Shown here: positions 1 to 36,014 of the stretch, one piece after another | How positions within the stretch are numbered: the first letter of the stretch is position 1 | Layout of the letters: each line of letters starts with the position of its first letter | Origin: an uncultured Candidatus Cloacimonadota bacterium | GTDB lineage: Bacteria; Cloacimonadota; Cloacimonadia; Cloacimonadales; CAYQPF01 | Assembly: GCA_964419225.1 (NCBI GenBank) | Contig: CAYQPF010000035.1 | Span: forward strand, 1 to 36,014 | Direction: 5' to 3' | DNA length: 36,014 nucleotides | Notes under the pieces: model-generated | Database searches by the model: none | What the model was told of the DNA's origin: nothing | Seen by the model: the letters and a program-made list of their open reading frames with translations, nothing else | Translations under genes and position numbers: made by a program

Positions 1-16
1 ACCTTTTTATATAGTA

Positions 17-2212
17 ATGATTGGCAGAACAGATATGCAGGATTATGAAGTCATGGCAGATGTCAAAAAGACTATCAACAGTGCTATCACTAAAGAAGCA
101 GTTAAAAACTCTCTTGGTACTGAAATCATCTCAAAAATCATTTCTTTGAATGAAGTTCTGACTGAGAATGAAATCAAATTAATGATCAAAGGTGTTGCTA
201 ATTGTAACCTTGAAGGTAGTAAAGTCTTTGATTCAGCCAACTTAAGGAACTATCTTTATCAATTTGGCAAAGTAGAAGTTTATCCCTTACAAACGGAACC
301 GGCACTCACTGGCGTGTCTAAGGCTTCAAAAAAGATAGAAGTCGAAGTAGTTAAAGATTTGAACTCAGGCTTAACCAGTAATTTAAAACCTGCTGAAACT
401 GCAAAACTTAGTGAGCAGTTAACCGAAATCAGCGGGTTAAATACAGAGAATCAAAGTAAGCTCCAGAATATTGCCAATCTCGCTAAATCTGTCATCTCCA
501 AAGAAAACAAGAAAATCAAAGAAAATGAAAGTGAAGTATCTTTACGAGAAACTGTTTTAACAAAATACAATGAAGAACTGAATATTTTGAAGAGTGAATT
601 GATAACAACCAAAGTACAGCAAAATGATGAAACCTTGAATTATTCCAGAGTTAAGAGCAAATACGACAGCTTTGTCAATGGTGAGAAGAAGTTTAAAATA
701 ATCACCATCACTGCCAAGCAATCCGAATCCCAATCCAATCTGGACTCCTATAAAGAATTAGTAATCAGAAATATTGAGAAGTTCCGCACTTCTGTTTCCT
801 CTGAAGGTGTGTCCAGTGAAACAACTTATAACAACTCACAGACCACAGAGAAAGAACGCGGAAAGATTGGAAGTGCTAAGATTACTGATATCAGGATCAT
901 AGGCAAATACCAGAAGAATACTGAGAATGAAACCGGAACAGATACCGAGAATGGTGTTTCCATAGCCTATAAATATGTGTTTCAAATTGATGAGACCAAA
1001 GATCTGAAAGTTAATGAAGCTGCTGTTACAGTTACAGGTGAACCGAAAGATGCTCTGATCAAAGTTGGCAAATATATTTTGGATTCAGGAGTTACACAAA
1101 ATATACCAATGGGAAAATACTCTCTTCACTTAGAGAAATATGGTTATAAGAGTCTTGATCAAGAGATAGATATAAACAATGCTACTTACCCAATTACCTA
1201 TCAAATGCAAGCTTACCAAATTCTGGATTACAAAATTGATTCAGAACCTCAGGGTGCTGATGTTTACTTCAACTCAGAAAATAAGGGTAAGACACCTCTG
1301 GAAATCAAACTATTGCCCGGACTTTACTATATTACTCTTTCCAAGGCAGGTTACTCAGATTACCTTGATTCGACACAAATTAAAGAAGGTTATCGTTACA
1401 ATTCCTCCCCTACTTTGTATAAATTGACCAGAGAACCTCTCAAGTCAGGTAACAACTTAGTATTAGTAGAAGGCGGAACCTTCACTTTGGGTGACTCAAA
1501 AGATGCAGGATCCTTCAATGAAAATACTGCTCATGAAGTAACAGTTTCCTCATTTTATATGGGGAAATACGAGGTCACTCAAAAAGAATGGTTTGAAATC
1601 ATGGGACGTATTAAGAACTTCAAAGCTGCAGATTATCCTGCATGTGATATTTCCTGGTATCAGGCTGTTGAATACTGCAATCTCAGGAGCATCAAAGAAG
1701 GCTTAGAACCCTGTTATGATATAAAGGTATGGTTGAGAGACTACGAATCCAATCTGAATGTGCCTTTGAATGATGATATTCGTTGGACTGTCACATGTGA
1801 TTTCAAGAAGAAAGGTTATCGTCTGCCAACCGAAGCTGAGTGGGAATATGCAGCCAAGGGTGGCAAGAATCAGTCCAAATACAATTTCTCCGGTGGCAAC
1901 AGTCTGAAAAAAGTAGGCTGGTTTGCAGATAACAGTAATAATGAAATTCAAATGGTTGGGCTAAAACTGCCTAATAGTCTGGGCTTGTATGACATGAGCG
2001 GAAACATGGAAGAATGGTGCTGGGATTGGCATGGTAAGTTTAGCGATCAGAAACAGACGAATCCTAAAGGTGCAGAATCAGGGTATTATAAAGTCATTAG
2101 AGGAGGAAGTTACAGTGAAATGTGGGACTTGACTTGTGGCGTCAGCACCCGTGGAAAAACCTTTCCTCCGGCAAACTCAGATCATGGGCTGAGAATAGTT
2201 ATTAGTTATTAG
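17..2212 (+). CDS. Coiled-coil / PEGA-domain / formylglycine-generating-enzyme (FGE-sulfatase, SUMF1-like) domain protein. The reading frame is open to the window edge, so the N-terminus may lie upstream.
   Basis: Long ORF of 731 aa. A PEGA-like segment reads 'SEPQGADVYFNSENKGKTPLEIKLLPGLYYITLSKAGYSDY'. The C-terminus carries FGE-sulfatase signature blocks 'GGTFTLGD', 'HEVTVSSFYMGKYEVTQKEW', 'GYRLPTEAEWEYAAKGG', 'GLYDMSGNMEEWCWDW' and 'RGGSY'. Confidence 0.8.
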   Translation: MIGRTDMQDYEVMADVKKTINSAITKEAVKNSLGTEIISKIISLNEVLTENEIKLMIKGVANCNLEGSKVFDSANLRNYLYQFGKVEVYPLQTEPALTGVSKASKKIEVEVVKDLNSGLTSNLKPAETAKLSEQLTEISGLNTENQSKLQNIANLAKSVISKENKKIKENESEVSLRETVLTKYNEELNILKSELITTKVQQNDETLNYSRVKSKYDSFVNGEKKFKIITITAKQSESQSNLDSYKELVIRNIEKFRTSVSSEGVSSETTYNNSQTTEKERGKIGSAKITDIRIIGKYQKNTENETGTDTENGVSIAYKYVFQIDETKDLKVNEAAVTVTGEPKDALIKVGKYILDSGVTQNIPMGKYSLHLEKYGYKSLDQEIDINNATYPITYQMQAYQILDYKIDSEPQGADVYFNSENKGKTPLEIKLLPGLYYITLSKAGYSDYLDSTQIKEGYRYNSSPTLYKLTREPLKSGNNLVLVEGGTFTLGDSKDAGSFNENTAHEVTVSSFYMGKYEVTQKEWFEIMGRIKNFKAADYPACDISWYQAVEYCNLRSIKEGLEPCYDIKVWLRDYESNLNVPLNDDIRWTVTCDFKKKGYRLPTEAEWEYAAKGGKNQSKYNFSGGNSLKKVGWFADNSNNEIQMVGLKLPNSLGLYDMSGNMEEWCWDWHGKFSDQKQTNPKGAESGYYKVIRGGSYSEMWDLTCGVSTRGKTFPPANSDHGLRIVISY

Positions 2213-2243
2213 TTGTTAGTTAGGAAAATGGGGAAAATTCAGG

Positions 2244-2717
2244 TTATTTTTCTTTATTAAGTTTCTGGATTTCACGGTTTAATAAGTTGGTTAGAATTTC
2301 CTCTTCATCAATGAAATCAGGGTTTCTGAGACATTCGTTATAGTAATCAACTTTGTATTTTTGACACGATACTTCGTAATAAAACAGATCATTTTCTTTC
2401 GATTCTTTGATAATGGTATAAACATGGTTAACAATCCTTGCTCTGCTGAGTACAATTATCTGTGTATTTAGTTCTTCTTTTACAGAATCTTTGGTAGCAG
2501 ATTCGTAGGATTCAATTAAAGCAAAGACACCTGTTTTAATATTCTGAGTCATTTCTGCTAAAGCTCTGGTTTTAGCTAAATCCAAGGCTTTGTTCTGGTT
2601 TTTATCCTGAGCTGTACCCTTCCCATAAAAAACTTTTGGATCTTGATTGCAAGAGAGAGAATAAATTAGATTAGTTGAAGTAATAATCAGGAGAAATAAG
2701 TACATAACTTTATTCAT
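2244..2717 (-). CDS. Small secreted/lipoprotein-like hypothetical protein
   Basis: ORF of 157 aa. The N-terminal hydrophobic signal 'MNKVMYLFLLIITSTNLIYSLSC' ends in Cys. It is convergent with the upstream gene. No recognisable domain. Confidence 0.45.
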   Translation of the reverse strand: MNKVMYLFLLIITSTNLIYSLSCNQDPKVFYGKGTAQDKNQNKALDLAKTRALAEMTQNIKTGVFALIESYESATKDSVKEELNTQIIVLSRARIVNHVYTIIKESKENDLFYYEVSCQKYKVDYYNECLRNPDFIDEEEILTNLLNREIQKLNKEK

Positions 2718-2749
2718 AGAAGTTCTCCCGAATATGATTGTTTCTTTAT

Positions 2750-3766
2750 TTATTTTTGTTTTACAAAATAAATAGTGAAGGAAGTACCTTCATCTTCTTT
2801 AGATTCTACTGTGATTTTGGCATGATGCAGTTCCACCAGTCTTTTAACAATAGAGAGTCCCAGTCCGGTTGTAGCTTCACCGGATGTACCTTTTCTGCTT
2901 GCTTTGGTGAATTTATCAAACAAATGGATCAAGTTTTCGTCAGGAATTCCGATACCTTCATCTCTGATTCTTAAGGCACAATAAGTATTTCCTTCTTCAT
3001 CCACATGATCAAAGATTTCATAGAAAATATTAGCTTTTTTCTGACAGAACTTAACAGCATTAGTTGATAGATTTTCTACAATTTGCCAGAACCTGTCAAC
3101 ATTAAGCATGACGAAATCATCCTGAGATGAATATGTAAAATGCACTTTCAGAGCTTTCCGGCTGGCAATAATCTTCAAATGATTCTCATACGTTTTAATG
3201 ATCGCTTGTAAAGAATGACTGCTCAATTCCAAAGCAAAATCTGTATGATCAATTAGATTTGTATCCAGGATATCATTCACGAGTCGGATGGCTCTTTCAC
3301 TGGATTGATTGATCACATCAATATATTGTCTCAGATTCTCATTCAAATCTTCCAGCATGATCAGATCAACCACGGAGTGTATTCCGCCGATAGCACCTCT
3401 TAAATCATGTGAAACAATGCTGAGGATAGAGTCTTTAGTCTTATTCAGATTCAGAAGTTCATCTCTCTGGATCTTCATTTGGTCCAGAATATTCTTCAAA
3501 TCGAAATCCTTGAGTTTGAGAATTTCTTCATCTTTTTCTTTGAGGGATATTTCATATTTTGTCTGCATATCATGCAGTTCATGATTATATTGTTCGGCAA
3601 AAATCCTGCTGTTCAGTTCGTTCAGTGCCTTTTGATGCTCAATAGCCTGTAGATATTGTTTGTGGGTGATATAATAATCTGTAATTTTTGCCAGCAGTTT
3701 TGCTCTGTCTTTCAAGTTCTTTTCAGCTTGCAATTGATGTAATAACTCGTTGATGTGTTTGTCCAT
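2750..3766 (-). CDS. Cytoplasmic sensor histidine kinase (coiled-coil N-terminus, HisKA + HATPase_c), with no receiver domain and no transmembrane segment
   Basis: H-box 'SHDLRGAIGGI' is present. ATPase G-boxes read 'DEGIGIPDE' and 'GTGLGLSIVKRLVELHHAKI'. The ORF is 338 aa. Confidence 0.85.
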   Translation of the reverse strand: MDKHINELLHQLQAEKNLKDRAKLLAKITDYYITHKQYLQAIEHQKALNELNSRIFAEQYNHELHDMQTKYEISLKEKDEEILKLKDFDLKNILDQMKIQRDELLNLNKTKDSILSIVSHDLRGAIGGIHSVVDLIMLEDLNENLRQYIDVINQSSERAIRLVNDILDTNLIDHTDFALELSSHSLQAIIKTYENHLKIIASRKALKVHFTYSSQDDFVMLNVDRFWQIVENLSTNAVKFCQKKANIFYEIFDHVDEEGNTYCALRIRDEGIGIPDENLIHLFDKFTKASRKGTSGEATTGLGLSIVKRLVELHHAKITVESKEDEGTSFTIYFVKQK

Positions 3767-3773
3767 TTGCTAC

Positions 3774-4172
3774 CTAATTCATGAATTTTTTAAAATCGTT
3801 AAAAATGTATTCCGGGATCCTGAAAGGCTTGCTATTCCTGATAAAGACCGCTTTTACTACTCCCAGGGAACATACTTCTTCCTTGGTGTTATAGATCTCC
3901 TGGACCCAGATAGAAGTTAACCTGTTTATCTCTTTGACATATGATTTAATCGTTACAATTTCATCTATGGGAATCGCTTTTTTGTAATCTACTTCGGCTC
4001 TCGTTAAATAGATCTGGATATCAAGTTCATGCATTTTATGGATAGGATACCCCATATCCTCCAAGGCAATGGAACGTGCTGCTTCAAATAACTGCAAATA
4101 ACGGGAATTGTTCAAGTGACCATATATGTCACAGTCGTAACCATAAATGCGGTATTTGAATTCAAAGATCAT
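3774..4172 (-). CDS. YbgC/FadM-type 4HBT acyl-CoA thioesterase
   Basis: Hot-dog thioesterase signature near the N-terminus reads 'YRIYGYDCDIYGHLNNSRYLQLFEAAR'. The protein is 132 aa. An ATGA overlap joins it to the downstream gene at 4169-4172. Confidence 0.7.
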   Translation of the reverse strand: MIFEFKYRIYGYDCDIYGHLNNSRYLQLFEAARSIALEDMGYPIHKMHELDIQIYLTRAEVDYKKAIPIDEIVTIKSYVKEINRLTSIWVQEIYNTKEEVCSLGVVKAVFIRNSKPFRIPEYIFNDFKKFMN

Positions 4173-4531
4173 ACTTTATATAAAAGCTGGTAAAGCTTTC
4201 CGGATAGTTCAAAAGTTGTTAAATCACTGCAGATAAGACTGATATTTTCTTCCTTTGCTTTTTTGATAACAGGTTCATCGGGTCTGACACCTTTGGCAAA
4301 ACATATAGCAGAAATCCCGGCCAAAGAAGCCACTGCCACAACATTGAGATGCTTCATAATTGTGATCCAGACCTGATTATCTGCCGCACTTCCCATAACA
4401 TCACTCAATAAGTCTGAAACATATCCACCTGCAACTTCTACAGTGGCAGCATCAAATTCGGGAGTTAAATACTCTCCGTTTATTGCTTCAATAAATGCAT
4501 TTAATTTTATATTCATTATCTTCCTCACCAT
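4169..4531 (-). CDS. DRTGG-like domain protein (small CBS-associated-type domain, 120 aa)
   Basis: The motif 'GGYVSDLLSDVMG...VWITIMKHLNVVAVASLAGI' resembles stand-alone DRTGG-domain proteins. SD 'GGTGAGG' sits upstream of the ATG. This is recalled similarity only. Confidence 0.5.
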   Translation of the reverse strand: MVRKIMNIKLNAFIEAINGEYLTPEFDAATVEVAGGYVSDLLSDVMGSAADNQVWITIMKHLNVVAVASLAGISAICFAKGVRPDEPVIKKAKEENISLICSDLTTFELSGKLYQLLYKV

Positions 4532-4605
4532 CTCTTTTTAGAGATTATCTAAATTACCATTCACATTTTTGCCTATATCTGTCAAGTGACATATTCACTC
4601 TTCTA

Positions 4606-5391
4606 TCAGCTCTTTAATAGATTATAAATTATTTTAACCAGTAAAAGGACTAAGACAAAGAGGAATAAGGGTCTGATGATCTTCCCGCCCTTTTTAACAA
4701 CCAGTTTGGAACCCAGTAAATTTCCGGCGATTCCGCAGATAGCGGCCGGGATCCCTATAGCAAAAATAACCTTCCCACTGATGAGAAAAGTAATTACAGA
4801 ACCCAAATTAGATGAAAGATTAACCACCTTTGTGTTTCCGTTGGCCACGACAAAATCGTATTGAAGTAAAGTAACATAACAGATTATCAGGAAAGATCCT
4901 GTACCAGGACCAAAGAATCCGTCATAAAACCCGATTATGAAACTGAATATGGACGAAAGGATCACTTTTTTCAACATCGTTAATTCATGCGAAGAATTGT
5001 GTTTACCCATATTCTTGTTTACCAGACTGAAAACAGCTATGATTGGAATAAGTATAACAAGAATTATATTCAAAAAGCCGGGATTGAGAATCAGCACAGT
5101 ACGGGTACCCAGCCAGGAGCCAACTAAAGCCAGCAGTCCGTTTCCTAAGGCAATTTTTAGATCTATCATCCCATGCCGGAAATATCTGGCAGTGGCAAAA
5201 AGAGTACCAAAAACTGAAGAGAACTTGTTGGTTGCCAGAGCAAAATGGGGAGGTAATCCGGCCGCCAGGTACGCCGGAACAGAGATCAAACCTCCACCGC
5301 CAGCGATGGCATCTACTATTCCTGCAAAAAACACCACAGGTAAAATAATTAGATAAGTATGCCAATCAAGCATAACTAAATTTTCCCACAT
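4606..5391 (-). CDS. TauE/SafE (TSUP) family sulfite/anion exporter membrane protein
   Basis: Polytopic membrane protein with the repeated glycine-rich motif 'GIVDAIAGGGGLISVPAYL' and an internal duplicate 'GFYDGFFGPGTGSFLI'. The ORF is 261 aa. Confidence 0.8.
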   Translation of the reverse strand: MWENLVMLDWHTYLIILPVVFFAGIVDAIAGGGGLISVPAYLAAGLPPHFALATNKFSSVFGTLFATARYFRHGMIDLKIALGNGLLALVGSWLGTRTVLILNPGFLNIILVILIPIIAVFSLVNKNMGKHNSSHELTMLKKVILSSIFSFIIGFYDGFFGPGTGSFLIICYVTLLQYDFVVANGNTKVVNLSSNLGSVITFLISGKVIFAIGIPAAICGIAGNLLGSKLVVKKGGKIIRPLFLFVLVLLLVKIIYNLLKS

Positions 5392-5515
5392 AATTACTCC
5401 TAAAATATACTAAAGAGAAAAAAGCTGGTTAACTGTCCCTGGGAGATGACGCAGCTTGCGTCATTATAATAAAGAACCTGGCAGGCTCTTCTCCCACTGA
5501 CACCCGACACCTTTT

Positions 5516-6670
5516 CTATGGTTTGACAAATCTGCCCAGGAAAAGAATAGAATTGGTTTCATTATCCATAATTGCAAAGAGGAATGGGTGATCTGCTTTG
5601 AAAGTAATAGGATCAGGTGGCAAGCATTTAGCCATATTAACAGCAGTAGCAGCTGCAGCTACTGTCTTTTTTTCATCAATTTTCAATGCAGTTTTATGGA
5701 TAACTTTTGATATAAAAAGTCTTTCGTCTGAAATTCCTGAGAAGTCTGCTGAACCAAATGCGGTAACTAATCCCATCTTAATAAGAGGTTTCTTAAGATC
5801 ATATTCCATTTCCAAATCAAATTTTGGCAAACTTAGATGCACAATACCAGGTATCCCAGAACGCTTGGGGAGAATCTGTGCATTTATTACGTTCTCTAAA
5901 GCCTGTAAACCATCATCATCTCTAGGTAAAAAAATATACAGAGATTTTGTTCTGTTTTTATAAGGTATCTCTATAAATTGATATTCATCCGTTTCATAGT
6001 GGAAATAATTTGAGCTATCTACCATAAAATTCATTTTTACAGTCTCATTTTTAGATACTTTAAAATCATCTAAATGTGTAAGTGTTGTGTCAAAGCTTTT
6101 GGCCCATTCTCCACTGAAATAAACAGCATTTGTGAGAACCAGACTTGTAGCCTTTGGATTCAGATCATCCGGTTTAATCAATTCCTTAATCATATTGTTT
6201 GTTTGGGATAAAACCCATTTATTTATTATTTCTGCTGACTCAACATTCTTTCCAAAGTTCAAGGATTCAGCCTTTGCCTGATAATTGACATTCAATAATT
6301 TTCTGTAGTCAGGTTTGATCTTAAAACCATAATTGAACCAGATAGCATTAGCAATTGTAAGCTGATTATCTTTATCTGTGGAATTACTCAACTTCATCAA
6401 TTGCTGTCCAAGTCTTTCAGAGGTAAAATGCTTGTTAAGATACAGAACTTTTTCGAATTCTTTTCTGGTTTGTTTTCTGGCACCTTCAGCAGTCATTAAC
6501 AGAGCTATATCAATACTCAGAGGCGAGAAGAAAAGGTTTTTGCCATCCTCTTTCAACTCATGATACAAATCAAAGGAAAACCTGTTCAGAGAGCTACCCT
6601 GAGAAATTGTTTGAGCAAATAAACTGCAACTCATTGTTATTAAAATCAGGCCTAAAATTTGAAACCTCAT
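5516..6670 (-). CDS. Secreted serpin (serine protease inhibitor)
   Basis: N-terminal signal peptide. Serpin hinge/RCL reads 'EKKTVAAAATAVNMAKCLPPDPITFKADHPFLFAI' and aligns to the alpha1-antitrypsin RCL and 'PF(L/V)F' C-terminal block. SD GGAGG lies 5 nt upstream of the ATG. Confidence 0.85.
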   Translation of the reverse strand: MRFQILGLILITMSCSLFAQTISQGSSLNRFSFDLYHELKEDGKNLFFSPLSIDIALLMTAEGARKQTRKEFEKVLYLNKHFTSERLGQQLMKLSNSTDKDNQLTIANAIWFNYGFKIKPDYRKLLNVNYQAKAESLNFGKNVESAEIINKWVLSQTNNMIKELIKPDDLNPKATSLVLTNAVYFSGEWAKSFDTTLTHLDDFKVSKNETVKMNFMVDSSNYFHYETDEYQFIEIPYKNRTKSLYIFLPRDDDGLQALENVINAQILPKRSGIPGIVHLSLPKFDLEMEYDLKKPLIKMGLVTAFGSADFSGISDERLFISKVIHKTALKIDEKKTVAAAATAVNMAKCLPPDPITFKADHPFLFAIMDNETNSILFLGRFVKP

Positions 6671-6749
6671 GTAACCTCCGATATTTTTAGTAACATAAAG
6701 GTAACATTAGAGTATTAAAAATTAAGTCAAGCAGATAATCTTTTGGATA

Positions 6750-6777
6750 GTTAAGAGATAAGAGTTAAGAGATAAGA
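6750..6777. repeat. Perfect 2 x 14-bp tandem repeat 'gttaagagataaga' in the divergent intergenic region. It is followed at 6821-6865 by four copies of 'ctaaag' spaced about 11-12 bp apart.
   Basis: Read directly from the sequence. The region is purine-rich on the + strand and lies between the divergently oriented serpin and VOC genes. Confidence 0.6.
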
Positions 6778-7109
6778 CATGAGGATAATTTCCGTTGTTA
6801 TTAAACAGTAAAAACTAAGAGGAGCTAAAGGGATGCTAAAGAGAAGCTAAAGAGGAGTGTCTAAAGTTCGGAGTCATAATTTTGAGTAGTTTCATAGGAG
6901 ATAAGAACTTTTAATCAGGCATTGCATGATTGTTTAGTATAGATGAAACTCTATTATTCAAGAATTGAGACCAATTCGCGGAGGATTTCCAAACAAGAGT
7001 TCTCCACTGTGTGACTCTGAGATTTCCTCTGTGTAACTTTGTGATACTAAAAAATTAATATTTTTATTTACATAATTTACAATTTCTACAACCTTAGTTC
7101 GGAGGATTT

Positions 7110-7514
7110 ATGAGAGGTAAATTACATCATGTGGAATTATATGTAAGCGATTTAGCTGTGACCCGCACTTTTTGGAGCTGGCTGTTAGAAAAGTTAGGCT
7201 ATACTTTGTTCCAGGAATGGGAGGAAGGTTTCAGTTATATGTTGGATAGCACATACCTTGTGTTTGTTCAAACCGAAGAAAAACACCTGTCTGTTCCTTA
7301 CCACAGATGCAGAACAGGGCTGAACCATTTGGCTTTTCATGTATTTGATAGCGATGAAGTTGATGATTTCACAGCACTCTTACGAGAGAAAAATGTAACA
7401 ATTCTTTATGAAGATCGTCATCCTTATGCAGGTGGTGCAGGTTATTATGCCGTATTCTTTGAGGATCCTGACAGAATAAAAGTAGAACTGGTCGCTGCAA
7501 AGATAGTCAAATGA
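7110..7514 (+). CDS. VOC/glyoxalase-bleomycin-resistance family protein
   Basis: 'HHVELYVSDLAVTRTFW' is a beta-alpha-beta-beta-beta VOC fold signature. SD GGAGGA lies 6 nt upstream. The stop overlaps the recO start as ATGA. Confidence 0.7.
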   Translation: MRGKLHHVELYVSDLAVTRTFWSWLLEKLGYTLFQEWEEGFSYMLDSTYLVFVQTEEKHLSVPYHRCRTGLNHLAFHVFDSDEVDDFTALLREKNVTILYEDRHPYAGGAGYYAVFFEDPDRIKVELVAAKIVK

Positions 7515-8266
7515 ACCAAAGAAGCCGAGAATATAAGACCCGGGTTATTGTTTTACGCAAGACCTTGTTCAAGGAGAGCAGCTATGTATTGGAGTTGCTG
7601 TCGGACGATCTGGGAAAGATCCCGGCATTGGTCAAAGGTGCCAGAGGTGGTAAATCTTCAGAACCGGGCAAATTTGAGATCCTCAATATTCTAAGTGTCA
7701 TTTTGCATAAAAGTCCTGATGCTGAAATGTATCTCATCAAATCGGCTGATTTCGAGAAGAGTTATTTACTGGAGGCTGCCTTCAAAAAATCCATCCTCAT
7801 GCAGGCAGGTGCCGAAGTGCTCTTGCAGTTGGAAATAGCTATGGAAGACAGAACCAAGTTCTTTCTGTTATTGGAAACTTATCTGGACTATTTAAGAAAA
7901 AGTGATAAATATTCTCCACAAATATTCTGGAGATTTCTCTTGAGAGCTTTCGAATTCTCCGGAATCGAACTCGCTCCCAATACTTGCAGTGATTGTCAAA
8001 AAAGTAAAATCCCGATGAAAATCTTCAATTATCCCAACCGTTTTCTCTGTGCAGAATGTGCAGCTCAAATCCTCAGAAAGCCGGACTTTTCCTTCTCACC
8101 CAAAGTCGGTGAAATTTTTGCCGGCATCTATGATTTAAATAAAACTGACTCTGTTGACAGCCTGGGCAGGGTTGTCATCGACGAAATAAATAATTTTCTA
8201 CTGGAAGTATTTAAAGAACACTTCCATCTGAAACTGCACTTACGGAGCTTCGGTTTATGGACCTGA
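7511..8266 (+). CDS. recO: DNA repair protein RecO
   Basis: N-terminal OB-fold block reads 'RVIVLRKTLFKESSYVLELLSDDLGKIPALVKGARG'. C-terminal Cys4 zinc motif reads 'CSDCQK...CAEC'. The ORF is 251 aa. Confidence 0.8.
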   Translation: MNQRSREYKTRVIVLRKTLFKESSYVLELLSDDLGKIPALVKGARGGKSSEPGKFEILNILSVILHKSPDAEMYLIKSADFEKSYLLEAAFKKSILMQAGAEVLLQLEIAMEDRTKFFLLLETYLDYLRKSDKYSPQIFWRFLLRAFEFSGIELAPNTCSDCQKSKIPMKIFNYPNRFLCAECAAQILRKPDFSFSPKVGEIFAGIYDLNKTDSVDSLGRVVIDEINNFLLEVFKEHFHLKLHLRSFGLWT

Positions 8267-10833
8267 TCATTTCCCATATCAATTGTGATTTCGATGCTCT
8301 GGCTTCCATGTTGGCAGCAAGCCTGTTATTTCCTGAAGCTCAAATGTGTCTCGTGGGATCCACAGAGCAGACTGTTAAACTCTTTTTGGAAAGAAACAAC
8401 AATAGATTCAATTTTCTTAAGGAAAAGAACGTTAAACTTTCAGAAGTCAAAAGAGTTATCACTGTTGATAACAGAGATCTGGACCGGATGGGAAAAATAG
8501 GCGAATTTCTAACGTTACATCCTTCTATTCCTGTCCTGGCTTTCGATCATCATCCGGAAAGCAAGAATGATGTTAAATCCACTTATTCACACGTGGAACT
8601 AACCGGAGCCTGTACAACGATTATGTACCAATTACTGGAAGAAAGAGGCATATTGATAGATAATTTCACAGCATCTCTATTTGCTTTGGGGATCTATGAA
8701 GATACAGGACATTTTCTGCATGCTAATACAACTGCCAAAGATATGTTCATTGCCTCCAAACTGCTCTCACAAGGTGCATCCTTGAATTTTATCAATAAAT
8801 ATCTGCACCCGAATCTCTCCCAGAATCAACTTGTTATCCTCAACTCTATGATCAATTCGGTCGAAAACCTTACGGTAAAAGGAATTGAATTTGCCATTAC
8901 TGCCCTGGAGCTGGATCATTATCAGGAAAATATCTCCTATATGGTGCAGATCTTTCAGCGTACAGAAAAGCTGGATATGGTGATCTGTATGTTTCATTAT
9001 GGCAACAAAACGACCTTGATCGCCCGCAACAGGTATGATTTTCTGGACATTGGCTTAGTAATGAAGCAATTAGGCGGAGGTGGACATAAGTCCGCCGGTT
9101 CAGCCGTTATCAACAAAAAAGATAATAATGAACTCAAAACAGAGATTCTGGCCTTAATATCTGCTCAGATTGAGCACAATGGTACAGCAGCAGATATCAT
9201 GACCTCATCTGTAGAAACAATCCCCTCAAGTTTATTGCTCGCAGATGCTCTGGATGCTCTGACCCATAAAAAATACAGTTCCCTGCTTATCGCAGACAAT
9301 AATATTCTCAAAGGTTTAATCACAAGTAAAGATCTTACCAAACTTGCCCAGCACAGGATGCTGAATCTGCCGGTTGAAAACTTCATGACTACCAATCTGA
9401 TCATAGTCTCGCCCGATACTTCCATAATCAAAATCAAACAGCTGATTCTGGAAAACAGTATTGGCAGAATCCCAGTTGTTGAAGGTGGTCAATTGAAGGG
9501 AATAATCACCCGGAGAGATATCCTCAAAGGCAAACAAATTCAAATCAAAGAAAGTCAGTTTGTGGATAATATTACTAATCTGATGAAAAAGCAGTTTCTG
9601 CCTGAGCAAATGACCTTACTCGGCAAGATCGGTTATGTGGCAGAGTATCTGAATATGAAGGTTTATCTTGTGGGAGGAGTTGTCCGCGATTTACTCTTAG
9701 CTCAACCCAATCAGGATATTGATATTGTTGTCGAAGGAGATGCCATAGAATATGCCAGAGTGTTTAGTCAGAAATTCGGCAAAAGGTATGTGTATTTCAG
9801 CAAGTTCGGTACAGCTATCATTACCCTGGGTGGTTCACATAAAATCGATGTGGCTACTGCCAGAACAGAGTCCTACTCACAGCCAGGAATCTTACCTGAA
9901 GTGGAAGCGTCCACCTTGAAGCATGATCTTTACCGCAGAGATTTTACCATCAATGCTATGGCCGTAGAACTCGACTCTGCCAGATTCGGCAATTTCATCG
10001 ACTACTTCGGCGGGAGAAGAGCCTTGCAACTGAAAATCCTGAAAGTACTACATAATCTAAGCTTTATTGATGACCCCACCCGGATTCTCAGAGCTGTCAG
10101 ATTTGAGCAGAGATTTGGTTTCAGAATCGAATCAAGAACTTTGCATCTACTTAATAAAGCACTGTGTCAGGATTCTTTAAAAACTGTGGCACCTGAACGC
10201 ATCAGACAAGAACTTATTTTGGCTGCCAAAGAACAAAGACCGGAAAACTTCTTCAACCGTCTGCAGGAACTAAGTATCCTAAAAAGGATCTACCAGCCAC
10301 TCTGCTTTGACGCAGAAAAGAAAGTTATTTTCAATAATATCTTTGAGAATCTGATCTGGTTTAAGAGAAGCTTTCCTGATGATAAAACCGAGGCCTGGGT
10401 TATTTATCATTTAGGTTTGGTGCATGATTTAAAACACCGGTCAAAAGTTAAATTTAGTGATATGCTCAAGTACCCAAAAATCTTCATGAATGCTCTTGAT
10501 ACCTTGGACTGGTTTGCAGAAAAGGAAATTGTCAAACTTCAGTGTATAGAGAATAAAAGTCTAATCACCGAGTCTCTGCAAAAGTTGAGTAATGAATTAC
10601 TGCTCTATCTTTTATCCATACCTCAAGAAAACGGTTTGAAACTAAAAATAAAATCTTATCTGCTGGAATGGAGATATGTTAAACTGGAGATCAATGGCGA
10701 AGACATAAAGAAGCTTGGTATCAATGAGGGAAAAAGAGTCGGAGAATTACTCAAAGCTGTTCAGCGGGAAAAACTGGATCATGGCCTGAAAGGAAAGCAG
10801 GAAGAACTGGAATTTCTTAATCGCCTTAGATAG
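8257..10833 (+). CDS. Multidomain DHH/DHHA1 phosphoesterase - CBS pair - poly(A) polymerase/CCA-adding tRNA nucleotidyltransferase family protein
   Basis: N-terminal DHH is shown by 'HINCDFDALASM' and 'AFDHHPE'. DHHA1 is shown by 'GGGGHKSAGSA'. Two CBS-like segments lie at about aa 310-420. The nucleotidyltransferase head reads 'VYLVGGVVRDLLLAQPNQDIDIVVEGDA' and 'RRDFTINAMA'. The ORF is 858 aa. Confidence 0.8.
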   Translation: MDLIISHINCDFDALASMLAASLLFPEAQMCLVGSTEQTVKLFLERNNNRFNFLKEKNVKLSEVKRVITVDNRDLDRMGKIGEFLTLHPSIPVLAFDHHPESKNDVKSTYSHVELTGACTTIMYQLLEERGILIDNFTASLFALGIYEDTGHFLHANTTAKDMFIASKLLSQGASLNFINKYLHPNLSQNQLVILNSMINSVENLTVKGIEFAITALELDHYQENISYMVQIFQRTEKLDMVICMFHYGNKTTLIARNRYDFLDIGLVMKQLGGGGHKSAGSAVINKKDNNELKTEILALISAQIEHNGTAADIMTSSVETIPSSLLLADALDALTHKKYSSLLIADNNILKGLITSKDLTKLAQHRMLNLPVENFMTTNLIIVSPDTSIIKIKQLILENSIGRIPVVEGGQLKGIITRRDILKGKQIQIKESQFVDNITNLMKKQFLPEQMTLLGKIGYVAEYLNMKVYLVGGVVRDLLLAQPNQDIDIVVEGDAIEYARVFSQKFGKRYVYFSKFGTAIITLGGSHKIDVATARTESYSQPGILPEVEASTLKHDLYRRDFTINAMAVELDSARFGNFIDYFGGRRALQLKILKVLHNLSFIDDPTRILRAVRFEQRFGFRIESRTLHLLNKALCQDSLKTVAPERIRQELILAAKEQRPENFFNRLQELSILKRIYQPLCFDAEKKVIFNNIFENLIWFKRSFPDDKTEAWVIYHLGLVHDLKHRSKVKFSDMLKYPKIFMNALDTLDWFAEKEIVKLQCIENKSLITESLQKLSNELLLYLLSIPQENGLKLKIKSYLLEWRYVKLEINGEDIKKLGINEGKRVGELLKAVQREKLDHGLKGKQEELEFLNRLR

Positions 10834-10854
10834 TTAATGGTTAATAGTTAAGGG

Positions 10855-11118
10855 ACGCTTAATAGAACGCGGATGGCGCTGATCAGGCGGATGGTCGCAG
10901 ATCGGAGAGATATGTTAAAGACAGATATGTCAGGTAAAACTACCAAAAACTGAGTCTACAATTTTTAGGACTGACCGTAAGAGAAAGCATTTTTCAAATC
11001 GGCCCGGCATTTATGCGGAAATAAAAAAAGATGAAAACCTCTCTTTCTGTTTCGATCAATAATTTACAAATCCGCGATTAACTGCGTTTTCCGTGTTAAT
11101 CCGCGTTCTATTAAGCGT
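10855..11118. repeat. Perfect 20-bp inverted repeat 'acgcttaatagaacgcggat' / 'atccgcgttctattaagcgt' flanking 224 bp in a convergent intergenic region. It is a MITE-like or long-stem structured element.
   Basis: Arms at 10855-10874 and 11099-11118 are exact reverse complements. Nested imperfect 'gcggat'/'atccgc' sub-repeats lie just inside both arms. No ORF is inside. Confidence 0.6.
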
Positions 11119-11122
11119 CTCT

Positions 11123-14100
11123 TCATTCTTCTAATCTTACCTTACAGGCAAGGGCTTTTTCCGGCTGTCCTGCTTTTTCATACAGATCACATAAATGTTT
11201 ACCAACCGTAGTTGTATAGAGATGATCCGGGCCAAAGTATTTCTCACAGATAGCTAAGGCTCTGATATACAAAGGTTCGGCTTCTGTATATTTCCCTTGA
11301 GATTTATATATTCCTGCTAAATTGCTCAATGAACTCGCGGTTTTTAAATGTTCAGGGCCAAGTATTTTTTCGCTTATAGCCAAAGCTTTCAGGTTAAATA
11401 TCTCAGCTTGAGCAAATTTGCTTTGAATCTTAAACAAATCTGCCAGACTATTGAGTAAACTCACAGTATCTGGATGCTCTTCACCCAGAGTTTTTTCCTG
11501 GATCATTAAAGCTCTTTGATAAAGCGGTTCGGCTTTCTCATAAACTCCTTGTTTTCTGTACAGATCTCCCAGATAGTTAAGTGTTTTCGCAGTATCAGGA
11601 TGTTCCATTCCCAGAATCCTCTCCCTGATTTCCAATACTTTGAGGTATAGGTGTTCAGCCTGATCAAATTTACTCTGATTGTGATAAAACACAGCCAGAT
11701 TATTCAGGGATAATGCTGTACTGGGATGTTCTTCACCCAGAACCGTTTTCTGAATGTTCAAAGCTCTTAAATAGCTAATTTCAACCTCATCATATTTACC
11801 CTGTATATCATATAAATTTGCTAAATTGTTCAGTGTGGCTGCTGTTTCATGATGATCAACTCCCAATGTCTCTTCTCTTATTTTTAAACATCTTAGATAA
11901 TAAATCTCAGATAACTCAAATTTACCTTGCTCAGTATATAAGTGCGATAAATTATTAAGCATAGTCGCTGTTTCAGGATGCTCAGCACCAAAGACTCTTT
12001 CGGAAATTTTTAAGGTTTTCAGATACATTGACTCTGCCAAATCTAATTTGCCCTGATTCGTATATAAAATAGCCAAATTATTGATCACTCCTCCAGTATT
12101 TGGATGTTCTGAACCAAGCTTTTCTTCTAATATTTCTAAAGCCTGTAAGAACATAGATTCACCCAGGTCATATCTTCCTTGATTTACATACAGGAGTCCC
12201 AGATAATTAATAGTTAAGGCTGAGTTCACATGCCTTAATCCAAAAAGTTTCTTTTGAGTTTCCAAAGTACTCAGATAAAGGACTTCTGCTTGATCATATT
12301 TTGTCTGACAAACATACAAATATGCCAGATTTATAGCTGTTCGGGCTGTTTCCTGATGCTCGGATCCATAGACCTTCTTAAAAATATCCAAAGACTTTAA
12401 AAACAACAACTCTGATTGATCATATTTACCTTGACTCATATATAATGTAGCCAGATTATTCAGAGAAAGTGCTGTATCTGGATGATCTGAACCTAAAACT
12501 TTTTCTCTAATATTAAAGGCTGTCTGGAATAAGAGTTCAGCACGGTCATTTTGACCCAACACATAAAACATACACGCCAAAAGATTAATTGAACTTGCAG
12601 TATCCGGATGTTCTTCTCCGAGTATTCGTTTATGGATTTCCAAAGCTCTATTCAAATTTGTTTCAGCTTTAGTAAAATCATATTTTTCTGCAAAATAGTC
12701 TCCAGCTTTAGAGTAATATTGTGCAGCCTTAATCTCCTCACCCGCACATAAATAATGATTGGCGATGTCTTCAGCATTCGAATCAAGCTCTTTTGCAAAT
12801 AAACGTTCCATAGCTTGAGCCGCAAGCAAATGCAATTGTTGCAAACGTTGAGTAAGCATACGCTGATATGCAATATCCTTAATCAGCACATGTGAAAATA
12901 TGTAACTGATCTCATCAAAATTTGTCCAAACCCTCCTGCTTTTTCCAAAACTTAGATCTTCTTCAATTTCCATGCCCAACATATTAGCAAGCAATTCGGT
13001 ATTGAACTCCAATCCCAAAACACAGGCATTTTGCAGAGTTTGACGAACTCTTTCTGTTAGGTTATCAATGCGGTTACCAATAATGTCGGCAATACCGAAA
13101 GTGCTTATCAGAGTTGTATCCACAGTAATATTGTAAAATTGATCAAATTGGTTATTCTCCTTTAAATAAGCTGTCAATTGCTCAATAAAAAATGGATTTC
13201 CTTCTGACCGGGTTATTATTAATTCTAATGTTGTCCTGGGTATATTGCTATGATTCAATAACTGGCTTATCAAGTTTTTACTACCTACTGGTGTTAAATG
13301 GTTCAGATCCATAACTTCCTTCCTGAAACCTGGCAAACCTAAATCTACCTGACTGCCATCTTCATTATAACGGCAAGCACAAATGATGTGTACAAAAGGA
13401 ACTGAGTTTTCACCTAAAGCTCTAAAATATTCCAGTGTTTTTGTCTCTATCCACTGAGGATCATCCAAATGTATGATAATTGGTTTCTGCTCTGCTAAGG
13501 CTTGTAAAAAAGAAACAAAAGCATGCTTAATCTGCTCTGATCTTTTTTCCGGGGGCAAAAAACTGAATATCGAATGCTCCCACTCATAACCAAGCAGCGA
13601 AGCAATAAAAGATTCTATGCGCAAGAGTTCCTGATCTTCCTGAGCTAGTTCAGACCATGTCCTGTGGAATTTTTCCAGGTTACGCTTAATAGACTGTAAA
13701 TGTTCAGTACCAAAGTAGCTGTGAAGAATCTGTTTTACAGGTTCAAGAGATTTTTTACTGACCGGATCACAAAAAGTAAAGAACTTATGAAAGCAGGAAT
13801 CTGGAAGACCTTTTATGGCTTCAGATATGAGTCGGCTTTTACCAACTCCGGCTTCTCCTGAAACATAAACAACAGAGCTGTCCTTGGCCTTCAAGAAGCT
13901 TTGTAAAACCGATATTTCTACATCCCGCCCGGTAAATTCACTTTCGGACAAATTTAATTTCTCTGATCTGAAACCCTCCAACCGGTAAACATTGACTGGG
14001 GCAGAAAACCCTTTAAGCTCAATGAATCCAATATTCGAAAATATGTAACGATGATGCAAATCTCGTTGTAACCAAGTATCAGTAATGACCCTTCCATCTG

Positions 14101-15106
14101 CAGACTTGCTCAATAAGCGTGCAACCAGATTAACTGCTGCTCCCACTGCCGTGTATTCACGAGTATGCTTTACCCCGACAAAACCTGCATAAACATTACC
14201 ACTGGCAATACTCATAAGCAGTTTAGGAATTGTGTTAGCAACATCAAGAGCAAAACGGCAAATCCGGTCCAGGGTATTTCCCTCAGATTTAGGTAACCCA
14301 AAGAGGATAAAGCCCTCCAGTCCTTTGCCTGTCCCGTCCAGTCTGGTCAAAAAACCACTATAAGCATCCAGTTTATCATGCAGAACAGCCAAAGTTTGTT
14401 CCCACTCCTCAACAGCTATCTGACTTAGATCTACAAAGCAAAAGGCTGCATCACGGATTTCATTAGCCGGCTGCTCATTTAAAAGACGTTTATGACAGAA
14501 TTTCTCATAAGAAGCGTGGGAGAAAGGATAATCCAAACAAAGATCAGGATAAATCGTTTCTGTTTCAACTGCATTAATCCTGTCAATTTGCTCCAAAACT
14601 CCTTTTGACCAGGCGACAGCTTGTTTCGCAACTGAAAGTTGGGAGATCTCCTGTAACGGTTCGCCATAGAAAACATATTCATTTTGATACTCATTTTGAA
14701 AGATCTGCCAATTAATCATTCCGGAACTAATTGTTAACCTTACGGCTATCTTAAAATCACCGCAGGCAGAAGAAAATATTCTATGTTTCGCGAAATATTG
14801 TTCTATCTTCTTTACAACATTAACAATTCTTTCGGGTTTTCCCTCAGGAAACAAAGTACAAAAACCATCTCCGGCAAACACACTGACGAAACCGCCATTT
14901 TTCTCTACAAGATTTAAAGGATATGTAAATATTTCTTCCAGAAAACGGCTTAATTCTTCGGCTCCTCTTTTACCATGTTTACGAAATTCATTGCTGATAA
15001 CGGTAAAATCTGCTATATCAAAAAACAAAACAAAACTTTCGAAACTTCCCGAATATCTGTCATTTTCAAAACGGTTAAGAAAAAAAGGCGGTATATATCT
15101 AATCAT
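11123..15106 (-). CDS. Adenylate/guanylate cyclase (tandem class-III cyclase-homology domains) - AAA/STAND NTPase - TPR-repeat signalling protein
   Basis: Cyclase blocks read 'FFDIADFTVISNEF...FAGDGFCTLF', with a second block 'FCFVDLSQIA...'. Walker A reads 'VSGEAGVGKSRL'. At least 12 TPR_10/12-type repeats carry the recurring 'EHPDTA..LNNLA.LY..QGKY..AE' unit. The ATG at 15106 is preferred over the GTG at 15127 because an AGGGAG SD lies 6 nt upstream of it. Confidence 0.8.
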   Translation of the reverse strand: MIRYIPPFFLNRFENDRYSGSFESFVLFFDIADFTVISNEFRKHGKRGAEELSRFLEEIFTYPLNLVEKNGGFVSVFAGDGFCTLFPEGKPERIVNVVKKIEQYFAKHRIFSSACGDFKIAVRLTISSGMINWQIFQNEYQNEYVFYGEPLQEISQLSVAKQAVAWSKGVLEQIDRINAVETETIYPDLCLDYPFSHASYEKFCHKRLLNEQPANEIRDAAFCFVDLSQIAVEEWEQTLAVLHDKLDAYSGFLTRLDGTGKGLEGFILFGLPKSEGNTLDRICRFALDVANTIPKLLMSIASGNVYAGFVGVKHTREYTAVGAAVNLVARLLSKSADGRVITDTWLQRDLHHRYIFSNIGFIELKGFSAPVNVYRLEGFRSEKLNLSESEFTGRDVEISVLQSFLKAKDSSVVYVSGEAGVGKSRLISEAIKGLPDSCFHKFFTFCDPVSKKSLEPVKQILHSYFGTEHLQSIKRNLEKFHRTWSELAQEDQELLRIESFIASLLGYEWEHSIFSFLPPEKRSEQIKHAFVSFLQALAEQKPIIIHLDDPQWIETKTLEYFRALGENSVPFVHIICACRYNEDGSQVDLGLPGFRKEVMDLNHLTPVGSKNLISQLLNHSNIPRTTLELIITRSEGNPFFIEQLTAYLKENNQFDQFYNITVDTTLISTFGIADIIGNRIDNLTERVRQTLQNACVLGLEFNTELLANMLGMEIEEDLSFGKSRRVWTNFDEISYIFSHVLIKDIAYQRMLTQRLQQLHLLAAQAMERLFAKELDSNAEDIANHYLCAGEEIKAAQYYSKAGDYFAEKYDFTKAETNLNRALEIHKRILGEEHPDTASSINLLACMFYVLGQNDRAELLFQTAFNIREKVLGSDHPDTALSLNNLATLYMSQGKYDQSELLFLKSLDIFKKVYGSEHQETARTAINLAYLYVCQTKYDQAEVLYLSTLETQKKLFGLRHVNSALTINYLGLLYVNQGRYDLGESMFLQALEILEEKLGSEHPNTGGVINNLAILYTNQGKLDLAESMYLKTLKISERVFGAEHPETATMLNNLSHLYTEQGKFELSEIYYLRCLKIREETLGVDHHETAATLNNLANLYDIQGKYDEVEISYLRALNIQKTVLGEEHPSTALSLNNLAVFYHNQSKFDQAEHLYLKVLEIRERILGMEHPDTAKTLNYLGDLYRKQGVYEKAEPLYQRALMIQEKTLGEEHPDTVSLLNSLADLFKIQSKFAQAEIFNLKALAISEKILGPEHLKTASSLSNLAGIYKSQGKYTEAEPLYIRALAICEKYFGPDHLYTTTVGKHLCDLYEKAGQPEKALACKVRLEE

Positions 15107-15133
15107 AATTAACTCCCTACTTCTCACGGAAGA

Positions 15134-15159
15134 ATTATAAATAAACTACGTACTGTCAA
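15134..15159 (-). promoter_or_regulatory. Putative sigma70-like promoter for the cyclase-STAND gene. On the minus strand the -35 is TTGACA and the -10 is TATAAT.
   Basis: Both hexamers match consensus exactly, but the spacer is only 14 nt. The predicted TSS near 15127 leaves a 21-nt leader with an AGGGAG SD before the ATG at 15106. Confidence 0.35.
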
Positions 15160-15240
15160 GGAATATGTGATTTTTAAGTTAATTGTGAGTGGTATGACAT
15201 AGCATCGTAGGGACAGGGCATGCCCTTTCTCTACATTGGA

Positions 15241-17694
15241 TTAAAACAATTTCTGCGGATTGGAGAGAATGCTTAAATACATTTTCCGGGAAGTACTCCC
15301 TTGAGAGTTTTGGGTGGAAGCTTTCAAACTGTATCTTGCAGGAAAAATACCCTGATCAAGAAAATATGTTTTTAAGGATTCCTCGAATTCAATTTTGGAC
15401 ACAGCTGCATTAGTCTCACTGACAACATTGATCCTCAAAAAATAGGTAGGATTAGTTCGCATGATTTTGATCACATCTTTGAACTTAGTCTGATAAAAAT
15501 CAGGTGCCGGATTGGTTAACTCGGGATAAGCAGAAATCGTATAATCATAAGAAAACAATCTGGTATTGGACAGGAAATAATATCCTGCTTTAATACTTCT
15601 GAAACTGAGGTATTTTTCATTCAGTTGGAAAGTCAATAAAGTAAGTTTGAACCCATCATCATAGTACAGATACAGATCTGACTGATTATTAAGTGAAACA
15701 AGAGAATCAGTCATAGGCAGGTAAATGGTTGAAGCTGATAGAGATTCCCCGAATTGATATACACAATCCCAAGCCGGGTAGTTCATCAGAATAAGGCTGT
15801 CAGTGACAATAGAAAAATCTTTGAGGTTATCCAACAAATTGACATAAGCCCCATTCGGGAGAAAACTGGATTTATTACCGTCAAAAGCAATCTCAGTAAC
15901 TTGTTGATTTTTCAAAACAAAGGACTTTTCGCTTTTTGTCAGTTTATCAAAGTAAGGTGCCATCAGTAAATAATTTTTGGCAGATAAGGCCGCTAATTTA
16001 TATGATTTGAAAACAGGATCAGAGAAGATGGGAATAACACGTTCGGTGAAATTAAACAATTGAGCATACTTTTTTTCTTTATTAAGAGCCCAGGCATAGT
16101 GAAGAGCAATTTGCTTTAAACTGTCAATAGTACCAGGAACAGAAGTTTGTAACTCTTGGAATAAGTCCACAATTTCACCGGATTTGCTTTCTTGCCGTAG
16201 TTTGCGGGCAAGTTCATTTTTAGCGGGATAATACAATTTATGGTAAGGATAATAAGCAATAATTTTACGAAGTGACTGGACCGCAAGGGTATCACTTTTC
16301 AGTTGCTGTGAACAACGGTATTTAAGCCAATAGCAATCTGCAGAAACAGAATTATCTTCAACACTACTGATAACTCCATCCAGAACCTGAATACATTTTT
16401 GGTATTCATTATTCTGGAAAAGCAGCTTCGCATTTTGCAAAGACATCTTCAACAAGAAATCCAGAGAATTGATTTCCGAACAGGACTTATTGATCTCATC
16501 TACAGTTTTTGTCAAATTTTTGGGGGAGTAGTTAAGTAAAGAAAGATAGCACTTGGCATAATTCTTATGTACAGCAAGTTGATTAGAGCTGAGAGAATTA
16601 AAAACATATCCGGCCTGAGCAAAATCACCTTGCTTGTAACATTGCTCTGCCCACATAAAGAGGACTTTTTCCTTCAAAGGTGTGTCTTTAAATTGATCTA
16701 GAAAAAAAGCATAATCTGCCAAAACAGGTACCTGCTTCGTAGAGCTGGTTTCCAATTTTTCGTATAATTCCAAGTCGAATTTCTGTTCAAAAGTGTAAAA
16801 CATAGAGTTCAAAGCAGATGCTTGAGGAAACTTGATACCGAACTGCAAATTAGGCTCCTGTTTAAAATCATTAATGGGAAAATCTAAAAGGATAGTTTTT
16901 CTAATCTGTTGCAGAATGGTCTGTAATTGACCTTCCAGTTTAATTTCACTGGAAAGGTTTGTATAAAACCCGTTAAACTTAAGGCACATTCTTTCCATTG
17001 TCGCAGTAGGTTTGGGAGCTATATCCAGAACATAGATAGATACATCTGAGTTTTTTAAAACACCAACCAGATCTTTATTGGAGACAGACGAACCATTATC
17101 TTCGCCATCAACAATGATAAAGAGATATTTATTATGAAATCGTGGTTGTTCATTAAGGTCTGCCACTGCCAGGACAAGTGCATCATTGGTATATGTTTTA
17201 TCTGTAAAAGAAGGAATATTGGCTATTTCTTTCTTTATTAAAAAAGGTGAATTGGAAAAGAATAATCTTTTACGGGTTATCAAGCTGGCTTCACTCTCGT
17301 TGATCCGGGAAATATTACGCCCATCTCCATAATCATAAAGAGACAGGTAAAAATCACTGCTAAGGCTGTCCTGAAAGGAAGTCAGAGCTTTTTGCACATT
17401 GGCATATTTATCCTTCATTGATAGTGAGTTATCCAGTACTATACTTATATTTTTTATCTCTGCAGTATTACCAAGAAATGCAGTTTTTTTAACAACTGTT
17501 CTTTCAGAATTAACTTCCAGAGTAATTTCTGACGGTTTGACTACTTTTATAAGTGATGTTTGGCCCGGAGTTAAATAAAGTCGATACAGGGAGTCTTGCC
17601 CTGCAAAAACACGTGTAACTTTATAAGGTTCGGTCTCTGCAGCAATTAAGCAAGCCCAAATGAAGAGAACAAACAACAGTATAATTTTTTTCAT
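15241..17694 (-). CDS. Secreted von Willebrand factor A (vWA) domain protein with a C-terminal TPR-like/helical region
   Basis: Signal peptide 'MKKIILLFVLFIWACLIAA'. MIDAS-type motif in 'ISIVLDNSLSMKDK...YLFIIVDGEDNGS'. The ORF is 817 aa. Its start overlaps the upstream gene as ATGA. Confidence 0.7.
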   Translation of the reverse strand: MKKIILLFVLFIWACLIAAETEPYKVTRVFAGQDSLYRLYLTPGQTSLIKVVKPSEITLEVNSERTVVKKTAFLGNTAEIKNISIVLDNSLSMKDKYANVQKALTSFQDSLSSDFYLSLYDYGDGRNISRINESEASLITRKRLFFSNSPFLIKKEIANIPSFTDKTYTNDALVLAVADLNEQPRFHNKYLFIIVDGEDNGSSVSNKDLVGVLKNSDVSIYVLDIAPKPTATMERMCLKFNGFYTNLSSEIKLEGQLQTILQQIRKTILLDFPINDFKQEPNLQFGIKFPQASALNSMFYTFEQKFDLELYEKLETSSTKQVPVLADYAFFLDQFKDTPLKEKVLFMWAEQCYKQGDFAQAGYVFNSLSSNQLAVHKNYAKCYLSLLNYSPKNLTKTVDEINKSCSEINSLDFLLKMSLQNAKLLFQNNEYQKCIQVLDGVISSVEDNSVSADCYWLKYRCSQQLKSDTLAVQSLRKIIAYYPYHKLYYPAKNELARKLRQESKSGEIVDLFQELQTSVPGTIDSLKQIALHYAWALNKEKKYAQLFNFTERVIPIFSDPVFKSYKLAALSAKNYLLMAPYFDKLTKSEKSFVLKNQQVTEIAFDGNKSSFLPNGAYVNLLDNLKDFSIVTDSLILMNYPAWDCVYQFGESLSASTIYLPMTDSLVSLNNQSDLYLYYDDGFKLTLLTFQLNEKYLSFRSIKAGYYFLSNTRLFSYDYTISAYPELTNPAPDFYQTKFKDVIKIMRTNPTYFLRINVVSETNAAVSKIEFEESLKTYFLDQGIFPARYSLKASTQNSQGSTSRKMYLSILSNPQKLF

Positions 17695-18422
17695 TTTATC
17701 CTCAGCAAAATATAGTCGGTCGTTTTTTCAATTCTAAAATACTTGCAGGTTAGTTTATTATTGCCGGCTATTTTATCAAATTGATTCAGCCATTCACCGG
17801 TGGAAATCGCTTTATCTTTGTTTGTATCAGAAGTTTTTAGAGCTTTAGTAGTTCTATAAACAGTTTGTCTTAAATAATAAAGTTGATCATCAAGAGATGT
17901 GCTTTGCACATCAGAACTTTGGGAATTGATAACAACGAGATACTTACCTGAGGTAAAGTCTGTACAAGAATATTCCTGCAAAAATTCTTCAGGAAGAGGA
18001 GATTTTCCGGGTGCTACGATAAATATGATATTATTGAACGCCGGACTGATCTTAATAAAATTCAAAAGATAATCCAAAGTCAGAGTGGTTTTGTATTCTG
18101 TTGCCAAAATACTGGATTCTCCACCAGATTTTTTTTCCCAGGCTCCTGCTAAAACACCACAGAAGAAGGAACTATCTGTTAAAGACTTGGAAAAATCCAG
18201 ATATTGAGAGAAAACATTTTCCTTGAGATTAATCTGGACTGAACGTTGGGGTGTTTGCTGAAAAGCTCCGCTAAGTATTTGAAGCAGTTCATCCTTGTTC
18301 GAGTCGAACCCTTTTGCTTTGAATTGATCATTACCTTCAGAGCTATGTATTAGCAAACTATAGTTTAACCCATTAAGGCTAAAACTGAGCATAAGGCAAA
18401 TTAAAATAATTATGGATTTCAT
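17691..18422 (-). CDS. Secreted hypothetical protein
   Basis: ORF of 243 aa with an N-terminal signal peptide 'MKSIIILICLMLSFSL'. It is translationally coupled by ATGA overlaps on both sides within the MoxR-vWA operon. Confidence 0.45.
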   Translation of the reverse strand: MKSIIILICLMLSFSLNGLNYSLLIHSSEGNDQFKAKGFDSNKDELLQILSGAFQQTPQRSVQINLKENVFSQYLDFSKSLTDSSFFCGVLAGAWEKKSGGESSILATEYKTTLTLDYLLNFIKISPAFNNIIFIVAPGKSPLPEEFLQEYSCTDFTSGKYLVVINSQSSDVQSTSLDDQLYYLRQTVYRTTKALKTSDTNKDKAISTGEWLNQFDKIAGNNKLTCKYFRIEKTTDYILLRIK

Positions 18423-20155
18423 TTTTTCTTTCCTTTACCGGCAGGAACGGTATTGGTATTCTCAATTTCCGGAGTGGTTACCACCGGAGCTTCTGCTGCT
18501 TTCAAAGCAGTTTCCAGAATTTTAATTTGATTTAAAAGTTCAAAATAGTTTTTATAATTTTTGAATTGTTCCAGCATCTTACCCGATTCAGGATCAGTTT
18601 GATTCATTTGAGACTGTAGATTTTGATACTTCTGCAGAACAGGTGGAAATTTCTGGTACAGTTGATTAAGCGGATTTTTCAGCAGAGGAACAGCATTAAT
18701 CTTTTCAAAATAAATCATGTCAGGATACAACAAAGAAAGATCTTTCAGAGTGTTCGTTTTTGCTTTGAGCTCTTTATTGAATTTCGGCATTAAAAAGGTT
18801 GTTAAATATTGCTGACACAGATTAAGACTATCCGGTACAAAAAGAACATTTACCGGATTTGCACTCCCCGTAAAAATATTATCTAACTGCCCATATAGAA
18901 GACCAGGGCTGTCAACAGATCCATAGAATATGATATTTACCCCATTAAATGGCTTTTCATTAATGCTTCGTAAAAGATTATTTACGGTAAAGGCAGACCT
19001 GTCATTCTTCAAAACAGTAGCTGTTTCAGTGACAAAAAGATCTCCACAGATAATCAGATTCAGGGTGTAATCTAAATTTGTTTCCATCTTGGATATCCCG
19101 GACAAATAGGTCTCCAAGGTCGCAGGACTTTCATATGAGTAAAGAATATTGGCATTTGCCTTCTGTCCTATTCCAGTCCATTGATTGGAAAACAGATCAT
19201 AAAAGAAGTTTGCCTTTTCTTCATATGCTTTGTTACCGTTAAAAATATAAGTATAGTTATTAGTATCCTGCTTCAAATCCATCCAGTCCTGAGGATAGCC
19301 CTGAACAATATTCTGCAGATAATAATTCAAACTATCTTCTAATGCATAGAAATCATTGTTTTTGGCAAAAGAAGAGTAAAAAAGCGAAAACGTATCTGTT
19401 CTTACTATTTCATAAATATCTTTACAGGAAAAAATAAAGTTGTTCAATCCGGGTTTAAGAATCAGGTTTTTCTTGAAGATTTTTTCCTTTGTTAAAGGCA
19501 ATTTCTCATTATTAAGAATAACCTCCTTCAAGGAGTATTTATGATTCACAGTAAAAGTCAGTTCTGCTGTAGGGGGAGTAAAACTTAAGATACTCGAGTT
19601 GAAGGTAACTTTTGGAGTTGGAAGATTGTTTTTGAATTTATCAGGGAAGTCGGTCATTAGACATTCTTTAATCAGAGAAGACATTTTGGAATTGGTTTGC
19701 TGAGAAAAGAATTGATAGTAAGCAAACAACATTTTGTAAATATCCGGCGAACGTCGATCAATTTTATGGATCAGATTCTGATAATATTTATCCTGATATT
19801 TTGTAAGCGAAAGCAAAGTTAAAAGGGAATCTGATGGATTTATTAAATAGGCCTGTGACAGATAATTGTAGGCCAAATCACTCTTTTCACACTGAAAATA
19901 AATAACACCCTTTGCCTTTAAAAAAACCGGTTGAGGTACAACATTATCCTCAAAATTACTCAGCTCCTGACTTGCCATGACCGGCATAAAATTGGCCAGA
20001 TAACTCTCCAGCAATTCTATTCGCAAAGCTATACTCTTAGGATTATAAAAGACTTTCTGATACAAACTGTCTAAAGAAGTCGCACTATTTTCAGCAGTCA
20101 ATAAGGTTAAAACTGAAAACAGTATTAATAATAGAATTATCTTTTTCATACTCAA
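18419..20155 (-). CDS. Secreted hypothetical protein with an N-terminal TPR-like region
   Basis: ORF of 578 aa. Signal peptide 'MKKIILLLILFSVLTLLTA'. The C-terminus is Lys-rich. ATGA overlap with the MoxR stop. Confidence 0.5.
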   Translation of the reverse strand: MSMKKIILLLILFSVLTLLTAENSATSLDSLYQKVFYNPKSIALRIELLESYLANFMPVMASQELSNFEDNVVPQPVFLKAKGVIYFQCEKSDLAYNYLSQAYLINPSDSLLTLLSLTKYQDKYYQNLIHKIDRRSPDIYKMLFAYYQFFSQQTNSKMSSLIKECLMTDFPDKFKNNLPTPKVTFNSSILSFTPPTAELTFTVNHKYSLKEVILNNEKLPLTKEKIFKKNLILKPGLNNFIFSCKDIYEIVRTDTFSLFYSSFAKNNDFYALEDSLNYYLQNIVQGYPQDWMDLKQDTNNYTYIFNGNKAYEEKANFFYDLFSNQWTGIGQKANANILYSYESPATLETYLSGISKMETNLDYTLNLIICGDLFVTETATVLKNDRSAFTVNNLLRSINEKPFNGVNIIFYGSVDSPGLLYGQLDNIFTGSANPVNVLFVPDSLNLCQQYLTTFLMPKFNKELKAKTNTLKDLSLLYPDMIYFEKINAVPLLKNPLNQLYQKFPPVLQKYQNLQSQMNQTDPESGKMLEQFKNYKNYFELLNQIKILETALKAAEAPVVTTPEIENTNTVPAGKGKKK

Positions 20156-21144
20156 CCAAGGGTTTTTAGTATTTTTTGGACAATATCCTGAGATTTGTAT
20201 CCCTCTGCTTCTGCAGCAAAAGAGAGAAGCAGTCTGTGTTGCAGAACGATCTCAGCAGAGCTGATCACATCTTCAACCGATGGTGTAAGTCGATTATCCA
20301 TGGCAGCTTTGGCTTTGGCAGCCAGAACCAGGAATTGAGAAGCTCGAGGCCCGGCACCCCAGTTAACCATACTCTTAACAAAGTCCGGTGCTTCAGGATT
20401 TGAAGGGCGGGTTTTTCTTACCAATTTAACAATAAAATCAAGAACATGCTCACTCACAGGAATATTCCGGATTGATTCCTGAATTTTTACAATGTGGGCG
20501 GCATCTGTTATCTTTCTCAATTCTGTTTTTTCTGAACTTGTAGTTTTTTCAGCTATCATTTTCTCAGTATCATAAGAAGGATAATCAATATAAATCTTAA
20601 ACATAAATCTGTCTAACTGAGCTTCGGGTAAAGGGTATGTACCCTCCTGCTCGATTGGATTCTGGGTCGCTAATACTAAAAATGGTTGATCCAAATTATA
20701 TGTCTGATTTCCTGCTGTAACCTGATACTCCTGCATAGCCTGCAATAGTGCAGACTGCGTCTTGGGAGGTGTTCTGTTGATTTCATCTGCCAGAATAATA
20801 TTAGCAAAGACAGGACCCTTGATGTATTCAAAATACCGTTTACCATCAGATTTATCTTCAGCTAAAATATCTGTACCTGTAATATCAGATGGCATTAAAT
20901 CCGGGGTAAACTGAATTCTGCTAAACTTTAGATCCATTACTCGAGCTAAGGATGATACTAAAAGTGTCTTAGCCAAGCCAGGGACTCCTTCCAACAAACA
21001 ATGCCCGTTACAAAACAAGGCACAAAGGAAATCCTCTATTACTTTTTCCTGTCCGTAAACAGACTTATTTATTTCCGAAATTATCTTTTTCTTAGTATCC
21101 TGTACTGTTTCCAGCACTTTTACGAAATCAGCGTTACTTTTCAT
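20152..21144 (-). CDS. moxR: MoxR-family AAA+ ATPase
   Basis: Walker A reads 'GVPGLAKTLLVSSLARVM'. Walker B/sensor reads 'ILADEINRTPPKTQSALLQAMQE'. The ORF is 330 aa, typical MoxR size. Confidence 0.9.
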   Translation of the reverse strand: MKSNADFVKVLETVQDTKKKIISEINKSVYGQEKVIEDFLCALFCNGHCLLEGVPGLAKTLLVSSLARVMDLKFSRIQFTPDLMPSDITGTDILAEDKSDGKRYFEYIKGPVFANIILADEINRTPPKTQSALLQAMQEYQVTAGNQTYNLDQPFLVLATQNPIEQEGTYPLPEAQLDRFMFKIYIDYPSYDTEKMIAEKTTSSEKTELRKITDAAHIVKIQESIRNIPVSEHVLDFIVKLVRKTRPSNPEAPDFVKSMVNWGAGPRASQFLVLAAKAKAAMDNRLTPSVEDVISSAEIVLQHRLLLSFAAEAEGYKSQDIVQKILKTLG

Positions 21145-22141
21145 TTTCTATTGCTCCTGTTTCTATAACATCAATAATTTTATAACCGGAATAACTGATG
21201 GCAATAAATCCCACCAGAATAATCAAACCGCCTGTCAATAAATGGGCAAAAGCCATGACAGCACTCACCATCGTTTTATCAAGTCCCAGACCTGCTGAGA
21301 ATACAATAATCATCACAAGTTCATTACTCCCGATTTGAGCAGGAGGATGTGGTATAACATAAGACAAATATATCAGGGTATATCCGAATAAAATCATAAA
21401 ATAATTGATCTCCTGATTAAATGCCTTGAACATAAACAGGAAATAAACACTATCAATACTGACAGCTAATAGTGTAAGAATAAGTAACTCCGGCAGAAGA
21501 ACGTAATGATTTTTGAAAATTGCAACACCTTCGACAAACAATTGCACAATATCTTCGTATTTTTTTTCGTATTTATAGGGGATATATTTACTCCAACGGT
21601 GGAGAAAAGCAATAATTTCATCTTTCTTTATTGCAGATAAAATCAAAATAGTAAATCCAACAAAAAATACAGCTATCAACATAATAATCAGAAATAATAA
21701 ATAATCCGATACATGTACATTAAGAAAAGGTAATAAAATTAAGACCAGAAAAATTGAAACTGAATCAAACATCTTGTCAATGAAAACAGAAGGTAGTGTT
21801 TTCGAAATAGGAACACCCGTAGTCTTTTTAACAAAAAAACTCTTTGCCAACTCGCCTGCTCGAACAGGGATCATATAATTTATAAAATTCCCTGCCATCC
21901 AAATCAAAAAGGTACGACCTGCACCCATCTTTAAATTCACAGAGAGAAGTTTATTCCAGCGTAAGGAGCGTACAAAGTATGATAATAAATACAAAAATGC
22001 TGCAATCACGACATATGATAGTTTTACACTCCGGAAATATGGCACAATATCTTTTACATCAATAAATTTAGACCAGATACCCAGAAAAAGAACACCGATA
22101 ATTAATCCCAGTATTACTTTCCAAATATTACTTTTTTTCAT
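21134..22141 (-). CDS. Polytopic membrane protein, flippase-like/UPF0104 (lysyl-phosphatidylglycerol-synthase transmembrane-region-like) family
   Basis: ORF of 335 aa with about 8 hydrophobic segments. The N-terminus 'MKKSNIWKVILGLIIGVLFLGIWSKFIDVKDI...SLRWNKLL' is typical of this family. It overlaps both neighbours. Confidence 0.55.
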   Translation of the reverse strand: MKKSNIWKVILGLIIGVLFLGIWSKFIDVKDIVPYFRSVKLSYVVIAAFLYLLSYFVRSLRWNKLLSVNLKMGAGRTFLIWMAGNFINYMIPVRAGELAKSFFVKKTTGVPISKTLPSVFIDKMFDSVSIFLVLILLPFLNVHVSDYLLFLIIMLIAVFFVGFTILILSAIKKDEIIAFLHRWSKYIPYKYEKKYEDIVQLFVEGVAIFKNHYVLLPELLILTLLAVSIDSVYFLFMFKAFNQEINYFMILFGYTLIYLSYVIPHPPAQIGSNELVMIIVFSAGLGLDKTMVSAVMAFAHLLTGGLIILVGFIAISYSGYKIIDVIETGAIENEK

Positions 22142-23237
22142 AGTTTTCAGGATTAGAAAATCCCTTTACTCCGATTAGCTTTTTAGGACAAATATCGTAA
22201 CAGTGCAAACAACGCAAGCATTTTTTACGATCAAATGTAAACTTTGCAGATATTGCTCCAACTGGGCATTCTTCAAGACATTTTCGACAATCCTGACAGA
22301 AGGAAATAGGTTCCAAAATCGGCCTCGTCCCAAAATAGCCTGTCTTGTAAAGAAAAGTATTAAAATGTACGGAAAATAATTTTTCGAACACAAAATCAAT
22401 TATATACAGACATCTGTAGGCAAACTGATAACCCTTACTTTGCTTTGGCAGTTCAAATTTATGTCTTTCAATATTCCCTTCGATTTCAATTGGTACATTA
22501 TTCCGAGCTAAGTTTATATAGGAAATATCTTTATAATCTACACCCATGAAATCGCAGGCAATTTTATCAGTTGCAAAGGGATCTAATCCTGCTATCAGAG
22601 TCATAGTCTTTTTCAAATTTCCATAAACCGCCCCATCACCTTCCATGGAATTGATAGCATCGATAATGGTTAAGGTTGGCTTTATAACCTTGTTCAGATC
22701 AGCCACAGCCGCATGAATCCCTAAACTATGCATCAATTTACGAGTGTCATGATGACAAAAACCCATCAGATTCTTCATCCCCAGAGTAACCTGGGTTATA
22801 ACGTGCGTTTTCAAAATCGGCACATTTACAATCTTATTTTCCAAAACTATTCTTGGGACTTTAATCTTTTTCAGTACAAAAGAATTGGGAACAGGTATGG
22901 TTATAAAATCCTTCTCTTCAGGAATAAATACTTCTATATCGTGTTTTTCTGCAAATTCCCAGATCTTCAAATAATTGAACACTTCGCGGGTATCAAATTC
23001 CATTCCCGGCATCTCACAGATTATAGGCTTACATCCCAGTGTCTGAAGTTTCTGCACGATAGCTTCCAGTAATCCAAGATTGGTCGTGGCACCCTTGGAA
23101 TTCTCTCTGGGTGCTACAAAATTCGGCTTTAGGATAACCCTTTCTCCACTCTTGAATAATTGAGTCCATTCTAATTTATCCAGAAAAGGATATATGTCCA
23201 GTTCATCCTTAAGCTTCTGTATATAAACCTTATTCAT
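22128..23237 (-). CDS. DUF362 domain protein with a C-terminal 2x[4Fe-4S] ferredoxin module
   Basis: Two CxxCxxCxxxCP motifs read 'CQDCRKCLEECP' and 'CLRCLHCYDICP'. The start is placed at the internal 'MNKVYIQ' ATG, because the longer ORF would overlap the upstream gene by about 100 nt. Confidence 0.65.
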   Translation of the reverse strand: MNKVYIQKLKDELDIYPFLDKLEWTQLFKSGERVILKPNFVAPRENSKGATTNLGLLEAIVQKLQTLGCKPIICEMPGMEFDTREVFNYLKIWEFAEKHDIEVFIPEEKDFITIPVPNSFVLKKIKVPRIVLENKIVNVPILKTHVITQVTLGMKNLMGFCHHDTRKLMHSLGIHAAVADLNKVIKPTLTIIDAINSMEGDGAVYGNLKKTMTLIAGLDPFATDKIACDFMGVDYKDISYINLARNNVPIEIEGNIERHKFELPKQSKGYQFAYRCLYIIDFVFEKLFSVHFNTFLYKTGYFGTRPILEPISFCQDCRKCLEECPVGAISAKFTFDRKKCLRCLHCYDICPKKLIGVKGFSNPENYEKK

Positions 23238-23241
23238 TGTC

Positions 23242-24072
23242 TCAATTGGGAACAAAAACATAGTATTTATGATGAGCCCAGAATTGCTTGAAGAAGTCCG
23301 GTGCTGCTTTTTCCAACCAAAAATACTGAAGCATTTTATCTTCAAAAAGAGGATCTTTGTCCCGATAAAAATCCATAATCGTTACTGCACTCTTAGGTTC
23401 ATCACTTGGGGGTAACTTAATCCCGAACTTAGCCACAAACTCCTCTTTAGGCATCCCGATATCCGGCCAGGGTGGACAATCAATGAAATTACTCAATATC
23501 AAATTCCAGCCCATACTTTTCATTATTGGTTTAAAACACCCAGGTGAAATATATTCTTCCTTTAAGGTCGATTGTAACTCTTTCTTCCCAAAATATTTCT
23601 GGGACAAATAACCTAAACCTGTTGTATTCGGAACACAAAGCACAATAACTTTCTTTGTAACCCTGTTCAGTTCTGCTAAAAATTGCGTAATATCTTGTAC
23701 AAACCAAAGTGCAGAGAAATTCCAGGAAAAATCTATACTTTTGTCAGGTAAATTAATATTATCGTAGTTTGTGTTATATTGAAAATTGGCTGAAAGATTT
23801 GTCTTCTTCCATTCTTCTTCCATTAAACTAATTCTTTCTTCATCATGATCAAGCAACGTAATATTCATTCCCTTCAGAGCTAAATTCATACTATTGATTC
23901 AACTCAGACCTGTAAAACCAAAACAAGGTGCCTCTAAGACAGACTCTACCTTGAAATTGCGGACAATCTTATTCAAAAAATGATTAATTATTACTCTTTC
24001 ATAGGAAGAGCCTAGACCCTCATCAGGATCAGAAAAATAGTTTTTCCAGATATTAACAATTGGAATGGCCAT
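23242..24072 (-). pseudogene. Class I SAM-dependent methyltransferase interrupted by a single in-frame TGA at 23899-23901. It is a nonsense-mutation pseudogene, an assembly error, or recoded.
   Basis: ORFs 23899..24129 and 23242..23889 are in the same frame, separated only by TGA-ATC-AAT-AGT. The joined sequence '...VLEAPCFGFTGLS*INSMNLALKGMNITLLDHDEE' reads like a methyltransferase motif I/post-I region. Confidence 0.6.
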
Positions 24073-25033
24073 TTTGCTCCTTATACCAATCAATAACTCT
24101 CTGAAAATCAGGTATTGTATGGCATTCATCTAACTTCAAATCAGCGTATGTATCCTCGGTATTGTAATCCCAATCCCGTGAGATCAATTCTATTCTGCTG
24201 GTCCACAATTCGTTCTTTAAAGCCTTGAAAAAAGTTTCACTCAAGCGAAAACAACTGTCAGATAACATAATATTATAATTCTTTTTCTTTAAGCCATCTC
24301 TGATAAAAGTGAACAAGTCTTTCAATATAACAGGTTCTTTATCTGCTAAATTATATGCTTTACCGACAGGAAGATCAAGTTCGCAAGCATTGACAAACGC
24401 CTGTGTTATCAAATCCACATTCGCCAAATGAATCTTAACCTCACTCATAGGCAGGGCCATCATATATTTATCTGTCAGTTTTGTCAGAGTATAAGGAAAT
24501 CCATAATCTCCTTCACCATATGTAATCGAAGGTCTCAAAACCACTGCATTCAAGCCAAGTTTCACCTTCTCCTGAATCATTTTTTCACATTCTATCTTAG
24601 TGATATGATAATAATTATCCCGTTTGAACGGAGTTGAATCATTCGCCGGGACGCTTTGCGGTATCGCTCCATACACACCGACTGAAGAGCAGAATATGAA
24701 TTTACTGTTGTTCTTCAGAGCGTTATCAAGCAATTTACCGGTTGCTTTGATATTGGCCAGAAAGTACGAAGACATGGGGAACCTTCTCCCGCCTCGCAAA
24801 GCACCAATATGCATAATAATGTCGAAGGAATTCTGATTAAGGTATTTCTCCAAACCAAAAACATTCTCCAAATTGATTTCTACCAATTGAATCTTATCTC
24901 TGTATTCTGCAATTTTCTGCAAATCAGAACCAGGTCGGACAAGCCCTGTTATCTCATAATCTTTTTCTATTAATTGCTTCAGAATGTGATGTCCGATAAA
25001 GCCATTGATCCCTGTTACTAATATTTTTTTCAT
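24053..25033 (-). CDS. NAD-dependent epimerase/dehydratase (extended SDR) family protein
   Basis: The Rossmann motif 'KILVTGINGFIGHHIL' and the YxxxK region are present. The start is set at 'MKKILVTG', adjacent to the cpsB stop, and the 24-codon upstream extension is rejected. Confidence 0.8.
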   Translation of the reverse strand: MKKILVTGINGFIGHHILKQLIEKDYEITGLVRPGSDLQKIAEYRDKIQLVEINLENVFGLEKYLNQNSFDIIMHIGALRGGRRFPMSSYFLANIKATGKLLDNALKNNSKFIFCSSVGVYGAIPQSVPANDSTPFKRDNYYHITKIECEKMIQEKVKLGLNAVVLRPSITYGEGDYGFPYTLTKLTDKYMMALPMSEVKIHLANVDLITQAFVNACELDLPVGKAYNLADKEPVILKDLFTFIRDGLKKKNYNIMLSDSCFRLSETFFKALKNELWTSRIELISRDWDYNTEDTYADLKLDECHTIPDFQRVIDWYKEQNGHSNC

Positions 25034-25034
25034 T

Positions 25035-25820
25035 CTATAATCCAAATAATTTCTTAAATAATGATTTTTTTGCTTCCGGCTGCTTCTTAAAGCGTTCCGC
25101 TCCAAAATAATTTACTTTTTCGTTTTTCAGCATCTTCATGGGATTGATTTCGGAAAGTAATTTAGCAGTATGATCATTGGTTTCACTCCGAATAGCTTCT
25201 ACTGCATCAACATAACTATAATCCTGTGTATGACAGTGAGTATCAGAACCTAAAAAATGTGCATATCCGTTGTAGATCATTTCCCAGGCAGTATCCTGAA
25301 TCTTCTTGCCATAACCACCCAACAGGCTTCCGGTATTGATCTGCATATAAATATTCCGATGAATCAGATCTTCTACTGCATAGGGATTATTAATAAATTC
25401 TGTATATCTTTCAGGATGAGCCAAAATCGGTTTATAACCCTGTTTTACCAGAATATAATAAATATCGAGCAAACCGTTGGGAAAACCATTCATACTGGTT
25501 TCCATAAGAATATAATTTGTATTATTTAAGGTCAGGTTTTCCTTGATAACATCCAAGTGAATATCTTCACTAAGAAATATTTCTGCACCACGGTAAAGTT
25601 CAATATTTATATTCTCTCTTTGTACTGCATCTTTTAATATCTGAAATTTCACATTTTGAATTTCCGCTGTATTATCATAAAATCCCTTCATGTAATGGGG
25701 AGTCAAAATTACACCTTTAATTCCCTCCTCACTCATAAACTTCAAATAATCTAAAGATGTATCCAGATCCGGAGATCCGTCATCAACATCAAACATAATG
25801 TGAGAATGTATATCAATCAT
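25035..25820 (-). CDS. CpsB/CapC-type PHP-family protein-tyrosine phosphatase (capsular polysaccharide biosynthesis)
   Basis: Diagnostic N-terminus 'MIDIHSHIMFDVDDGSPDL'. Further His/Asp metal ligands are seen in 'LTPHYM', 'LAHPERY' and 'LGSDTH'. The ORF is 261 aa. Confidence 0.85.
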   Translation of the reverse strand: MIDIHSHIMFDVDDGSPDLDTSLDYLKFMSEEGIKGVILTPHYMKGFYDNTAEIQNVKFQILKDAVQRENINIELYRGAEIFLSEDIHLDVIKENLTLNNTNYILMETSMNGFPNGLLDIYYILVKQGYKPILAHPERYTEFINNPYAVEDLIHRNIYMQINTGSLLGGYGKKIQDTAWEMIYNGYAHFLGSDTHCHTQDYSYVDAVEAIRSETNDHTAKLLSEINPMKMLKNEKVNYFGAERFKKQPEAKKSLFKKLFGL

Positions 25821-26572
25821 ATGCCATCCTTACTAATTTGTATTGCCTGAGCAAATTCACTGATTAATGCTTTATCCGGAGTGTTCTCGAAAACAGTCCC
25901 AATCACCACAAAATCTGCTCCGGCTCTTGCTTTACAAGCCGCTTCCTCAGGTGTTTTTATGCCACCCCCGACAATAAGAGGGATTTCAATATTATTTTTT
26001 ACAACGGTAATCATTTCTTCAGGCACAGAGTTTTTAGCTCCGCTTCCGGCTTCCAAATAAACCATTCGCATGCCTAAATACTGCCCGGCTAAAGCATGCG
26101 TCACCGCAATATCAATTTTCTTTCTGGGTATGGGAATACTGTGACTCATGTACTGCACCGAAGTCAAACTGTTGGATTCGATCAACAAATAAGCAGTACC
26201 AATACTTTCCAGATTATACTTTTTAATCAAAGGAGCAGAACGAACCTGTTCTCCTACTAATAATTCCGGATTCCTGCTGCTCAGCATACTTAATAAGAGT
26301 ATTGCATCAGCATATGGAGAAACGAAATTAAACAATCCTGGGAAGATTATTAATGGTATTTTTACCTGCTTTTTTATTTCTCTTAAACACGATTCAAAAT
26401 TATCATGGAGCATCATACTACCACCTATGAGAAGTGCATCTGCCCCACTTTCTTCGCAATCCAAGGCAAAATCTATAGCAGTTCCCTCGCTATGCTTATC
26501 CGGATCGATAAGACAGAAAAACCCAGTTCTTTTCCGGGCAATTTCTAAGAGTTTCTCATATGTTTTTATCAT
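25817..26572 (-). CDS. PcrB/GGGP-synthase family (geranylgeranyl- or heptaprenyl-glyceryl phosphate synthase) TIM-barrel prenyltransferase
   Basis: The ORF is 251 aa with 'FFCLIDPDKHS', 'LLIGGSMM' and a C-terminal 'LIVGGGIKTPEEAACKARAGADFVVIGTVFE' phosphate-binding block. An ATGA overlap joins it to cpsB. Confidence 0.8.
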   Translation of the reverse strand: MIKTYEKLLEIARKRTGFFCLIDPDKHSEGTAIDFALDCEESGADALLIGGSMMLHDNFESCLREIKKQVKIPLIIFPGLFNFVSPYADAILLLSMLSSRNPELLVGEQVRSAPLIKKYNLESIGTAYLLIESNSLTSVQYMSHSIPIPRKKIDIAVTHALAGQYLGMRMVYLEAGSGAKNSVPEEMITVVKNNIEIPLIVGGGIKTPEEAACKARAGADFVVIGTVFENTPDKALISEFAQAIQISKDGI

Positions 26573-26573
26573 A

Positions 26574-27404
26574 TTATTTACCTATCCACATTATTATCAG
26601 GATGAAAAACATATTCAGTTTCATCAAATTAGAGATATAATTCAAATTTTTCTTGGTAACATTTCTGTTCAAAAATAAGTAAGAGATCAACAAAGGCAAA
26701 ATGGTAAAAATATTGAGCAAATTAAAAGTCAGCATCGATATCATTCCATGCCAAAATAGAGAAAAAACACCAATACCCATCGCTAATATCAGCGTAAATG
26801 TAATCGAAAAAGTCCAAGTCTTTCCCATTACAATTGGTATAGTTTTTGCCCCCTGACTCATATCACCTTCCACATCTTCCGTATCCTTGATGATTTCCCG
26901 GATCAATGTATATGTAAAAGCAATAAATGAAATTGCCAGCGCATAACTGACATTATCATTGGCTATTGCCCCGTAAAAGAATGTCGAAGCTGCAGAATAT
27001 GCTATCAACAAATTACCCAACAAAAATGTCTTTTTCAAATATCCTGCATAGACCACTAACAGCAATGTATTCACAACTGCAATTATGATACACCATTTAT
27101 GCCAGGTCAAAACACTCAGAAAAAAACCGGTAATCATCAGAATCCAGGCATACTTTAAAGCCGTACCTGGTGAGATTTTACCAGAAGGTAAAACCCTGTC
27201 TTTTCTGTTTATCTTATCGATTTCCAGATCATAATAATCATTAAGTACATAACCACCTGCTGCTATAAAAGTGGCAGCTAAAGCACTTAAAATTATGACC
27301 CTGATATCAAAAACAGTTGCCTTGATCATTGCCCCATACACTACACATAAAGCAGTAAAAAAGCAATTGAAAGGTCTGATTATCTGCAGAAATGCTTTTA
27401 TCAC
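26574..27404 (-). CDS. UbiA-family prenyltransferase, DGGGP-synthase-like (digeranylgeranylglyceryl phosphate synthase homologue)
   Basis: Eight or nine TM helices. Asp-rich motif 'NDYYDLEIDKINRKDR'. It sits immediately upstream of the PcrB/GGGPS gene, which is the archaeal ether-lipid gene order. Confidence 0.7.
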   Translation of the reverse strand: MIKAFLQIIRPFNCFFTALCVVYGAMIKATVFDIRVIILSALAATFIAAGGYVLNDYYDLEIDKINRKDRVLPSGKISPGTALKYAWILMITGFFLSVLTWHKWCIIIAVVNTLLLVVYAGYLKKTFLLGNLLIAYSAASTFFYGAIANDNVSYALAISFIAFTYTLIREIIKDTEDVEGDMSQGAKTIPIVMGKTWTFSITFTLILAMGIGVFSLFWHGMISMLTFNLLNIFTILPLLISYLFLNRNVTKKNLNYISNLMKLNMFFILIIMWIGK

Positions 27405-28292
27405 TTAAGGTAATCTGTCCTTGATCATGGCGACAAATTCAACCAGTATCTCATTATTATCCATATTCTTGATCATTTTATAGGAATCTTCCAGGAGCTT
27501 TTCTGCTGTCTTGCGTGCCTTATCCAAACCCAATAAGGAAGAATATGTTATCTTATTATTCCGATAATCTTCACCTGGTTCTCTGCCTAAATATTCAAAT
27601 TCACCGATTTCATCCAATATGTCATCTATAACCTGATAAGCTAAACCTAAATTCAATGCATAATTCCCAATTGTGATGGTTATATTATCTTCCGCATCCG
27701 CCATTATGCAGGCCAAATCTGTGGCTGCCTGAAGCAGTGCACCCGTCTTCTTCAAATGAACATATCTCAACACATTGATTCTGACATTCTTGTCCGTCGA
27801 TAAAATATCAACAGCCTGACCACCTATCATTCCCCGTGTTGATACTGCCCGGCACATGGTATTGATGCAGCGTACTGCTTTTTCAGGTTCCTGAACCAAG
27901 GTAAGCATCTCAAATGCTTTGGTGATTAATGCATCCCCGGCAAGTATTGCCGTTGCGGGATCAAACTTCTTGTGGCAGGTCGGCTGTCCTCTTCTCTCAT
28001 CTGAATTATCTACACTCGGTAAATCATCATGAATCAATGAAGCTGTATGGATCATCTCCAATGCACAACCAACAGGCAGAACAGGATTCAGGACATTAGC
28101 ATTCTTCTTGCCTTTCAACATCTCATAAACAGCAAAAAAAAGAATTGGTCTAAGCCTCTTCCCTTCAGAAAATACAGAATATCGCATAGCCTCAAAAAGA
28201 CTTGACGGATTCTCTTTTACCGGAGTCAGATAACTGTCCAGAGCGTCTTCCAATATTTTTTTCCTACTATCAAAGTATTTTTGGATTAACAA
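27405..28292 (-). CDS. Polyprenyl diphosphate synthase (GGPP/FPP synthase, trans-IPPS)
   Basis: FARM 'LIHDDLPSVDNSDERRG' and SARM 'YQVIDDILDE' are present. The ORF is 295 aa. Confidence 0.85.
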   Translation of the reverse strand: MLIQKYFDSRKKILEDALDSYLTPVKENPSSLFEAMRYSVFSEGKRLRPILFFAVYEMLKGKKNANVLNPVLPVGCALEMIHTASLIHDDLPSVDNSDERRGQPTCHKKFDPATAILAGDALITKAFEMLTLVQEPEKAVRCINTMCRAVSTRGMIGGQAVDILSTDKNVRINVLRYVHLKKTGALLQAATDLACIMADAEDNITITIGNYALNLGLAYQVIDDILDEIGEFEYLGREPGEDYRNNKITYSSLLGLDKARKTAEKLLEDSYKMIKNMDNNEILVEFVAMIKDRLP

Positions 28293-28306
28293 ATTGCACC
28301 TCGCTT

Positions 28307-29335
28307 TTAAAGTGGTAAGGAAATTTTTGTGCCTTTTTTGGCAGATTCATACATCCCCAAAATGATTTCCAAAGACTTACGTCCCTCCCGACCATCTGTG
28401 TTTGCTTCTTCATGCCCCAGCAAAGTGGCTGCCACATTCCGGAGAAAACCGGTATGGCCATAACCATAAACACTTTGCGGATTGGTTGCGACATTTTCAA
28501 CCAATTTATCATCATCATCATAGTCCTTGAATTCCCAGTGCTCAATCTTATTCACTGCAATTCCTCCGACTTTGACTGTTCCGTTTTCACCCATTATTGT
28601 TATAGAGCCTTCCAGATTTTTGGGGAAAATATTCATCGTTACTTCCACATTTCCTAAAGCTCCGTTTCTGAATTTAATTATACCCATACCCTGATCCTCT
28701 ACTTCGATCCTATGGTTGGATGTTGTCGTAAATGACATAACTGACTCCACCGGTCCCATCAACCATTGAATCAGATCAAAATAATGCGAAGCCTGATTAA
28801 GAAAGGCTCCCCCGTCAAACTCCCAGGTTCCCCGCCATTTGGCCAAATCATAATAGGATTGAGGTCTGGCCCATCTGACTGTTACATTGGCAGAAAATAA
28901 TCTTCCGAATCTGCCTTTATCAATAGCTTTCTTTAAAAGCTGAATCGGAGAATTTAGTCTGTTCTGTTTAACTACAAAAAGACTAACCTGGTTTTGATCA
29001 CATGCTCTTATAAGTTCATCTGCAGACTTCAAATCGATAGCCATAGGTTTTTCACTTACCACATGGATCTTTCGTCTGGCAGCTTCAATTCCCATCTCAG
29101 GATGTAATCCACTCGGACTACAGATAAGCACTGCATCCATTTCTTCCTGATCAAGCATAAGTTTGTAGTCAATATAAGTTTTGTTGATCTTGTAGGTTTG
29201 TGCGGCTCTTTCTGCTCTTTCAGAAATGATATCTGCACAAGCTACAATTTCAGCTTCATCGATATTAGCAATTGCTTCAAAATGCTTTTCAGCTATTCTC
29301 CCGCATCCTATGAGACCAAATTTAATTTTCTTCAT
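28307..29335 (-). CDS. Gfo/Idh/MocA-family NAD(P)-dependent sugar (UDP-sugar) dehydrogenase
   Basis: N-terminal Rossmann 'KFGLIGCGRIAEKH'. C-terminal GFO_IDH_MocA_C-like region. It is adjacent to wecB. Confidence 0.8.
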   Translation of the reverse strand: MKKIKFGLIGCGRIAEKHFEAIANIDEAEIVACADIISERAERAAQTYKINKTYIDYKLMLDQEEMDAVLICSPSGLHPEMGIEAARRKIHVVSEKPMAIDLKSADELIRACDQNQVSLFVVKQNRLNSPIQLLKKAIDKGRFGRLFSANVTVRWARPQSYYDLAKWRGTWEFDGGAFLNQASHYFDLIQWLMGPVESVMSFTTTSNHRIEVEDQGMGIIKFRNGALGNVEVTMNIFPKNLEGSITIMGENGTVKVGGIAVNKIEHWEFKDYDDDDKLVENVATNPQSVYGYGHTGFLRNVAATLLGHEEANTDGREGRKSLEIILGMYESAKKGTKISLPL

Positions 29336-30414
29336 TTATCACTCTCTTTCAATAAATATTCTAAAATAAATTCCGCTGCCTTACCGTCCCCAAAGGCAGC
29401 ATTTTGTTCTGATGCTATCTCCTGGCAGGCTACAGCTTTTTTTATCTTTTCAGTATCTGCACCGCATATTATGTTCCAATTTCCGACTAAAGTTTCCACC
29501 CATTCTGTTTCATCTCGTAATGTTATGCAGGGTTTCTTTACAAAATAAGCTTCTTTCTGTAAACCACCGGAATCAGTCAGTACCTTAACACATCCATTCA
29601 ATAAAGCTAACATTTCCAAATATCCAACTGGATCAATCACTTTAATTGATTCAGACAGCTGAATCTTCTGCTCAGCAATATACTTTTTCGTCCTTGGATG
29701 TAATGGCAATATCACAGGAGCATCCAAAGTTCCCAACGCACCCAGAATACTCGAAAGTCTGGCCGGATGATCTGTGTTCTCCGCCCTGTGTAAAGTGGCA
29801 AGATAGTAGCTTTCAGGCAAATCATTAGTCTTATATAATTCCGGGTTACTCAGAATTTTATCCTGATAAAACAAAACCGAATCATACATTACATCACCGG
29901 ACAATACAGCATGCTCCAGCAGTCCTTCTGTTGTCAAATGCTGCATAGCTGTCTGAGTGGGTGCAAACAAAATATCACTGATCTTATCGGTAACAATCCG
30001 GTTGATCTCCTCGGGCATATTCCTGTTAAAACTTCTTAGACCGGCTTCTACATGTGCGACTTTCATATGCAGTTTCACAGCTGCCAATGAACCAGCTACC
30101 GTAGAATTGGTATCACCATAAATTACTACCCAATCAGGGTTTTCCTGCATGAGTACTTTTTCTATTTTGTCCAGCATTAATCCGGTCTGTTCTCCATGTG
30201 AACCTGATCCAACTTCCAGATTATAATCAGGCTTGGGGATATCCAGCTGTTCAAAAAATATGTCAGACATGTTCTGATCATAATGCTGCCCGGTATGTAC
30301 CAACACTTCCTGAATCTCAGGATGCCTTCCAATCACCCGGCTCAGGGTCGCAGCCTTGATAAACTGTGGTCTGGCTCCAATAATAGTCAGTATCTTTAAT
30401 CTATTTTTTTCCAT
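29332..30414 (-). CDS. wecB: UDP-N-acetylglucosamine 2-epimerase (non-hydrolysing)
   Basis: 'ILTIIGARPQFIKAATLSRVI', 'VHTGQHYDQNMS' and 'DSGGLQKEA' are present. The ORF is 360 aa. Confidence 0.9.
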   Translation of the reverse strand: MEKNRLKILTIIGARPQFIKAATLSRVIGRHPEIQEVLVHTGQHYDQNMSDIFFEQLDIPKPDYNLEVGSGSHGEQTGLMLDKIEKVLMQENPDWVVIYGDTNSTVAGSLAAVKLHMKVAHVEAGLRSFNRNMPEEINRIVTDKISDILFAPTQTAMQHLTTEGLLEHAVLSGDVMYDSVLFYQDKILSNPELYKTNDLPESYYLATLHRAENTDHPARLSSILGALGTLDAPVILPLHPRTKKYIAEQKIQLSESIKVIDPVGYLEMLALLNGCVKVLTDSGGLQKEAYFVKKPCITLRDETEWVETLVGNWNIICGADTEKIKKAVACQEIASEQNAAFGDGKAAEFILEYLLKESDK

Positions 30415-30511
30415 GCAATAACAAACCTATCTTTTATCTTATCTGTCAAGTATCTTCTTTGCAACAGCAGTATGCTTGCACAAATACTAACAGTACACAC
30501 GACGACTACTG

Positions 30512-30546
30512 TTAAAAAGGAGTCCCTATCCAAGGGATAAGGACTC
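30512..30546 (-). terminator. Putative intrinsic terminator downstream of the flotillin-like gene
   Basis: On the minus strand the hairpin 'gagtccttatcc-ctt-ggatagggactc' has an 11-12 bp stem with a 3-5 nt loop. It is followed by 'cttttt'. Confidence 0.5.
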
Positions 30547-30585
30547 ATATCTATAGTAATGTTTGAAAGATAAACGGAATTAAAC

Positions 30586-33132
30586 TTATTTTACTTCCGC
30601 ATCTCCACCTTGTACATTCTTCGGTGTTATCTGTTTAACTAAAAATGCTGATAATAATTCCATTACCCCATTTCCTTCACTTCCACCACTCTGGACAAGA
30701 AAATCAGGAGTTATCTTCACATTACTGCTGGATAATAACTTCGTTACTTCTATGGCTACAAGTCCTTCCGCACCTACAGCATTCTGTTGAAGCTTATATG
30801 CAGCTGCAGTAGCTTCACCTTTTGCCAGAATTGCAGTACCCTCTGCCTTACCTACAAAGGTTATACCATCAGACTCACCCTTCTTCTGCAACCTCACAGC
30901 TTCTGAACTTCCTTCCGCCTCAGTAATAACCTGTGCTTTTATGTTCTGTGCTATCTCTACATTGATGGCAGACTGGACAAGATCTCCCTGCCTGTCTGCT
31001 TCAGCCTTGGTCTTCTCAGTCGCGATACGGCTCTGCTGAGCTTTCTGCTGTTCAACATACATCGTCTGTTCCTGCTGAGCAATAATCTTCTGCGTCTGTG
31101 TATTCATCAGATCCTGAGGTAACTTAATCTGACAAATTAAAACTGAAACCAGCTCTACATGGTATTTTTCCAGTTCACGGCGGGCCCTTTCTTCAGCTTT
31201 TTCCTGTTCCTCATGTCTGTTTTGCATGAAGTTCATTGCTGATGTCGAGGATGCCTGATTCCGGAAACTGGAATCTATCATCGGATGTATAACATGATCC
31301 ACCAAATTCTCGATCGATCCAATCTTTGCCACCATATACGGTGCCTGATCAGGTCTGATTCTGATCACAACTTTTACCGATACACTTATCTCAAAACCAT
31401 CCCTGGAAATTACCTTCAACGGATCAAATTTTGTCGCTTCCTCTTCATCCCAATCTATTGTGATATTGGTTGTATTGACCACATACACTATGAAAGCCCG
31501 ACGGTTCAAATAATATATACCAGGTCCTACAACTTCACTCTGAATACCACGGAATCCTTTGGGAACTACATATCGTTCAATCCCTGCTTTTAGTCTGTCT
31601 TCAAAAATATCTGGTTTCACCGCAGGAACAGTCTCTCCGGCACTCTCATTCAAATCAGTCAGGGTAACAATTCTTTCTTCTTTTTGCTGTTCTGCTTCTG
31701 ATACGATCAGCGAAGCTTTGGGTTCTTCCCCCACATTAGAGATAACCACTGCAACTTCACCTCTCTGAATTGTGGTTACATCATCCTGATCTACAGTAAA
31801 CATTAAAGGATTTATATAATATGTACCTGGCTTAAGCACATCAAGCTGAGGTCCTCTCTGACCACCTTTATCCAAAAATGCCGTTATGTTCTGATAATTA
31901 TTATGCCCTTCTATCGGCTTCGCTACATACTCATTCTCAGGTAAGGGCTCACCATCTCTAGCCGTAACTAACCCAATCTTTGATGCCTGAATTACAGTTG
32001 CATCTTTGATAATTACATTGAATAAGTTAGTATTAACACGGTAAGTACCAGGTAATAAAATCTGGCATTGCGGTCCTTTTTCTCCGTTATTTCTCAAAAA
32101 CTCCTGCCCGTTTTCAAAATTAGAATGCCCCGGCACAACCTTGGCCAACAACCTTCCTTTGGTTATCTGAGCTCCGTCATTGGCTGTAATGACACCAACC
32201 TGACCCTGACCAACCACAATCGCATTTATCGGTTTAACGTTGAATAATTTAGTATTGATCCGGTAATTTCCCGGAGGCAATACTGCGATTTGCGGTCCCT
32301 TCTGCCCACCATTGTCCAGGAACATCTTGCCATCCTGGAAAGAATTACATTCTGCATCCTCTGCAAAAATCCTTCCTGCCGGTACCGGATTACCGTCTAT
32401 CGATTCCACAAGACCAATTTTACCTTCACCGATTGACGTTACTTCCACAACTGTTACGATAAATAGTCTCGTATTGATACGATAATTACCGGGAGGTAAA
32501 ATTCCTATTTGCGGTCCTTTCTGACCTTTGTTTTCAAAGAATTTCCGTCCGTCTTGAAACAGATTACAGTCCACATGCTTGGCAAAAATCCTTCCCGGAG
32601 GTACTGATTCACCGTCTATCGACTCTACCAGCCCTATCCTGCCTTCCCCGATTGTTATTACAGAATGAATTGTGACCTGAAACATTCTGGTATTTATTCT
32701 ATAAGTTCCAGGAGGTAAGATATCAACCTGCGGTCCTTGCTGACCGTTATTGTTCAAGAAGGCTTCACCATCCTGAAAATAATTCGATTCCACAGGTTCA
32801 GCAAAAATGCGACCCTTTGGTACCGGAATACCGGTTCTGGATTCTACAAGACCGATCTGATTATCTCCGATGATCACAAAATTAACTTTCTCCGACACAA
32901 AAATGTAAGGAACTACAAAGTGTAAACCGGGTCCAAGTGTCTTTACCTGAACACCAACTTCGCCACTCATAGCAAAAACACGGCCTTCAGGCATACTCTT
33001 ACCAAACCAGCGACGCTCCAATATCCGGATATTATTACCGCCTACCACTATAAAAGATTTGATAATGGTTATCAGCAGTATCAAGGCTCCCAGTCCGATC
33101 AGAATGTTCGTAAATGTCATCAATTCTAACAT
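30586..33132 (-). CDS. Flotillin-like SPFH/band-7 membrane protein, carrying an N-terminal array of five ~75-aa tandem repeats upstream of the SPFH and 'flotillin' coiled-coil (EA-rich) regions
   Basis: N-terminal TM helix. The repeat unit 'IGLVES.DG.PVP.GRIFA....CN.FQDG..F..N.GQKGPQ...LPPG.YRINT.LF.V' occurs 5 times. It resembles the start of YqiK-type SPFH domains. The C-terminal EA/Q-rich coiled coil is typical of flotillins. SD AGAGAGG lies upstream. Confidence 0.7.
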   Translation of the reverse strand: MLELMTFTNILIGLGALILLITIIKSFIVVGGNNIRILERRWFGKSMPEGRVFAMSGEVGVQVKTLGPGLHFVVPYIFVSEKVNFVIIGDNQIGLVESRTGIPVPKGRIFAEPVESNYFQDGEAFLNNNGQQGPQVDILPPGTYRINTRMFQVTIHSVITIGEGRIGLVESIDGESVPPGRIFAKHVDCNLFQDGRKFFENKGQKGPQIGILPPGNYRINTRLFIVTVVEVTSIGEGKIGLVESIDGNPVPAGRIFAEDAECNSFQDGKMFLDNGGQKGPQIAVLPPGNYRINTKLFNVKPINAIVVGQGQVGVITANDGAQITKGRLLAKVVPGHSNFENGQEFLRNNGEKGPQCQILLPGTYRVNTNLFNVIIKDATVIQASKIGLVTARDGEPLPENEYVAKPIEGHNNYQNITAFLDKGGQRGPQLDVLKPGTYYINPLMFTVDQDDVTTIQRGEVAVVISNVGEEPKASLIVSEAEQQKEERIVTLTDLNESAGETVPAVKPDIFEDRLKAGIERYVVPKGFRGIQSEVVGPGIYYLNRRAFIVYVVNTTNITIDWDEEEATKFDPLKVISRDGFEISVSVKVVIRIRPDQAPYMVAKIGSIENLVDHVIHPMIDSSFRNQASSTSAMNFMQNRHEEQEKAEERARRELEKYHVELVSVLICQIKLPQDLMNTQTQKIIAQQEQTMYVEQQKAQQSRIATEKTKAEADRQGDLVQSAINVEIAQNIKAQVITEAEGSSEAVRLQKKGESDGITFVGKAEGTAILAKGEATAAAYKLQQNAVGAEGLVAIEVTKLLSSSNVKITPDFLVQSGGSEGNGVMELLSAFLVKQITPKNVQGGDAEVK

Positions 33133-33669
33133 AATACCTCTCTAAATGAACTTAATTTATAGTTTCAATAGTACAATCATTGATTTATGTCAAGAAAATT
33201 GATAATTTCTTTTTGCGTGCTGGCAGAAAATTGAAAAGTGTCACAAGATTTGCAAATTTGGTCACCTCTAAAGTTGGGACTACAAGATTCCTTGTGGACC
33301 AATACAAAATAATCCATAACTTTTATTAAACTTCTACATATTTTGAATCTCTTTTTTTACTAACTTACTCTCCTGTTTTAATTTATTAACACTGTCAAGG
33401 TATAATATATTACTTTAATTTATTATATAGCAACATGTTAATTCCCCTCTATCAAGAGGGGTGGCAACGAAGTTGACGGGGTGTGTAAATCCAAAACCCT
33501 GTTTGCTATCATTAAACTTATACCATTTTTCAGATTATTCTCTTTAAACTTTGAACTAATTTCACAAACAGAATCAAGTAGTGTCCAAAATATTAACCTC
33601 CATTCGAAAAATACTCTCAGAAAAACTACTCCGTAAATAGAGTTTTCCCCAACTAATAACTCAATTCTG

Positions 33670-34092
33670 CTAATTTATAACTAACATGTGGGAGAGTTCA
33701 ATCGCTCTTGCACCAGTCTGCTTTGCCCATTTAGTAGTCAGCATCTGGTTAGCAGCTTTTTCAAACTCTCCAGATTTGACAAAACTAAGAGTGGTCTTAA
33801 ACTGCAATAGTCCTTTAATTCCAAGGTTGAAACACATATCCAGAAGCACCAGTTTACGGTTTTCTGAGAGGTTGTTGTAGATATCAGGAATGCTGGAAAT
33901 AAGCTCCAACTCACATCGCAAAATATCATTTTGAAGCAGTTCTTTGGCTTCCTGCTTTGAAATCCCTCAGTCTTCAAGATTACGACTGACTCCGATGGTC
34001 AGTTTACCTGATGTGCAGCGATACGGCTTAAGTCTCAAACCTTCATGCCTGATGAGTTGCTCTTTGACTCTAACTAATAAGCTCTGTTCCAT
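33670..34092 (-). pseudogene. T4-type (GH24) phage lysozyme gene interrupted by one in-frame TGA at 33967-33969
   Basis: The minus-strand frame reads 'MEQSLLVRVKEQLIRHEGLRLKPYRCTSGKLTIGVSRNLED*GISKQEAKELL...NRKLVLLDMCFNLG...KWAKQTGARAIEL'. This aligns along its whole length to T4 lysozyme ('[25 protein letters not shown]', 'RRCALINMVFQMG', 'SRWYNQTPNRAKRV'). GGAG lies 7 nt upstream of the ATG. Confidence 0.7.
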
Positions 34093-34322
34093 CTATACTC
34101 CAAATGTTATATTCAGAGTGATAGGAACCTGCTGCTGGTAATTTTATCAAATCGGCTTGCCTATGGATGCCACAGAAATTATCATTGACAGATGGTGTTT
34201 GCTCAGATTAATGTTAGCTAATTAAGAGCTTAAATTTGAGTCTATATTTTACGATCAAGCATGATCATATAGATATCAAATGAGTAGGAGTGGGAGGATG
34301 CATGATAAAGCTGTAGCGATGA

Positions 34323-34514
34323 TATCTATACCGCAGCTTGGTACAATGGGCTAAGCCAGCCAATGAACTATGTATATTTGATATGCACGACAACGTATGG
34401 GAGTGGAATTGGGACATTCATGGTAGCTATCCCAGCACTCAGGGTAACCAGCATAGTGCCCTGAGCAGGTCACTTAGTGCAATTCAAACGATCTATGAAA
34501 TATGCTGCAAATGA
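34323..34514 (+). pseudogene. Remnant (C-terminal fragment) of an FGE-sulfatase/SUMF1-domain gene
   Basis: A 63-codon open frame reads '...AKPANELCIFDMHDNVWEWNWDIHGSYPSTQGN...'. It matches the 'LGLYDMSGNMEEWCWDWHGKF' block of the 17..2212 protein and the canonical FGE 'YDMxGNVWEW' signature. There is no start codon and no upstream domain. Confidence 0.5.
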
Positions 34515-34570
34515 TCCAAAAAAAAGAATTGAGACTTGAGTTACGTACCTAAGTCAGAAAGGTTGGGTAG

Positions 34571-35614
34571 ATGTTAAATATTATTCGCATTACTCTTAAG
34601 AATCATCCTAAATTAAAAGATATAGACATATTGGGTGAAGATTTAGCTAAATCTCTTGATGCCTCAAAAGAAAATGCTGAACTTCTTGATCTTATATGTG
34701 ATTGTATGTACCATAGCGTAAGGCATTTTTTGGAAACTCCCTTTGGTGCAAGTACCTTCGAACTAACTGTCCATTTTATTGATGCCTATGGAAGAGAGTT
34801 AATAAGAACGTATCGGGATTATCAATATACACAAAGTACACTACCAGACATTCGAAATATGCATAAGGCAGATACAGATCAAGTGATCGATAGATTATTT
34901 GTTATTATTGTTGATAAAATTTTCCAGTTGTACTATCGACATTATGTCATTCCTGTTTACGAGGTAACTGATTTCGAAGGTGATCACTTCGCAGCTTCAA
35001 GTTTTATAATTAATCATAATAATAAAAATTATCTACTTACAGCAAAGCATGTTTACTTCGATATGGATAAAGAACAACCTGTTTTGCTATCTGATAGGTC
35101 TTATTGTTTTGGATGTAAAAGAGAGGCTATAGATATCTCCAAATCTATATATACAAAAGTGCATTTACCAGATTTTATTATTATTCCTATCGATAACCAA
35201 CTAACAAGAGAGATTATAGGTGATAATTTTCAAATAATCCCCGATAATCTCATTGATAAGTCAAAGTCTGAGACAAAAGGCCCTTTGATTTGTCACGGTT
35301 TTCCATATTCAAGGAATAAAAAACATTGGACACCAAGGCAAGACGTTTATATTCTAGGCACTTATGTGAAGTTTGATGAATGTAGTTTTGGTTTGACTTA
35401 TGATATAGAAAATACTAAACGTATGAATGGAACTATTGGAGCAGGTGTATCAACTCCTGGTATGAGCGGTTGTCCAATTTGGGAATTGTCCCTACTAAAT
35501 CTGATTACTAAATTTTCGCTAAAAGGTTTGTTTACAGGTTATTACAAAGAATTAAAAAAGAATAGGGGTGAGTACATCTATAAAGCCATTGAATATATTG
35601 ATAATCAGGTTTAA
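34571..35614 (+). CDS. Intracellular trypsin-like (S1/chymotrypsin-fold) serine peptidase with an uncharacterised ~130-aa N-terminal domain
   Basis: The ORF is 347 aa with no signal peptide. Catalytic-triad contexts are 'NYLLTAKHV' (His), 'LPDFIIIPID' (Asp) and 'GVSTPGMSGCPIWE' (GxSGxP Ser). The region is more AT-rich than the window's core genes. Confidence 0.6.
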   Translation: MLNIIRITLKNHPKLKDIDILGEDLAKSLDASKENAELLDLICDCMYHSVRHFLETPFGASTFELTVHFIDAYGRELIRTYRDYQYTQSTLPDIRNMHKADTDQVIDRLFVIIVDKIFQLYYRHYVIPVYEVTDFEGDHFAASSFIINHNNKNYLLTAKHVYFDMDKEQPVLLSDRSYCFGCKREAIDISKSIYTKVHLPDFIIIPIDNQLTREIIGDNFQIIPDNLIDKSKSETKGPLICHGFPYSRNKKHWTPRQDVYILGTYVKFDECSFGLTYDIENTKRMNGTIGAGVSTPGMSGCPIWELSLLNLITKFSLKGLFTGYYKELKKNRGEYIYKAIEYIDNQV

Positions 35615-35671
35615 AGAAATCTTCAATTCATTCGCATGAACTAAGTAAGTTCATAAACTTATCACAATAGC

Positions 35672-35950
35672 TCAATCAATATAATCTATGAATTGCACCT
35701 GAGCATCGTTTAATCCCAGCCTGAGACATCGGGAAGTGTAAGACTTGGTCTCTTTCATTACTTCTGCTGAGAACTCATCTCCAAGCTGATTTGATACTAT
35801 TTCCATTAGTTTCCGGAGATGCTCACTTGATACCTTTTCTGACTTCGGCATATCTGATAGCATTTTAATGGTTATTCTGGCAGATTCTCTGTTATTAAGA
35901 TGTAACAAGTTAAGATCTTTTGACCCGGATTGTGCAGTAGAGGTTTGCAA
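35672..35950 (-). CDS. Hypothetical small protein (92 aa), convergent with the trypsin-like protease gene
   Basis: ORF only. No recognisable motif. Confidence 0.25.
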   Translation of the reverse strand: MQTSTAQSGSKDLNLLHLNNRESARITIKMLSDMPKSEKVSSEHLRKLMEIVSNQLGDEFSAEVMKETKSYTSRCLRLGLNDAQVQFIDYID

Positions 35951-36014
35951 ACTGGGTCAAAGATCGTGAAGAATGAAGGTTTGCAATCGAACGAGGTTAT
36001 ATAATAAATATATG

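Follow-up and report, generated by a model that had tools for sequence, protein, structure and literature searches.

A 264-bp element bounded by perfect inverted repeats lies between two convergent genes on a contig of a MAG, and its form leaves open whether it derives from a mobile element, serves as a structured RNA or terminator, or belongs to a repeat family of another kind. A preliminary description, made from the sequence, had favored a MITE or IS remnant or an RNA whose ends pair into a long stem, and had held the element to be something other than an ordinary bidirectional terminator. We analyzed it within its window, that is, the entire 36-kb contig (36,014 nt), and compared it with related loci from other organisms.

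Architecture of the window element

The element fills the 289-bp gap between the genes for a CCA-adding or poly(A) polymerase-type enzyme and an adenylate-cyclase-like/AAA_16/TPR protein, which are convergent as had been described (Table 1). The stop codon of the former lies 23 nt ahead of the left-arm GCTT, and that of the latter 6 nt past the right-arm GCTT. For the CCA-type enzyme, the best homologs are just 46% identical, some of them labeled Cloacimonetes. The arms, first described as 20-bp repeats at 10855–10874 and 11099–11118, are exact reverse complements; counting one more paired base on either side, they reach 21 nt. None of the window shuffles reproduced a 21-nt inverted match, and chance alone would give ~5 × 10⁻⁶ such pairs at distances up to 600 nt in a 36-kb sequence. 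No other long inverted repeat of this kind occurs in the window, and inverted-repeat and arm-profile searches found no second copy there.

Each 21-nt perfect arm forms the foot of a longer arm of ~46 nt, in which three 9–10-nt units ending in (C)GGAT come after the terminal motif (GCTT)AATAGAACGCGGAT. The nested 'gcggat' repeats noticed earlier are thus periodic units, whose + strand ends fall at 10874, 10883, 10892, and 10902 (GCGGAT, GCTGAT, GCGGAT, and GCAGAT). The mirror set on the − strand follows the terminal GCGGAT (11104–11099) with units at 11098–11090, 11089–11080, and 11079–11070. ORFs inside the element do not exceed 32 aa, in agreement with the earlier reading of the interval as non-coding.

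Table 1 Coordinates of the window element and its flanking genes, and arrangements of arms around GxxExxY genes in other organisms
Feature	Position	Strand	Description
Left perfect arm	10854–10874	+	21 nt; exact reverse complement of 11099–11119
Right perfect arm	11099–11119	−	21 nt
Left-arm terminal family motif AATAGAACGCGGAT	10861–10874	+	GCTT before the motif at 10857–10860
Full left arm	10857–10902	+	GCTT, AATAGAACGCGGAT, units GGCGCTGAT, CAGGCGGAT, GGTCGCAGAT; spacing 9, 9, 10
Full right arm	11070–11116	−	GCTT, AATAGAACGCGGAT, units TAACACGGA, AAACGCAGTT, AATCGCGGAT
Core	10903–11069		167 nt, A/T-rich, non-coding, between the arms
Upstream convergent gene	8257–10833	+	DHH-CBS-PolyA_pol, CCA-adding or poly(A) polymerase-type enzyme
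Downstream convergent gene	11123–15127	−	Adenylate-cyclase-like / AAA_16 / TPR protein
Locus L050			Arm, gene, arm; gene in the loop; element ~470 bp
Locus L009			Arm, gene, full hairpin
Locus L012			Hairpin, gene, arm
Gemmatirosa			CGCGGAT hairpin directly after the GxxExxY gene
Treponema			ACACGGATTCG / CGAATCCGTGT around the GxxExxY gene
Fusobacteria ZRK30			ATCAG/ATCCG-type arms on both sides of the GxxExxY gene
Persicobacter			GGATT-unit hairpins on both sides of the GxxExxY gene
Bacteroides finegoldii			CACAGAGGA units at the GxxExxY gene, three per arm, inverted
Bernardetia			ACACAGAGA units at the GxxExxY gene
Sphingomonas			CGCGAAG units at the GxxExxY gene

A stem of this kind could have evolved locally as a bidirectional terminator, an mRNA-stabilizing stem, or a structured non-coding RNA, with RNA function as the constraint that preserves it. 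Its position between convergent genes fits such a role. So does its folding, which the preliminary description had proposed as a check: both strands fold far better than shuffles, at −96.5 kcal/mol (z −6.5) for one and −86.5 kcal/mol (z −4.8) for the other. An intrinsic terminator, however, has a short G+C-rich stem-loop with a T-run behind it, whereas the window stem is longer than 45 nt and lacks a T-run. No promoter or terminator consensus was found at the element (terminator scan of 10600–11400), and neither the window nor 10 related loci gave an Rfam match.

Three other features of the window were recorded. A 28-nt palindrome, GTAGGGACAGGGCATGCCCTTTCTCTAC, with GTAG...CTAC ends, lies at 15207–15234 between the − strand genes 11123–15127 and 15241–17694, and is a candidate REP-like element or terminator stem. 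A bacterial serpin is encoded at 5516–6670 on the − strand (PF00079, E = 9 × 10⁻¹⁰⁸), and the 1.4 kb between divergent genes at 33133–34570 contains no ORF of at least 100 aa.

The window element belongs to a dispersed, multi-copy hairpin family

Scanning the exact 18-mer GCTTAATAGAACGCGGAT through one genome per species yielded 19 loci. In ~15 of these, from at least seven phyla, the 18-mer leads into CGGAT units, giving the order 18-mer, three or four tandem units NNNCGGAT, short loop, and inverse arm. A metagenome scan added 32 loci, most with the same architecture. The sources of the 18-mer loci comprise Caldilineales, Anaerolineaceae, Blastocatellia (two contigs of one MAG), Ignavibacteria, Cytophagia and Chryseobacterium MAGs, Methylobacter (three species), Hydrogenedentota, Geobacteraceae, and an unclassified gammaproteobacterium. 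The arm architecture is shared by Chloroflexota, Acidobacteriota, Ignavibacteria, Bacteroidota, Methylobacter, Hydrogenedentota, Geobacteraceae, and Gemmatimonadota, where copies are usually hairpins of 93–130 nt. Among 22 distinct complete elements from other organisms, most measure 93–147 nt and four 190–254 nt.

The consensus of 56 arms, all from organisms other than that of the window, reads (GCTT)AATAGAAC[G/A]CGGAT-gAcACGGAT-tnaaCGGAT-TtaCaCGGAT, with the same unit spacing as the window element. The foot AATAGAAC(G/A)CGGAT is present, exact and inverted, on both window arms (10861–10874 and 11112–11099), and the profile built from the 56 arms matches the window solely at 10858–10902 (E = 2.2 × 10⁻⁹) and at 11116–11069 on the − strand (E = 9 × 10⁻⁸), covering 46 nt per arm. 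Statistics on the conservation of the terminal word are partly circular, since the loci were found with the terminal 18-mer; the gene-first retrievals described below are independent of it. The window element thus belongs to a dispersed, multi-copy family of hairpins. Its arms recur in multiple copies in many genomes as a dispersed, non-coding inverted-repeat element, which bears out the earlier view that it is no ordinary terminator. No description of the family was found in Rfam 15 or in the searchable open-access literature, and its motif is not listed in the REP surveys therein; it is apparently undescribed.

Copy number is high in places, with two to three hairpins per 3–9 kb in several Methylobacter-like contigs of one metagenome and tandem hairpin pairs at three loci (L014, L045, and L067). 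Within a genome, copies are 51–78% identical; they therefore appear old, with no sign of recent transposition. The hairpins favor the 3′ ends of genes, with 8 in convergent, 16 in tandem, and 1 in divergent context (p = 0.007), and at two loci (L009 and L019) the GCT TAA of the motif is the stop codon of the host gene. Many relatives also carry a T-rich run after the distal foot. Both the enrichment at 3′ ends and these T-rich runs speak for an RNA or terminator function. On the other side, RNA folding shows no strand bias (14 vs 8 of 22 elements, p = 0.14), the genes beside the hairpins are functionally unrelated to one another, and RNA function alone would leave unexplained both the identical 14–18-mers with the same unit architecture across phyla and the specific partnership with a nuclease gene described below. 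The structured-RNA alternative of the preliminary description found no support, and we consider a locally evolved RNA or terminator element very unlikely as the origin; a secondary role as an RNA 3′-end barrier is compatible with the explanation that we prefer.

The other earlier proposal, a classical MITE or IS remnant, would make the element an IS deletion derivative moved by a DDE or HUH transposase through its terminal inverted repeats. Part of this stands: like MITEs, the window element is short, non-coding, and bounded by inverted repeats, and it belongs to a dispersed family, which is multi-copy in other genomes. The part that concerns transposition fared poorly. There is no target-site duplication at the window element (flanks TTAAGG and TCTTCA), and 27 complete relatives show no consistent direct repeat. 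No transposase-sized ORF or kb-scale element was found between family arms, and no transposase was present in the best 25 of 136 Pfam families from 84 neighboring ORFs. Unlike MITEs, the hairpins have no related IS or transposase, and their inverted repeats span nearly the whole element. The sole gene found between the arms is that of a 125-aa nuclease; gene-bearing relatives carry a PD-(D/E)XK GxxExxY nuclease gene in place of an IS transposase. We regard an IS-derived origin as highly improbable. A phage or viral origin was also rejected, with no match to the 18-mer in viral contigs and none to GxxExxY in phage records. The DnaA box, CsrA sites, dif, and the Tn3 inverted repeat showed partial resemblance only and had no contextual support.

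For one Methylobacter copy, the flavin-dependent oxidoreductase gene beside it was compared with orthologs of 85–93% identity, whose downstream regions were not syntenic. Mobility is therefore inferred from dispersal only, this comparison having lacked synteny and no insertion polymorphism or empty site having been recovered.

Further repeats accompany the hairpins in these genomes. In three Methylobacter-type hairpins, a 26-nt mini-palindrome, GCCAAAAGTAGGCGCYTCTAGGCGAC, directly follows the first CGGAT unit (L017, ~3630–3660; L020, 720–745; L032, ~2095–2125) and looks like a second, smaller insertion element. Every GCTT-type hairpin in Methylobacter-type genomes is nested in an outer palindrome, GTAACTATTCAGCG...CGCTGAATAGTTAC (L011 778–939, L017, L020, L027, L029, L030, and L049). 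At L011 the outer arm supplies the stop codon of the adjoining oxidoreductase gene, whose 3′ end differs from those of its orthologs. In another methanotroph contig, the orthologous oxidoreductase gene is followed by a REP-like hairpin with a GTAG tag, GTAGGATGTGCCGA...TCGGCACATCCTAC (L074 2430–2540), so the same position is taken there by a different repeat family. Hairpins of other units follow CGGAT arms at three loci (L022, L046, and L050), with GGGGAGT/CCCCATT in L022 and CATCCCG-like units in L050, which suggests that tandem-unit hairpins are a broader phenomenon.

GxxExxY genes and hairpins form cognate pairs

Pfam annotation of the 84 ORFs within 1.5 kb of family elements revealed PF13366 (PDDEXK_3) as a recurrent neighbor, its three members ranking second only to response-regulator domains (four). 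All three proteins bear the NCBIfam name 'GxxExxY protein' (TIGR04256), and all three genes lie between family arms (L050, L009, and L012; Table 1). We also retrieved 14 GxxExxY loci independently of the 18-mer, from Anaerolineae, Gemmatimonadota, Fusobacteriota, Spirochaetota, Bacteroidota, and Alphaproteobacteria; in 13, the gene ends bore inverted arms or hairpins composed of such units. Flanking inverted-repeat scores reached at least 31 in 7 of 14 GxxExxY genes, compared with at least 30 in 2 of 91 control genes (p = 5 × 10⁻⁶). At five loci (L050, L065, L070, L071, and L072), the gene sits exactly at the loop position between two arms.

The GxxExxY gene is co-oriented with its neighbors in all annotated cases, often in operons (fabD–fabG, pyrB–pyrF, radA, and ade). 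Its Anaerolineae orthologs, 72–89% identical, all occupy the interval between a pyrB-like gene and pyrF, and each is bordered on both flanks by family hairpins. At L052, the GxxExxY stop codon TAG belongs to the AATAGAAC of the next arm, and the gene start (RBS and ATG) and end share a direct repeat of 12 nt, AAGGAGAAAATA (2486–2500 and 2861–2875). In plasmid and secondary-replicon records, tblastn detected GxxExxY in eight cultured organisms from six phyla; no plasmid copy of the window element itself was found. Arrangements of arms around the gene are listed in Table 1, and the Prevotella gene had no recognizable arms or hairpins.

The unit sequence varies by lineage, with CGCGGAT, CACAGAGGA, CGCGAAG, and GGATT among its forms. 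CGCGAAG arms occur on seven records of Sphingomonas parapaucimobilis and CAGAGGA arms in 14 Bacteroides records, six of them in one 24.8-kb record, while Gemmatirosa has 17 CGCGGAT-type places (on two megaplasmids) and 39 CAGAGGA-type places. Gemmatirosa plasmid 1 encodes two GxxExxY paralogs, at 437 kb and 994 kb. The former is nearer the Anaerolineae protein and has a CGCGGAT hairpin beside it. The latter is 48.6% identical to the protein of Bacteroides, where arms are of the CAGAGGA type, and was predicted to have CAGAGGA-type arms; CGCAGAGGA arms and a hairpin indeed flank it. The hairpin family is thus specifically associated with GxxExxY genes, in cognate pairs, and such a one protein–one repeat pattern defines RAYT–REPIN systems (PMC3116915).

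Two details of this plasmid were noted separately. The 994-kb paralog (L083 601–956; plasmid 1, 993801–994156) aligns in two pieces, which suggests a frameshift, whether in a possible pseudogene or through sequencing error, and the same plasmid 1 record holds a third GxxExxY-like place.

The GxxExxY protein has ~125 aa. Across 28 sequences, D66, E76-L-K78, and the glutamates E27 and E31 of the GxxExxY helix are invariant. An AlphaFold model (pLDDT 88.5) has the topology alpha-alpha-beta-beta-beta-alpha-beta-beta, and Foldseek placed it among PD-(D/E)XK nucleases at a TM of ~0.5, nearest to Cas4 SSO0001, lambda-exonuclease-type enzymes, and MGME1; a search by sequence found no solved structure. 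From conserved residues and predicted fold, the protein is plausibly an active nuclease. PF13366/TIGR04256 is very large, with more than 8000 members among the matches listed. A 2012 survey of PD-(D/E)XK enzymes gave PF13366 as 'Unknown', with multiple horizontal transfers (PMC3424549), and elsewhere in the searchable literature 'GxxExxY' has incidental mentions only.

Origin of the window copy and possible modes of spread

The window copy departs from its relatives in several respects. It measures 264 bp, against ~100 bp for usual members, and carries GACGCTT at both ends, whereas all 22 other elements lack AAGC at the distal end. In typical relatives the arms are separated by a short A/T-rich loop, in gene-bearing ones by the GxxExxY gene, and in the window element by the 167-nt core; large cores also occur in three relatives (L012, L037, and L042). 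A decayed GxxExxY gene in this core was considered and rejected: a six-frame profile search gave negative scores throughout, tblastn found nothing in the core and no GxxExxY gene in the 36-kb window, and similarity to other collected loci was confined to chance A-rich words.

On balance, the window element is probably a gene-less, non-autonomous, and likely old copy of a nuclease-partnered family resembling REPIN/RAYT systems. Each arm of a family member combines the conserved foot with three or four tandem 9–10-nt units around a CGGAT core, and pairing of the two arms gives a long hairpin, in RNA or in single-stranded DNA. The partner of the family is the GxxExxY nuclease, its gene enclosed or flanked by cognate arms; in the organism of the window, such a partner is putative. 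The nuclease may recognize the repeated units in the folded arms and cut near the conserved foot, and such cutting, together with host repair functions, might copy or maintain the hairpins. Gene-less copies such as that in the window would be non-autonomous; at its present locus, the element most likely acts only passively, by placing a long stem at the 3′ end of each convergent transcript.

Likeness to REPIN–RAYT systems (PMC3116915, PMC5581495) extends to several features. The repeats are ~100-nt extragenic palindromes that form long hairpins in many diverged copies per genome, sometimes in tandem. The partner is a small, low-copy gene flanked by repeats and tied to its own repeat family, and it is inherited vertically at a fixed locus, here in Anaerolineae. 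In contrast to RAYTs, which are HUH/Y1 transposases (PF01797), the partner here is a PD-(D/E)XK hydrolase (PF13366). A REPIN arm is one 20–40-nt REP palindrome with a GTAG or CGTC tag, two of which stand inverted, whereas the arms described here consist of three or four tandem 9–10-nt units that are not themselves palindromes. Moreover, REPs are lineage-specific, whereas the terminal motifs of the CGGAT subtype are nearly identical from phylum to phylum.

Other known systems share some of these traits. Intervening sequences in 23S rRNA that carry a small ORF (Coxiella burnetii, S23p; PMC4990558) are likewise small, selfish-looking cassettes, with a ~120-aa ORF in the loop of a long terminal-inverted-repeat stem inserted in sense in a host transcription unit. 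GxxExxY cassettes differ in occupying intergenic spacers of mRNA operons and not rRNA helices, in encoding another protein family, and in the abundance of gene-less hairpin copies. Integron attC sites are imperfect palindromes that directly follow or overlap the stop codon of a small ORF and have AAC/GTT triplets at their feet. The window feet, ATAGAAC/GTTCTAT, match AAC/GTT only and not RYYYAAC/GTTRRRY, and family copies have tandem-unit arms and stand isolated between unrelated genes, with no same-orientation arrays and no integrase context.

The main rival to the REPIN/RAYT-like reading is homing, in which a selfish gene of the homing type uses the hairpins as landing pads or leaves them as scars. 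The GxxExxY protein would act as a free-standing endonuclease that cuts the loops of gene-less hairpins, its gene being copied in by recombinational repair; gene-less hairpins, the window copy included, would be uninvaded targets or remains after gene deletion. PD-(D/E)XK homing endonucleases exist, I-Ssp6803I being one. The exact loop position of the gene at the five loci named above fits this scheme, as does its co-oriented insertion inside operons, and the direct repeat at L052 could mediate gene loss. However, the Anaerolineae orthologs are fixed at pyrB–pyrF and diverged to 72% identity with catalytic residues intact, which looks more like a maintained single-copy gene than a cycling homing gene. 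Homing would also leave the spread of gene-less hairpins to new sites unexplained, and the window core holds no gene remnant. We consider this scheme unlikely.

A broader proposition, which we put forward tentatively, is that GxxExxY genes and their cognate tandem 9-nt-unit hairpins make up an unrecognized class of selfish or domesticated element in many phyla, in which a hydrolytic nuclease drives the copying of palindromes. Copying could proceed in two ways, with hairpins either serving as homing targets or being excised and reinserted. The nuclease would then be a minimal PD-(D/E)XK enzyme in place of a DDE or HUH transposase, with the window element as a non-autonomous copy. Because PD-(D/E)XK enzymes hydrolyze DNA without rejoining it, host factors would be required for a transposase role.

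The link between PF13366/TIGR04256 and the hairpins yields a hypothesis that can be tested at the bench, namely that the protein binds or cuts structure-specific DNA made of the repeat units. If this is true, partnerships of the REPIN–RAYT type extend beyond HUH transposases, which would add to the routes by which palindromic repeats are known to fill bacterial intergenic space. Recognizing GxxExxY-linked repeats would also improve the annotation of MAGs. Many GxxExxY proteins are known solely from contigs of 0.5–2 kb, a pattern consistent with end repeats breaking metagenome assemblies; since so many of the genes lie on very short contigs, recognized repeats would help explain assembly breaks.

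What the first reader, a model, noticed from the sequence alone, without database searches (positions are those of the whole stretch)
11123..15106. Giant STAND-type NTPase with tandem nucleotide-cyclase effector domains and a 12+ repeat TPR sensor
The architecture is cyclase-cyclase / AAA (Walker A 'GEAGVGKS') / TPR array. It matches MalT/Avs-like STAND proteins, in which an N-terminal effector is controlled by a ligand-sensing TPR array. Here the effector is a pair of class-III adenylate/guanylate cyclase domains. This could be a cNMP-producing signalling switch or defence sensor. Its predicted -35/-10 promoter and RBS are intact.
Basis: partly seen in the sequence, partly recalled or inferred. 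Interest (0 to 1): 0.55.

Follow-up and report, generated by a model that had tools for sequence, protein, structure and literature searches.

The report
Bacterial soluble-adenylyl-cyclase-type STAND/TPR signalling protein
This gene encodes a large bacterial protein built like the full-length form of animal "soluble adenylyl cyclase": two complementary half-cyclases that form one active site, then an ATP-driven switch and a 12-repeat peptide-binding sensor; it belongs to a widespread but functionally unstudied bacterial family, not a new kind of system.

Summary
A single intact ORF (window 11123-15106, minus strand, 1327 aa) encodes cyclase-cyclase / STAND NTPase / 12 x 42-aa TPR.

The two cyclase halves are complementary, not redundant. 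C1 keeps the metal-binding Asp pair (D30, D80). C2 keeps the base and phosphate residues (R255, T319, N326, R330) and has lost the Asp pair. Together they should form one active site.

This is the arrangement of eukaryotic soluble adenylyl cyclase (sAC/ADCY10):
- Human sAC is the best solved match by sequence (family profile E 2e-53 over residues 35-466).
- C1 corresponds to sAC C1 and C2 to sAC C2, one-to-one.

sAC's bicarbonate-binding Lys95 and Arg176 are absent. The NTPase has all STAND motifs and is closest to MalT. The TPRs resemble peptide-binding kinesin-light-chain repeats.

The family is widespread: at least 495 loci across many phyla, closest in Cloacimonadota. It often has several paralogues per genome and never a conserved partner gene. 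No defence-system model matches.

Verdict: a new member of a known kind, most likely a cAMP-producing switch gated by an unknown TPR ligand. The defence reading is unsupported, and the "MalT/Avs-like" label is half right.

The parts
11123..15106 (-). Whole gene: sAC-type tandem cyclase / STAND NTPase / TPR protein, 1327 aa plus TGA stop
   Evidence: Homologues are 1284-1399 aa with the same N-terminus.
15154..15159 (-). -35-like hexamer TTGACA
   Evidence: Read directly. Not called by the consensus scan because the spacer is 14 nt. Function not shown.
15134..15139 (-). -10-like hexamer TATAAT, 14 nt after the -35-like hexamer
   Evidence: Function not shown.
15113..15117 (-). Shine-Dalgarno-like GGGAG, 6 nt before the ATG at 15106
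14573..15055 (-). C1 cyclase-homology domain (aa 18-178). Carries the metal-binding Asp pair D30 (nt 15017-15019) and D80 (14867-14869) and the PPi-contacting basic residue R123 (14738-14740). Lacks the Asn/Arg pair. V76 replaces sAC Lys95 and S155 replaces sAC Arg176.
   Evidence: phmmer alignment to human sAC C1 residues 35-177. The family C1 HMM scores 59.7 bits against human C1 and 4.2 bits against human C2. Residue conservation is 67/68 and invariant in 25 sequences from diverse phyla. Residue roles come from PMC12867704 Table 1.
14465..14572 (-). C1-C2 linker (aa 179-214), low-confidence and poorly conserved
   Evidence: pLDDT dips at aa 171-190. No conserved columns in this stretch.
13967..14464 (-). 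C2 cyclase-homology domain (aa 215-380). Carries the base-recognition residue R255 (14342-14344; Lys in 63 of 68 relatives), T319 (14150-14152), N326 (14129-14131) and R330 (14117-14119). The metal Asp equivalents are lost (D226 is variable in the family, L268).
   Evidence: Pfam Guanylate_cyc matches aa 269-377. phmmer aligns it to sAC C2 residues 324-429. The family C2 HMM scores 62.0 bits against human C2 and 3.3 bits against human C1. Conservation.
12857..13945 (-). STAND NOD (aa 388-750: NBD, helical domain, winged helix). Motifs: Walker A GEAGVGKS (13835-13858), Walker B IIIHLDD (13460-13480), sensor-1 CR (13370-13375), GNP (13193-13201), winged-helix YIFSH (12890-12904).
12710..12856 (-). 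Helical 'arm' linking the NOD to the sensor (aa 751-799)
   Evidence: Helices 752-769, 778-787 and 791-808 in the AF2 model. Conserved H759, A762, A763 and H784. Called an 'arm' by analogy with MalT/PH0952 (PMC6468293); this is inference.
11198..12709 (-). TPR sensor: 12 in-register 42-aa TPR_10/TPR_12 units (aa 800-1303)
   Evidence: anchors spaced exactly 42 aa apart, mean inter-unit identity 41%. Pfam. AF2 pLDDT above 90. Foldseek finds kinesin light chain TPRs at 37-43% identity, plus APPBP2 and LGN. No DNA-level tandem repeat.
11123..11197 (-). C-terminal capping helix (aa 1304-1327) and TGA stop. The last codons overlap one arm of an intergenic inverted repeat.

Best explanation
The gene encodes a cytosolic, stand-alone signalling enzyme of the soluble-adenylyl-cyclase (sAC/ADCY10) type.

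Catalytic part (largely shown). The N-terminal 380 residues fold as an intramolecular C1.C2 pseudo-heterodimer of class III cyclase domains, with a single catalytic site at the interface. C1 supplies the two metal-binding aspartates (D30, D80) and a pyrophosphate-contacting Arg (R123). C2 supplies the base-side residues (R255, T319) and the transition-state and alpha-phosphate residues (N326, R330). The symmetry-related second site is degenerate. Unlike mammalian sAC, it lacks the bicarbonate-binding Lys and Arg, so the catalytic core is probably not a bicarbonate sensor.

Product (inferred). It is most likely 3',5'-cAMP. The Thr at the second specificity position is the class IIIb / sAC signature. 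The Lys-to-Arg change at the first specificity position leaves nucleotide specificity formally open.

Regulation (inferred by analogy with MalT, PH0952 and Apaf-1). Output is gated by the C-terminal module, a MalT-like STAND NTPase followed by a 12-unit TPR superhelix of the kinesin-light-chain type. In the resting state the ADP-bound closed NOD, braced by arm and TPR contacts, holds the cyclase at low activity. Binding of an unknown ligand in the TPR groove, probably a peptide or protein segment, releases this autoinhibition. ADP/ATP exchange and oligomerisation follow, and cyclase activity rises. cAMP would then act on receptors encoded elsewhere in the genome.

Status of each step. Shown: the anatomy, the homology and the residue complement. 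Inferred: catalysis, the product, the direction of regulation and the nature of the ligand.
For: Identity with the sAC type:
- phmmer of aa 1-383 against PDB puts human sAC on top (E 7e-13) with two ordered stretches, C1-to-C1 and C2-to-C2.
- A profile from 25 bacterial sequences of diverse phyla aligns to human sAC 35-466 in one stretch, E 2.2e-53 and 185 bits. The next best cyclase scores 96 bits.
- Reciprocal HMM test: C1 HMM scores 59.7 bits on human C1 and 4.2 on human C2. C2 HMM scores 62.0 on human C2 and 3.3 on human C1. The family's own C1 and C2 score about 0 bits against each other.
- The C2 motif N-K-x4-D-K-G has the same spacing as sAC N333-K334...D339-K340-G341.

Catalytic competence:
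- D30 and D80 are conserved in 67/68, T319, N326 and R330 in 67/68, and Lys or Arg at position 255 in 67/68.
- D30, D80, N326 and R330 are invariant across phyla.
- Residue roles come from PMC12867704 Table 1 and PMC12250328.

No bicarbonate site:
- The K95 equivalent is V/L/H and the R176 equivalent is A/G/V/S in the whole family.
- Replacing these residues abolishes bicarbonate sensitivity in sAC.

STAND switch:
- Pfam AAA_16, conserved motifs, fold hits to MalT, NRC2, Apaf-1 and PH0952.
- The STAND activation scheme is described in PMC6468293.
- Full-length mammalian sAC has a predicted STAND/P-loop after C2 and about 3-fold lower specific activity than the truncated form (PMC12802110; PMC6023465).

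Peptide-type TPR:
- Foldseek finds KLC1/2 cargo-binding TPRs at 37-43% identity, the APPBP2 degron receptor and LGN.

Stand-alone gene:
- No conserved neighbour was found.
Against: - No enzymatic data exist for this protein or, as far as I could find, for any member of this bacterial family.
- This particular protein departs from the family consensus in the C2 beta2/3 segment. It has T254-R255 and G260 where more than 90% of relatives have N-K and D. That could change specificity or lower activity.
- Because C1 and C2 can pair within one chain, the classic STAND logic of effector activation by induced proximity does not obviously apply. Regulation must be allosteric or work through higher-order assembly, and neither is demonstrated.
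- In purified mammalian full-length sAC, no nucleotide or other regulator acting through the P-loop region was found.
- Direct homology between this NOD and the C-terminal region of eukaryotic sAC could not be tested. No full-length ADCY10 sequence or AlphaFold DB search was available.
- pTM 0.54 means the predicted cyclase-NOD arrangement is not reliable.
- No cNMP receptor gene is present in the window.
Confidence: 0.62

Rival explanations
1. It is an NLR-like anti-phage sensor (Avs-like or Pycsar-like). The TPR array recognises a phage protein, the STAND core oligomerises, and the cyclase emits a cNMP alarm signal that activates a toxic effector.
For: - STAND plus TPR sensor plus N-terminal enzymatic effector is the Avs layout, and most Avs sensors are TPR-like (PMC13581612).
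- cNMP cyclases occur as effectors in NTP-dependent conflict systems (PMC7159879).
- The family is expanded into several paralogues per genome and tandem pairs. Examples are at least 7 loci in one Sumerlaeota MAG, 3 in one Cloacimonadales genome, and adjacent copies in at least 8 of 80 loci.
- TPR identity between homologues (0.36) is lower than in the catalytic and NOD parts (0.47-0.50).
- There are faint PycC matches to C1.
Against: - No PADLOC model gives a significant hit. The best non-TPR hit has E 4e-5 (PDC-S27, P-loop region only), and PycC has E 0.0015-0.011 with no significant stretch.
- No effector or cNMP-binding gene lies next to it here or in 5 annotated homologous loci. No recurrent neighbour appears among 80 loci. 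Pycsar-type systems need an adjacent effector.
- The flanks are housekeeping genes: RecO, a tRNA nucleotidyltransferase and lipid synthesis genes. There are no integrases or other defence genes.
- The TPR repeats are old, with no DNA-level repeat.
- The catalytic core is specifically sAC-like, a housekeeping signalling enzyme family.
- The Nature 2026 STAND defence survey never mentions cyclase effectors in its main text (0 occurrences of 'cyclase').
Confidence: 0.1
2. It works like animal sAC. The catalytic core itself is the sensor (bicarbonate, pH, Ca2+ or ATP level), and the STAND-TPR tail serves mainly as a scaffold, a localisation module or a mild autoinhibitor.
For: - The core is sAC-type class IIIb.
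- Non-mammalian sACs that lack K95 or R176 are regulated by pH instead of bicarbonate (PMC12867704).
- For mammalian full-length sAC no ligand of the STAND part is known.
- Many more distant bacterial tandem relatives keep the Lys95 equivalent, 'KFGGDA'.
Against: - Both bicarbonate-binding side chains are absent in the entire Cloacimonadota-type family.
- All STAND nucleotide-switch motifs are under strong conservation, being invariant or above 90%. That argues for a working switch, not a passive scaffold.
- The paralogues share near-identical catalytic signatures but have divergent TPRs. This pattern is easier to explain if the TPR carries the input specificity.
Confidence: 0.13
3. It is a pseudo-cyclase. 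The C1-C2 module only binds ATP and acts as a sensory or structural domain, as in the P. aeruginosa class III cyclase-like ATP-binding protein (PDB 6yii). The protein would be a non-enzymatic scaffold.
For: - This copy deviates from the family consensus at three positions of the C2 beta2/3 segment (T254, R255, G260).
- Inactive cyclase domains are common in some multidomain systems.
Against: - Every residue needed for catalysis is present here: D30, D80, R123, T319, N326, R330 and a basic residue at 255. These residues are conserved in 67/68 relatives and across phyla.
- 6yii is not detectable by sequence even with the family profile at E <= 0.01, whereas active sAC scores 185 bits.
- The deviating positions are not metal or transition-state residues.
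Confidence: 0.07
4. It is an active cyclase, but for a nucleotide other than ATP (for example GTP, as in the Dictyostelium sAC homologue sGC), because Arg replaces the base-recognising Lys. This is a variant of the best explanation, not an exclusive rival.
For: - R255 replaces the Lys found in 63/68 relatives.
- The equivalent position varies widely (K, R, L, H, G, Q, E, D, T, A) among more distant tandem relatives, which suggests diversified specificity.
- The Dictyostelium homologue of sAC is a guanylyl cyclase (PMC8684759).
Against: - Arg is a conservative replacement.
- In sAC, Lys334 contacts the base only through a water molecule.
- The second specificity residue is the sAC-type Thr, not the Cys/Gly/Ser typical of guanylyl cyclases (established knowledge of class III cyclases, recalled from memory).
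- No experimental precedent for an Arg/Thr pair was found.
Confidence: 0.15

Closest known systems
Eukaryotic soluble adenylyl cyclase, full-length isoform (sAC / ADCY10), and its Dictyostelium homologue sGC
   Same: - It has N-terminal C1 and C2 class III domains in the same order, with one-to-one correspondence.
- The division of labour is the same: the Asp47/Asp99 equivalents sit in C1 and the Thr405/Asn412/Arg416 equivalents in C2.
- The C2 motif N-K-x4-D-K-G is shared.
- C2 is followed by a P-loop / STAND-type NTPase region. For sAC this is according to PMC12802110 and PMC6023465. For Dictyostelium sGC it is a C-terminal AAA-ATPase domain.
   Different: - The bicarbonate-site residues Lys95 and Arg176 are absent (V76, S155).
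- Arg replaces Lys334.
- The C1-C2 linker is much shorter. Human sAC 35-466 aligns to about 380 residues here.
- The tail is a textbook 12 x 42-aa TPR_10/12 array, with no haem-binding domain reported or detected.
- Homology of the NTPase parts was not tested here.
Chloroflexus aurantiacus 'sAC-like' cyclases (Kobayashi, Buck & Levin 2004, Dev Genes Evol 214:503)
   Same: From my memory of that abstract (the paper is not held), these are bacterial proteins with two cyclase catalytic domains. Their similarity to mammalian sAC extends through the C-terminal region. This is the same kind of protein. Chloroflexota relatives with the C1-C2-NOD layout are in my hit lists (P0095; Anaerolineae and Chloroflexaceae loci).
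   Different: One Chloroflexus enzyme was reported to be bicarbonate-stimulated (also stated in PMC11006738). The present family lacks the bicarbonate residues. Identity to the Chloroflexota relatives is only about 23-30%.
MalT / PH0952-type STAND proteins with TPR (SUPR) sensors
   Different: The effector is an enzyme pair rather than a DNA-binding domain. The effector is already a complete intramolecular dimer. The TPR units are of the regular 42-aa KLC type. Sequence similarity to MalT is undetectable by phmmer.
Mycobacterial Rv0386 / Rv2488c-type cyclase-ATPase-(TPR)-LuxR proteins, and the single-cyclase-NOD-TPR proteins found here
   Same: A class III cyclase is fused N-terminally to an AAA_16/STAND ATPase and TPRs. 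The NODs of the single-cyclase relatives match the family NOD HMM at 130-200 bits.
   Different: Those proteins have one cyclase domain (class IIIc for Rv0386), which must homodimerise, so induced proximity through the STAND core is a natural mechanism. They also carry a C-terminal LuxR HTH. Here there are two complementary domains and no HTH.
Avs anti-phage STAND NTPases
   Same: The general layout is shared: N-terminal effector, STAND NTPase, C-terminal TPR-like sensor.
   Different: There are no significant PADLOC Avs/STAND hits, no defence-island context, a cyclase instead of a nuclease, protease or similar effector, and a sensor of regular idealised repeats.

Membership tests
sAC (ADCY10)-type tandem class III cyclase | Two class III cyclase-homology domains in one chain, C1 then C2, forming a pseudo-heterodimer | tested here: met
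sAC (ADCY10)-type tandem class III cyclase | Complementary active-site residues: two metal Asp in C1; Thr (class IIIb), Asn and Arg in C2; basic base-contacting residue in C2 | tested here: met
   D30, D80 / R255, T319, N326, R330. Roles are taken from PMC12867704 Table 1. Arg stands in place of Lys334 in this copy.
sAC (ADCY10)-type tandem class III cyclase | C1 and C2 each closer to the corresponding sAC domain than to each other or to other cyclases | tested here: met
   Scores are 59.7 against 4.2 bits and 62.0 against 3.3 bits. The family profile gives 185 bits to sAC and at most 96 bits to any other solved cyclase.
sAC (ADCY10)-type tandem class III cyclase | Bicarbonate-binding site (Lys95, Arg176) | tested here: not met
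   V76 and S155 here, and L/V/H and A/G/V/S across the family. The site is also missing in most non-mammalian sACs. It therefore defines the mammalian regulatory mode, not the family.
sAC (ADCY10)-type tandem class III cyclase | C-terminal STAND/P-loop region homologous to that of full-length ADCY10 | not testable with these tools
   The STAND module is present here and is reported for sACfl. No full-length eukaryotic sequence or AFDB search was available.
sAC (ADCY10)-type tandem class III cyclase | Adenylyl cyclase activity | not testable with these tools
   This needs an enzyme assay.
STAND NTPases (MalT/AAA_16 branch) | NOD with Walker A, Walker B hhhhDD, sensor-1 Arg, GxP in the helical domain, and a conserved His in the winged helix | tested here: met
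   G417xxGxGKS424, I543-D549, C578-R579, G636-N-P638 and Y735-x-F-x-H739 are invariant or at least 90% conserved. Pfam AAA_16 scores 52.3 bits against a cutoff of 32.6.
STAND NTPases (MalT/AAA_16 branch) | NOD fold similar to solved STANDs; C-terminal repeat sensor | tested here: met
STAND NTPases (MalT/AAA_16 branch) | Ligand-induced ADP/ATP exchange and oligomerisation | not testable with these tools
   This needs a biochemical test.
Avs (antiviral STAND) defence proteins | Match to Avs/defence STAND models; defence-island context; phage-protein recognition | tested here: not met
   PADLOC gives only a generic TPR hit and weak P-loop hits, with STAND_TPR at E 0.043. The context is housekeeping and not conserved. 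Phage recognition was not testable.
Pycsar (pyrimidine cyclase anti-phage system) | PycC-type cyclase plus an adjacent effector gene with a cNMP-binding domain | tested here: not met
   PycC hits have E 0.0015 and 0.011 with no significant stretch. There is no cNMP-binding gene in the window or at homologous loci.
vWA-MoxR (VMAP) ternary conflict systems with cNMP cyclase effectors | Cyclase domain fused to, or conserved next to, the vWA / MoxR / VMAP components | tested here: not met
   A MoxR (20152-21144) and a weak-vWA protein (15241-17694) lie directly upstream on the same strand. None of the 5 annotated homologous loci has them, and no such ORF cluster recurs in 80 loci. The cyclase is fused to a STAND NOD, not to vWA or VMAP.
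Rv0386-type cyclase-STAND-LuxR regulators | Single cyclase domain and C-terminal LuxR HTH | tested here: not met
   There are two distinct cyclase domains and no HTH hit.

The most novel reading that the evidence does not exclude
These bacterial proteins may be the ancestral, still 'canonical' form of full-length soluble adenylyl cyclase. The STAND-TPR module would be a genuine ligand receptor, and each of the several paralogues per genome would use a different TPR surface to sense a different intracellular peptide or protein and convert it into cAMP. This would be an NLR-like receptor repertoire wired to a second messenger instead of to cell death. If so, this tractable bacterial family would reveal what the enigmatic STAND tail of animal sAC does. 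No regulator of that tail has been found (PMC12802110).
Probability: 0.15. Interest if true: 0.6.

Novelty: new member of a known kind. Interest (0 to 1): 0.3.

Why it matters
It matters modestly. Public annotation calls these proteins only 'tetratricopeptide repeat protein' or 'adenylate/guanylate cyclase domain-containing protein', because Pfam misses C1 altogether. Recognising them as full-length sAC-type enzymes does three things:

1. It assigns a concrete catalytic model: one active site built from two complementary halves.
2. It shows the family is widespread and paralogue-rich in many mostly uncultured phyla, including Cloacimonadota, Sumerlaeota, Chloroflexota and Saprospiraceae.
3. 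It offers bacterial models for an open question in animal cAMP signalling, namely what the STAND/P-loop tail of full-length sAC senses. Some relatives are in cultured species such as Neolewinella litorea and Phaeodactylibacter xiamenensis.

It does not reveal a new type of system.

Tried and rejected
- AlphaFold DB fold search (afdb50), meant to test similarity to full-length ADCY10: the library was not installed.
- Retrieving full-length eukaryotic ADCY10 with the human C1 segment: the protein collection holds only exon-sized fragments. That search was wasted.
- Kobayashi 2004 (PMC3644946) and Kleinboelting 2014 (PMC3956179) are not held. Residue roles were taken from PMC12867704 and PMC12250328 instead. 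The 6yii paper was not found.
- A literature search for STAND clade names (SWACOS/MNS) returned nothing useful.
- phmmer of the NOD alone against PDB gave no significant hit. Fold comparison was needed.
- PADLOC gave no defence family. The defence reading was rejected as the main explanation.
- MoxR/vWA adjacency as a functional link was rejected because it is not conserved.
- The apparent 20-locus 'conserved neighbour' cluster turned out to be paralogous family copies and other TPR proteins.
- Tandem Repeats Finder on the TPR-coding DNA found nothing, so there is no recent repeat expansion.
- The sigma-70 consensus scan found no promoter upstream. The hexamers exist with a 14-nt spacer.
- Exact-sequence look-ups for P0008 and P0020 found no contigs.
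- Model coordinates are not exposed, so active-site distances could not be measured.
- Rfam on the intergenic inverted repeat gave no hit.

Full report
**1. What is in the sequence**

Window 11123-15127 holds one uninterrupted minus-strand ORF. Homologues begin with the same motif. A GGGAG Shine-Dalgarno lies 6 nt upstream. The in-frame GTG at 15127 would place that Shine-Dalgarno inside the coding region. The gene is therefore 11123-15106, encoding 1327 aa.

Upstream there are perfect TTGACA and TATAAT hexamers, but only 14 nt apart. That is why the consensus scan (16-18 nt spacer) found no promoter there. 'Intact promoter' is thus only partly confirmed.

**2. Domain anatomy**

Pfam finds the following:
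- AAA_16 at aa 390-567.
- 11-12 TPR_12/TPR_10 units.
- A single, partial Guanylate_cyc match at aa 269-377 (26.5 bits).

The N-terminal 180 residues get only faint PycC and Cas10-palm hits. This explains why relatives are annotated merely as 'tetratricopeptide repeat protein'.

The first cyclase domain is nevertheless real. phmmer of aa 1-383 against all PDB sequences puts human soluble adenylyl cyclase (sAC, ADCY10) on top, with two ordered stretches. Residues 18-156 align to sAC C1 (35-177), and residues 245-344 align to sAC C2 (324-429).

The TPR array is 12 units of exactly 42 aa (aa 800-1303) plus a capping helix. Mean inter-unit identity is 41%, and there is no DNA-level tandem repeat.

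**3.

I used the alignment and the residue roles tabulated for human sAC (PMC12867704 Table 1; PMC12250328).

C1 keeps:
- Both metal-binding aspartates: D30 (sAC Asp47) and D80 (sAC Asp99).
- A basic residue at the pyrophosphate-contacting position: R123 (sAC Lys144).
- It has no Asn/Arg pair.

C2 has lost the Asp pair but keeps:
- T319 (sAC Thr405).
- N326 (sAC Asn412).
- R330 (sAC Arg416).
- A basic residue, R255, at the base-recognising Lys334 position.

The two halves are therefore complementary and should build one active site, as in sAC and in the membrane adenylyl cyclases.

Conservation supports this:
- In 68 full-length relatives, D30, D80, T319, N326 and R330 are each conserved in 67.
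- Across 25 sequences from diverse phyla, D30, D80, N326 and R330 are invariant.

sAC's bicarbonate-binding Lys95 and Arg176 are replaced by V76 and S155. Across the whole family these positions are L/V/H and A/G/V/S. Many more distant tandem relatives do retain the Lys, as 'KFGGDA'.

This particular copy is slightly atypical in the C2 beta2/3 segment. It reads T-R-L-D-G-T-G-K-G where the family consensus is N-K-L-D-A-T-D-K-G. That consensus has the same spacing as sAC N333-K334...D339-K340-G341.

**4. How strong is the link to sAC**

- A profile built from the C1-C2 region of 25 bacterial sequences aligns to human sAC residues 35-466 in one continuous stretch (E 2.2e-53, 185 bits). The next best solved cyclases score 96 and 81 bits.
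- HMMs of the family's C1 and C2 match human C1 and C2 one-to-one: 59.7 against 4.2 bits, and 62.0 against 3.3 bits. The family's own C1 and C2 score about 0 bits against each other. The C1/C2 duplication therefore predates the split between these bacterial proteins and eukaryotic sAC.
- An AlphaFold2 model of aa 1-810 (57-sequence alignment, mean pLDDT 85.4) gives human sAC as Foldseek ranks 1-24.

Full-length mammalian sAC is itself described as C1-C2 followed by an autoinhibitory motif and a predicted STAND/P-loop NTPase (PMC12802110; PMC6023465). The Dictyostelium homologue sGC has a C-terminal AAA-ATPase domain.

From memory, Kobayashi, Buck and Levin (2004) already described Chloroflexus 'sAC-like' cyclases with two catalytic domains and similarity through the C-terminus. 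I could not read that paper here. PMC11006738 confirms its bicarbonate result.

I could not test directly whether the NTPase parts are homologous. Neither AFDB nor a full-length ADCY10 sequence was available.

**5. The switch and the sensor**

The NTPase region has every STAND hallmark, invariant or at least 90% conserved:
- Walker A, GEAGVGKS.
- Walker B, IIIHLDD.
- A sensor-1 CR.
- GNP.
- A winged-helix YxFxH.

A second model (aa 383-1327, pLDDT 89.3) shows that the TPR array most resembles kinesin-light-chain TPR domains at 37-43% identity. It also resembles the APPBP2 degron receptor and LGN, all of which bind peptides in the superhelical groove. PH0952 (6mfv) is the only solved chain matching across NOD and TPR.

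The accepted STAND scheme runs from an ADP-bound closed NOD, stabilised by arm and sensor contacts, to an inducer-triggered, ATP-bound, oligomerising form (PMC6468293). It is the natural model here, but it is inference.

One complication: because C1 and C2 can pair within a single chain, activation by induced proximity is not needed. Control is more likely relief of autoinhibition. This fits the roughly 3-fold lower specific activity of full-length versus truncated mammalian sAC.

**6. Family, distribution and context**

- 68 full-length relatives at 30-59% identity were found, named (where named at all) after Cloacimonetes / Cloacimonadaceae.
- A scan of species-representative genomes found at least 495 relatives.
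- The best 80 all cover C1-C2-NOD.
- They come from Cloacimonadota (closest, 41-47%), Sumerlaeota, Atribacteria, Neomarinimicrobiota, Chloroflexota, Thermotogae, WOR-3, Gemmatimonadota, Spirochaetes, Saprospiraceae and Polyangiaceae.
- Cultured representatives among the Saprospiraceae-related hits include Neolewinella litorea and Phaeodactylibacter xiamenensis.
- Several genomes have many copies, and in at least 8 of 80 loci two copies are adjacent.
- More distant relatives fall into two layouts: tandem C1-C2-NOD, and single-cyclase-NOD. Some proteins of 2200-2300 aa carry the whole single-cyclase module twice.

No partner gene is conserved. Five annotated neighbourhoods are all different. Clustering of 487 flanking ORFs from 80 loci gives no recurrent family other than paralogous copies.

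In this window the flanks are housekeeping:
- RecO.
- An A-adding-type tRNA nucleotidyltransferase.
- A glyoxalase.
- A serpin.
- A MoxR/vWA cluster.
- Lipid and sugar metabolism genes.

No cNMP-binding protein is encoded in the window. The window's genome is not among the species representatives. A Cloacimonadota origin is inferred from the best hits, and from the archaeal-type GGGPS/DGGGPS gene pair known for that phylum.

**7. Defence reading**

Points in its favour:
- The Avs-like layout.
- The paralogue expansion.
- TPRs that diverge faster (0.36) than the catalytic and NOD parts (0.47-0.50).
- The use of cNMP cyclases in some conflict systems.

Points against:
- No PADLOC family matches significantly.
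- There is no adjacent effector anywhere.
- The context is housekeeping.
- The repeats are old.
- The catalytic core belongs to a housekeeping signalling lineage.

I give it about 0.1.

The MoxR/vWA genes directly upstream recall the vWA-MoxR systems that use cyclase effectors. That adjacency is not seen at any homologous locus, so I treat it as coincidental.

**8. Verdict**

The object is a bacterial full-length sAC-type cyclase. It has one composite active site, most likely makes cAMP, and lacks the bicarbonate site. A MalT-like STAND switch with a peptide-type TPR sensor of unknown ligand gates it.

It is a new member of a known, widespread but functionally uncharacterised kind. Interest is modest (0.3). 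The main value is correct annotation, plus a possible bacterial model for the unexplained STAND tail of animal sAC.

Noticed in passing
window 10843-10874 and 11099-11130 (intergenic region between the convergent genes ending at 10833 and 11123): A 32-nt inverted repeat, 88% complementary, with a perfect 21-nt core GACGCTTAATAGAACGCGGAT. The arms are 224 nt apart, and the right arm overlaps the last codons and stop of the cyclase gene. As RNA the region folds with z = -5.6. There is no Rfam family, no other copy in the window, and none in the 86 fetched loci. It could be MITE-like or a long 3' hairpin; this remains unexplained.
   Followed up: partly
window 25817-28292 (minus strand): Archaeal-type ether-lipid genes lie in a row. 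They are a GGGP synthase (PcrB family, which passes the NCBIfam cutoffs), a DGGGP-synthase-like UbiA prenyltransferase (193 bits, below cutoff) and a short-chain prenyl diphosphate synthase. This combination is already described for Cloacimonetes and other FCB-group bacteria (PMC7852524), and it supports a Cloacimonadota origin for the window.
   Followed up: partly
window 15241-21144 (minus strand, directly upstream of the cyclase gene): A MoxR-type AAA_3 ATPase (20152-21144) is followed by two ORFs with no family hit (578 and 243 aa). An 817-aa protein with weak vWA and TPR-like matches comes next. This looks like a MoxR/vWA (Bat-like) cluster. Its adjacency to the cyclase gene is not conserved in any homologous locus.
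   Followed up: partly
window 8257-10833 (+): An 858-aa fusion of DHH, two CBS domains and a poly(A) polymerase/CCA-adding head. It aligns end to end with the NCBIfam 'A-adding tRNA nucleotidyltransferase' model (605 bits) but far below its cutoff of 1440.
   Followed up: no
window 5516-6670 (-): A full-length bacterial serpin (Pfam Serpin, E 9e-108).
   Followed up: no
window 17-2212 (+) and 30586-33132 (-): Two large proteins: a 731-aa protein with two PEGA domains and an FGE-sulfatase-like domain, and an 848-aa protein with a single SPFH/Band-7 domain and no NCBIfam match.
   Followed up: no
proteins P0074-P0084 and P0102; loci L019, L025, L030, L038, L042, L053 and L063: Some relatives of 2200-2300 aa carry the whole module twice in one chain (cyclase-NOD ... 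cyclase-NOD). One Sumerlaeota MAG (CAYMEV01) alone contributes 7 of the best 80 loci, a very large paralogue expansion.
   Followed up: no
proteins P0070-P0114, C2 position equivalent to sAC Lys334: The base-recognising position is highly variable among distant tandem relatives (K, R, L, H, G, Q, E, D, T, A), while Asn and Arg are invariant. This hints at diversified nucleotide specificity within the superfamily.
   Followed up: no

Follow-up and report, generated by a model that had tools for sequence, protein, structure and literature searches.

The 14 genes between positions 30414 and 15241 of the window, the whole 36,014-nucleotide stretch analysed here from an uncultured Candidatus Cloacimonadota bacterium, are best read as an operon-like mosaic of four modules (A to D) of different evolutionary depth. 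Modules B and C would serve ether-lipid synthesis, tailoring and flipping, and we give this reading a probability of about 70%. A conserved ether-lipid cluster is joined, in this genome alone, to two unrelated end modules, and the array therefore does not appear to be a single 14-gene pathway. An earlier sequence-only reading had proposed a dedicated, coupled pathway for a glycosylated ether lipid. Of this, the conserved cluster for lipid synthesis, tailoring and flipping stands, whereas the 14-gene unit joining a glycosylated lipid to MoxR-vWA does not, its 2-epimerase and secreted trio being absent from the loci of 80 relatives.

Layout and boundaries of the array

All 14 open reading frames lie on the minus strand, as had been described, within a longer co-directional run from 33132 to 11123. 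They are divided into module A (30414-28307), module B (28292-25035), module C (25033-20152) and module D (20149-15241). The features of the region are:

30520-30546, minus: intrinsic-terminator-like hairpin, 12-bp stem with 6 GC pairs, then UUUUU (terminator scan)
30415-30519, minus: non-coding stretch, candidate promoter region (sequence read)
29332-30414, minus: WbpI/WlbD-type UDP-sugar 2-epimerase (Pfam Epimerase_2)
28307-29335, minus: WbpB/WlbA-type Gfo/Idh/MocA NAD oxidoreductase (Pfam GFO_IDH_MocA)
27405-28292, minus: short-chain trans-prenyl diphosphate synthase, GGPPS-like (Pfam polyprenyl_synt)
26574-27404, minus: UbiA-family prenyltransferase, DGGGPS-like (Pfam UbiA)
25817-26572, minus: geranylgeranylglyceryl phosphate synthase, GGGPS, PcrB family (Pfam PcrB)
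25035-25820, minus: PHP-domain phosphoesterase, CpsB/YwqE family (Pfam CpsB_CapC, 178 bits)
24053-25033, minus: extended SDR, NAD-dependent epimerase/dehydratase or 3beta-HSD type (Pfam Epimerase)
23242-24072, minus: class I SAM methyltransferase (MTase), disrupted by an in-frame TGA at 23899-23901
22128-23237, minus: DUF362 protein with two 4Fe-4S motifs (Pfam DUF362 and Fer4)
21134-22141, minus: PplT/LPG_synthase_TM (UPF0104) flippase-like membrane protein (Pfam PF03706, 131 bits; passes TIGR00374)
20152-21144, minus: MoxR-type AAA+ ATPase (Pfam AAA_3 at 214 bits, AAA_lid_2)
18419-20149, minus: P578, with signal peptide, TPR-like helices, Ig-like sandwich and caspase/metacaspase-fold domain
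17691-18422, minus: secreted 243-aa protein, second gene of module D (no credible Pfam match)
15241-17694, minus: vWA817, secreted vWA-TPR protein, third gene of module D (weak Pfam VWA_2 and ANAPC3/TPR; precomputed PF00092)
11123-15106, minus: adenylate-cyclase-like, STAND NTPase and TPR protein (Pfam Guanylate_cyc, AAA_16, TPR_12)

Most earlier function calls agree with Pfam, namely GGGPS, UbiA, polyprenyl synthase, CpsB-like PHP, SDR, MTase, DUF362 with Fe-S, LPG_synthase_TM and MoxR. Two do not hold, 'WecB' being WbpI-type and the 'UDP-sugar dehydrogenase' a Gfo/Idh/MocA enzyme, and the vWA match is weak.

The junctions are tight or overlapping throughout, all 13 internal ones falling between -20 and +14 nt. 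Four-nucleotide ATGA overlaps were verified at 17691, 18419, 25817 and 29332, and the longer ones at 21134-21144, 22128-22141 and 24053-24072 span 11, 14 and 20 nt, respectively. A fifth ATGA overlap had been placed at 20152, but P578 probably begins with the ATG at 20149, 2 nt past the stop of MoxR, and the overlap, which reads TTGA, arises only with a TTG start.

Gaps of 171 nt and 134 nt flank the array before its first and after its last gene. The hairpin at 30546-30520 (dG -23.5 kcal/mol, z -5.07, 0/200 shuffles folding equally well) closes the upstream SPFH/Band7 gene and forms the 5' boundary of the array; it was the only strong terminator in a scan of the region. A hairpin at 25080-25103 had been considered as a terminator that might split the array. 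It has a dG of -10.1 kcal/mol and a z of -0.51, 65/200 shuffles fold equally well and no U-tract was found after it; it is thus weak and not significant. Neither the terminator scan nor the fold tests gave any functional-looking terminator inside the array. The spacing and the absence of predicted terminators suggest that the array is co-transcribed. Transcription would probably start within the 171-nt gap downstream of the SPFH terminator, and 30415-30519 contains TTGACA at 30449-30444 and TAGGTTTG at 30429-30422 as candidate promoter elements. The window has 50 matches to the TAnnTTTG motif where 43±6 are expected, which is no enrichment, and promoter-like sites number 77 against 64±8.5 expected, a count that is uninformative on internal promoters.

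The conserved ether-lipid cluster

Across 80 species-level Cloacimonadota genomes, with per-gene denominators of 54 to 77, gene order is conserved for the lipid cluster. The prenyl synthase, DGGGPS-like UbiA, GGGPS and PHP/CpsB-type phosphoesterase form its universal core. At their expected positions are the prenyl synthase in 68/75 relatives, the UbiA protein in 70/77 and the PHP gene in 75/77; no other gene in the phylum is tied as closely to GGGPS as this last one. The SDR (57/71), MTase (52/70), PplT protein (36/55; 47/55 anywhere in the locus) and MoxR (33/54; 42/54 anywhere) of module C are a common accessory set. One relative (L081) carries nine genes from Gfo to MoxR, flanked upstream by a divergently oriented HU gene and separated by 195 nt from the MarR gene that follows, while another (L089) has a minimal four-gene operon of prenyl synthase, UbiA, PcrB and PHP. 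The DUF362-Fe-S gene is a rare, sporadic insert, sharing its position with only two of the 80 relatives (L038 and L063). The linkage of the ether-lipid trio to PHP, SDR, MTase, the flippase-like protein and MoxR recurs in many genomes and is therefore not due to chance. Co-localisation of GGGPS and DGGGPS in the phylum has already been published (Villanueva 2021); no description of the extended conserved operon was found in the searchable literature. Conserved gene order within one phylum can last without a common function.

The assignments within the core differ in precision. GGGPS passes TIGR01769 (215 bits vs 161.55) and NF003198, and its homologues at 57-67% identity are Cloacimonadota without exception. 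The best NCBIfam models for the UbiA protein are DGGGPS families, yet it stays below their cutoffs (193 bits vs 269 and 296); it carries both Asp-rich motifs. For the prenyl synthase only the FPPsyn subfamily model NF045485 was passed, and a small residue at -5 from the first DDxxD motif would fit a C20 product.

An unlikely alternative confines the ether-lipid role to the prenyl synthase, UbiA and GGGPS, with the PHP enzyme a protein-tyrosine phosphatase, the SDR-MTase pair and Wbp enzymes serving glycans, PplT and MoxR housekeeping, and the gene order frozen in the phylum. The Gfo and epimerase genes clearly derive from a sugar-nucleotide pathway and no part for MoxR in lipid metabolism is obvious, as this would have it. 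The PHP protein is likewise closest to characterised tyrosine phosphatases (YwqE, PDB 3qy6, E 3e-33; CpsB, 1e-22), yet neither the window nor the annotated flanking regions of five relatives showed a BY-kinase partner. The PHP protein has HxH twice, as DIHSH close to the N terminus and as SDTHCH near residue 195, and TPH and AHPER are also seen in its alignment to YwqE; by analogy with the CpsB/YwqE family, these residues are putative metal ligands. Its gene adjoins GGGPS in 75/77 genomes, mostly with a 4-nt overlap as here, which argues against frozen order. Moreover, GGGPS-PHP-SDR-(MTase)-MoxR is kept in two relatives (L082, L083) even where DGGGPS or PplT is not adjacent, and where SDR and PplT have been relocated, in L089, they still lie within ~7 kb.

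The SDR and MTase form a conserved pair. The SDR has GxxGxxG and YxxxK motifs, passes no NCBIfam model and is 48% identical to an SDR that accompanies a member of this MTase family on another contig, where NCBI labels the MTase Calditrichaeota. In other lineages this mobile pair adjoins GT2, GT-C, prenyl synthase and UbiA genes, and its company with glycosyltransferases there fits the frozen-order alternative. As the pair is found without GGGPS, it may act on a glycan or on some other molecule linked to a polyprenyl. In the present MTase gene, the TGA at 23901-23899 replaces a glycine invariant in 49/49 relatives, and TGA is an ordinary stop in the window, used by 11/27 genes. Because of this stop codon the full product is possibly not made in this genome, or the contig contains an error.

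The two ends of the array

Module A comprises two of the five steps of the UDP-ManNAc3NAcA pathway. Its first protein passes TIGR00236 (313.6 bits vs a cutoff of 210); its best PDB match is 8sxv, a UDP-2,3-diacetamido-2,3-dideoxy-glucuronic acid 2-epimerase (E 7e-117). The WecB identity is rejected, with 143 bits for E. coli WecB against 394 for UDP-2,3-diacetamido-2,3-dideoxyglucuronate 2-epimerase. No WbpI-type 2-epimerase was found at the lipid locus in any of the 80 relatives. The second protein matches PDB 3q2k/3q2i (E 7e-111, 51.9% identity over 339 aa). Entry 3q2k is titled only 'oxidoreductase'; with the WlbA references, we take it to be WlbA, UDP-GlcNAcA 3-dehydrogenase, which is probably also the activity of this product. 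As a Gfo/Idh/MocA enzyme with this identity to 3q2k, it is not a UDP-sugar 6-dehydrogenase. The Gfo gene occupies its expected place in 39/72 relatives, at a median identity of 73%, and opens the conserved cluster in about half of them.

At the other end, the conserved cluster of relatives closes with MoxR, beyond which lie a gap and MarR-OsmC-Trx or else another unrelated gene. The secreted trio of module D was found at the lipid locus in none of the 80 relatives. Elsewhere, a protein with TPR and caspase fold, one of ~245 aa and a vWA-TPR protein make up a conserved envelope module of their own, with homologues on four distinct, unrelated contigs beside CHAT or cyclase genes or, in L086, unrelated ones. 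The 243-aa protein shares homology with the product of the ~245-aa gene found after P578 homologues (E 3e-8). vWA817 is an orphan in a search of 5.8 billion proteins, and its vWA domain is homologous to 935-1011-aa vWA-TPR-OmpA proteins of L084, L090 and L091. In P578 the catalytic dyad of the caspase-fold domain is probably missing. On the coding strand, GC skew ranges from -0.02 to -0.06 in module D and from +0.16 to +0.21 over WbpI through LPG_TM; it is +0.07 in MoxR and +0.14 in the STAND gene downstream. The trio thus appears, from its composition and distribution, to be an independent module placed directly after MoxR in this lineage. The cyclase-STAND-TPR gene 134 nt downstream is a possible partner, by analogy with the CHAT and cyclase neighbours elsewhere, and module D perhaps reaches as far as 11123.

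MoxR ATPases are classically paired with vWA/MIDAS proteins. It could be supposed that MoxR was recruited here as the ATPase of the inserted vWA module, in which case 21144-11123 would be a signalling or conflict system of MoxR, vWA, caspase-fold and STAND proteins, with a function apart from that of the lipid genes upstream. The 2-nt spacing to P578, a DxSxS MIDAS motif at residue 88 of vWA817, a weak MoxR match to the bpMoxR model and the cyclase or TPR-CHAT company of the trio are in keeping with this. However, this MoxR is orthologous (61-76% identity) to the one ending the lipid cluster in relatives, none of whose annotated loci has a vWA neighbour. Neither MoxR nor lipid genes adjoin the trio homologues on the four contigs, with several kb of upstream sequence available in L086, L090 and L091 and ~1.2 kb in L084, and PADLOC returned no defence-system match. 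Recruitment is accordingly rather improbable.

That all 14 genes form one pathway, building and flipping a glycosylated ether lipid assembled at the surface by MoxR-vWA and secreted proteins, is highly improbable. In its favour, the genes are translationally coupled or nearly so, and the array encodes sugar-nucleotide enzymes, the ether-lipid set, a flippase-like protein, MoxR and a vWA protein with a MIDAS motif. Yet no glycosyltransferase, the key enzyme, was found in the cluster or elsewhere in the window, and the incomplete Wbp set, the absence of the 2-epimerase and trio from relatives, the separate occurrence and skew of the trio and MoxR without vWA in relatives all speak against it.

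Proposed pathway and known systems

In the mosaic favoured here, GGPP would be synthesised, GGGPS would couple it to glycerol phosphate through an ether bond and DGGGPS would add the second chain, as known for homologues in the phylum. The PHP enzyme may then strip the phosphate from GGGP or DGGGP, comparable to the fate of heptaprenylglyceryl phosphate in Bacillus, and the SDR-MTase pair would tailor the exposed head group. The PplT protein would transfer the product to the outer leaflet, with MoxR perhaps acting as a chaperone for membrane machinery.

Parts of this scheme have counterparts in known systems. In Cloacimonetes, GGGPS and DGGGPS are active enzymes with co-localised genes, and CarS and G1PDH are missing (PMC7852524). 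Genes of UPF0104/PplT flippases occur in lipid-modification operons (bioRxiv 10.1101/2022.03.11.483950, PMC12713373). The PHP step differs from its characterised family members, as CpsB and YwqE are protein-tyrosine phosphatases and not lipid phosphatases. HepGP, in turn, is dephosphorylated and then acetylated, and the resulting Ac-HepG is a carrier lipid (PMC9179154, PMC12345273).

Layout of the array and its surroundings

Minus-strand ORFs run continuously from 33132 to 11123 and encompass an array of 14 ORFs at 30414–15241. All 14 were found on the minus strand, which confirms the co-directional run with tight junctions described by the sequence-only reading. With start codons picked to agree with homologues, 13/13 same-strand junctions measure from −20 to +14 nt, and the array is flanked by gaps of 171 nt upstream and 134 nt downstream.

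Features of the window
17–2212, plus: FGE-sulfatase and PEGA-domain protein
5516–6670, minus: full-length bacterial serpin (Pfam Serpin, E 9e-108)
6749–6866: a pair of short tandem repeats with periods of 14 and 22 and ~2 copies each, intergenic, upstream of the serpin gene
11123–15106, minus: 1327-aa adenylate-cyclase-like/STAND/TPR protein
15241–30414, minus: the 14-gene array
15241–17694, minus: vWA817, third protein of the secreted trio
17691–18422, minus: P243, second protein of the secreted trio
18419–20149, minus: P578 (TPR/Ig/caspase-fold), first protein of the secreted trio
23242–24072, minus: methyltransferase (MTase) gene
30586–33132, minus: 848-aa SPFH/Band7 protein
33670–34092, minus, and 34338–34514, plus: gene remnants in a 1.4-kb stretch without a long ORF

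Junctions of the array, from 30414 to 15241 (minus strand)
WbpI-like epimerase / Gfo (Gfo/Idh/MocA oxidoreductase): 4-nt overlap
Gfo / prenyl synthase: 14-nt gap
Prenyl synthase / UbiA: 0 nt, abutting
UbiA / GGGPS: 1-nt gap
GGGPS / PHP (CpsB/YwqE-type phosphoesterase): 4-nt overlap
PHP / SDR: 1-nt gap
SDR / MTase: 20-nt overlap
MTase / DUF362: 4-nt gap
DUF362 / PplT (LPG_synthase_TM/UPF0104 flippase-like protein): 14-nt overlap
PplT / MoxR: 11-nt overlap
MoxR / P578: 2-nt gap
P578 / P243: 4-nt overlap
P243 / vWA817: 4-nt overlap

Across the 20 kb scanned, the sole strong terminator-like structure is a hairpin in the upstream gap, at 30546–30520, which ends the SPFH/Band7 gene. It has a 12-bp stem followed by UUUUU (ΔG −23.5 kcal/mol, z −5.07). 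Terminator-like sites within the array are weak, with 5–7 bp stems inside coding sequence. The hairpin at 25080–25103, previously considered a possible splitting terminator, is not significant: it has a ΔG of −10.1 kcal/mol and a z of −0.51, is equalled by 65/200 shuffles and carries no U-tract. Promoter-like site counts were uninformative and no promoter could be assigned with confidence. The Bacteroidetes-type −7 motif TAnnTTTG precedes the first ATG by 8 nt; across the window it is not enriched (50 against 43±6 expected). No Rfam family or tRNA was found in the window. Taken on its layout, the array is operon-like.

The flanking genes have some features of their own. The SPFH/Band7 protein has an unusual architecture, with five or six internal repeats of ~60 aa ('G.IGLVES.DG.PVP.GRIFA ... 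GQKGPQ...LPPG.YRINT.LF') ahead of the Band_7 domain. Among the gene remnants, two split ORF fragments resemble by eye a T4-type (GH24) lysozyme, EGLRLKPYRCTSGKLTIGVSRN, and a third looks, also by eye, like an FGE-sulfatase remnant, DMHDNVWEWNWD. This suggests that the lysozyme and FGE-sulfatase fragments are pseudogenes near the cluster.

Conservation of the locus across Cloacimonadota

GGGPS homologues at 57–67% identity all belong to Ca. Cloacimonadota. For related loci, one genome per GTDB species was scanned, and of 170 matching loci the best 80 were kept. Where a taxon label is given, the best GGGPS hits and related loci are Cloacimonadota or Cloacimonetes, except for two loci labelled Armatimonadota, which are probably mis-binned; three are labelled only "uncultured bacterium". 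The window host is placed in Ca. Cloacimonadota by these matches. All 17 window proteins were then compared with the 80 loci by tblastn (E < 1e-6).

Occurrence of array genes in the best 80 of 170 loci (expected position: same strand and expected offset; denominators are loci long enough to show the gene)
PHP: expected position 75/77
UbiA (DGGGPS-like): expected position 70/77
Prenyl synthase: expected position 68/75
SDR: expected position 57/71
MTase: expected position 52/70
Gfo: expected position 39/72
PplT: expected position 36/55; anywhere in locus 47/55
MoxR: expected position 33/54; anywhere in locus 42/54
DUF362: just 2 loci

The WbpI-like epimerase, P578, P243, vWA817, SPFH and STAND proteins were matched in 0 of these best 80 of 170 loci. 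The expectation that the gene order is conserved in relatives holds from the lipid genes to MoxR, apart from DUF362 and with Gfo upstream in about half of the loci, and fails for the WbpI-like gene and the secreted trio. As these genes appear to be add-ons, neither a single 14-gene pathway nor a place for the three secreted proteins in the lipid pathway is upheld. The window array is best described as a genome-specific variant of a known locus type.

One annotated relative is L081, where nine tightly packed genes extend from Gfo to MoxR, with a divergent HU gene on one side and a 195-nt gap followed by MarR-OsmC-thioredoxin genes on the other. In two Cloacimonadales genomes, GGGPS-PHP-SDR-(MTase)-MoxR stays together although none of UbiA, prenyl synthase and PplT is adjacent. 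In a second clade the operon is minimal (prenyl synthase-UbiA-PcrB-PHP), and SDR and PplT lie on the opposite strand within ~7 kb. The main rival to a shared function is that the conserved order is frozen synteny only and that PHP is a protein-tyrosine phosphatase, as its characterised relatives are. Linkage that is kept through rearrangement argues for a functional tie among GGGPS, PHP, SDR, PplT and MoxR, although it is not proof of one.

Downstream of MoxR, the related loci mostly show a 65–350 nt gap and then a run of ~150-, ~141- and ~157-aa ORFs. This run is annotated in L081 as MarR, OsmC and thioredoxin-like proteins (then DUF2147), and was matched in the other loci by ORF size and order only. 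The block is absent from the window, with the secreted trio in its place.

Core, putative tailoring and added genes

The GGGPS is identified by an equivalog model (TIGR01769, 215 bits against a cutoff of 161.55), with NF003198 (288 against 247) and Pfam PcrB in agreement. Its neighbour across the 1-nt gap passes Pfam UbiA and contains Asp-rich motifs. The best NCBIfam matches of this protein are DGGGPS families, below cutoff (193 against 269 and 296), so that it is DGGGPS-like and most similar to that group. The sole model passed by the prenyl synthase is an FPP-synthase subfamily. The CpsB label agrees with the family: PHP is a clear CpsB/YwqE family member that keeps the family HxH motifs (DIHSH, SDTHCH), with TPH and AHPER visible in the YwqE alignment. 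PplT passes PF03706 (131 bits) and TIGR00374 (101 against 43.2), in line with its description as a flippase-like membrane protein.

The MTase gene appears to be disrupted. Its frame starts at 24072, meets a TGA at 23901–23899 (minus) and then continues in the same frame. The TGA falls in a SAM-binding motif (FGFTGLSGINS) at a position that is glycine in 49/49 aligned relatives, and TGA is an ordinary stop in the window, ending 11/27 genes. Selenocysteine or recoding (code 4 or 25) is rejected as the invariant residue is Gly, not Cys, and TGA terminates other genes. These two observations leave a genuine nonsense mutation or an error in the assembly as the explanations. In exact-sequence look-ups, the 215-aa MTase fragment was an NCBI-only record, as was the neighbouring SDR, and a repaired MTase with Gly, Arg or Trp at the TGA was absent from the protein collection.

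With a relative's intact MTase as query, 745 family members were found. Those with taxon labels are mostly Cloacimonadota, with some Calditrichia or Calditrichaeota, and others come from contigs of megabase scale. In two genomes outside Cloacimonadota, represented by contigs L087 and L088, an orthologous SDR again precedes the MTase; the L087 SDR is 48% identical to that of the window. In both, the pair has GT2 and GT-C glycosyltransferases as neighbours (L087 8032–17811, PMT_2; L088 6450–12723, TMEM260_N). L087, where the MTase is labelled Calditrichaeota by NCBI, also encodes a polyprenyl synthase, as well as a UbiA prenyltransferase that is distantly related. The surroundings of the pair on L087 and L088 look like a predicted lipid-linked glycosylation cluster. 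These contexts outside Cloacimonadota suggest that SDR-MTase is a tailoring unit that is mobile and goes with polyprenyl or lipid-linked chemistry, not a G1P-forming enzyme.

Both sugar-nucleotide genes required new labels. The "UDP-sugar dehydrogenase" is instead a Gfo/Idh/MocA protein that aligns over its full length with PDB 3q2k and 3q2i (E 7e-111, 51.9% identity), which we take to be the WlbA UDP-GlcNAcA 3-dehydrogenases of Bordetella pertussis and Chromobacterium violaceum. This assignment agrees with references listed in PMC10622841. The product of the gene labelled wecB, a supposed UDP-GlcNAc 2-epimerase, does pass the wecB equivalog model. It is far closer to a UDP-GlcNAc3NAcA 2-epimerase, scoring 394 bits against the Thermus thermophilus UDP-2,3-diacetamido-2,3-dideoxyglucuronate 2-epimerase (8sxv) and 143 bits against E. 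coli WecB. By these similarities, the WbpI-like protein and Gfo correspond to steps 5 and 2 of the five-step UDP-ManNAc3NAcA pathway. The Wbp/Wlb pathway utilises WbpA, B, E, D and I to make UDP-2,3-diacetamido-2,3-dideoxy-D-mannuronic acid (PMC10622841), and the window shares with it only the WbpB- and WbpI-type genes, which overlap by 4 nt. Pfam domains of the WbpA 6-dehydrogenase, WbpE aminotransferase and WbpD acetyltransferase are absent from the window ORFs scanned, and the genes may lie elsewhere in the genome.

MoxR matches AAA_3 (214 bits) and AAA_lid_2, with Walker B ILADE and a MoxR-type Walker A, GVPGLAKT, visible in the translation. Two genes downstream, vWA817 has a MIDAS motif (DNSLS at residue 88) and TPR repeats, and no homologue besides itself was found in a search of 5.8 billion proteins. 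P578 has just 19 distant homologues among 1.84 billion representatives. It has a caspase-like alpha/beta fold, but a His-Cys dyad is not evident as no His or Cys is invariant or near-invariant across residues 269–483 in 17 family members. P243 and P578 show no similarity to each other.

The trio recurs as a separate, conserved envelope module on scattered metagenome contigs. A P578 homologue of ~580–600 aa (TPR/Ig/caspase-fold) is followed by a ~245-aa protein in four independent contexts (L084/L085, L086, L090 and L091/L092). The ~245-aa protein is a homologue of P243 (E 3e-8 with the L084 copy). The third gene encodes a vWA-TPR-OmpA protein of 935–946 aa in L090 and L091/L092. In L084 it encodes a TPR/OmpA protein of 1011 aa, the N-terminal region of which matches the vWA domain of vWA817 (E 3e-10); the L086 sequence stops within this gene. 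Neighbours of the module are usually TPR-CHAT or CHASE2-cyclase genes. No MoxR or lipid gene was seen beside it, with MoxR specifically absent in L086, L090 and L091, and no vWA gene was seen beside an orthologous MoxR in relatives. Coding-strand GC skew also differs, from −0.02 to −0.06 in the trio compared to +0.16 to +0.21 from WbpI through LPG_TM, +0.07 in MoxR and +0.14 in the STAND gene.

The occurrence of the trio elsewhere without MoxR or lipid genes, together with the differing GC skew, indicates that the supposed "MoxR-vWA module" is a juxtaposition. A MoxR ATPase and a MIDAS-bearing vWA protein are indeed both encoded, but their pairing was seen in no relative. By these comparisons, MoxR shares its descent with the lipid cluster, and in this lineage the vWA trio appears to have landed behind it; MoxR might now serve the vWA protein as well. 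Known MoxR-vWA pairs, such as the Bacteroides aerotolerance (Bat) operon and RavA-ViaA, likewise place an AAA_3 MoxR with a same-strand MIDAS/TPR vWA protein; the window, however, has no DUF58 gene and its pairing is unconserved in relatives. For MoxR, the trio and the STAND gene, PADLOC returned no significant match to a known defence system.

A candidate ether-lipid pathway and known systems

It is tentatively proposed, at a probability of about one in five, that the phylum-wide GGGPS-PHP-SDR-MTase-PplT(-MoxR) operon makes a dephosphorylated, head-group-tailored isoprenoid glyceryl ether. This lipid would be flipped outward as a specialised carrier or donor, rather than serving as a bulk archaeal-type phospholipid. 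In the mechanism judged most likely for the cluster, a GGPP-type donor would be used by GGGPS to form GGGP and the UbiA enzyme would convert this to DGGGP, reactions known for homologues. PHP would remove the phosphate, SDR and MTase would tailor the head group (a step disabled here if the TGA is real), and PplT would carry the product across the membrane. MoxR may act as a chaperone of some kind, and the DUF362 Fe-S protein may provide an occasional extra redox step. Glycosylation of the lipid, as previously envisaged, finds no support in the cluster because a glycosyltransferase is absent, with GT-family domains in 0/26 ORFs scanned in the window.

Where "bridging the lipid divide" is discussed, the uncultured Cloacimonadota serve as the main bacterial example. 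To our knowledge, ether lipids of Cloacimonadota have been observed by nobody. The conserved operon (GGGPS, DGGGPS, phosphoesterase, SDR-MTase, flippase-like protein and MoxR) provides a concrete gene set for co-expression. Recognising the WbpI-like and vWA/secreted genes as add-ons also averts over-reading the window as a lipid-glycosylation-and-assembly machine. If the proposal is true, the "mixed membrane" of FCB-group bacteria would be read differently in the lipid-divide debate.

The co-localisation of GGGPS and DGGGPS in Cloacimonetes MAGs, which was found restricted among bacteria to that group, has been reported (Villanueva et al. 2021, ISME J, PMC7852524). The enzymes are active in E. 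coli, forming GGGP and DGGGP; CarS and G1PDH are missing, and bacterial CdsA and Pgs were proposed to finish phospholipids (PMC7852524). The window locus is from the same phylum, with an orthologous GGGPS (57–67% identity), an adjacent UbiA and an upstream polyprenyl synthase, and MAGs NIOZ-UU3 and NIOZ-UU4 of that study correspond to related loci L047 and L075 with the same gene order. The paper covers just GGGPS, DGGGPS and the polyprenyl synthase, while the window adds the WbpI-like, DUF362 and secreted trio genes. The PHP, SDR, MTase, PplT, MoxR and Gfo neighbours are undiscussed in PMC7852524 and its supplements, and the text does not use "operon", "gene cluster" or "synteny". No description of the extended operon was found in other searchable Cloacimonadota genome papers either. 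What appears new is hence a conserved extended ether-lipid operon in Cloacimonadota, and a specific alternative to the published CdsA-from-DGGGP phospholipid model in which the lipid may be dephosphorylated, tailored and exported.

Compared to the archaeal diether pathway (G1PDH, GGPPS, GGGPS, DGGGPS, CarS, GGR), the GGPPS-like, GGGPS and DGGGPS-like steps are contiguous in the window, whereas G1PDH (EgsA/AraM), CarS and geranylgeranyl reductase are absent from the cluster. DGGGP passes to CarS in archaea, and the PHP phosphoesterase stands at that place here. A hidden G1P dehydrogenase is not supported for Gfo, given its 51.9% identity to a WlbA-type sugar-nucleotide dehydrogenase, or for SDR, which pairs with MTase in genomes without an adjacent GGGPS.

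UPF0104/PplT proteins occur in operons with lipid synthases or modifiers, including MprF, gpgSDF and clsB-ybhN (bioRxiv 10.1101/2022.03.11.483950, PMC12713373). As in the window, stand-alone PplT/LPG_synthase_TM proteins are co-encoded with lipid enzymes in the MprF, P. aeruginosa gpgSDF and E. coli clsB-ybhP-ybhN systems. These act on diacyl phosphatidylglycerol or glycolipids, in contrast to the isoprenoid glyceryl ether enzymes found here, and flipping by GpgF is unproven.

A similar logic is known from Bacillus, in which PcrB forms heptaprenylglyceryl phosphate that is dephosphorylated and then acetylated (PMC9179154). The product, Ac-HepG, is a carrier lipid with a proposed outer-leaflet use (PMC12345273). 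The B. subtilis lipid has a single C35 chain formed without DGGGPS and is tailored by the acetyltransferase YvoF, as opposed to SDR-MTase, and the window cluster showed no homologue of YvoF or LhaT. In B. subtilis PcrB-YvoF-LhaT a polyprenyl glyceryl phosphate is dephosphorylated, tailored at its free hydroxyls and, it is proposed, shuttled outward, which parallels the GGGPS-PHP-tailoring-flippase sequence suggested here. If the proposal is true, Gram-negative bacteria would have in the Cloacimonadota operon a diether counterpart to the Ac-HepG system of Bacillus.

Follow-up and report, generated by a model that had tools for sequence, protein, structure and literature searches.

The adjacency of genes for MoxR AAA+ ATPases and vWA proteins is a widespread functional pairing. 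Bat and BatI-like operons encode MoxR, a DUF58 protein, the vWA proteins BatA and BatB, the TPR proteins BatC and BatE, and BatD, and the vWA domains of Bat proteins can face the periplasm (PMC5700661; PMC3557215). In MoxR–vWA ternary conflict systems, the vWA protein carries C-terminal effector domains and is accompanied by VMAP, iSTAND, or TERNS3 components (Kaur et al., eLife 2021, PMC8195603). In the type III-E Craspase, Csx29 cleaves Csx30, a binder of RpoE, and the C-terminal domains of some Csx30 proteins are DUF4384 (doi 10.1101/2022.08.17.504292). The initial annotation of the stretch analyzed here, a window of 36,014 nucleotides from a Candidatus Cloacimonadota contig, proposed a Bat-like but noncanonical MoxR–vWA system in which two middle proteins are candidate new components or substrates. 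We favor a different reading, to which we assign a probability of roughly 0.6: two evolutionarily independent modules, a MoxR cluster and an envelope cassette, abut at this locus and are probably cotranscribed. Comparison among loci lends no support to the idea that MoxR acts on the cassette.

The region from 15241 to 27404 is entirely co-directional, and every gene and domain of the window discussed below is encoded on the minus strand. The MoxR gene (20152–21144; 330 aa) is followed by the three cassette genes, which encode p578 (18419–20155; 578 aa), an exported multidomain protein recognized from family relatives and an AlphaFold2 model, p243 (17691–18422; 243 aa), a small exported α/β protein with homologs in other cassette loci, and p817 (15241–17694; 817 aa), an exported protein with vWA and TPR regions and a degenerate OmpA-like end. 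As listed, the ORF junctions MoxR/p578, p578/p243, and p243/p817 are all 4-bp overlaps. The listed TTG start of p578 overlaps the TGA stop of MoxR, and an alternative ATG lies 2 nt past this stop at position 20149 and is the probable true start. Since the first cassette gene either begins 2 nt past MoxR or overlaps it by 4 bp, cotranscription of MoxR and the cassette is likely. Tight packing is general here and not peculiar to the MoxR/p578 junction; on its upstream side, MoxR shares 11 bp with the flippase-like gene.

The 330-aa protein matches the whole Pfam AAA_3 model with 214 bits (E 5.5e-64) and AAA_lid_2 with 52.7 bits (E 3.5e-14), and therefore has the AAA_3 core and AAA lid that define the MoxR AAA+ family. 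MoxR has no hydrophobic segment and is cytoplasmic. p578, p243, and p817 each have a single hydrophobic segment, located at the N terminus after one or two Lys residues, and no further transmembrane-like segment; their export is predicted from this hydrophobic N terminus, which fits a cleaved signal peptide and a signal anchor equally. The ORFs, the AAA_3 match, these N-terminal segments, and a Pfam VWA match all agree with the initial description of MoxR together with three predicted exported proteins, one of which carries a vWA domain with a MIDAS motif. The reported lack of DUF58 was likewise borne out, as no ORF in the window matches DUF58, BatA, or BatD. As a positive control, the same tools found the canonical MoxR–DUF58–BatA/vWA arrangement in a relative from outside the Cloacimonadota (L068; DUF58 E 3.9e-48, BatA E 3.3e-14).

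We compared 80 related MoxR loci, mostly from Cloacimonadota MAGs, in which MoxR identity is 58–73%. Window genes upstream of MoxR have homologs in 29–65 of these loci with their order kept, and directly upstream of MoxR in 65–66 of the 80 lies a homolog of the flippase-like multipass membrane protein of the LPG_synthase_TM family (21134–22141; Pfam PF03706, E 7e-38; TIGR00374). Conserved synteny covers this upstream side, including ether-lipid-type genes, a methyltransferase, and the flippase-like protein, and stops at the 3' end of MoxR. None of the window genes downstream of MoxR has a homolog in any of the 80 loci, and homologs of p578, p243, and p817 were found in 0 of 80 using both tblastn and phmmer --max. 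The genes that follow MoxR in these loci vary and include MarR/OsmC/thioredoxin-like genes, KdsB, CoA-transferase, GlyRS-alpha, and histidine kinase genes. MoxR is the last member of a gene cluster that is conserved in Cloacimonadota and has the order oxidoreductase, polyprenyl synthase, UbiA, PcrB, CpsB-like phosphatase, epimerase, methyltransferase, flippase-like protein, and MoxR. The gene that is its conserved neighbor encodes the flippase-like membrane protein and no vWA protein.

The order p578-like, p243-like, and vWA-TPR(-OmpA) is found in the window and in every recovered locus with enough sequence (n = 12 distinct loci in total, from other organisms, several of which are short contigs). 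Four further loci that were found independently via the vWA motif, and that were scored with profiles to which they contributed nothing, have the same trio order. MoxR is present in 0 of the 12 distinct cassette loci, with flanks of up to 10 kb surveyed. A TPR-CHAT protease adjoins the trio in all eight loci with enough downstream sequence, and conservation of both the His and the Cys motif leaves the protease with an intact dyad. All four inspected N termini of these proteases are signal-peptide-like, and judged from sequence they are apparently exported. They match the NCBIfam Csx29 model weakly (E 5.5e-5), far below its cut-off. A DUF4384 protein or a CHASE2 adenylate/guanylate cyclase is a frequent companion of the trio: in some cassette loci a DUF4384 protein follows TPR-CHAT, a CHASE2-cyclase is encoded upstream of the cassette in L087, L091, and L097, and in L092 we read the genes after CHAT as ECF-sigma-like and anti-sigma-like. 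The p578/p243/p817 trio is a rare, uncharacterized cell-envelope cassette and the novel part of this stretch. Because the cassette elsewhere lies beside CHAT and never beside MoxR, we interpret the locus as two neighboring modules rather than as a MoxR system. The suggestion that the middle proteins are partners or substrates of MoxR is not supported by these counts (0 of 80 MoxR loci with the cassette, 0 of 12 cassette loci with MoxR), and the co-occurrence check proposed with it showed that MoxR–vWA adjacency is not conserved in relatives of either partner.

We consider it unlikely that a lineage-specific recruitment made MoxR a chaperone of the cassette and thereby created a noncanonical Bat-like MoxR–vWA system. 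In this case the target of MoxR would be p817, either prior to or in the course of export, with MIDAS metal loading or assembly control as possible tasks; p578 and p243 would be new accessory subunits, and MoxR might take over the role of the missing CHAT protease. The same-strand, abutting or overlapping reading frames and the intact MIDAS of the p817 vWA domain fit such a recruitment, as does the loss of the usual neighbors of the cassette in the window, which is consistent with rewiring. MoxR–vWA pairing is also general, and in Bat-like operons a MoxR located in the cytoplasm is combined with vWA and TPR proteins that face the periplasm. The topology is compatible with a link between MoxR and the cassette, since Bat-type cytoplasmic MoxR is encoded beside periplasm-facing vWA proteins (PMC5700661; PMC3557215). 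However, the cassette and MoxR co-occur in none of the 80 and 12 loci, the synteny break falls exactly at the MoxR 3' end, DUF58, BatA, and BatD are missing from the window even though the canonical set is detected in L068, the three cassette proteins have signal-type N termini whereas MoxR is cytoplasmic, and the tight packing extends throughout the region.

Three further observations speak against the two-module reading. The chance placement of a vWA cassette beside MoxR is improbable a priori, although this argument loses some force since the MoxR–vWA adjacency was the reason for flagging the window. A cassette without CHAT, such as that in the window, could have acquired new partners. In addition, the sample of distinct cassette loci is small (12), and several of them are short contigs.

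In p817, residues 82–254 (16933–17451) form a vWA domain with a complete MIDAS, identified with Pfam VWA and the family alignment. When residues 1–365 were scanned alone, Pfam VWA matched residues 82–254 with 33.2 bits (cut-off 23.8; E 7.6e-8), and the MIDAS residues D88, S90, S92, T167, and D196 are invariant across the alignment. In every cassette, the third gene encodes a homolog of residues 83–763 (phmmer E 1e-11 to 3e-26), and these relatives carry Pfam VWA, TPR, and OmpA domains plus CpoB/YbgF-like and Pal-like regions. Alignment with them places the degenerate remnant of an OmpA-like peptidoglycan-binding domain at residues about 733–806 (15277–15498), where p817 has lost the GHTD and NRRTEF motifs that the relatives keep. 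Pfam OmpA does not match p817, which ends about 90 residues early and lacks the tail present in its relatives, a tail that we read as SPOR-like.

The initial statement that the middle proteins have no recognizable domains holds for sequence-profile searches but not for p578 at the level of predicted structure, where known folds emerge. Neither p578 nor p243 matches a Pfam, NCBIfam, or PADLOC family, and so, as had been supposed, they are not BatB, BatC, or BatD homologs; both belong to novel families. A word-indexed search with p578 returned nothing beyond the self-match, and about 19 distant full-length relatives with 20–25% identity were found among 1.84 billion representatives. An AlphaFold2 model based on a 17-sequence alignment (pLDDT 82.5) has a TPR-like alpha-solenoid at residues 28–177 (19625–20074) and an Ig-like beta-sandwich of six strands at residues 182–260 (19376–19612). 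In agreement with the Ig-like assignment, 6 of the 17 family members match Pfam Glucodextran_B (best E 7.4e-8), and Foldseek returns glucodextranase and FN3-like modules.

Residues about 296–493 of p578 (18677–19270) are predicted to adopt an α/β fold with the caspase strand order characteristic of clan CD, and thus to form a pseudo-caspase, a domain of the caspase/hemoglobinase fold that lacks the catalytic dyad. Neither the catalytic His after strand 3 nor the Cys after strand 4 is conserved in the p578 family, the dyad sites being assigned from the strand order of the model and not from a residue-level structural alignment. The family columns that follow strands 364–370 and 405–411 read [S/N/G/A/C]-G-x-W and [D/E/Y]-G, respectively, and p578 has L373 in place of the conserved Trp and Y411 in place of the acidic residue. 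It retains the invariant family positions Y103, P181, G236, and D274. No sequence similarity could be detected between the pseudo-caspase domain and either CHAT or any caspase in the PDB. In the model, the predicted exported protein p578 combines TPR, Ig-like, and pseudo-caspase domains.

In each cassette locus a p243 homolog takes the corresponding place, as found with tblastn (E down to 4e-18), alignments, and hmmsearch. A single-sequence AF2 model was unusable (pLDDT 38), and a p243 profile gave a collinear but nonsignificant alignment with the caspase-like domain of p578 (E 0.05). Residues 199–210 (DTNKDKAISTGE; 17793–17828) form an EF-hand-like, putative calcium-binding loop defined by the family motif DxNxD(G)x[IL][ST]xxE[WF], which 9 of the 12 family members retain; one member alone gives Pfam EF-hand matches, and these are weak. 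Both this loop and the family motif GAW are retained in p243.

The window copy is the most divergent member of each cassette family, and it is atypical in having a degenerate OmpA-like end and no CHAT neighbor in the 36-kb window; no CHAT or DUF4384 gene is encoded anywhere in the contig. These features, together with the lost OmpA motifs and SPOR-like tail of p817 and the substitutions at L373 and Y411 of p578, could mean that the cassette was acquired horizontally and is now decaying or orphaned, a remnant of little if any function that persists behind MoxR. We regard this as even less likely than a recruitment of MoxR, given that all three reading frames are intact and of full length and that the MIDAS, the four invariant p578 positions, and both p243 motifs are retained; moreover, a CHAT gene may sit elsewhere in the genome, of which one contig was examined. 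Under the two-module reading, the absence of a CHAT neighbor, the degenerate OmpA-like domain, and the altered p578 family motifs would instead mark a derived copy of a rare, mobile envelope module that became inserted at the 3' side of the MoxR cluster, where gene content varies, and that probably owes its transcription to read-through.

Where relatives of the cassette have TPR-CHAT, the window has, 113 bp downstream of p817, a gene (11123–15127) whose product, a cytoplasmic protein of 1334 aa, combines TPR_12 repeats and a STAND (AAA_16) NTPase with two regions of class III cyclase homology. This protein matches Pfam Guanylate_cyc, AAA_16, and TPR_12/TPR_10, has no hydrophobic segment, and is without homologs in the 80 MoxR loci. 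Between its TPR region and the TPR_12 region of the L087 TPR-CHAT protein, identity is 32%; it is an uncertain member of the cassette unit.

For the cassette as a module separate from MoxR, we propose a periplasmic complex that is held on peptidoglycan by the vWA-TPR-OmpA protein, whose MIDAS site would bind a ligand. The pseudo-caspase may be a noncatalytic scaffold or regulator of the CHAT protease, comparable to c-FLIP for caspase-8, and the EF-hand-like subunit could make the complex responsive to calcium. The proteolytic signal might then pass inward, reaching either a DUF4384 protein of anti-sigma-like character or the CHASE2 cyclase, a relay logic that we borrow by analogy from the type III-E Craspase and from our reading of sigma- and anti-sigma-like genes in L092.

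Compared with known systems, the locus resembles Bat/BatI-like operons in that MoxR is followed by envelope proteins with vWA (MIDAS) and TPR domains. Unlike these operons, the window lacks DUF58, the BatA N-terminal domain (PF07584), BatD (PF13584), and SH3, the three proteins have single signal-type N termini instead of multipass anchors, and the trio includes a pseudo-caspase and an EF-hand-like protein and has relatives that never adjoin MoxR. The TPR-like helices of p578 and p817 belong to families with their own relatives, separate from BatC and BatE. The label Bat-like is thus appropriate for the domain types (vWA, TPR, exported) but not for family membership; the likeness is limited to domain types because cassette relatives pair with TPR-CHAT, MoxR relatives lack the cassette, and the canonical set is detectable in L068.

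Ternary conflict systems also bring together MoxR, a vWA protein, and further components, and the window additionally has a STAND-TPR neighbor. The vWA proteins of those systems are taken as cytoplasmic, whereas p817 is predicted to be exported; no VMAP, iSTAND, or TERNS3 component was found in the window using Pfam and PADLOC, and the window MoxR matches AAA_3 far better (214 bits) than bpMoxR (38 bits).

Cassette relatives are Craspase-like in carrying TPR-CHAT with an intact dyad, followed in some cases by DUF4384 and, in L092, by a gene that we read as ECF-sigma-like. They differ in having no CRISPR component, an apparently exported CHAT, and an accompanying vWA-TPR-OmpA anchor, pseudo-caspase, and EF-hand-like protein, and the window itself is without CHAT. 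In comparison with pseudo-caspases and paracaspases (c-FLIP, MALT1), metacaspases, and other clan CD proteins, p578 is distinguished by predicted export and by fusion to TPR and Ig-like domains; by analogy with such proteins, it may heterodimerize with CHAT. Finally, p817 relatives are Tol-Pal-like, matching tol_pal_ybgF (90.4 bits, cut-off 90.1), Pal/OmpA-like models, and the acidobacterial-type VWA model TIGR03436, and p817 itself matches the same models weakly. In contrast to Tol-Pal, these pieces are fused in one protein of roughly 940 aa that is embedded in a pseudo-caspase/CHAT cassette.

Four ORFs encoding proteins of 330, 578, 243, and 817 aa occupy positions 15241–21144 on the minus strand. 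The 330-aa protein is unambiguously a MoxR-type AAA+ ATPase that matches the Pfam models AAA_3 (214 bits) and AAA_lid_2, and the three ORFs directly 3' of its gene, which encode p578 (18419–20155), p243 (17691–18422), and p817 (15241–17694), each have 4-bp overlaps with neighboring genes. The listed TTG start of p578 overlaps the MoxR stop codon; an ATG at 20149, which lies 2 nt past this stop and from which a protein beginning with MKKIILLL is encoded, is more likely to be the start. p578, p243, and p817 each have a single hydrophobic segment, N-terminal and preceded by Lys residues, with no further TM-like segment, and MoxR has none. The Pfam VWA model scored below cut-off when the whole of p817 was scanned; residues 1–365 scanned alone matched PF00092 with 33.2 bits (cut-off 23.8), and the MIDAS residues D88, S90, S92, T167, and D196 are invariant among p817 relatives. 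No ORF in the 36-kb window matched DUF58, BatA, or BatD in Pfam. Based on the ORF layout, the AAA_3 match, the N-terminal segments, the vWA domain with its MIDAS motif, and the absence of DUF58, BatA, and BatD, the arrangement described in the initial annotation, that is, a MoxR gene followed by genes for three proteins with signal-type N termini and lacking a DUF58 gene, is therefore confirmed.

The initial annotation also proposed that these genes form a non-canonical, Bat-like MoxR-vWA system. To assess co-occurrence, we collected the closest MoxR genes from one-genome-per-species contigs, resulting in 80 loci with MoxR identities of 58–73%, nearly all from Cloacimonadota MAGs. The window genes upstream of MoxR are present in the same order in 29–65 of these loci and constitute a conserved Cloacimonadota cluster (21134–29335, minus strand) that encodes a GFO/IDH oxidoreductase, a polyprenyl synthase, a UbiA prenyltransferase, PcrB (GGGP-synthase-like), a CpsB/CapC-type phosphatase, an NAD-epimerase, a methyltransferase, a flippase-like LPG_synthase_TM protein, and MoxR. 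The window genes downstream of MoxR do not recur in any of the 80 loci, and neither tblastn nor phmmer with filters off detected relatives of p578, p243, or p817 there. Because the upstream genes recur and the downstream genes never do, the 3' end of moxR marks the exact limit of conserved synteny. What follows MoxR in these loci varies (MarR/OsmC/thioredoxin-like, KdsB, CoA-transferase, GlyRS-alpha, and histidine kinase) and seems unrelated to it. As a positive control, the same scans recovered the canonical MoxR-DUF58-BatA/vWA arrangement in a relative from Elusimicrobiota (L068).

The MoxR ATPase and the flippase-like protein are constantly linked to the PcrB/UbiA/polyprenyl synthase genes, which presumably resemble ether-lipid genes of the archaeal type. 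A gene encoding a protein with DUF362 and 4Fe-4S ferredoxin domains (22128–23345, minus strand) is located between the methyltransferase and flippase-like genes; the TTG listed as its start, which reaches approximately 100 bp into the upstream gene, probably lies too far upstream. Because a counterpart is absent from all 80 related MoxR loci, this gene represents a second insertion into the cluster that is specific to the lineage. One Cloacimonadota subgroup has a gene of similar length, encoding approximately 310 aa, directly after MoxR (L052, 10986–11918, with equivalents in some 15 further MoxR loci, including L054, L056, L060, L063, L066, and L069). The L052 protein, the one inspected, has a signal-type N terminus, a repeat-like sequence, and no Pfam match; we rejected its assignment as a DUF58 homolog given the lack of a Pfam match and its appearance as a secreted repeat protein. 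It may be a partner of MoxR specific to this lineage.

Word-indexed homolog searches using p578, p243, and an alignment of the p578 family matched only the query itself. When 1.84 billion representatives were searched exhaustively with HMMER, approximately 19 full-length p578 relatives were identified (550–610 aa, 20–25% identity). On the contigs of eight of these, the p578-like gene is followed by a gene for a protein of approximately 245 aa without a Pfam match and then by one for a protein of approximately 935 aa with VWA, TPR, and OmpA domains, after which there is usually a gene for a TPR-CHAT protein (a caspase-like protease with TPR repeats) of approximately 1165 aa; some of these contigs additionally carry a downstream gene for a DUF4384 protein or an upstream gene for a CHASE2-guanylate-cyclase protein. 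Homology links the ~245-aa proteins to p243 (tblastn E values down to 4e-18) and the ~935-aa proteins to p817 over residues 83–763. A metagenome scan with the alignment of the vWA N-terminal region yielded at least five loci, and the same gene order was found in four further loci that were identified independently in this way and scored with profiles built without them. Counts refer to 12 distinct cassette loci with a GC content of 31–57%, none of which encodes MoxR. TPR-CHAT adjoins the cassette in all eight loci whose downstream sequence is long enough to tell; the L087 gene is encoded on the opposite strand, with its CHAT domain confirmed by Pfam. The three genes are a self-standing, horizontally distributed cassette and a real, conserved, and uncharacterized unit.

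We favor, with a probability of roughly 0.6, a reading in which MoxR and the cassette are two juxtaposed modules that are probably co-transcribed. That MoxR was instead recruited to the cassette in this lineage is suggested by the abutting reading frames of MoxR and p578 and by the generality of MoxR-vWA pairing, and topology is not decisive against such a link because Bat-like operons combine vWA proteins facing the periplasm with a MoxR in the cytoplasm (PMC5700661; PMC3557215). However, the reciprocal comparative tests are both negative (0/80 and 0/12), the break in synteny falls at the junction between MoxR and the cassette, DUF58 is absent, and genes are packed equally tightly along the whole 12-kb co-directional array, so we regard recruitment as unlikely. 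Promoter and terminator scans gave background-level signal and were uninformative. A MoxR system comprising p578, p243, and p817 is thus largely unsupported, and operon-like packing beside MoxR does not alone define a MoxR system. The conserved partners of this Cloacimonadota MoxR are in the upstream, lipid-related cluster, with the flippase-like protein at its end.

Structure prediction for p578 resolved its folds. The AlphaFold2 model, based on a 17-sequence alignment, is confident (mean pLDDT 82.5) and consists of a signal peptide, a TPR-like solenoid (residues 28–177), an Ig-like sandwich (182–260) that matches Pfam Glucodextran_B in 6 of 17 relatives, a caspase-type alpha/beta domain (~296–493), and a helical C-terminal region. 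At the expected His and Cys sites, assigned from the strand order in the model, the family has [S/N/G/A/C]-G-x-W and [D/E]-G, respectively; because these positions hold other residues, p578 is predicted to be a pseudo-caspase. The window copy has L and Y in place of the conserved W and D/E of the family. Neither p578 nor p243 has profile similarity to the CHAT domain, and sequence-profile searches of the PDB gave only weak TPR matches.

The p243 family shares G-A-W and FIxAP motifs, and 9 of 12 members contain an EF-hand-like DxNxDGxISxxEW loop with weak Pfam support, suggesting that p243 carries a putative calcium loop; a single-sequence model of p243 reached a pLDDT of only 38 and was discarded. 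In hhalign, p243 and the caspase-like domain of p578 are collinear over ~150–190 columns at a nonsignificant E value of about 0.05 and a probability of 1%, and we treat the notion that p243 may be a second copy of the pseudo-caspase domain as a lead and not as a claim. Relatives of p817 combine an acidobacterial-type VWA domain, CpoB/YbgF-like TPRs, and a Pal-like OmpA domain with a C-terminal tail that we read as SPOR-like.

The window copy is the odd one out among the cassette loci. Its p817 lacks the tail and has lost both the GHTD and the NRRTEF motif from the OmpA region. The fourth position, instead of TPR-CHAT, is occupied by a cytoplasmic protein of 1334 aa (11123–15127, minus strand) with two class III cyclase-homology regions, an AAA_16 STAND NTPase, and approximately 12 TPR_12/TPR_10 repeats in Pfam. 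That this copy is a decaying remnant seems to us quite improbable. Over its TPR part, the 1334-aa protein shares 32% identity with the TPR_12 part of TPR-CHAT from L087.

The cassette-adjacent CHAT proteins conserve the His and Cys motifs; the usual neighbor of the cassette appears to be an active protease, and all four N termini inspected resemble signal peptides. In two cassette loci (L092, 19128–20908; L093, 10137–11917), TPR-CHAT is followed by genes for a 215-aa protein and a 357-aa protein, the second of which contains a DUF4384 domain and a single TM segment. Judged from their sequences, the former reads like a putative, divergent ECF sigma factor without a Pfam match and the latter like an anti-sigma-like membrane protein; these genes recall Csx30/RpoE in type III-E CRISPR loci. 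In three others (L087, 5868–8793; L091, 4554–7341; L097, 3–1919), a membrane protein with CHASE2 and guanylate/adenylate-cyclase domains is encoded directly upstream of the cassette, in two cases after a gene for a small secreted protein, which is CpoB/TPR-like in L087. An association of CHASE2 with CHAT was not found in the literature searched.

The products of the trio are directed out of the cytoplasm. One is a MIDAS vWA protein with peptidoglycan-binding domains in its relatives, another has a caspase fold that is predicted to be catalytically dead and is joined to TPR and Ig modules, and the third is small and has a putative calcium loop. The vWA-TPR-OmpA protein would anchor a complex to the cell wall and bind a ligand, p578 might regulate or scaffold the CHAT protease in the way that c-FLIP acts on caspase-8, and calcium may modulate the complex. 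Proteolysis could be transmitted inward, as suggested by the sigma-like and DUF4384 anti-sigma-like genes of L092 and L093 and by the precedent of the type III-E Craspase, in which Csx30, a protein that holds RpoE and can have DUF4384 as its C-terminal domain, is cleaved by a TPR-CHAT protease (doi 10.1101/2022.08.17.504292). The CHASE2-cyclases upstream in three loci and the cyclase-STAND protein downstream in the window, which recur only as domain types, hint at a coupling to cyclic nucleotides. Tentatively, and with a low probability of being correct, the trio could constitute the sensor/scaffold half of an undescribed extracytoplasmic caspase-type signaling or defense system, in which an exported TPR-CHAT, under the control of a pseudo-caspase, a calcium-binding subunit, and a vWA/MIDAS receptor anchored to peptidoglycan, signals across the membrane via anti-sigma-like DUF4384 proteins or CHASE2 cyclases; in the Cloacimonadota genome studied here, this protease would have been exchanged for MoxR upstream and the cyclase-STAND-TPR protein downstream.

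Elsewhere in the window are genes for a full-length bacterial serpin (5516–6670, minus strand; Pfam Serpin, E = 9e-108), a 731-aa protein (17–2212, plus strand) with two PEGA domains and a C-terminal FGE-sulfatase (formylglycine-generating-enzyme-like) domain, an 858-aa fusion (8257–10833, plus strand, overlapping the end of recO) of a DHH phosphoesterase, two CBS domains, and a poly(A) polymerase/CCA-adding-enzyme head domain, and an 848-aa protein (30586–33132, minus strand) in which an SPFH/Band 7 domain at residues 530–699 is the sole part recognizable in Pfam.

As DUF58, BatA, and BatD were tested for and are absent, the locus is not a Bat operon. Nor is it a MoxR-vWA ternary conflict system, because its vWA protein is exported and because Pfam and PADLOC revealed none of the VMAP, iSTAND, or TERNS3 components described for those systems (PMC8195603). 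PADLOC matched no cassette protein to a defense system. The domains of the cassette are individually known, and the p578 (~600 aa) and p243 (~245 aa) families are without a Pfam, NCBIfam, or PADLOC model; the suggestion that the two middle proteins are new components thus holds in that they form families of their own, although a partnership with MoxR is not supported. A limited literature search found no description of an exported cassette combining a pseudo-caspase, an EF-hand-like protein, a vWA-TPR-OmpA protein, and TPR-CHAT. The cassette is a concrete gene set open to testing, and we rate it as akin to bacterial caspase-like/CHAT systems and vWA envelope systems. If it works as proposed, it would provide a bacterial pseudo-caspase regulator analogous to c-FLIP and would be the periplasmic equivalent of caspase-like (CHAT) systems of the cytoplasm, such as Craspase, that are now under characterization.

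Follow-up and report, generated by a model that had tools for sequence, protein, structure and literature searches.

A single in-frame TGA at an invariant glycine codon interrupts a methyltransferase gene in a Cloacimonadota lipid operon

The class-I SAM-dependent methyltransferase gene of a Cloacimonadota lipid operon is interrupted by one in-frame TGA, which stands at a codon that encodes glycine in every orthologous locus compared. The interruption is an ordinary single-base nonsense lesion; a real mutation of recent date is its most likely origin, and an error in the consensus a possible one. With a probability of roughly 0.55, the gene is a real and very recent nonsense allele, that is, a fresh pseudogene. 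The T is taken to be present in the cells rather than to have been introduced during assembly, and the truncated products are presumed to be inactive. The features of the gene, its operon, and a second TGA-broken gene are listed in Table 1; the window denotes the whole 36,014-nucleotide stretch of DNA that was analysed.

Table 1. Position and state of the methyltransferase gene, its operon, and the second broken gene in the window.
Feature	Position	Strand	Description	Mismatches at conserved columns	Median end difference to orthologues (residues)
Lipid operon	20152..28292	-	polyprenyl synthase, UbiA, PcrB (GGGP synthase family), CpsB/CapC, NAD epimerase, methyltransferase, DUF362/4Fe-4S, LPG_synthase_TM, MoxR AAA		
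Class-I SAM-dependent methyltransferase gene	23242..24072	-	276 codons, interrupted at codon 58		+2 (n = 81)
In-frame TGA	23899..23901	-	replaces invariant glycine codon 58 (GFTGLS-G-INS), loop after strand beta-1		
AAGGAG Shine-Dalgarno-like hexamer	24077..24082	-	4 nt from the true ATG; direct reading		
Internal ATG, Met62	23887..23889	-	database-annotated start of the 215-aa C-terminal ORF (P0001)		
Natural TGA stop of the methyltransferase	23242..23244	-	end agrees with orthologues		
PcrB				3	-2 (n = 49)
CpsB				0	
Epimerase				1	
LPG_synthase_TM				0	
MoxR				1	0 (n = 54)
Phage-type lysozyme remnant	33670..34092	-	140 codons; Pfam Phage_lysozyme; in-frame TGA 33969-33967		

An earlier note on this DNA had described the gene as two pieces in the same frame that are separated by a TGA and three codons. 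Translation of the minus strand from 24129 to 23242 bears this out, as it yields a single continuous frame with one internal stop, and direct reading agrees with the positions and the kind of break that the note had given. The codons ATC AAT AGT lie between the TGA and the internal ATG, whose methionine (Met62) is conserved across most orthologues. Direct reading of the sequence upstream of this internal ATG revealed no Shine-Dalgarno-like motif. The true start of the methyltransferase is the ATG at 24072-24070, because all orthologues begin with MAIPI; the ATG at 24129 opens the mechanical ORF only and is not the start of the gene. Over 20 nt (24053-24072), the epimerase gene runs with its 3′ end into the start of the methyltransferase. 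At the other end, the DUF362/4Fe-4S gene begins at 23237, 4 nt past the methyltransferase stop.

The joined protein of 276 residues has 563 matches among database proteins. The best full-length match (E = 1e-107, 60% identity, 99% coverage) crosses the stop, and the joined frame is therefore not a product of chance. The only match at 100% in the database search is the 215-aa C-terminal piece, which comes from the window’s own contig. The other matches among the best 120 of the 563 are single proteins of 275 to 290 aa, mostly from Cloacimonadota MAGs. In Pfam, the joined protein scores 33.5 bits with Methyltransf_11 (PF08241; gathering cut-off 21.2, E = 6.5e-8). With a domain match above the cut-off and a best match that spans the stop, the earlier reading of the joined frame as one continuous class-I SAM methyltransferase holds, and the family assignment of the gene stands despite the TGA. 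The NCBIfam matches are weak and generic (PmtA, MduS, TehB, BioC) and lie far under their cut-offs; the best of them, itself weak, is the phospholipid N-methyltransferase PmtA.

The fold was examined on the closest orthologue (P0002, 60% identical), whose AlphaFold model (pLDDT 88.7, pTM 0.89) takes on a class-I methyltransferase fold. It is this model, and not the window protein, that displays the Rossmann-like alpha/beta fold. Residue 58 falls within the loop that connects beta-1 (residues 44-47) with the helix formed by residues 62-66. A Foldseek search with the P0002 model retrieved 635 PDB chains at E ≤ 0.001, and almost all of the PDB matches listed for the model, again not for the window protein, are SAM methyltransferases or close structural relatives. 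The glycine-rich loop after beta-1 and the acidic residue that ends beta-2 in the P0002 model are shared with the class-I SAM methyltransferases of the Methyltransf_11/25 type. Structural neighbours include YcgJ, RebM/AtmM, phosphoethanolamine N-methyltransferases, and prenyl-diphosphate methyltransferases such as the geranyl-diphosphate C-methyltransferases. The family differs from the solved class-I methyltransferases in its identity of only 11-14% to them and in its own N-terminal helix and C-terminal extension (PPWPDIGM and WAHH motifs). The window copy lacks an intact glycine-rich motif I loop, as the TGA falls on Gly58 of FGFTGLSGINS and cuts the encoded product short. The family is specific to lipid operons of the Cloacimonadota/Calditrichota type. 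Orthologues that are 49-51% identical are also found in MAGs labelled Armatimonadota and Calditrichota (L038, L054, L081); either the family is not strictly confined to Cloacimonadota or these bins are mislabelled.

In the protein alignment, the stop is placed opposite a glycine in all 25 orthologues (FGFTGLS-G-INS), and among 119 database proteins the column is at least 97% glycine. The comparison was extended to 82 orthologous genomic loci; GTDB species representatives contributed 80 of these and ENA metagenomes the other two. Glycine is present at the site in 82 of 82, and each locus gives a single uninterrupted match. Split orthologues were found neither in these 82 loci nor among the best 120 of the 563 database matches. 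The earlier note had proposed the comparison with orthologues as a check and had named naturally separate genes as the case that would overturn it; with single genes in all 82 loci, this case is removed. Relative to its uninterrupted orthologues, the window copy carries a premature stop.

The codon itself could be read by a strict motif match in 75 of the 82 loci (the other seven also encode glycine), and it is GGN throughout (GGA 31, GGT 25, GGG 13, GGC 6). The nearest relative has GGA ATCAATAGTATG where the window has TGA ATCAATAGTATG, with the 12 downstream bases identical. From GGN at all loci read and GGA in the nearest relative, one G-to-T change follows, which affects the first position of GGA on the coding strand and corresponds to C-to-A on the plus strand at position 23901. 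When the glycine is restored, the protein shows no mismatch at any of the 53 columns with a conservation of 97% or more among the 80 genome orthologues, and neither further lesions nor relaxed constraint was found there. Against the 119 database proteins, differences occur at 2 of 67 columns conserved to at least 97%, namely the stop and one L-to-V exchange. Judged from these alignments, the stop is the sole defect of the methyltransferase. The lack of any further mismatch at the conserved columns of the genome orthologues marks the lesion as recent.

TGA serves as a regular terminator in this DNA. It ends 11-12 of the 29 plausible genes in the window, six of them as ATGA stop/start overlaps, and is the commonest or second-commonest terminator. 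The ends of TGA-terminated genes were compared with those of their orthologues, which use TAA, TAG, or TGA, and the median differences amount to two residues at most for the PcrB, MoxR, and methyltransferase genes (Table 1). The earlier statement that TGA is used as a stop elsewhere is thereby confirmed. As the TGA-ended genes stop where their orthologues stop, a genome-wide reassignment of TGA by code 25 or code 4 is excluded. The likeness to code 25, in which UGA encodes glycine in Gracilibacteria and Absconditabacteria (SR1), lies in a UGA exactly where every orthologue has glycine. However, the defining feature of that code, a UGA that is not a stop, is missing from the window, which holds one UGA at a glycine site in 36 kb. 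The hosts of code 25 moreover belong to Patescibacteriota, whereas the organism of the window belongs to Cloacimonadota. Altogether, the 36 kb contain two in-frame UGA sites, of which one is at glycine and the other at a column that varies among Cys, Arg, and Asn; there is no such site at tryptophan.

The genes of the operon are intact except for the methyltransferase, and its neighbours have full-length Pfam coverage. Their mismatches at conserved columns (Table 1) are mostly conservative and within the range of other genomes. The neighbours are normally conserved, and the contig is therefore not generally noisy; a generally noisy assembly is not supported. These data agree with the earlier observation that all neighbours are intact. 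When the operon proteins of the window were used as tblastn queries against 81 other loci, about 440 orthologous gene copies proved free of internal stops. The exception set aside from this count is a locus of Ca. Cloacimonas sp. AnMBR.bin134 (L079, JAXGIH010000095.1, 330-5135), in which the epimerase, LPG_synthase_TM, and MoxR genes together have about 22 in-frame stops, with all three stop codons represented, and the methyltransferase is intact. This locus represents either a low-quality assembly or a decaying operon.

The operon as such is conserved in Cloacimonadota, where polyprenyl synthase, UbiA, and PcrB are combined with PHP-type CpsB/CapC, an epimerase, the methyltransferase, LPG_synthase_TM, and a MoxR ATPase. 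The methyltransferase holds the same position in the operons of two relatives (L001, 555-7594, and L002). PcrB and UbiA are archaeal-type ether-lipid gene families that are discussed by Villanueva et al. (2020, PMC7852524), whose text, when searched, mentions neither a methyltransferase nor an operon or gene cluster. The DUF362 + 2x[4Fe-4S] gene (22128-23237, minus strand) is located between the methyltransferase and LPG_synthase_TM. As a homologue occurs within the fetched flanks of only two of the 82 orthologous loci, this gene, which lies immediately 3′ of the broken methyltransferase, appears to have entered the operon as a lineage-specific insertion. As listed, the epimerase ORF (TTG at 25105, 350 aa) has about 26 more residues at the N terminus than the orthologues of 323 aa, and the real start probably lies further downstream than this TTG. 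Downstream of MoxR, a protein of 1,334 aa is encoded (11123-15127, minus strand), in which a weak adenylate/guanylate-cyclase domain is combined with a STAND-type ATPase (AAA_16) and a long array of TPRs; it is followed by a vWA/TPR protein and two proteins without a Pfam match. A full-length bacterial serpin gene (Pfam Serpin, E = 9e-108) is encoded at 5516-6670 on the minus strand.

A second gene in the window, a phage-type lysozyme, had been described as broken in the same way. The TGA at 33969-33967 is real, but the likeness ends there, as this stop stands in a variable column, other lesions are present in the gene, and its genomic context is lost. The TGA aligns with a Cys/Arg/Asn column that reads TGT in one relative (L003) and TGC in another (L084), so that the stop is a third-position change (TGT/TGC to TGA). 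In addition, the remnant has a serine where glycine is nearly invariant (G36S), and its last five residues are replaced; nucleotide homology with a relative that is 80% identical ends five codons before the stop codon. In the same two relatives (L003, 6001-12290; L084, 5001-10423), the 140-aa lysozyme heads a conserved phage-like cluster with three small ORFs, Phage_portal, Peptidase_S78_2, and more. These phage-like neighbours are absent from the window, where the lysozyme is followed by about 540 bp without a recognisable gene. The extra lesions and the lost phage-like neighbours characterize the lysozyme as a decaying remnant. Among the best 120 of about 2,400 matches, the lysozymes are 64-82% identical to the window copy and derive mostly from Cloacimonadota, which suggests that the cluster is a phylum-wide, possibly domesticated phage-like or GTA-like element.

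A shared cause for the two TGAs is not supported, as the ancestral codons (GGA and TGT/TGC), the codon positions, and the implied residues are different and the lysozyme carries other lesions. Two broken genes among about 30 in the window, compared with none in about 440 orthologue copies, are above the usual rate, and one of the two is explained by the loss of the phage-like element. With several independent lesions in one remnant, the lysozyme also demonstrates that genuine gene decay occurs in this genome.

For the TGA in the methyltransferase, the earlier note had left open a nonsense mutation, a sequencing or assembly error, and a rare recoding event. The first two still stand, but recoding is disfavoured by the glycine column, the lack of a hairpin, and the genes that TGA terminates. 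The insertion of selenocysteine, which would make the product a selenoprotein methyltransferase, is effectively refuted. It could draw on an in-frame TGA within an otherwise intact gene and on a very weak and generic match to the selenoprotein-methyltransferase model MduS (19.6 bits against a cut-off of 380), which is a similarity at the domain level only. An in-frame UGA in a conserved enzyme gene is also what likens the site to bacterial selenoprotein genes, in which a UGA is combined with a SECIS hairpin and depends on SelB. In contrast to those genes, the homologues have glycine at the column and never cysteine or selenocysteine, and the downstream hairpin is missing. The search for a SECIS-like hairpin that the note had suggested came out negative. 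The 67 nt from the methyltransferase TGA fold with a minimum free energy of -5.2 kcal/mol, which is worse than that of shuffled sequences (mean -8.55 kcal/mol, z = +1.35), and the lysozyme TGA site is unremarkable as well (z = -0.15). Rfam gave no match in the window at gathering thresholds and only chance-level matches around the site at E ≤ 10.

A tolerated or programmed read-through of UGA, by which a Gly-UCA suppressor tRNA or a leaky near-cognate tRNA would supply some full-length enzyme, is very improbable. A candidate for such decoding is the tRNA-Trp(CCA) with a 4-bp anticodon stem, which a 2026 study (PMC13092985) reports as prominent in Cloacimonadota and shows to increase the read-through of UGA in E. 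coli; according to the same study, about 0.3% of the genomes with the standard code have suppressor tRNAs. The window has two in-frame TGAs but neither TAA nor TAG in frame within its about 30 genes, and this, with none in the roughly 440 orthologue copies, would fit this explanation, as would the otherwise perfect conservation of the methyltransferase at 53 columns and the need for glycine as in code 25. On the other hand, TGA is a heavily used terminator that ends genes where their orthologues end, and near-cognate decoding would put tryptophan at the invariant glycine of the SAM loop, where function is unlikely. The two TGA sites also disagree on the amino acid, the lysozyme has other lesions, no tRNA gene is present in the 36-kb window, and no stimulatory structure follows the TGA. 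That the lineage tolerates in-frame UGA through partial read-through (by a glycine suppressor tRNA or the 4-bp-stem tRNA-Trp) and still makes the methyltransferase at a low level is very improbable; if it were true, two in-frame TGAs in 36 kb would indicate that a bacterium with the standard code has begun to decode UGA ambiguously. Even less credence is due to a naturally split enzyme, in which the N-terminal peptide of 57 aa and a re-initiated protein of 215 aa would assemble noncovalently. Termination-reinitiation is physically possible with an ATG 9 nt after the TGA, and the 215-aa ORF is listed as a protein in the database annotation. However, the best 120 of the 563 homologues and the 82 loci are all unsplit, the arrangement deletes G58, I59, N60, and S61 of the invariant cofactor loop, and the internal ATG has no Shine-Dalgarno-like motif before it.

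The explanation that deserves the most weight beside a real mutation is a sequencing, consensus, or assembly error, in which the organism has GGA and an intact gene and the T at 23901 is a miscalled or minority base; this is possible, at odds clearly worse than even. The change concerns a single base in a gene that shows no other decay and is intact in 82 of 82 other loci, and the absence of internal stops from about 440 operon gene copies indicates that natural inactivation is rare, which fits an artefact equally well. G-to-T (C-to-A) changes are moreover a classic artefact of oxidative damage to libraries. The database searches found no independent assembly that confirms the base. The best match among GTDB representatives is only 58% identical, and JGI metagenomes contained no match to a 61-mer across the site in which the variable base was set to N. 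The protein cluster of the 215-aa piece has a single member, and look-ups of contigs for the exact proteins P0001 and P0121 returned nothing on record. An error is opposed by the rest of the operon, where odd substitutions at conserved sites are not in excess. Frameshifts or other broken genes are not visible among the about 28 other genes, so the apparent error rate is low. A random substitution would furthermore create a stop codon only about 4% of the time, as estimated from the codon table. The clean surroundings, another genuine pseudogene on the contig, and the rarity with which consensus errors make stops favor the real allele.

If the nonsense allele is real, a single G-to-T would have turned the glycine codon 58 (GGA) into TGA. 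Since TGA is a normal terminator of the genome, translation would end at this codon with 57 residues made, and the break would fall in the glycine-rich SAM-binding loop that joins beta-1 to helix A. The 215-aa downstream ORF lacks beta-1 and the invariant G-I-N-S, and would not be expected to bind SAM. The gene would then be a loss-of-function allele of very recent origin, and this allele would be fixed or dominant in the Cloacimonadota population that was sampled. It resembles ordinary nonsense-mutation (“internal stop”) pseudogenes, as one in-frame stop interrupts what is an intact single ORF in all relatives and the stop codon is a normal terminator of the genome. It differs from them in the absence of any secondary decay, so that the lesion is either extremely young or not real.

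Lesions of this kind are well understood, and as a discovery the present one matters very little. It provides a clean negative example for recoding screens, as an in-frame TGA at a conserved glycine does not on its own indicate code 25. The annotated 215-aa “protein” is a fragment, and it calls for treatment as a pseudogene or for a check of the reads. With a real mutation, the organism would be a natural knock-out that lacks an intact copy of a methyltransferase which the polyprenyl/UbiA/PcrB (archaeal-type ether-lipid) operon of Cloacimonadota otherwise always contains. Should lipid data exist for the sample as well, such a knock-out could help to assign the function of the enzyme.

Follow-up and report, generated by a model that had tools for sequence, protein, structure and literature searches.

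Three adjacent genes on the minus strand of the 36,014-nucleotide stretch of DNA analyzed here (referred to as the window) represent, with a probability that we put at roughly 0.85, the core of the "archaeal-like" ether-lipid pathway of the Cloacimonadota, as judged from the predicted activities of the encoded polyprenyl diphosphate synthase, UbiA-family and PcrB-family prenyltransferases. The trio itself is an already known arrangement for this phylum, published by Villanueva et al. in 2021 (ISME J 15:168; PMC7852524), and the window carries a divergent member of it; a preliminary description of this DNA had already noted that GGGPS/DGGGPS pairs are reported from this lineage. As described in the main text of that paper, the co-localization of the genes for GGGPS and DGGGPS is, among bacteria, restricted to Cloacimonetes, a polyprenyl synthase gene is found on the same scaffold, and both expression by RT-PCR and transcription in situ were recorded. 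Furthermore, an orthologous GGGPS forms GGGP in vitro from GGPP and either G1P or G3P, and PG-unsat(8)-archaeol was formed in E. coli from the orthologues (PMC7852524).

The short-chain trans-polyprenyl diphosphate synthase (IPPS; 27405..28292, 295 aa, TTG start) is followed with a gap of 0 nt by the DGGGPS-like UbiA protein (26574..27404, 276 aa, GTG start) and, 1 nt further on, by the PcrB-family TIM-barrel protein, a group II GGGPS (25817..26572, 251 aa), which overlaps with the next gene by 4 nt. These open reading frames lie exactly where the preliminary description had placed three tightly spaced minus-strand genes, and the Pfam searches that it had proposed confirmed all three families with scores far above the gathering cut-offs: 186 bits for polyprenyl_synt (PF00348; cut-off 27), 127 bits for UbiA (PF01040; cut-off 34.2) and 157 bits for PcrB (PF01884; cut-off 23.9). 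While the position of the trio was thus correct, its extent (25817-28292) was drawn too narrowly, and the treatment of the trio alone as a unit missed the larger conserved cluster to which it belongs. Closely packed genes of the same orientation extend from about 30414 down to 21134 or further, and the trio is very probably co-transcribed within this longer operon of about 9 kb, in the order wecB-like, WlbA-like, IPPS, DGGGPS, GGGPS, PHP phosphatase, SDR, methyltransferase, DUF362/Fer4 and flippase-like genes. Its probable upstream boundary is a terminator-like minus-strand hairpin (30520..30546; 12-bp stem with 6 GC pairs, followed by a T-run) between a Band7 gene and wecB; this is the only long-stem site of its region, but since terminator-like sites occur overall at chance level (16 versus 13 +/- 3.9), its weight derives exclusively from its position and stem length.

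The synthase possesses the FARM (DDLPSVD) and SARM (DDILD) motifs noted previously, the former being of the DDxxxxD form that is characteristic of the bacterial type II enzymes. Among the NCBIfam models, it passes the cut-off of the FPPsyn subfamily (293 bits; cut-off 275) and does not reach that of the CrtE GGPP synthase (264 bits; cut-off 460), while the models for heptaprenyl, octaprenyl and solanesyl synthases lie between 105 and 121 bits, as compared with 264 to 293 bits for the FPP/GGPP types. Its best matches in the PDB are 7MY6 (222 bits) and 7MXZ (207 bits). The position five residues upstream of the FARM is occupied by Ala, both here and in the cluster-linked IPPS proteins of three other loci (L012, L014, L016), whereas the E. 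coli FPP synthase IspA carries a chain-limiting Tyr at this site; a C20 product would therefore fit, and the protein is probably a GGPP synthase.

A grouping of the PcrB protein with the Firmicutes-type heptaprenylglyceryl phosphate synthases (HepGPS), which would have contradicted the preliminary description, was not seen, and the comparisons place it with the group II GGGPS enzymes. It scores 215 bits with the GGGP equivalog model TIGR01769 (cut-off 161.55) and 288 bits with NF003198 (cut-off 247), a model whose name spans both GGGPS and HepGPS activities, but only 37 bits with the HepGPS model NF003197. The GGGPS structures from Flavobacterium (4JEJ) and Methanothermobacter (4MM1) yielded 190 and 179 bits, respectively, in comparison with 35 to 37 bits for the HepGPS structures from Bacillus and Staphylococcus and 30 bits for the group I structure 2F6U. 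The YLEAGSGA and VGGGI motifs are kept, and a Tyr is present where mtGGGPS has its "aromatic anchor" W141, a feature typical of hexameric group II GGGPS (PMC7888582); the enzyme from the window is therefore probably a hexamer as well. In a neighbor-joining tree, it is nested in a Cloacimonadota clade whose sister is the GGGPS clade of the FCB superphylum.

The UbiA protein contains the NDYYDLEIDK motif that had already been pointed out and a second Asp-rich motif (KDTEDVEGD), both of which align in a full-length match (124 bits) to the DGGGPS of M. jannaschii (PDB 6M31). Its best NCBIfam matches are DGGGPS-type models (193 bits), a score below every equivalog cut-off (269-353). The MenA model reaches 21 bits, the A. 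pernix UbiA 29 bits and chlorophyll synthase 41 bits, and no match to a 4-hydroxybenzoate transferase was found in the NCBIfam and PDB comparisons; a grouping with quinone prenyltransferases, the other result that would have contradicted the preliminary description, was likewise not seen, and the protein groups with DGGGPS. Named homologues are DGGGPS proteins from Cloacimonetes, Altiarchaeota, Zixibacteria and Parcubacteria. It is very improbable, in our view, that the PcrB homologue makes a Bacillus-like C35 monoether and that the UbiA protein serves quinone or pigment prenylation. Membership in the PcrB family alone, and the double meaning of the name of NF003198, would permit this reading, but the HepGPS model and structures at 35-37 bits versus 179-215 bits for GGGPS, the short-chain type of the adjacent synthase, and the MenA and 4-hydroxybenzoate transferase results all speak against it. 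Tested by sequence comparison, this reading was not supported.

In the pathway envisioned for the trio, the synthase would use IPP and allylic diphosphates to form geranylgeranyl diphosphate (C20), the group II GGGPS would transfer the geranylgeranyl group to the glycerol phosphate hydroxyl to yield GGGP, and the membrane-embedded, Mg2+-dependent DGGGPS would attach another such group, yielding DGGGP, which is the core of unsaturated archaeol phosphate. The subfamily assignments thus support the earlier claim that the three genes cover the steps building the archaeal di-ether glycerol-phosphate lipid core. In line with a proposal in the literature, the bacterial CdsA enzyme may then CDP-activate DGGGP. 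Another possibility is its dephosphorylation by the PHP phosphatase, after which the SDR and the methyltransferase may modify the molecule and the flippase-like protein may translocate it. The C20 chain length, the activity of these particular proteins, the stereochemistry of the product and the cellular fate of DGGGP are all inferred. Such lipids are, to our knowledge, not reported in vivo from any culture or lipid extract of the Cloacimonadota. The families and the reaction order are those of the archaeal core pathway (GGPPS, GGGPS, DGGGPS, CarS; 4MM1, 6M31), with which the window also shares the YLEAGSGA and GGG phosphate-binding loops, the two Asp-rich UbiA motifs and the Tyr anchor, at identities of 41% (GGGPS) and about 35-40% (DGGGPS). 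In contrast to the archaeal situation, the host is a bacterium reported with a full fatty-acid/G3P pathway, the synthase is of the bacterial type II, and the window lacks genes for G1P dehydrogenase, CarS and geranylgeranyl reductase. Genes for G1P dehydrogenase and CDP-archaeol synthase, neither of which lies within these 36 kb, are reported as missing from the phylum in the main text of PMC7852524. The Bacteroidetes GGGPS of F. johnsoniae (4JEJ) is likewise of group II and gave the highest score in the PDB (190 bits, 44% identity), but the GGGPS genes of Bacteroidetes and Ignavibacteriales (L006, L007) are, unlike that in the window, solitary among housekeeping genes, and the Flavobacteriales enzymes are dimers with an Arg anchor (Peterhoff et al. 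2014, as cited in PMC7888582) instead of the Tyr.

The contig belongs to the Cloacimonadota. All named close homologues derive from this phylum, the flanking genes are 63-74% identical to and syntenic with those of Cloacimonadota contigs, and the organism proposed in the preliminary description agrees with these data and with the nesting of the GGGPS. That the archaeal-looking genes reflect an assembly chimera or archaeal contamination of a bacterial bin is hardly credible. The contig is metagenome-assembled and relatives with 39-41% identity are found in archaea, yet the nearest relatives are bacterial, the trio (GC content 0.35-0.40) matches the remainder of the window with uniform GC content and GC skew through the region, the genes sit on the same strand at near-zero spacing to typical bacterial neighbors, and the same arrangement recurs in over 10 independent assemblies, among them contigs with lengths of 559 kb and 1.84 Mb. 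In addition, Villanueva et al. re-amplified the locus junction of a related MAG by PCR, as given in the main text (PMC7852524).

In 11 distinct loci of the Cloacimonadota type, the window included, ubiA is the gene immediately upstream of pcrB, and IPPS precedes ubiA in eight of these (window, L012, L014, L021, L024, L033, L035, L036) and also in L034; two loci (L022, L023) are too short to reveal it. A GGGPS gene without an adjacent DGGGPS gene is present in five Cloacimonadales genomes, and a di-ether product is therefore not universal in the phylum. The closest relatives found are 62-67% (GGGPS) and 45-50% (DGGGPS) identical to the window proteins, which thus represent a divergent lineage. 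The Ca. Cloacimonetes MAGs NIOZ-UU1 to UU4 have the same three families adjacent on one strand, a GGGPS that clusters with the Cloacimonadota, and, according to the main text, neither G1P dehydrogenase nor CarS nearby (PMC7852524). Their PriA - polyprenyl synthase - DGGGPS - GGGPS order is that of L034, whereas the window has wecB-like and WlbA-like genes upstream instead of PriA, and an extra DUF362/Fe-S gene. The downstream PHP, SDR, methyltransferase and flippase-like genes are not discussed in the main text of that study (PMC7852524).

In conserved order, the trio is followed by genes for a PHP phosphatase, an SDR, a methyltransferase specific to the lineage and a membrane protein that resembles flippases, all on the minus strand. 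The PHP-domain phosphoesterase of the CpsB/YwqE family (25035..25820; PF19567, 178 bits, full length; YwqE 118 and CpsB 84 bits in the PDB) is the gene that overlaps the pcrB stop codon; it is the next gene after pcrB in 13 out of 13 sufficiently long loci of the Cloacimonadota type, and where pcrB is absent it is missing as well. The extended SDR, an "NAD-dependent epimerase/dehydratase" of the 3-beta-HSD-like type (24053..25033; PF01370, 103 bits), likely starts at an internal ATG at 25033, and its relatives in the PDB are weak, none exceeding 57 bits. Together with the class I SAM methyltransferase (23242..24072; weak PF08241 match), it is kept in every variant of the cluster. In the window, the methyltransferase gene is broken by an in-frame TGA (23899-23901) at an invariant Gly. 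Its family had 312 word-search matches, all named ones from Cloacimonadota, and a full profile search gave 473 representatives; the AF2 model (pLDDT 88) displays a generic class I fold, and no sequence relative was found in the PDB. A DUF362 protein with two [4Fe-4S] ferredoxin domains (22128..23237; PF04015, 152 bits, plus Fer4 domains) occurs only in this version of the cluster; it resembles (29% over 387 aa, 195 bits) the product of the gene that follows a methyltransferase-DUF362 fusion in an Atabeyarchaeia genome. Fusions of this type and SDR-methyltransferase fusions, the latter in six other representatives, are known outside the cluster, including in an Asgard archaeon. The LPG_synthase_TM/flippase-like integral membrane protein (21134..22141; PF03706, 131 bits; TIGR00374, 101 bits) closes the cluster at its 3' end in six other loci (L003, L012, L016, L033, L035, L036), is nearby in L034, and follows DUF362/Fer4 in the Atabeyarchaeia locus (L037), which has the same methyltransferase, DUF362/Fer4, LPG_TM order.

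This gene content raises the possibility, which we consider tentatively, that the end product is a processed, specialized isoprenoid glycerol ether and not a bulk archaeol phospholipid. The PHP protein would dephosphorylate GGGP or DGGGP, the SDR, the methyltransferase and, here, the DUF362/Fe-S protein would modify the hydroxyl or head group, and the flippase-like protein would carry the product across the membrane; such a scheme extends the ether-lipid pathway and does not replace it. The linkage of the PHP gene to pcrB, the constant presence of SDR and methyltransferase genes, the operon-like spacing and the recurring Atabeyarchaeia gene order are consistent with it, as are the fusions, which point to joint action of these proteins, and a further cluster (L039) that has genes for IPPS, UbiA and a GG-reductase-like protein besides an SDR-methyltransferase fusion. 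Dephosphorylation followed by capping has precedents: in Bacillus, HepGP is first dephosphorylated and then acetylated by YvoF, and Halobacteria contain acetyl-archaeol (PMC9179154), a branch that offers a possible parallel to the PcrB-PHP-(SDR)-methyltransferase arrangement. B. subtilis and the window have in common a bacterial PcrB-family protein for the prenylation of glycerol phosphate, but the Bacillus PcrB is a C35-specific group I enzyme (37 bits to the window protein) without a DGGGPS, its pathway is capped by an acetyltransferase and not a methyltransferase, and no PHP phosphatase is known to be linked to it. On the other hand, the Firmicutes proteins CpsB and YwqE are protein-tyrosine phosphatases, inherited synteny could account for part of the conservation within a single phylum, and the methyltransferase of the window has an in-frame stop. 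Outside the Cloacimonadota, moreover, the SDR-methyltransferase module occurs mostly among genes for GT2 glycosyltransferases and radical-SAM proteins, a setting that could indicate sugar and not lipid chemistry.

Sugar-related genes also stand at the upstream end of the operon. A GFO/IDH/MocA oxidoreductase (28307..29335, minus strand; Pfam GFO_IDH_MocA) ends 14 nt before the synthase gene and scores 374 bits with PDB 3Q2K/3Q2I, which we take to be WlbA; it is probably a WlbA-like UDP-sugar 3-dehydrogenase, and a 65-74% identical protein is encoded directly upstream of IPPS in L012, L014, L024, L033 and L035. Its start is overlapped by 4 nt by a WecB-type UDP-N-acetylglucosamine 2-epimerase gene (29332..30414, minus strand; PF02350, 358 bits; TIGR00236, 314 bits), with which the transcription unit probably begins. 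One could thus view the region as a surface-polysaccharide or glycoconjugate locus in which an isoprenoid glyceryl phosphate is a glycan anchor or carrier and not a membrane-forming lipid. The presence of the WlbA-like gene before IPPS in six loci, the CpsB-family phosphatase, "epimerase"-type SDR and flippase-like protein, and relatives of the SDR-methyltransferase module among GT2, GT4, GT-C and Wzx genes are compatible with this idea. We nevertheless consider it unlikely: genes for a glycosyltransferase, a polymerase and a BY-kinase are all missing from the Cloacimonadota cluster, wecB does not keep this place in the other loci, and PG-archaeol was obtained in E. coli from the orthologous GGGPS and DGGGPS with no glycan machinery present, as reported in the main text of PMC7852524.

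The core of an "archaeal-like" ether-lipid pathway hence remains our preferred reading of the trio, and what is new beyond the published three genes is the larger conserved gene cluster that they head.

Three open reading frames were located on the minus strand exactly at the coordinates of the preliminary description; they encode a polyprenyl synthase of 295 amino acids with a TTG start (27405-28292; PF00348, 186 bits), a UbiA-family protein of 276 amino acids with a GTG start (26574-27404; PF01040, 127 bits), and a PcrB-family protein of 251 amino acids (25817-26572; PF01884, 157 bits, cut-off 23.9). All three Pfam scores far exceed the gathering cut-offs, and the motifs quoted in that description (FARM and SARM in the synthase, NDYYDLEIDK in the UbiA protein) were found. 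The synthase and UbiA genes abut, the UbiA and PcrB genes are separated by 1 nt, and the PcrB stop codon overlaps the start of the next gene by 4 nt. GC content (0.35-0.40) and GC skew run unbroken from the trio into its flanks, and tRNA and Rfam scans of the window returned no matches. We suggest, with a probability of about 0.85, that these genes encode a GGPP synthase, a DGGGPS and a GGGPS that jointly make a di-ether core of the DGGGP type; their family placement, motifs, gene order, and taxonomy come directly from the present analysis.

Based on the pattern of its HMM and PDB scores and on the published definition of the two groups (PMC7888582), in which group I comprises the Firmicutes HepGPS enzymes and the GGGPS of A. 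fulgidus and the Halobacteria, the PcrB protein is classified as a group II GGGPS. It scores above the thresholds of two NCBIfam models, the GGGP equivalog TIGR01769 (215 bits, cut-off 161.55) and NF003198 (288 bits, cut-off 247), and it matches the group II structures 4JEJ from F. johnsoniae, 4MM1 from M. thermautotrophicus, and 6JO3 with 190, 179 and 144 bits, respectively. The HepGPS structures from Bacillus and Staphylococcus reach 35-37 bits (3VZX/1VIZ, 37 bits), and the group I enzyme 2F6U from A. fulgidus 30 bits. The preliminary description had weighed the alternative that the PcrB homologue is a heptaprenylglyceryl-phosphate synthase of the Firmicutes type; with 37 bits to the HepGPS model NF003197 against 215 bits to the GGGP equivalog, this assignment is not supported, and we regard a Bacillus-like function of the trio as very improbable. 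The glycerol-phosphate-binding loops (VYLEAGSGAK and LIVGGGIK) align with identical motifs in 4JEJ and 4MM1, and a Tyr residue aligns with the 'aromatic anchor' W141 of mtGGGPS. This anchor marks the hexameric group II enzymes, whereas the dimeric Flavobacterium enzyme carries an Arg residue at the corresponding position; the Tyr residue of the PcrB protein would thus be consistent with a hexameric assembly. The predicted reaction is the formation of GGGP from GGPP and sn-glycerol-1-phosphate. According to Villanueva et al. (PMC7852524), the purified GGGPS of Black Sea Cloacimonetes formed GGGP with G1P, and with G3P as well.

The UbiA protein aligns over its full length with the DGGGPS of M. 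jannaschii (MjDGGGPS; 6M31, 124 bits), including both Asp-rich motifs that serve as the Mg2+/diphosphate motifs of the UbiA fold (NDYYDLEIDK with NDIFDIEIDR, and KDTEDVEGD with KDFEDMEGD). Among other structures, chlorophyll synthase reaches 41 bits and ApUbiA from A. pernix 29 bits, and no MenA structure was matched in the PDB search. Its best NCBIfam matches are the DGGGPS-type models NF009523 (193.6 bits), NF009521 (193.2 bits) and NF009522 (150 bits), as against ChlG (71 bits), EboC (67 bits), heme O synthase (46 bits), and MenA (21 bits). Every curated DGGGPS equivalog cut-off (269-353) was missed by the protein, the models having been trained on archaeal sequences, so that its subfamily placement rests on relative scores and not on a passed threshold. 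On these scores its closest subfamily is DGGGPS, ahead of MenA, UbiA/COQ2, ChlG and heme O synthase, and its named homologues carry a DGGGPS annotation. Membership among the MenA/UbiA quinone prenyltransferases, the second alternative raised in the preliminary description, is not supported, with 21 bits for MenA against 193 bits for the DGGGPS-type models, and a quinone-related role is given very little weight. The predicted function is the transfer of a second geranylgeranyl group to GGGP, a reaction that an orthologue from Cloacimonetes has been shown to carry out in E. coli (PMC7852524). Activity is known for orthologues only, and we infer the stereochemistry and the in vivo fate of the product formed by the trio studied here.

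The polyprenyl synthase is, by its sequence, a bacterial type II short-chain enzyme with the FARM motif DDLPSVD (DDxxxxD) and the SARM motif DDILD (DDxxD). It passes the FPPsyn subfamily model of NCBIfam (293 bits, cut-off 275) and misses CrtE (264 bits, cut-off 460); since databases name the enzyme only at the FPP/GGPP level, the length of its product is something that we infer. The fifth residue before the FARM motif is Ala, as opposed to the chain-limiting Tyr of E. coli IspA; three further loci have this Ala in their cluster-linked synthases, and in the GGPPS entry 7MXZ the position is occupied by Met. By the established chain-length rule (Ohnuma/Wang), a non-aromatic residue at FARM -5 leads to a C20 product. 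The Ala residue would therefore favour a product of C20 or longer, and the enzyme is predicted to supply GGPP (C20).

For the GGGPS, the DGGGPS and the methyltransferase nearby, every named close homologue stems from Candidatus Cloacimonadota (Cloacimonetes). Among species-representative genomes, the best matches are Cloacimonadales MAGs (58-65% identity), and identity falls to 52% in Ignavibacteriales, 46-47% in Bacteroidetes, and 39-41% in Archaea. A neighbour-joining tree, calculated without bootstrap, places the window's GGGPS inside a Cloacimonadota clade, with other FCB bacteria as its nearest neighbours and the group II enzymes of Archaea beyond them; as group I sequences were left out of this tree, the assignment to group II rests on the HMM and PDB scores. 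The flanking MoxR and GFO/IDH/MocA proteins share 63-74% identity with their counterparts on Cloacimonadota contigs, where the gene order also matches. It is very unlikely that the trio entered the contig through contamination or a chimeric assembly.

The preliminary description had claimed a precedent in Cloacimonadota and other FCB lineages, and for Cloacimonadota this holds. Villanueva et al. (2021) reported co-localised GGGPS and DGGGPS genes, in the same arrangement, in four Black Sea Cloacimonetes MAGs; according to their paper (PMC7852524), such co-localisation 'seems to be restricted to Ca. Cloacimonetes' within the bacteria, the same scaffold also encodes PriA and a polyprenyl synthase, transcripts were found in situ, and these MAGs lack a G1P dehydrogenase and a CDP-archaeol synthase. 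One of the loci compared here (L034) shows the PriA - synthase - DGGGPS - GGGPS order published for that locus. No G1P dehydrogenase, CarS or geranylgeranyl reductase was found among the window's ORFs of at least 120 amino acids. The observation stands, its interpretation was right, and the phenomenon was known before: the trio is a further, rather divergent member of the locus type described by Villanueva et al., and no other protein found shares more than 67% identity with its GGGPS or more than 50% with its DGGGPS. A search of later papers yielded nothing further on this locus.

The coordinates of the trio stand, but 25817-28292 cuts a probable operon in half. Downstream of a strong terminator-like hairpin (30546-30520), minus-strand genes follow in tandem, each overlapping the next or lying no more than 20 nt from it. 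The first two (together 28307-30414, overlapping by 4 nt) encode a WecB-type UDP-GlcNAc 2-epimerase and, directly upstream of the lipid genes, a GFO/IDH/MocA oxidoreductase with 374 bits to the PDB entries 3Q2K/3Q2I, which we take to be WlbA UDP-GlcNAcA 3-dehydrogenases (UDP-sugar 3-dehydrogenases). The trio (synthase, DGGGPS, GGGPS) supplies genes three to five, and it is followed by genes for a CpsB/YwqE-family PHP phosphoesterase (PF19567), an extended short-chain dehydrogenase (SDR), a class I SAM methyltransferase (23242-24072), a DUF362 protein with a 4Fe-4S domain, and an LPG_synthase_TM 'flippase-like' membrane protein. The GFO/IDH/MocA protein precedes the synthase in six loci and is, at 65-74% identity, the best-conserved protein of the neighbourhood. 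A role of the lipid as a glycan anchor appears improbable to us.

Beyond the hairpin, which separates it from the lipid cluster, lies a minus-strand gene (30586-33132) for an 848-residue protein in which about six tandem units of about 70 residues (FQDG...GQKGPQ..ILPPGxYRINT) precede a C-terminal SPFH/Band 7 domain. On the other side of the cluster, a minus-strand MoxR/vWA operon (15241-21144) encodes a MoxR AAA+ ATPase and then three overlapping genes, one with a weak vWA match; an operon of this Bat/MoxR-vWA type begins directly after the lipid cluster in most Cloacimonadota loci. The window also encodes a 1334-residue protein (11123-15127, minus strand) with a weak adenylate/guanylate cyclase-like region, an AAA_16 STAND-type NTPase and a long TPR array, a PEGA and FGE-sulfatase (formylglycine-generating enzyme-like) protein (17-2212), a full-length bacterial serpin (5516-6670; 361 bits), and a fusion of DHH, CBS and poly(A) polymerase/CCA-adding enzyme domains (8257-10833).

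Conservation of the cluster was assessed in 16 distinct Cloacimonadota-type loci; since a metagenome scan for further PcrB loci gave only 13, mostly short, long contigs were sampled individually. DGGGPS lies directly upstream of GGGPS in 11 loci, the window among them, and the order of GGGPS, DGGGPS and polyprenyl synthase is common to the window, L012, L014, L021, L024, and L033-L036. Five Cloacimonadales loci (L001-L005) possess GGGPS with neither DGGGPS nor the polyprenyl synthase within 8 kb, and the lineage of L016 and L017 has the synthase-DGGGPS pair at a site that lacks GGGPS. On the large contigs of four of these Cloacimonadales MAGs (L001, L002, L004, L005), the GGGPS-PHP-SDR-methyltransferase series is retained, the 8 kb upstream of GGGPS contain genes for ValRS, a GNAT protein, and an IS200-type transposase in place of DGGGPS and the synthase, and a word-based search found no DGGGPS homologue attributable to them; these four genomes may make a monoether lipid only. 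In each of the 13 loci whose sequence extends far enough, the PHP gene comes directly after GGGPS, and loci without GGGPS lack it too. Genes for the SDR and the methyltransferase, which is lineage-specific, occur in every variant of the cluster, and the flippase-like gene occurs in most. A conserved accessory set (window 21134-25820; L001-L005, L012-L017, L021, L033-L036) travels with GGGPS and/or DGGGPS in Cloacimonadota. The GGGPS genes of Ignavibacteriales and Bacteroidetes are solitary, with housekeeping genes around them; in one Bacteroidetes MAG (L007, 8004-12454) the gene lies near that of an NAD-dependent DNA ligase, a neighbourhood that resembles the pcrB-ligA region of Bacillus.

The PHP protein matches PF19567 (CpsB_CapC) over all of its 234 residues (1-234, 178 bits) and YwqE with 118 bits, and it carries an N-terminal DIHSH motif. 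No gene for a BY-kinase (CpsC/CpsD type) or a Wzz-type protein was found among the annotated genes of the window or in the Cloacimonadota clusters inspected; the protein has the CpsB/YwqE fold, whereas a capsule role with a BY-kinase is improbable. Sequence searches of the PDB returned only weak relatives for the SDR and none for the methyltransferase, for which structure prediction gave a good model with a generic class I SAM methyltransferase fold (TM about 0.5), prenyl-substrate C-methyltransferases being among its many fold-search matches. The methyltransferase family is small and counts 473 representatives in 1.84 billion. An in-frame TGA codon (23899-23901, minus strand) divides the gene into ORFs of 76 and 215 amino acids, the latter being the sole fragment annotated in the public record. 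It arises from a single GGA-to-TGA change at a position where 42 homologues invariably have Gly (FGFTGxSGINS). Recoding as selenocysteine or Gly was considered and rejected because TGA is the ordinary stop codon of 11 of the window's 27 ORFs and the change affects one base at an invariant Gly. The codon is a lesion (nonsense mutation) or a sequencing error, a point that calls for caution when this gene is cloned from the contig.

Outside Cloacimonadota, the methyltransferase is fused to the SDR in six representatives of its family and to DUF362 in one, which comes from an Asgard archaeon of the Atabeyarchaeia (WXG44783.1). In the latter's locus (L037; CP147779.1, 8755-14305), a radical-SAM gene, this fusion, a DUF362 and Fer4 protein, and an LPG_synthase_TM protein lie amid GT2 and nucleotide-sugar genes; the order of methyltransferase, DUF362/Fer4 and LPG_synthase_TM is that of the window from 24072 to 21134, and the two DUF362 proteins match with 195 bits. 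A metagenomic locus of 54% GC (L039, 548-9957) has the order radical-SAM, SDR-methyltransferase fusion, GT2, short-chain polyprenyl synthase, GT2, UbiA (not DGGGPS-like), geranylgeranyl-reductase-family flavoprotein, and Wzx, and in two further metagenomes (L038, L040) the SDR-methyltransferase fusion lies amid GT2, GT4, GT-C, and radical-SAM genes. A radical-SAM/SPASM gene adjoins the fusion or lies one gene away in all four outside loci and is absent from the Cloacimonadota clusters. In view of the fusions and the recurrent gene sets, it is likely that the SDR, the methyltransferase, the DUF362/Fe-S protein, and the flippase-like protein cooperate on a substrate that is either lipid-linked or a head group. 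DUF362 and the N-terminal domain of the LarA racemase belong to one Pfam clan (PMC11770544), which serves as a lead only. The glycerol stereochemistry, unexplained without a G1P dehydrogenase, might be supplied or set by the NAD-dependent epimerase-type SDR or by the LarA-clan DUF362 protein.

In Bacillus, HepGP is dephosphorylated and then acetylated, and acetyl-archaeol occurs in Halobacteria, where the proposed route proceeds via dephosphorylated DGGGP (PMC9179154). By analogy, the PHP phosphatase adjoining GGGPS, followed by the methyltransferase, could represent a comparable branch after ether-bond formation. It is conceivable, though less likely than not, that the accessory genes act on the DGGGP-type lipid, so that the true end product would differ from PG-archaeol. 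A speculative extension takes the trio as the first part of a single conserved operon. Its second part (the strictly GGGPS-paired PHP phosphatase, the SDR and methyltransferase that are fused elsewhere, the optional DUF362/Fe-S protein, and the flippase-like protein) would be a module for lipid processing and export that also occurs in Asgard archaea and in other isoprenoid-lipid clusters. If this is true, the product of Cloacimonadota would not be plain PG-archaeol but an isoprenoid glycerol ether that has been dephosphorylated and modified, for instance by O-methylation or another cap.

Bacteria possessing both archaeal ether-bond-forming enzymes are the main living argument for the viability of 'mixed' archaeal/bacterial membranes, a question relevant to the lipid divide and to models of LUCA and eukaryogenesis. 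The contig adds one more divergent Cloacimonadota example and leaves this picture unchanged. In our view, the more useful result is that a PHP phosphatase, an SDR, a methyltransferase, and a flippase-like protein reliably accompany GGGPS and DGGGPS, an accessory set that the accessible sections of Villanueva et al. (2021) do not discuss and that, as a conserved module, is not treated in the literature available. These genes are clonable candidates for determining the fate of DGGGP, the head group, and the stereochemistry in organisms without a G1P dehydrogenase, and they connect the bacterial cluster with an uncharacterised module of the Asgard archaea.

What the first reader, a model, noticed from the sequence alone, without database searches (positions are those of the whole stretch)
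33133..36014. Lower-GC accessory/decayed island at the right end. It holds an ORF-free 540 bp, a lysozyme pseudogene, an FGE-gene fragment and an intracellular trypsin-like protease.
After the flotillin-like gene the character of the sequence changes. There is a 540-bp region with no ORF longer than 60 codons, then two gene remnants, then a visibly more AT-rich gene (34571-35614) and a small orphan ORF. This is the signature of horizontally acquired material, such as a prophage remnant or defence island, undergoing decay. It is where an undescribed system is most likely to sit.
Basis: partly seen in the sequence, partly recalled or inferred. Interest (0 to 1): 0.65.

Follow-up and report, generated by a model that had tools for sequence, protein, structure and literature searches.

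The report
Decayed prophage fragment carrying orphan protease
The right end of this contig is the broken remains of a prophage's accessory-gene slot: the flanking phage genes are dead, but one rare cytoplasmic trypsin-like protease gene is still intact. This is an ordinary kind of genomic fossil, and the protease is a modestly interesting candidate phage-defence gene.

Summary
The listed features are all present, but the "lower-GC" framing is weak. The region is 34.9% GC against 37.3% for the window. The apparent drop comes mostly from the GC-rich flotillin gene next door.

The prophage-remnant reading is strongly supported by synteny. In an uncultured phage family (257 IMG/VR contigs) the order is terminase, MuF-like head protein, a hypervariable slot, then a GH24 lysozyme heading the next operon. 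The slot holds restriction-modification (R-M) and other defence genes.

The window keeps only this junction:
- the lysozyme has one nonsense codon (probably CGA to TGA);
- the operon downstream of the lysozyme is gone;
- the slot holds a shredded FGE-sulfatase scrap and an intact 347-aa gene.

That gene encodes a cytoplasmic two-domain protein. Its 115-aa N-domain occurs in only one other known protein. Its C-terminal domain has a chymotrypsin fold with His160-Asp201-Ser299.

All four of its closest relatives sit in the same slot, beside the lysozyme-side boundary. They are 27-42% identical to it, while the lysozymes are 63-89% identical. The protease domain resembles protease modules of Lamassu, Hachiman, Avs and retron defence systems, but no partner gene is present. 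A defence function is inferred, not shown.

The parts
33133..33669 (.). AT-rich, ORF-free spacer between the flotillin start codon and the lysozyme stop codon. It presumably holds the flotillin promoter and Shine-Dalgarno sequence (GAGAGG, 5 nt before the ATG). It is also the breakpoint where the phage late operon is missing.
   Evidence: No ORF of 60 codons or more. GC 0.302. No Rfam, tRNA or terminator hit. RNA fold z = -0.53. No similarity to the phage 152-aa gene or to any fetched locus or GenBank phage. Similarity to the phage loci stops at about 33685, next to the lysozyme stop.
33444..33461 (.). An 18-nt hairpin (CCCCTC-TATCAA-GAGGGG). The two independent Logan contigs of run SRR13723396 abut immediately after it. 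It may mark the edge of the acquired DNA.
   Evidence: L002 = window 30323-33463 and L001 = window 33462-35792, both exact substrings. That this is the boundary is inference only.
33670..34092 (-). GH24 phage lysozyme pseudogene of 140 codons. It has a single in-frame TGA at codon 42 (33967-33969).
   Evidence: PF00959, 54.3 bits; PHROG endolysin. It is 62-69% identical to lysozymes of 257 IMG/VR contigs. It is 66% identical to the lysozymes next to the protease relatives P0008 and P0009. Homologues have R, S or C at the stop position, so CGA to TGA is the likely change. TGA is a normal stop in 12 of 29 window genes.
34093..34191 (.). Conserved phage backbone upstream of the lysozyme. It ends in a boundary motif at 34148-34191 (CAAATC..GGATGC..TTGACAG; relatives carry two GGATGC half-sites 10 nt apart and an invariant TTGACA). 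Beyond the motif all relatives diverge into variable cargo. It is probably a bidirectional regulatory region.
   Evidence: Alignment of 10 elements. blastn similarity to phage loci extends to about 34190. Logan contigs L061 and L062 begin at this motif. A regulatory function is inferred.
34283..34514 (+). Heavily decayed fragment of an FGE-sulfatase-domain gene. It is 5'-truncated, with at least three in-frame stops and at least one frameshift or deletion.
   Evidence: Three-frame translations. PF03781, 21.1 bits, below the cut-off, profile positions 170-195 of 255. It is only 46% identical over 26 aa to the FGE domain of the window's first gene, so it is not a recent duplicate. This fragment is absent from the same interval in L061, L062, L063 and L156.
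34571..35614 (+). Intact gene for a 347-aa cytoplasmic two-domain protein. The N-terminal alpha/beta domain (about 1-115) is shared with only one other known protein. The C-terminal chymotrypsin-fold serine protease domain (about 125-345) has His160, Asp201 and Ser299 (GMSGCP).
35672..35950 (-). 5' remnant (92 codons) of a phage MuF-like head-morphogenesis gene. The MuF domain itself (residues about 129-288 of the 291-aa homologue) is deleted.
   Evidence: It is 50-53% identical to residues 24-89 of the 291-aa protein of L082, L089 and L097 (E 1e-20). That protein is PF04233 Phage_Mu_F (33.5 bits against 29.6) and matches PHROG head-morphogenesis families. The same MuF gene closes the cargo slot in L061 and L063.

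Best explanation
Window 33.46/33.67-36.0 kb is a decaying fragment of a prophage from an uncultured family.

Family backbone: terminase, a 201-aa gene, a MuF-like head protein, a variable cargo slot, then a GH24 lysozyme followed by a 152-aa gene, a 162-aa gene, portal and prohead protease/capsid. In intact relatives the slot carries R-M and other anti-phage genes. These are mostly transcribed away from the lysozyme, starting at a conserved boundary region.

Shown in the window:
- only the slot and the stumps of its two flanking genes survive;
- MuF is cut after about codon 86;
- the lysozyme is inactivated by one nonsense codon;
- the late operon after the lysozyme is deleted and replaced by 537 bp of non-coding DNA abutting a chromosomal flotillin gene;
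- the slot contains a dead scrap of an FGE-sulfatase gene and one intact gene, a cytoplasmic 347-aa protein with a private N-terminal domain and a catalytically complete chymotrypsin-fold serine protease domain.

Inferred:
- the protease gene is kept because it is useful to the host;
- it most likely acts as a lysogen-expressed anti-phage (superinfection-exclusion or abortive-infection type) protease;
- the N-domain would sense or gate activity, and the active protease would cleave a host or phage target;
- this is by analogy with the trypsin-like protease modules of Lamassu, Hachiman, Avs and retron/DRT systems, which activate effectors by cleavage.

I put the prophage-remnant anatomy at about 0.85-0.9. 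I put the defence role of the protease at about 0.35.
For: Anatomy and synteny:
- Lysozyme family in 257 viral contigs.
- MuF homologue upstream of the lysozyme in the same orientation in L082, L089 and L097.
- MuF also closes the cargo in L061 and L063.
- The 152-aa gene follows the lysozyme in 78 of 78 loci but not in the window.
- Similarity to phages is confined to 33685-34190 and 35693-35890.

Hotspot:
- More than 110 gene clusters in 80 loci, almost all divergent from the lysozyme.
- Contents include type I, II and III R-M, HKD+Snf2 and GajB-like helicase genes.

Decay:
- One TGA in the lysozyme, and TGA is a normal stop in this contig.
- MuF truncated.
- FGE scrap.

Protease:
- Intact, with open-frame chance 3e-13.
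- Triad invariant, and fold confirmed.
- All four closest relatives (P0002, P0007, P0008, P0009) sit at the lysozyme-side edge of the same slot. Three of them are next to R-M or methyltransferase genes.
- The proteases are only 27-42% identical while the adjacent lysozymes are 63-89% identical.
- 15 of 25 family members match the protease-type LmuA profile, and others match retron-XI RT-protease, HamA and Avs2 profiles.
- These are the protease-fused defence proteins described in PMC12799240.
Against: - No integrase, att repeat or tRNA is visible, and the contig ends at 36014. The outer limit and the state of the rest of the prophage are therefore unknown.
- No close relative of the source genome was found, so no empty-site comparison was possible.
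- The flotillin/remnant junction is spanned only by the deposited contig. Two Logan contigs of the same run abut at 33462/33463.
- Composition does not set the region apart convincingly.
- For the defence role: no experiment exists, and no partner (LmuB, MBL nuclease, STAND NTPase) is adjacent.
- The window's own protein misses Pfam Trypsin_2 and hits LmuA only at E 6e-6 over the protease part.
- The family is absent from PHROGs, GenBank phages, PLSDB and IMG/VR. Its biology rests on five loci.
Confidence: 0.75

Rival explanations
1. The protease is a phage-benefit gene rather than a host-defence gene. It could be a regulator of lysis or induction, or an anti-defence protease that degrades host immunity proteins. 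Its fixed position next to the lysozyme would then reflect shared regulation with the late operon.
For: All five members of the close subfamily lie directly beside the conserved lysozyme-upstream region and are divergently transcribed from it. The subfamily was found only at this position in this phage family. The fast divergence relative to the lysozyme fits an arms-race gene on either side.
Against: 79 of the 80 phage loci sampled carry other genes, mostly R-M or defence genes, at that position. Of these, 78 lack any protease, so it is not part of the phage's essential programme. In the window it is the only gene kept intact while the phage genes around it decayed. That pattern fits host benefit. 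Its sequence neighbours are defence-system protease modules.
Confidence: 0.2
2. The element is not decayed. An essentially intact prophage continues beyond the contig end, and the apparent truncations are assembly artefacts at repeats shared between prophage copies.
For: The window is a whole contig that ends 64 nt beyond the MuF start. Logan contigs of the same run break at 33462 and at 35792, inside the MuF remnant. That would be expected if other copies of the phage exist in the sample.
Against: The lesions are internal to the contig, and an independent Logan contig reproduces them exactly. This includes the lysozyme TGA and the protease/MuF' junction at 35614-35672, which lie inside L001. 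The 152-aa gene that overlaps the lysozyme stop in 78 of 78 relatives is missing, and 208 nt of unrelated sequence follow within the same Logan contig.
Confidence: 0.07
3. The region is ordinary chromosomal DNA. A long promoter region for the flotillin gene is followed by a few unrelated small genes, with no mobile-element history.
For: GC and tetranucleotide usage are within the range of the rest of the contig. There is no integrase, tRNA or direct repeat. Another long AT-rich intergenic region exists at 6671-7109.
Against: Three separate pieces (MuF', the conserved lysozyme-upstream region and the lysozyme) match one phage family in the same order and orientation.
Confidence: 0.03

Closest known systems
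Prophage and satellite defence hotspots (for example the variable cargo loci of P2-like phages and P4-like satellites; from my own knowledge of that literature, not checked here)
   Same: A fixed position in a conserved phage backbone, bounded by conserved genes, carries interchangeable anti-phage genes. Here these are type I, II and III R-M, HKD+Snf2 and UvrD-like genes.
   Different: The phage family (uncultured) and the position (between a MuF-like head gene and a GH24 lysozyme heading the next operon) are different. In the window the surrounding phage is degraded to stumps.
Trypsin-like protease modules of Lamassu (LmuA), Hachiman (HamA), Avs and retron/DRT systems, which activate an MBL pro-nuclease (Tuck et al. 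2025, PMC12799240)
   Same: Cytoplasmic chymotrypsin-fold protease with a His-Asp-Ser triad. There is profile-level similarity: LmuA PDLC03855 at E 6e-6 for the window protein and down to 6e-17 for family members, and some members hit RT-Protease_XI, HamA1 and Avs2. The defence-island context is shared.
   Different: In those systems the protease is the N-terminal fusion of a large sensor/effector protein and an MBL nuclease gene sits immediately upstream. Here the protease is C-terminal to a small private domain. It is not fused to any sensor, and no MBL, SMC-like or STAND gene is adjacent.
Lit protease of the E. coli e14 cryptic prophage (from my own knowledge)
   Same: A protease gene retained in a defective prophage, acting as an abortive-infection factor. 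This is the model for how the window's gene could work.
   Different: Lit is a zinc metalloprotease with a known trigger (T4 Gol peptide) and target (EF-Tu). There is no sequence or fold relationship, and nothing is known about the trigger or target here.
T4-type (GH24) phage endolysins, PF00959
   Same: Clear family match, with the catalytic Glu in the conserved HEG motif. There is up to 56% identity to lysozymes of cultured Marinobacter and Pseudoalteromonas phages.
   Different: The residue aligned by eye with T4 lysozyme Asp20 is Cys in the window and the four relatives read (PYRC motif). This is direct reading plus memory of T4 lysozyme, not a test. The window copy carries a nonsense codon.

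Membership tests
GH24 phage lysozyme (PF00959) | Profile match above Pfam's gathering score | tested here: met
   54.3 bits against a cut-off of 22.3, residues 15-128. PHROG endolysin phrog_7, E 2e-19.
GH24 phage lysozyme (PF00959) | Uninterrupted reading frame, so a functional gene | tested here: not met
   In-frame TGA at codon 42 (33967-33969). TGA ends 12 of 29 genes in the contig, so it is not recoded. The same stop is present in the independent Logan contig L001.
GH24 phage lysozyme (PF00959) | Catalytic Glu and Asp equivalent to T4 lysozyme E11 and D20 | tested here: inconclusive
   The Glu is present (RHEGLRLKPY). The position aligned by eye with D20 is Cys in the window, L063, L067, L097 and L156. 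The alignment to T4 lysozyme is from memory and was not computed.
Phage Mu F-like head morphogenesis protein (PF04233) | Presence of the Mu F domain | tested here: not met
   The window ORF (92 aa) has no PF04233 hit. It aligns only to residues 24-89 of the 291-aa homologue, whose Mu F domain lies at 129-288. It is therefore a 5' remnant, not a member.
Chymotrypsin-fold (clan PA) serine peptidase | Double beta-barrel fold | tested here: met
Chymotrypsin-fold (clan PA) serine peptidase | His, Asp and Ser triad in that order, with a GxSGxP motif | tested here: met
   H160, D201, S299 and G297/G300 are invariant in 25 aligned family members.
Chymotrypsin-fold (clan PA) serine peptidase | Match to a curated Pfam trypsin model | tested here: not met
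   The window protein has no Pfam hit at E<=0.01. 16 of 25 relatives hit Trypsin_2 PF13365, with a best E of 1.2e-6.
Lamassu (protease-type LmuA) | Full-length LmuA architecture: effector domain plus the conserved C-terminal LmuA region | tested here: not met
   The match covers only profile positions 17-157 of 425 in PDLC03855, and only the protease part of the protein (E 6e-6).
Lamassu (protease-type LmuA) | Adjacent SMC-like LmuB gene | tested here: not met
   No such gene lies in 33.1-36.0 kb. No LmuB gene appears among the called genes around P0002, P0007, P0008 and P0009. The contig ends at 36014, so more distant genes cannot be excluded.
Nuclease-protease pairs of Hachiman, Avs, Lamassu and DRT (PMC12799240) | MBL-fold pro-nuclease gene immediately upstream of the protease | tested here: not met
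   Upstream is a dead FGE-sulfatase scrap. In L061, L062, L063 and L156 the protease is the first gene after the lysozyme boundary.
Nuclease-protease pairs of Hachiman, Avs, Lamassu and DRT (PMC12799240) | [quoted passage not shown] | tested here: not met
   The protease is C-terminal, preceded by a 115-aa private domain, and the protein ends about 5 residues after the fold.
FGE-sulfatase domain (PF03781) | Profile match above the gathering score over the domain | tested here: not met
   21.1 bits against 23.3, covering 26 of 255 profile positions. The frame is broken by stops and shifts.
Integrated prophage or genomic island | Integrase, att repeats or a tRNA target at the border | tested here: not met
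   No tRNA or tmRNA in the window. No flanking direct repeats. No integrase among the annotated ORFs. The right border lies beyond the contig.
Integrated prophage or genomic island | Gene order shared with bona fide phage genomes | tested here: met
   The order MuF, opposite-strand cargo, conserved boundary region, lysozyme is the same as in L097, L089, L082, L063 and L061. The relatives carry terminase, portal and prohead protease/capsid genes.
Integrated prophage or genomic island | Empty site in a closely related genome | not testable with these tools
   The one genome-contig scan found flotillin relatives of at most 60% identity with no shared neighbours. Exact-sequence look-ups find only this contig and one Logan run.

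The most novel reading that the evidence does not exclude
The 347-aa protein and its four close relatives would be a previously undescribed single-gene, prophage-borne immunity or lysis-control module. It would be a stand-alone cytoplasmic trypsin-like protease, in two cases gated by a private N-terminal domain. It has been resident at the lysozyme-side edge of this phage family's cargo slot long enough to diverge to 27% identity. It would act without the MBL nuclease, SMC or STAND partners that accompany all related defence proteases described so far. It could cleave a phage or host target directly. It could instead control the neighbouring R-M systems or the late (lysozyme-first) operon.
Probability: 0.25. 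Interest if true: 0.6.

Novelty: new member of a known kind. Interest (0 to 1): 0.35.

Why it matters
As a genome feature this is ordinary: a prophage fossil. Three things make it useful.

First, it pins down a defence-gene hotspot in a widespread uncultured phage family. The slot lies between a MuF-like head gene and a lysozyme and has a sharply conserved boundary motif. It can be mined systematically for new anti-phage genes.

Second, it exposes a very rare family: 49 relatives among 1.84 billion representative proteins. These are small cytoplasmic trypsin-fold proteases related to the protease modules recently shown to activate effectors in Hachiman and Avs, with homologous nuclease-protease pairs also found in Lamassu and DRT. 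Here the protease stands alone. If it is shown to protect against phage, it would extend proteolytic immune signalling to a minimal one-gene format.

Third, the window shows selective retention. The only gene kept intact in the wreck is the cargo protease. That is the pattern expected for domesticated prophage genes.

Tried and rejected
- Rfam gathering scan of the window and an E-value scan of 33.0-36.0 kb gave nothing except a chance snoRNA hit (SNORD44, 28.5 bits against 40).
- The tRNA/tmRNA scan found none.
- The promoter/terminator scan gave counts no higher than shuffles and no terminators.
- The RNA fold of the 537-nt spacer was unremarkable (z = -0.53).
- I searched for a close relative or empty site through the flotillin gene. 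Identity was at most 60%, in Bacteroidales and other MAGs, with no shared neighbours.
- Exact-sequence look-ups to extend the contig found only short Logan contigs of one run.
- The first AF2 model, built from a 2-sequence alignment, was useless (pLDDT 39.5). It was replaced by the 25-sequence model.
- The afdb50 fold library was unavailable.
- A pattern scan of IMG/VR for the protease found no relative. The 25-sequence alignment was too diverse to make patterns.
- The metagenome scan gave only 7 loci, most of them short.
- I tested whether the FGE scrap is a copy of the window's own FGE-PEGA gene. It is not (46% over 26 aa).
- I tested whether the spacer hides a remnant of the phage 152-aa gene. 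No similarity was found.
- I tested whether the protease N-domain has a paralogue ('adaptor' pairing) in the window's STAND/TPR or other proteins. None was found.
- I tested whether TGA might be recoded. It is not.
- I guessed the host from IMG taxon 642555115 and the digester-like metagenome ids. I dropped this as unverifiable, and the phage loci have 45% GC on average against 37% here.
Full report
**Observation**

The window is 36,014 nt and is the whole deposited contig. The collection reports a longest contig of 36014 for its proteins.

All the listed features are present:
- An ORF-free interval at 33133-33669.
- A GH24 lysozyme gene at 33670-34092(-). It has a single in-frame TGA at 33967-33969.
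- A shredded FGE-sulfatase fragment at about 34283-34514(+).
- An intact 347-codon gene at 34571-35614(+).
- A 92-codon ORF at 35672-35950(-).

The compositional claim is weak.
- The region is 34.9% GC against 37.3% for the contig.
- Other 3-kb windows are equally low.
- The flotillin gene next door is the compositional outlier: GC 42.4% and the largest tetranucleotide distance.
- Only the 347-codon gene (GC3 0.233, the lowest of 29 genes) and the spacer (30.2%) are AT-rich.
- A comparable AT-rich intergenic region of 439 bp exists at 6671-7109.

**What the pieces are**

The lysozyme belongs to a family found on 257 IMG/VR viral contigs at 62-69% identity.

In those contigs it is the first gene of an operon: lysozyme, a 152-aa gene, a 162-aa gene, a gene of about 140 aa, portal, then prohead protease/capsid. 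The 152-aa gene follows the lysozyme in 78 of the 78 loci that have enough sequence. The window has no trace of it.

The region upstream of the lysozyme in the 80 fetched loci is hypervariable.
- Its ORFs fall into more than 110 clusters, almost all on the strand opposite to the lysozyme.
- It holds type I, type II and type III R-M systems, an HKD+Snf2 protein and UvrD/GajB-like helicases.
- Where the flank reaches far enough (L082, L089, L097), the variable region is closed by a 291-aa Phage_Mu_F protein, preceded by a 201-aa gene and the large terminase.

The window's 92-codon 'orphan' ORF is 50-53% identical to residues 24-89 of that MuF protein and then stops. The MuF domain proper is missing.

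Read on the minus strand, the window's right end is therefore: MuF stump, cargo on the opposite strand, conserved lysozyme-upstream region, lysozyme, break. This matches the phage order and orientation.

Nucleotide similarity to the phage loci is confined to 33685-34190. The MuF protein matches only 35693-35890.

**The boundary**

About 100 nt upstream of the lysozyme are conserved in all the relatives compared. The conserved stretch ends in a sharp motif at window 34148-34191. In relatives this is ACAAATCAGGATGCnTAAGGATGCGACAGA...TTGACA, with two GGATGC half-sites one helical turn apart and an invariant TTGACA. Beyond the motif the sequences are unrelated.

Two Logan contigs that carry relatives of the protease start exactly at this motif. 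I read it as the regulatory region and recombination boundary of the slot. This is inference.

**Decay**

- The lysozyme stop replaces a residue that is R, S or C in homologues. CGA to TGA is the simplest change.
- TGA terminates 12 of the 29 genes in the contig, so recoding is excluded.
- The FGE scrap has several stops and at least one frameshift or deletion, and it lacks the N-terminal half of the domain. It is not a recent copy of the contig's own FGE-PEGA gene. It is absent from the same interval in the four relatives.
- A deletion running from just after the protease gene into MuF must have removed the MuF C-terminus and probably further cargo. In the relatives, R-M or methyltransferase genes lie between the protease and MuF.

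**The intact gene**

A 347-codon open frame in DNA of this composition has a chance probability of 3e-13.

The protein has no hydrophobic segment.

HMMER against 1.84 billion representative proteins finds only 49 relatives at E<=1e-3. Residues 1-115 are shared with a single protein, P0002, at 42% identity. Residues about 115-345 match a small family of stand-alone proteins of about 250 aa.

His160, Asp201, Ser299 and the GxSG motif are invariant in the 25 sequences aligned.

The window protein misses all Pfam models, while 16 of 25 relatives hit Trypsin_2.

Against PADLOC it matches the protease part of one LmuA model (E 6e-6). Of its 25 aligned family members, 15 match that model (down to 6e-17), and a few match retron-XI RT-protease, HamA and Avs2 models.

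These are the protease-fused defence proteins of Tuck et al. 2025 (PMC12799240). In those systems the protease, fused N-terminally to the defence enzyme, activates an MBL pro-nuclease encoded immediately upstream.

None of the defining features of those systems is met here. There is no MBL gene, no LmuB and no fusion to a sensor. The protease is also C-terminal rather than N-terminal.

**Context of relatives**

The four closest relatives all occupy the same place.
- P0008: lysozyme(-), protease(+), then a convergent type I R-M, HigB and M78 genes, and MuF at the far end.
- P0009: the 152-aa gene(-), lysozyme(-), protease(+).
- P0002: boundary motif, protease, two methyltransferases, three unknown genes, then the MuF end.
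- P0007: boundary motif, protease, then a convergent N6 methyltransferase.

The proteases are 27-42% identical to one another, while the adjacent lysozymes are 63-89% identical. This is either fast evolution or cassette exchange. Both are typical of conflict genes.

The family is absent from PHROGs, GenBank phages, PLSDB and IMG/VR. More distant members sit in other contexts, such as next to McrBC or toxin-antitoxin genes.

**Mechanism**

Shown:
- a prophage cargo slot with dead flanks;
- a catalytically complete cytoplasmic serine protease as the sole intact gene.

Inferred:
- the gene is maintained for the host's benefit;
- it works as an infection-triggered protease of the superinfection-exclusion or abortive-infection type;
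- the private N-domain would be the sensor or gate.

I put this at roughly 0.35. A phage-benefit role (lysis or induction control, or anti-defence) is the main rival at about 0.2. The target is unknown in either case.

**Limits**

- No integrase, att site or tRNA was found.
- No related genome was available for an empty-site test.
- The source organism was not identified.
- The junction between the flotillin side and the remnant side (33462/33463, just after an 18-nt hairpin) is spanned only by the deposited contig. The two Logan contigs of run SRR13723396 abut there. This could mark the true edge of the acquired DNA or population heterogeneity.

**Verdict**

The interpretation as a decaying prophage or defence island is supported by synteny rather than by composition.

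The feature is a new member of a well-known kind. The stand-alone protease is the one element worth an experiment.

Noticed in passing
window 25817-28292 (-): Three adjacent genes: PcrB/GGGP-synthase-like (PF01884), a UbiA-family prenyltransferase (PF01040) and a polyprenyl synthetase (PF00348). This looks like the archaeal-type ether-lipid gene set reported for FCB-group bacteria, including Cloacimonetes (PMC7852524; I saw only the title and abstract). It may hint at the source phylum.
   Followed up: partly
window 34148-34191, and L061 1-48, L062 start, L063, L067, L069, L072, L079, L097, L115, L156: A sharply conserved motif of about 45 nt lies at the edge of the phage cargo slot. It has two GGATGC half-sites 10 nt apart and an invariant TTGACA. 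Sequence identity collapses immediately beyond it. It is a candidate operator/promoter and recombination boundary.
   Followed up: partly
window 33444-33463: The two Logan contigs from run SRR13723396 (L002 = 30323-33463, L001 = 33462-35792) abut with a 2-nt overlap right after the hairpin CCCCTCTATCAAGAGGGG. The second contig ends inside the MuF remnant. This may be a graph branch point: an island edge, or strain or copy heterogeneity.
   Followed up: partly
window 10843-10874 and 11099-11130: 32-nt inverted repeats (88% complementary) bracket 224 nt and fill the intergenic region between the CCA-adding-enzyme-like gene and the TPR-NTPase gene. The arrangement is MITE-like.
   Followed up: no
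window 5516-6670 (-): A full-length bacterial serpin (PF00079, E 9e-108) lies on the same contig as the orphan trypsin-like protease, 28 kb away. No link between the two was tested.
   Followed up: no
window 30586-33132 (-): The flotillin-like protein (848 aa) has an N-terminal hydrophobic segment and five tandem repeats of about 60 aa (GLVES.DG.PVP.GRIFA...GQKGPQ...LPPG.YRINT) before its Band_7 domain. Its best relatives are only about 60% identical, in Bacteroidales MAGs, with no conserved neighbours. It is also the most GC-rich gene of the contig.
   Followed up: partly
window 11123-21144 (-): A 1334-aa TPR/AAA_16 (STAND-like) NTPase with a weak cyclase-like N-terminal hit is followed by a cluster comprising a protein with a weak VWA hit, two proteins with no Pfam match, and a MoxR ATPase that also matches the bpMoxR model of MoxR-vWA-beta-propeller ternary systems. 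The contig's first gene encodes a PEGA+FGE-sulfatase protein.
   Followed up: no
L069 and L070, 3841-5406 (-): In two phage relatives the cargo slot holds a 521-aa protein. Its N-terminus resembles the protease domain of retron type XI RT-protease (PADLOC E 8e-8) and weakly matches the protease family profile. It is followed by 440-aa and 568-aa ORFs; the 440-aa one has no PADLOC match. This may be another protease-based cargo.
   Followed up: no
L152 38-7048: A distant protease relative (245 aa) is preceded by a 136-aa protein with a weak HNH_5 hit. It is followed by a 748-aa protein with no family match and then by McrB-like and McrC genes. This could be a different protease-containing defence locus.
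   Followed up: partly
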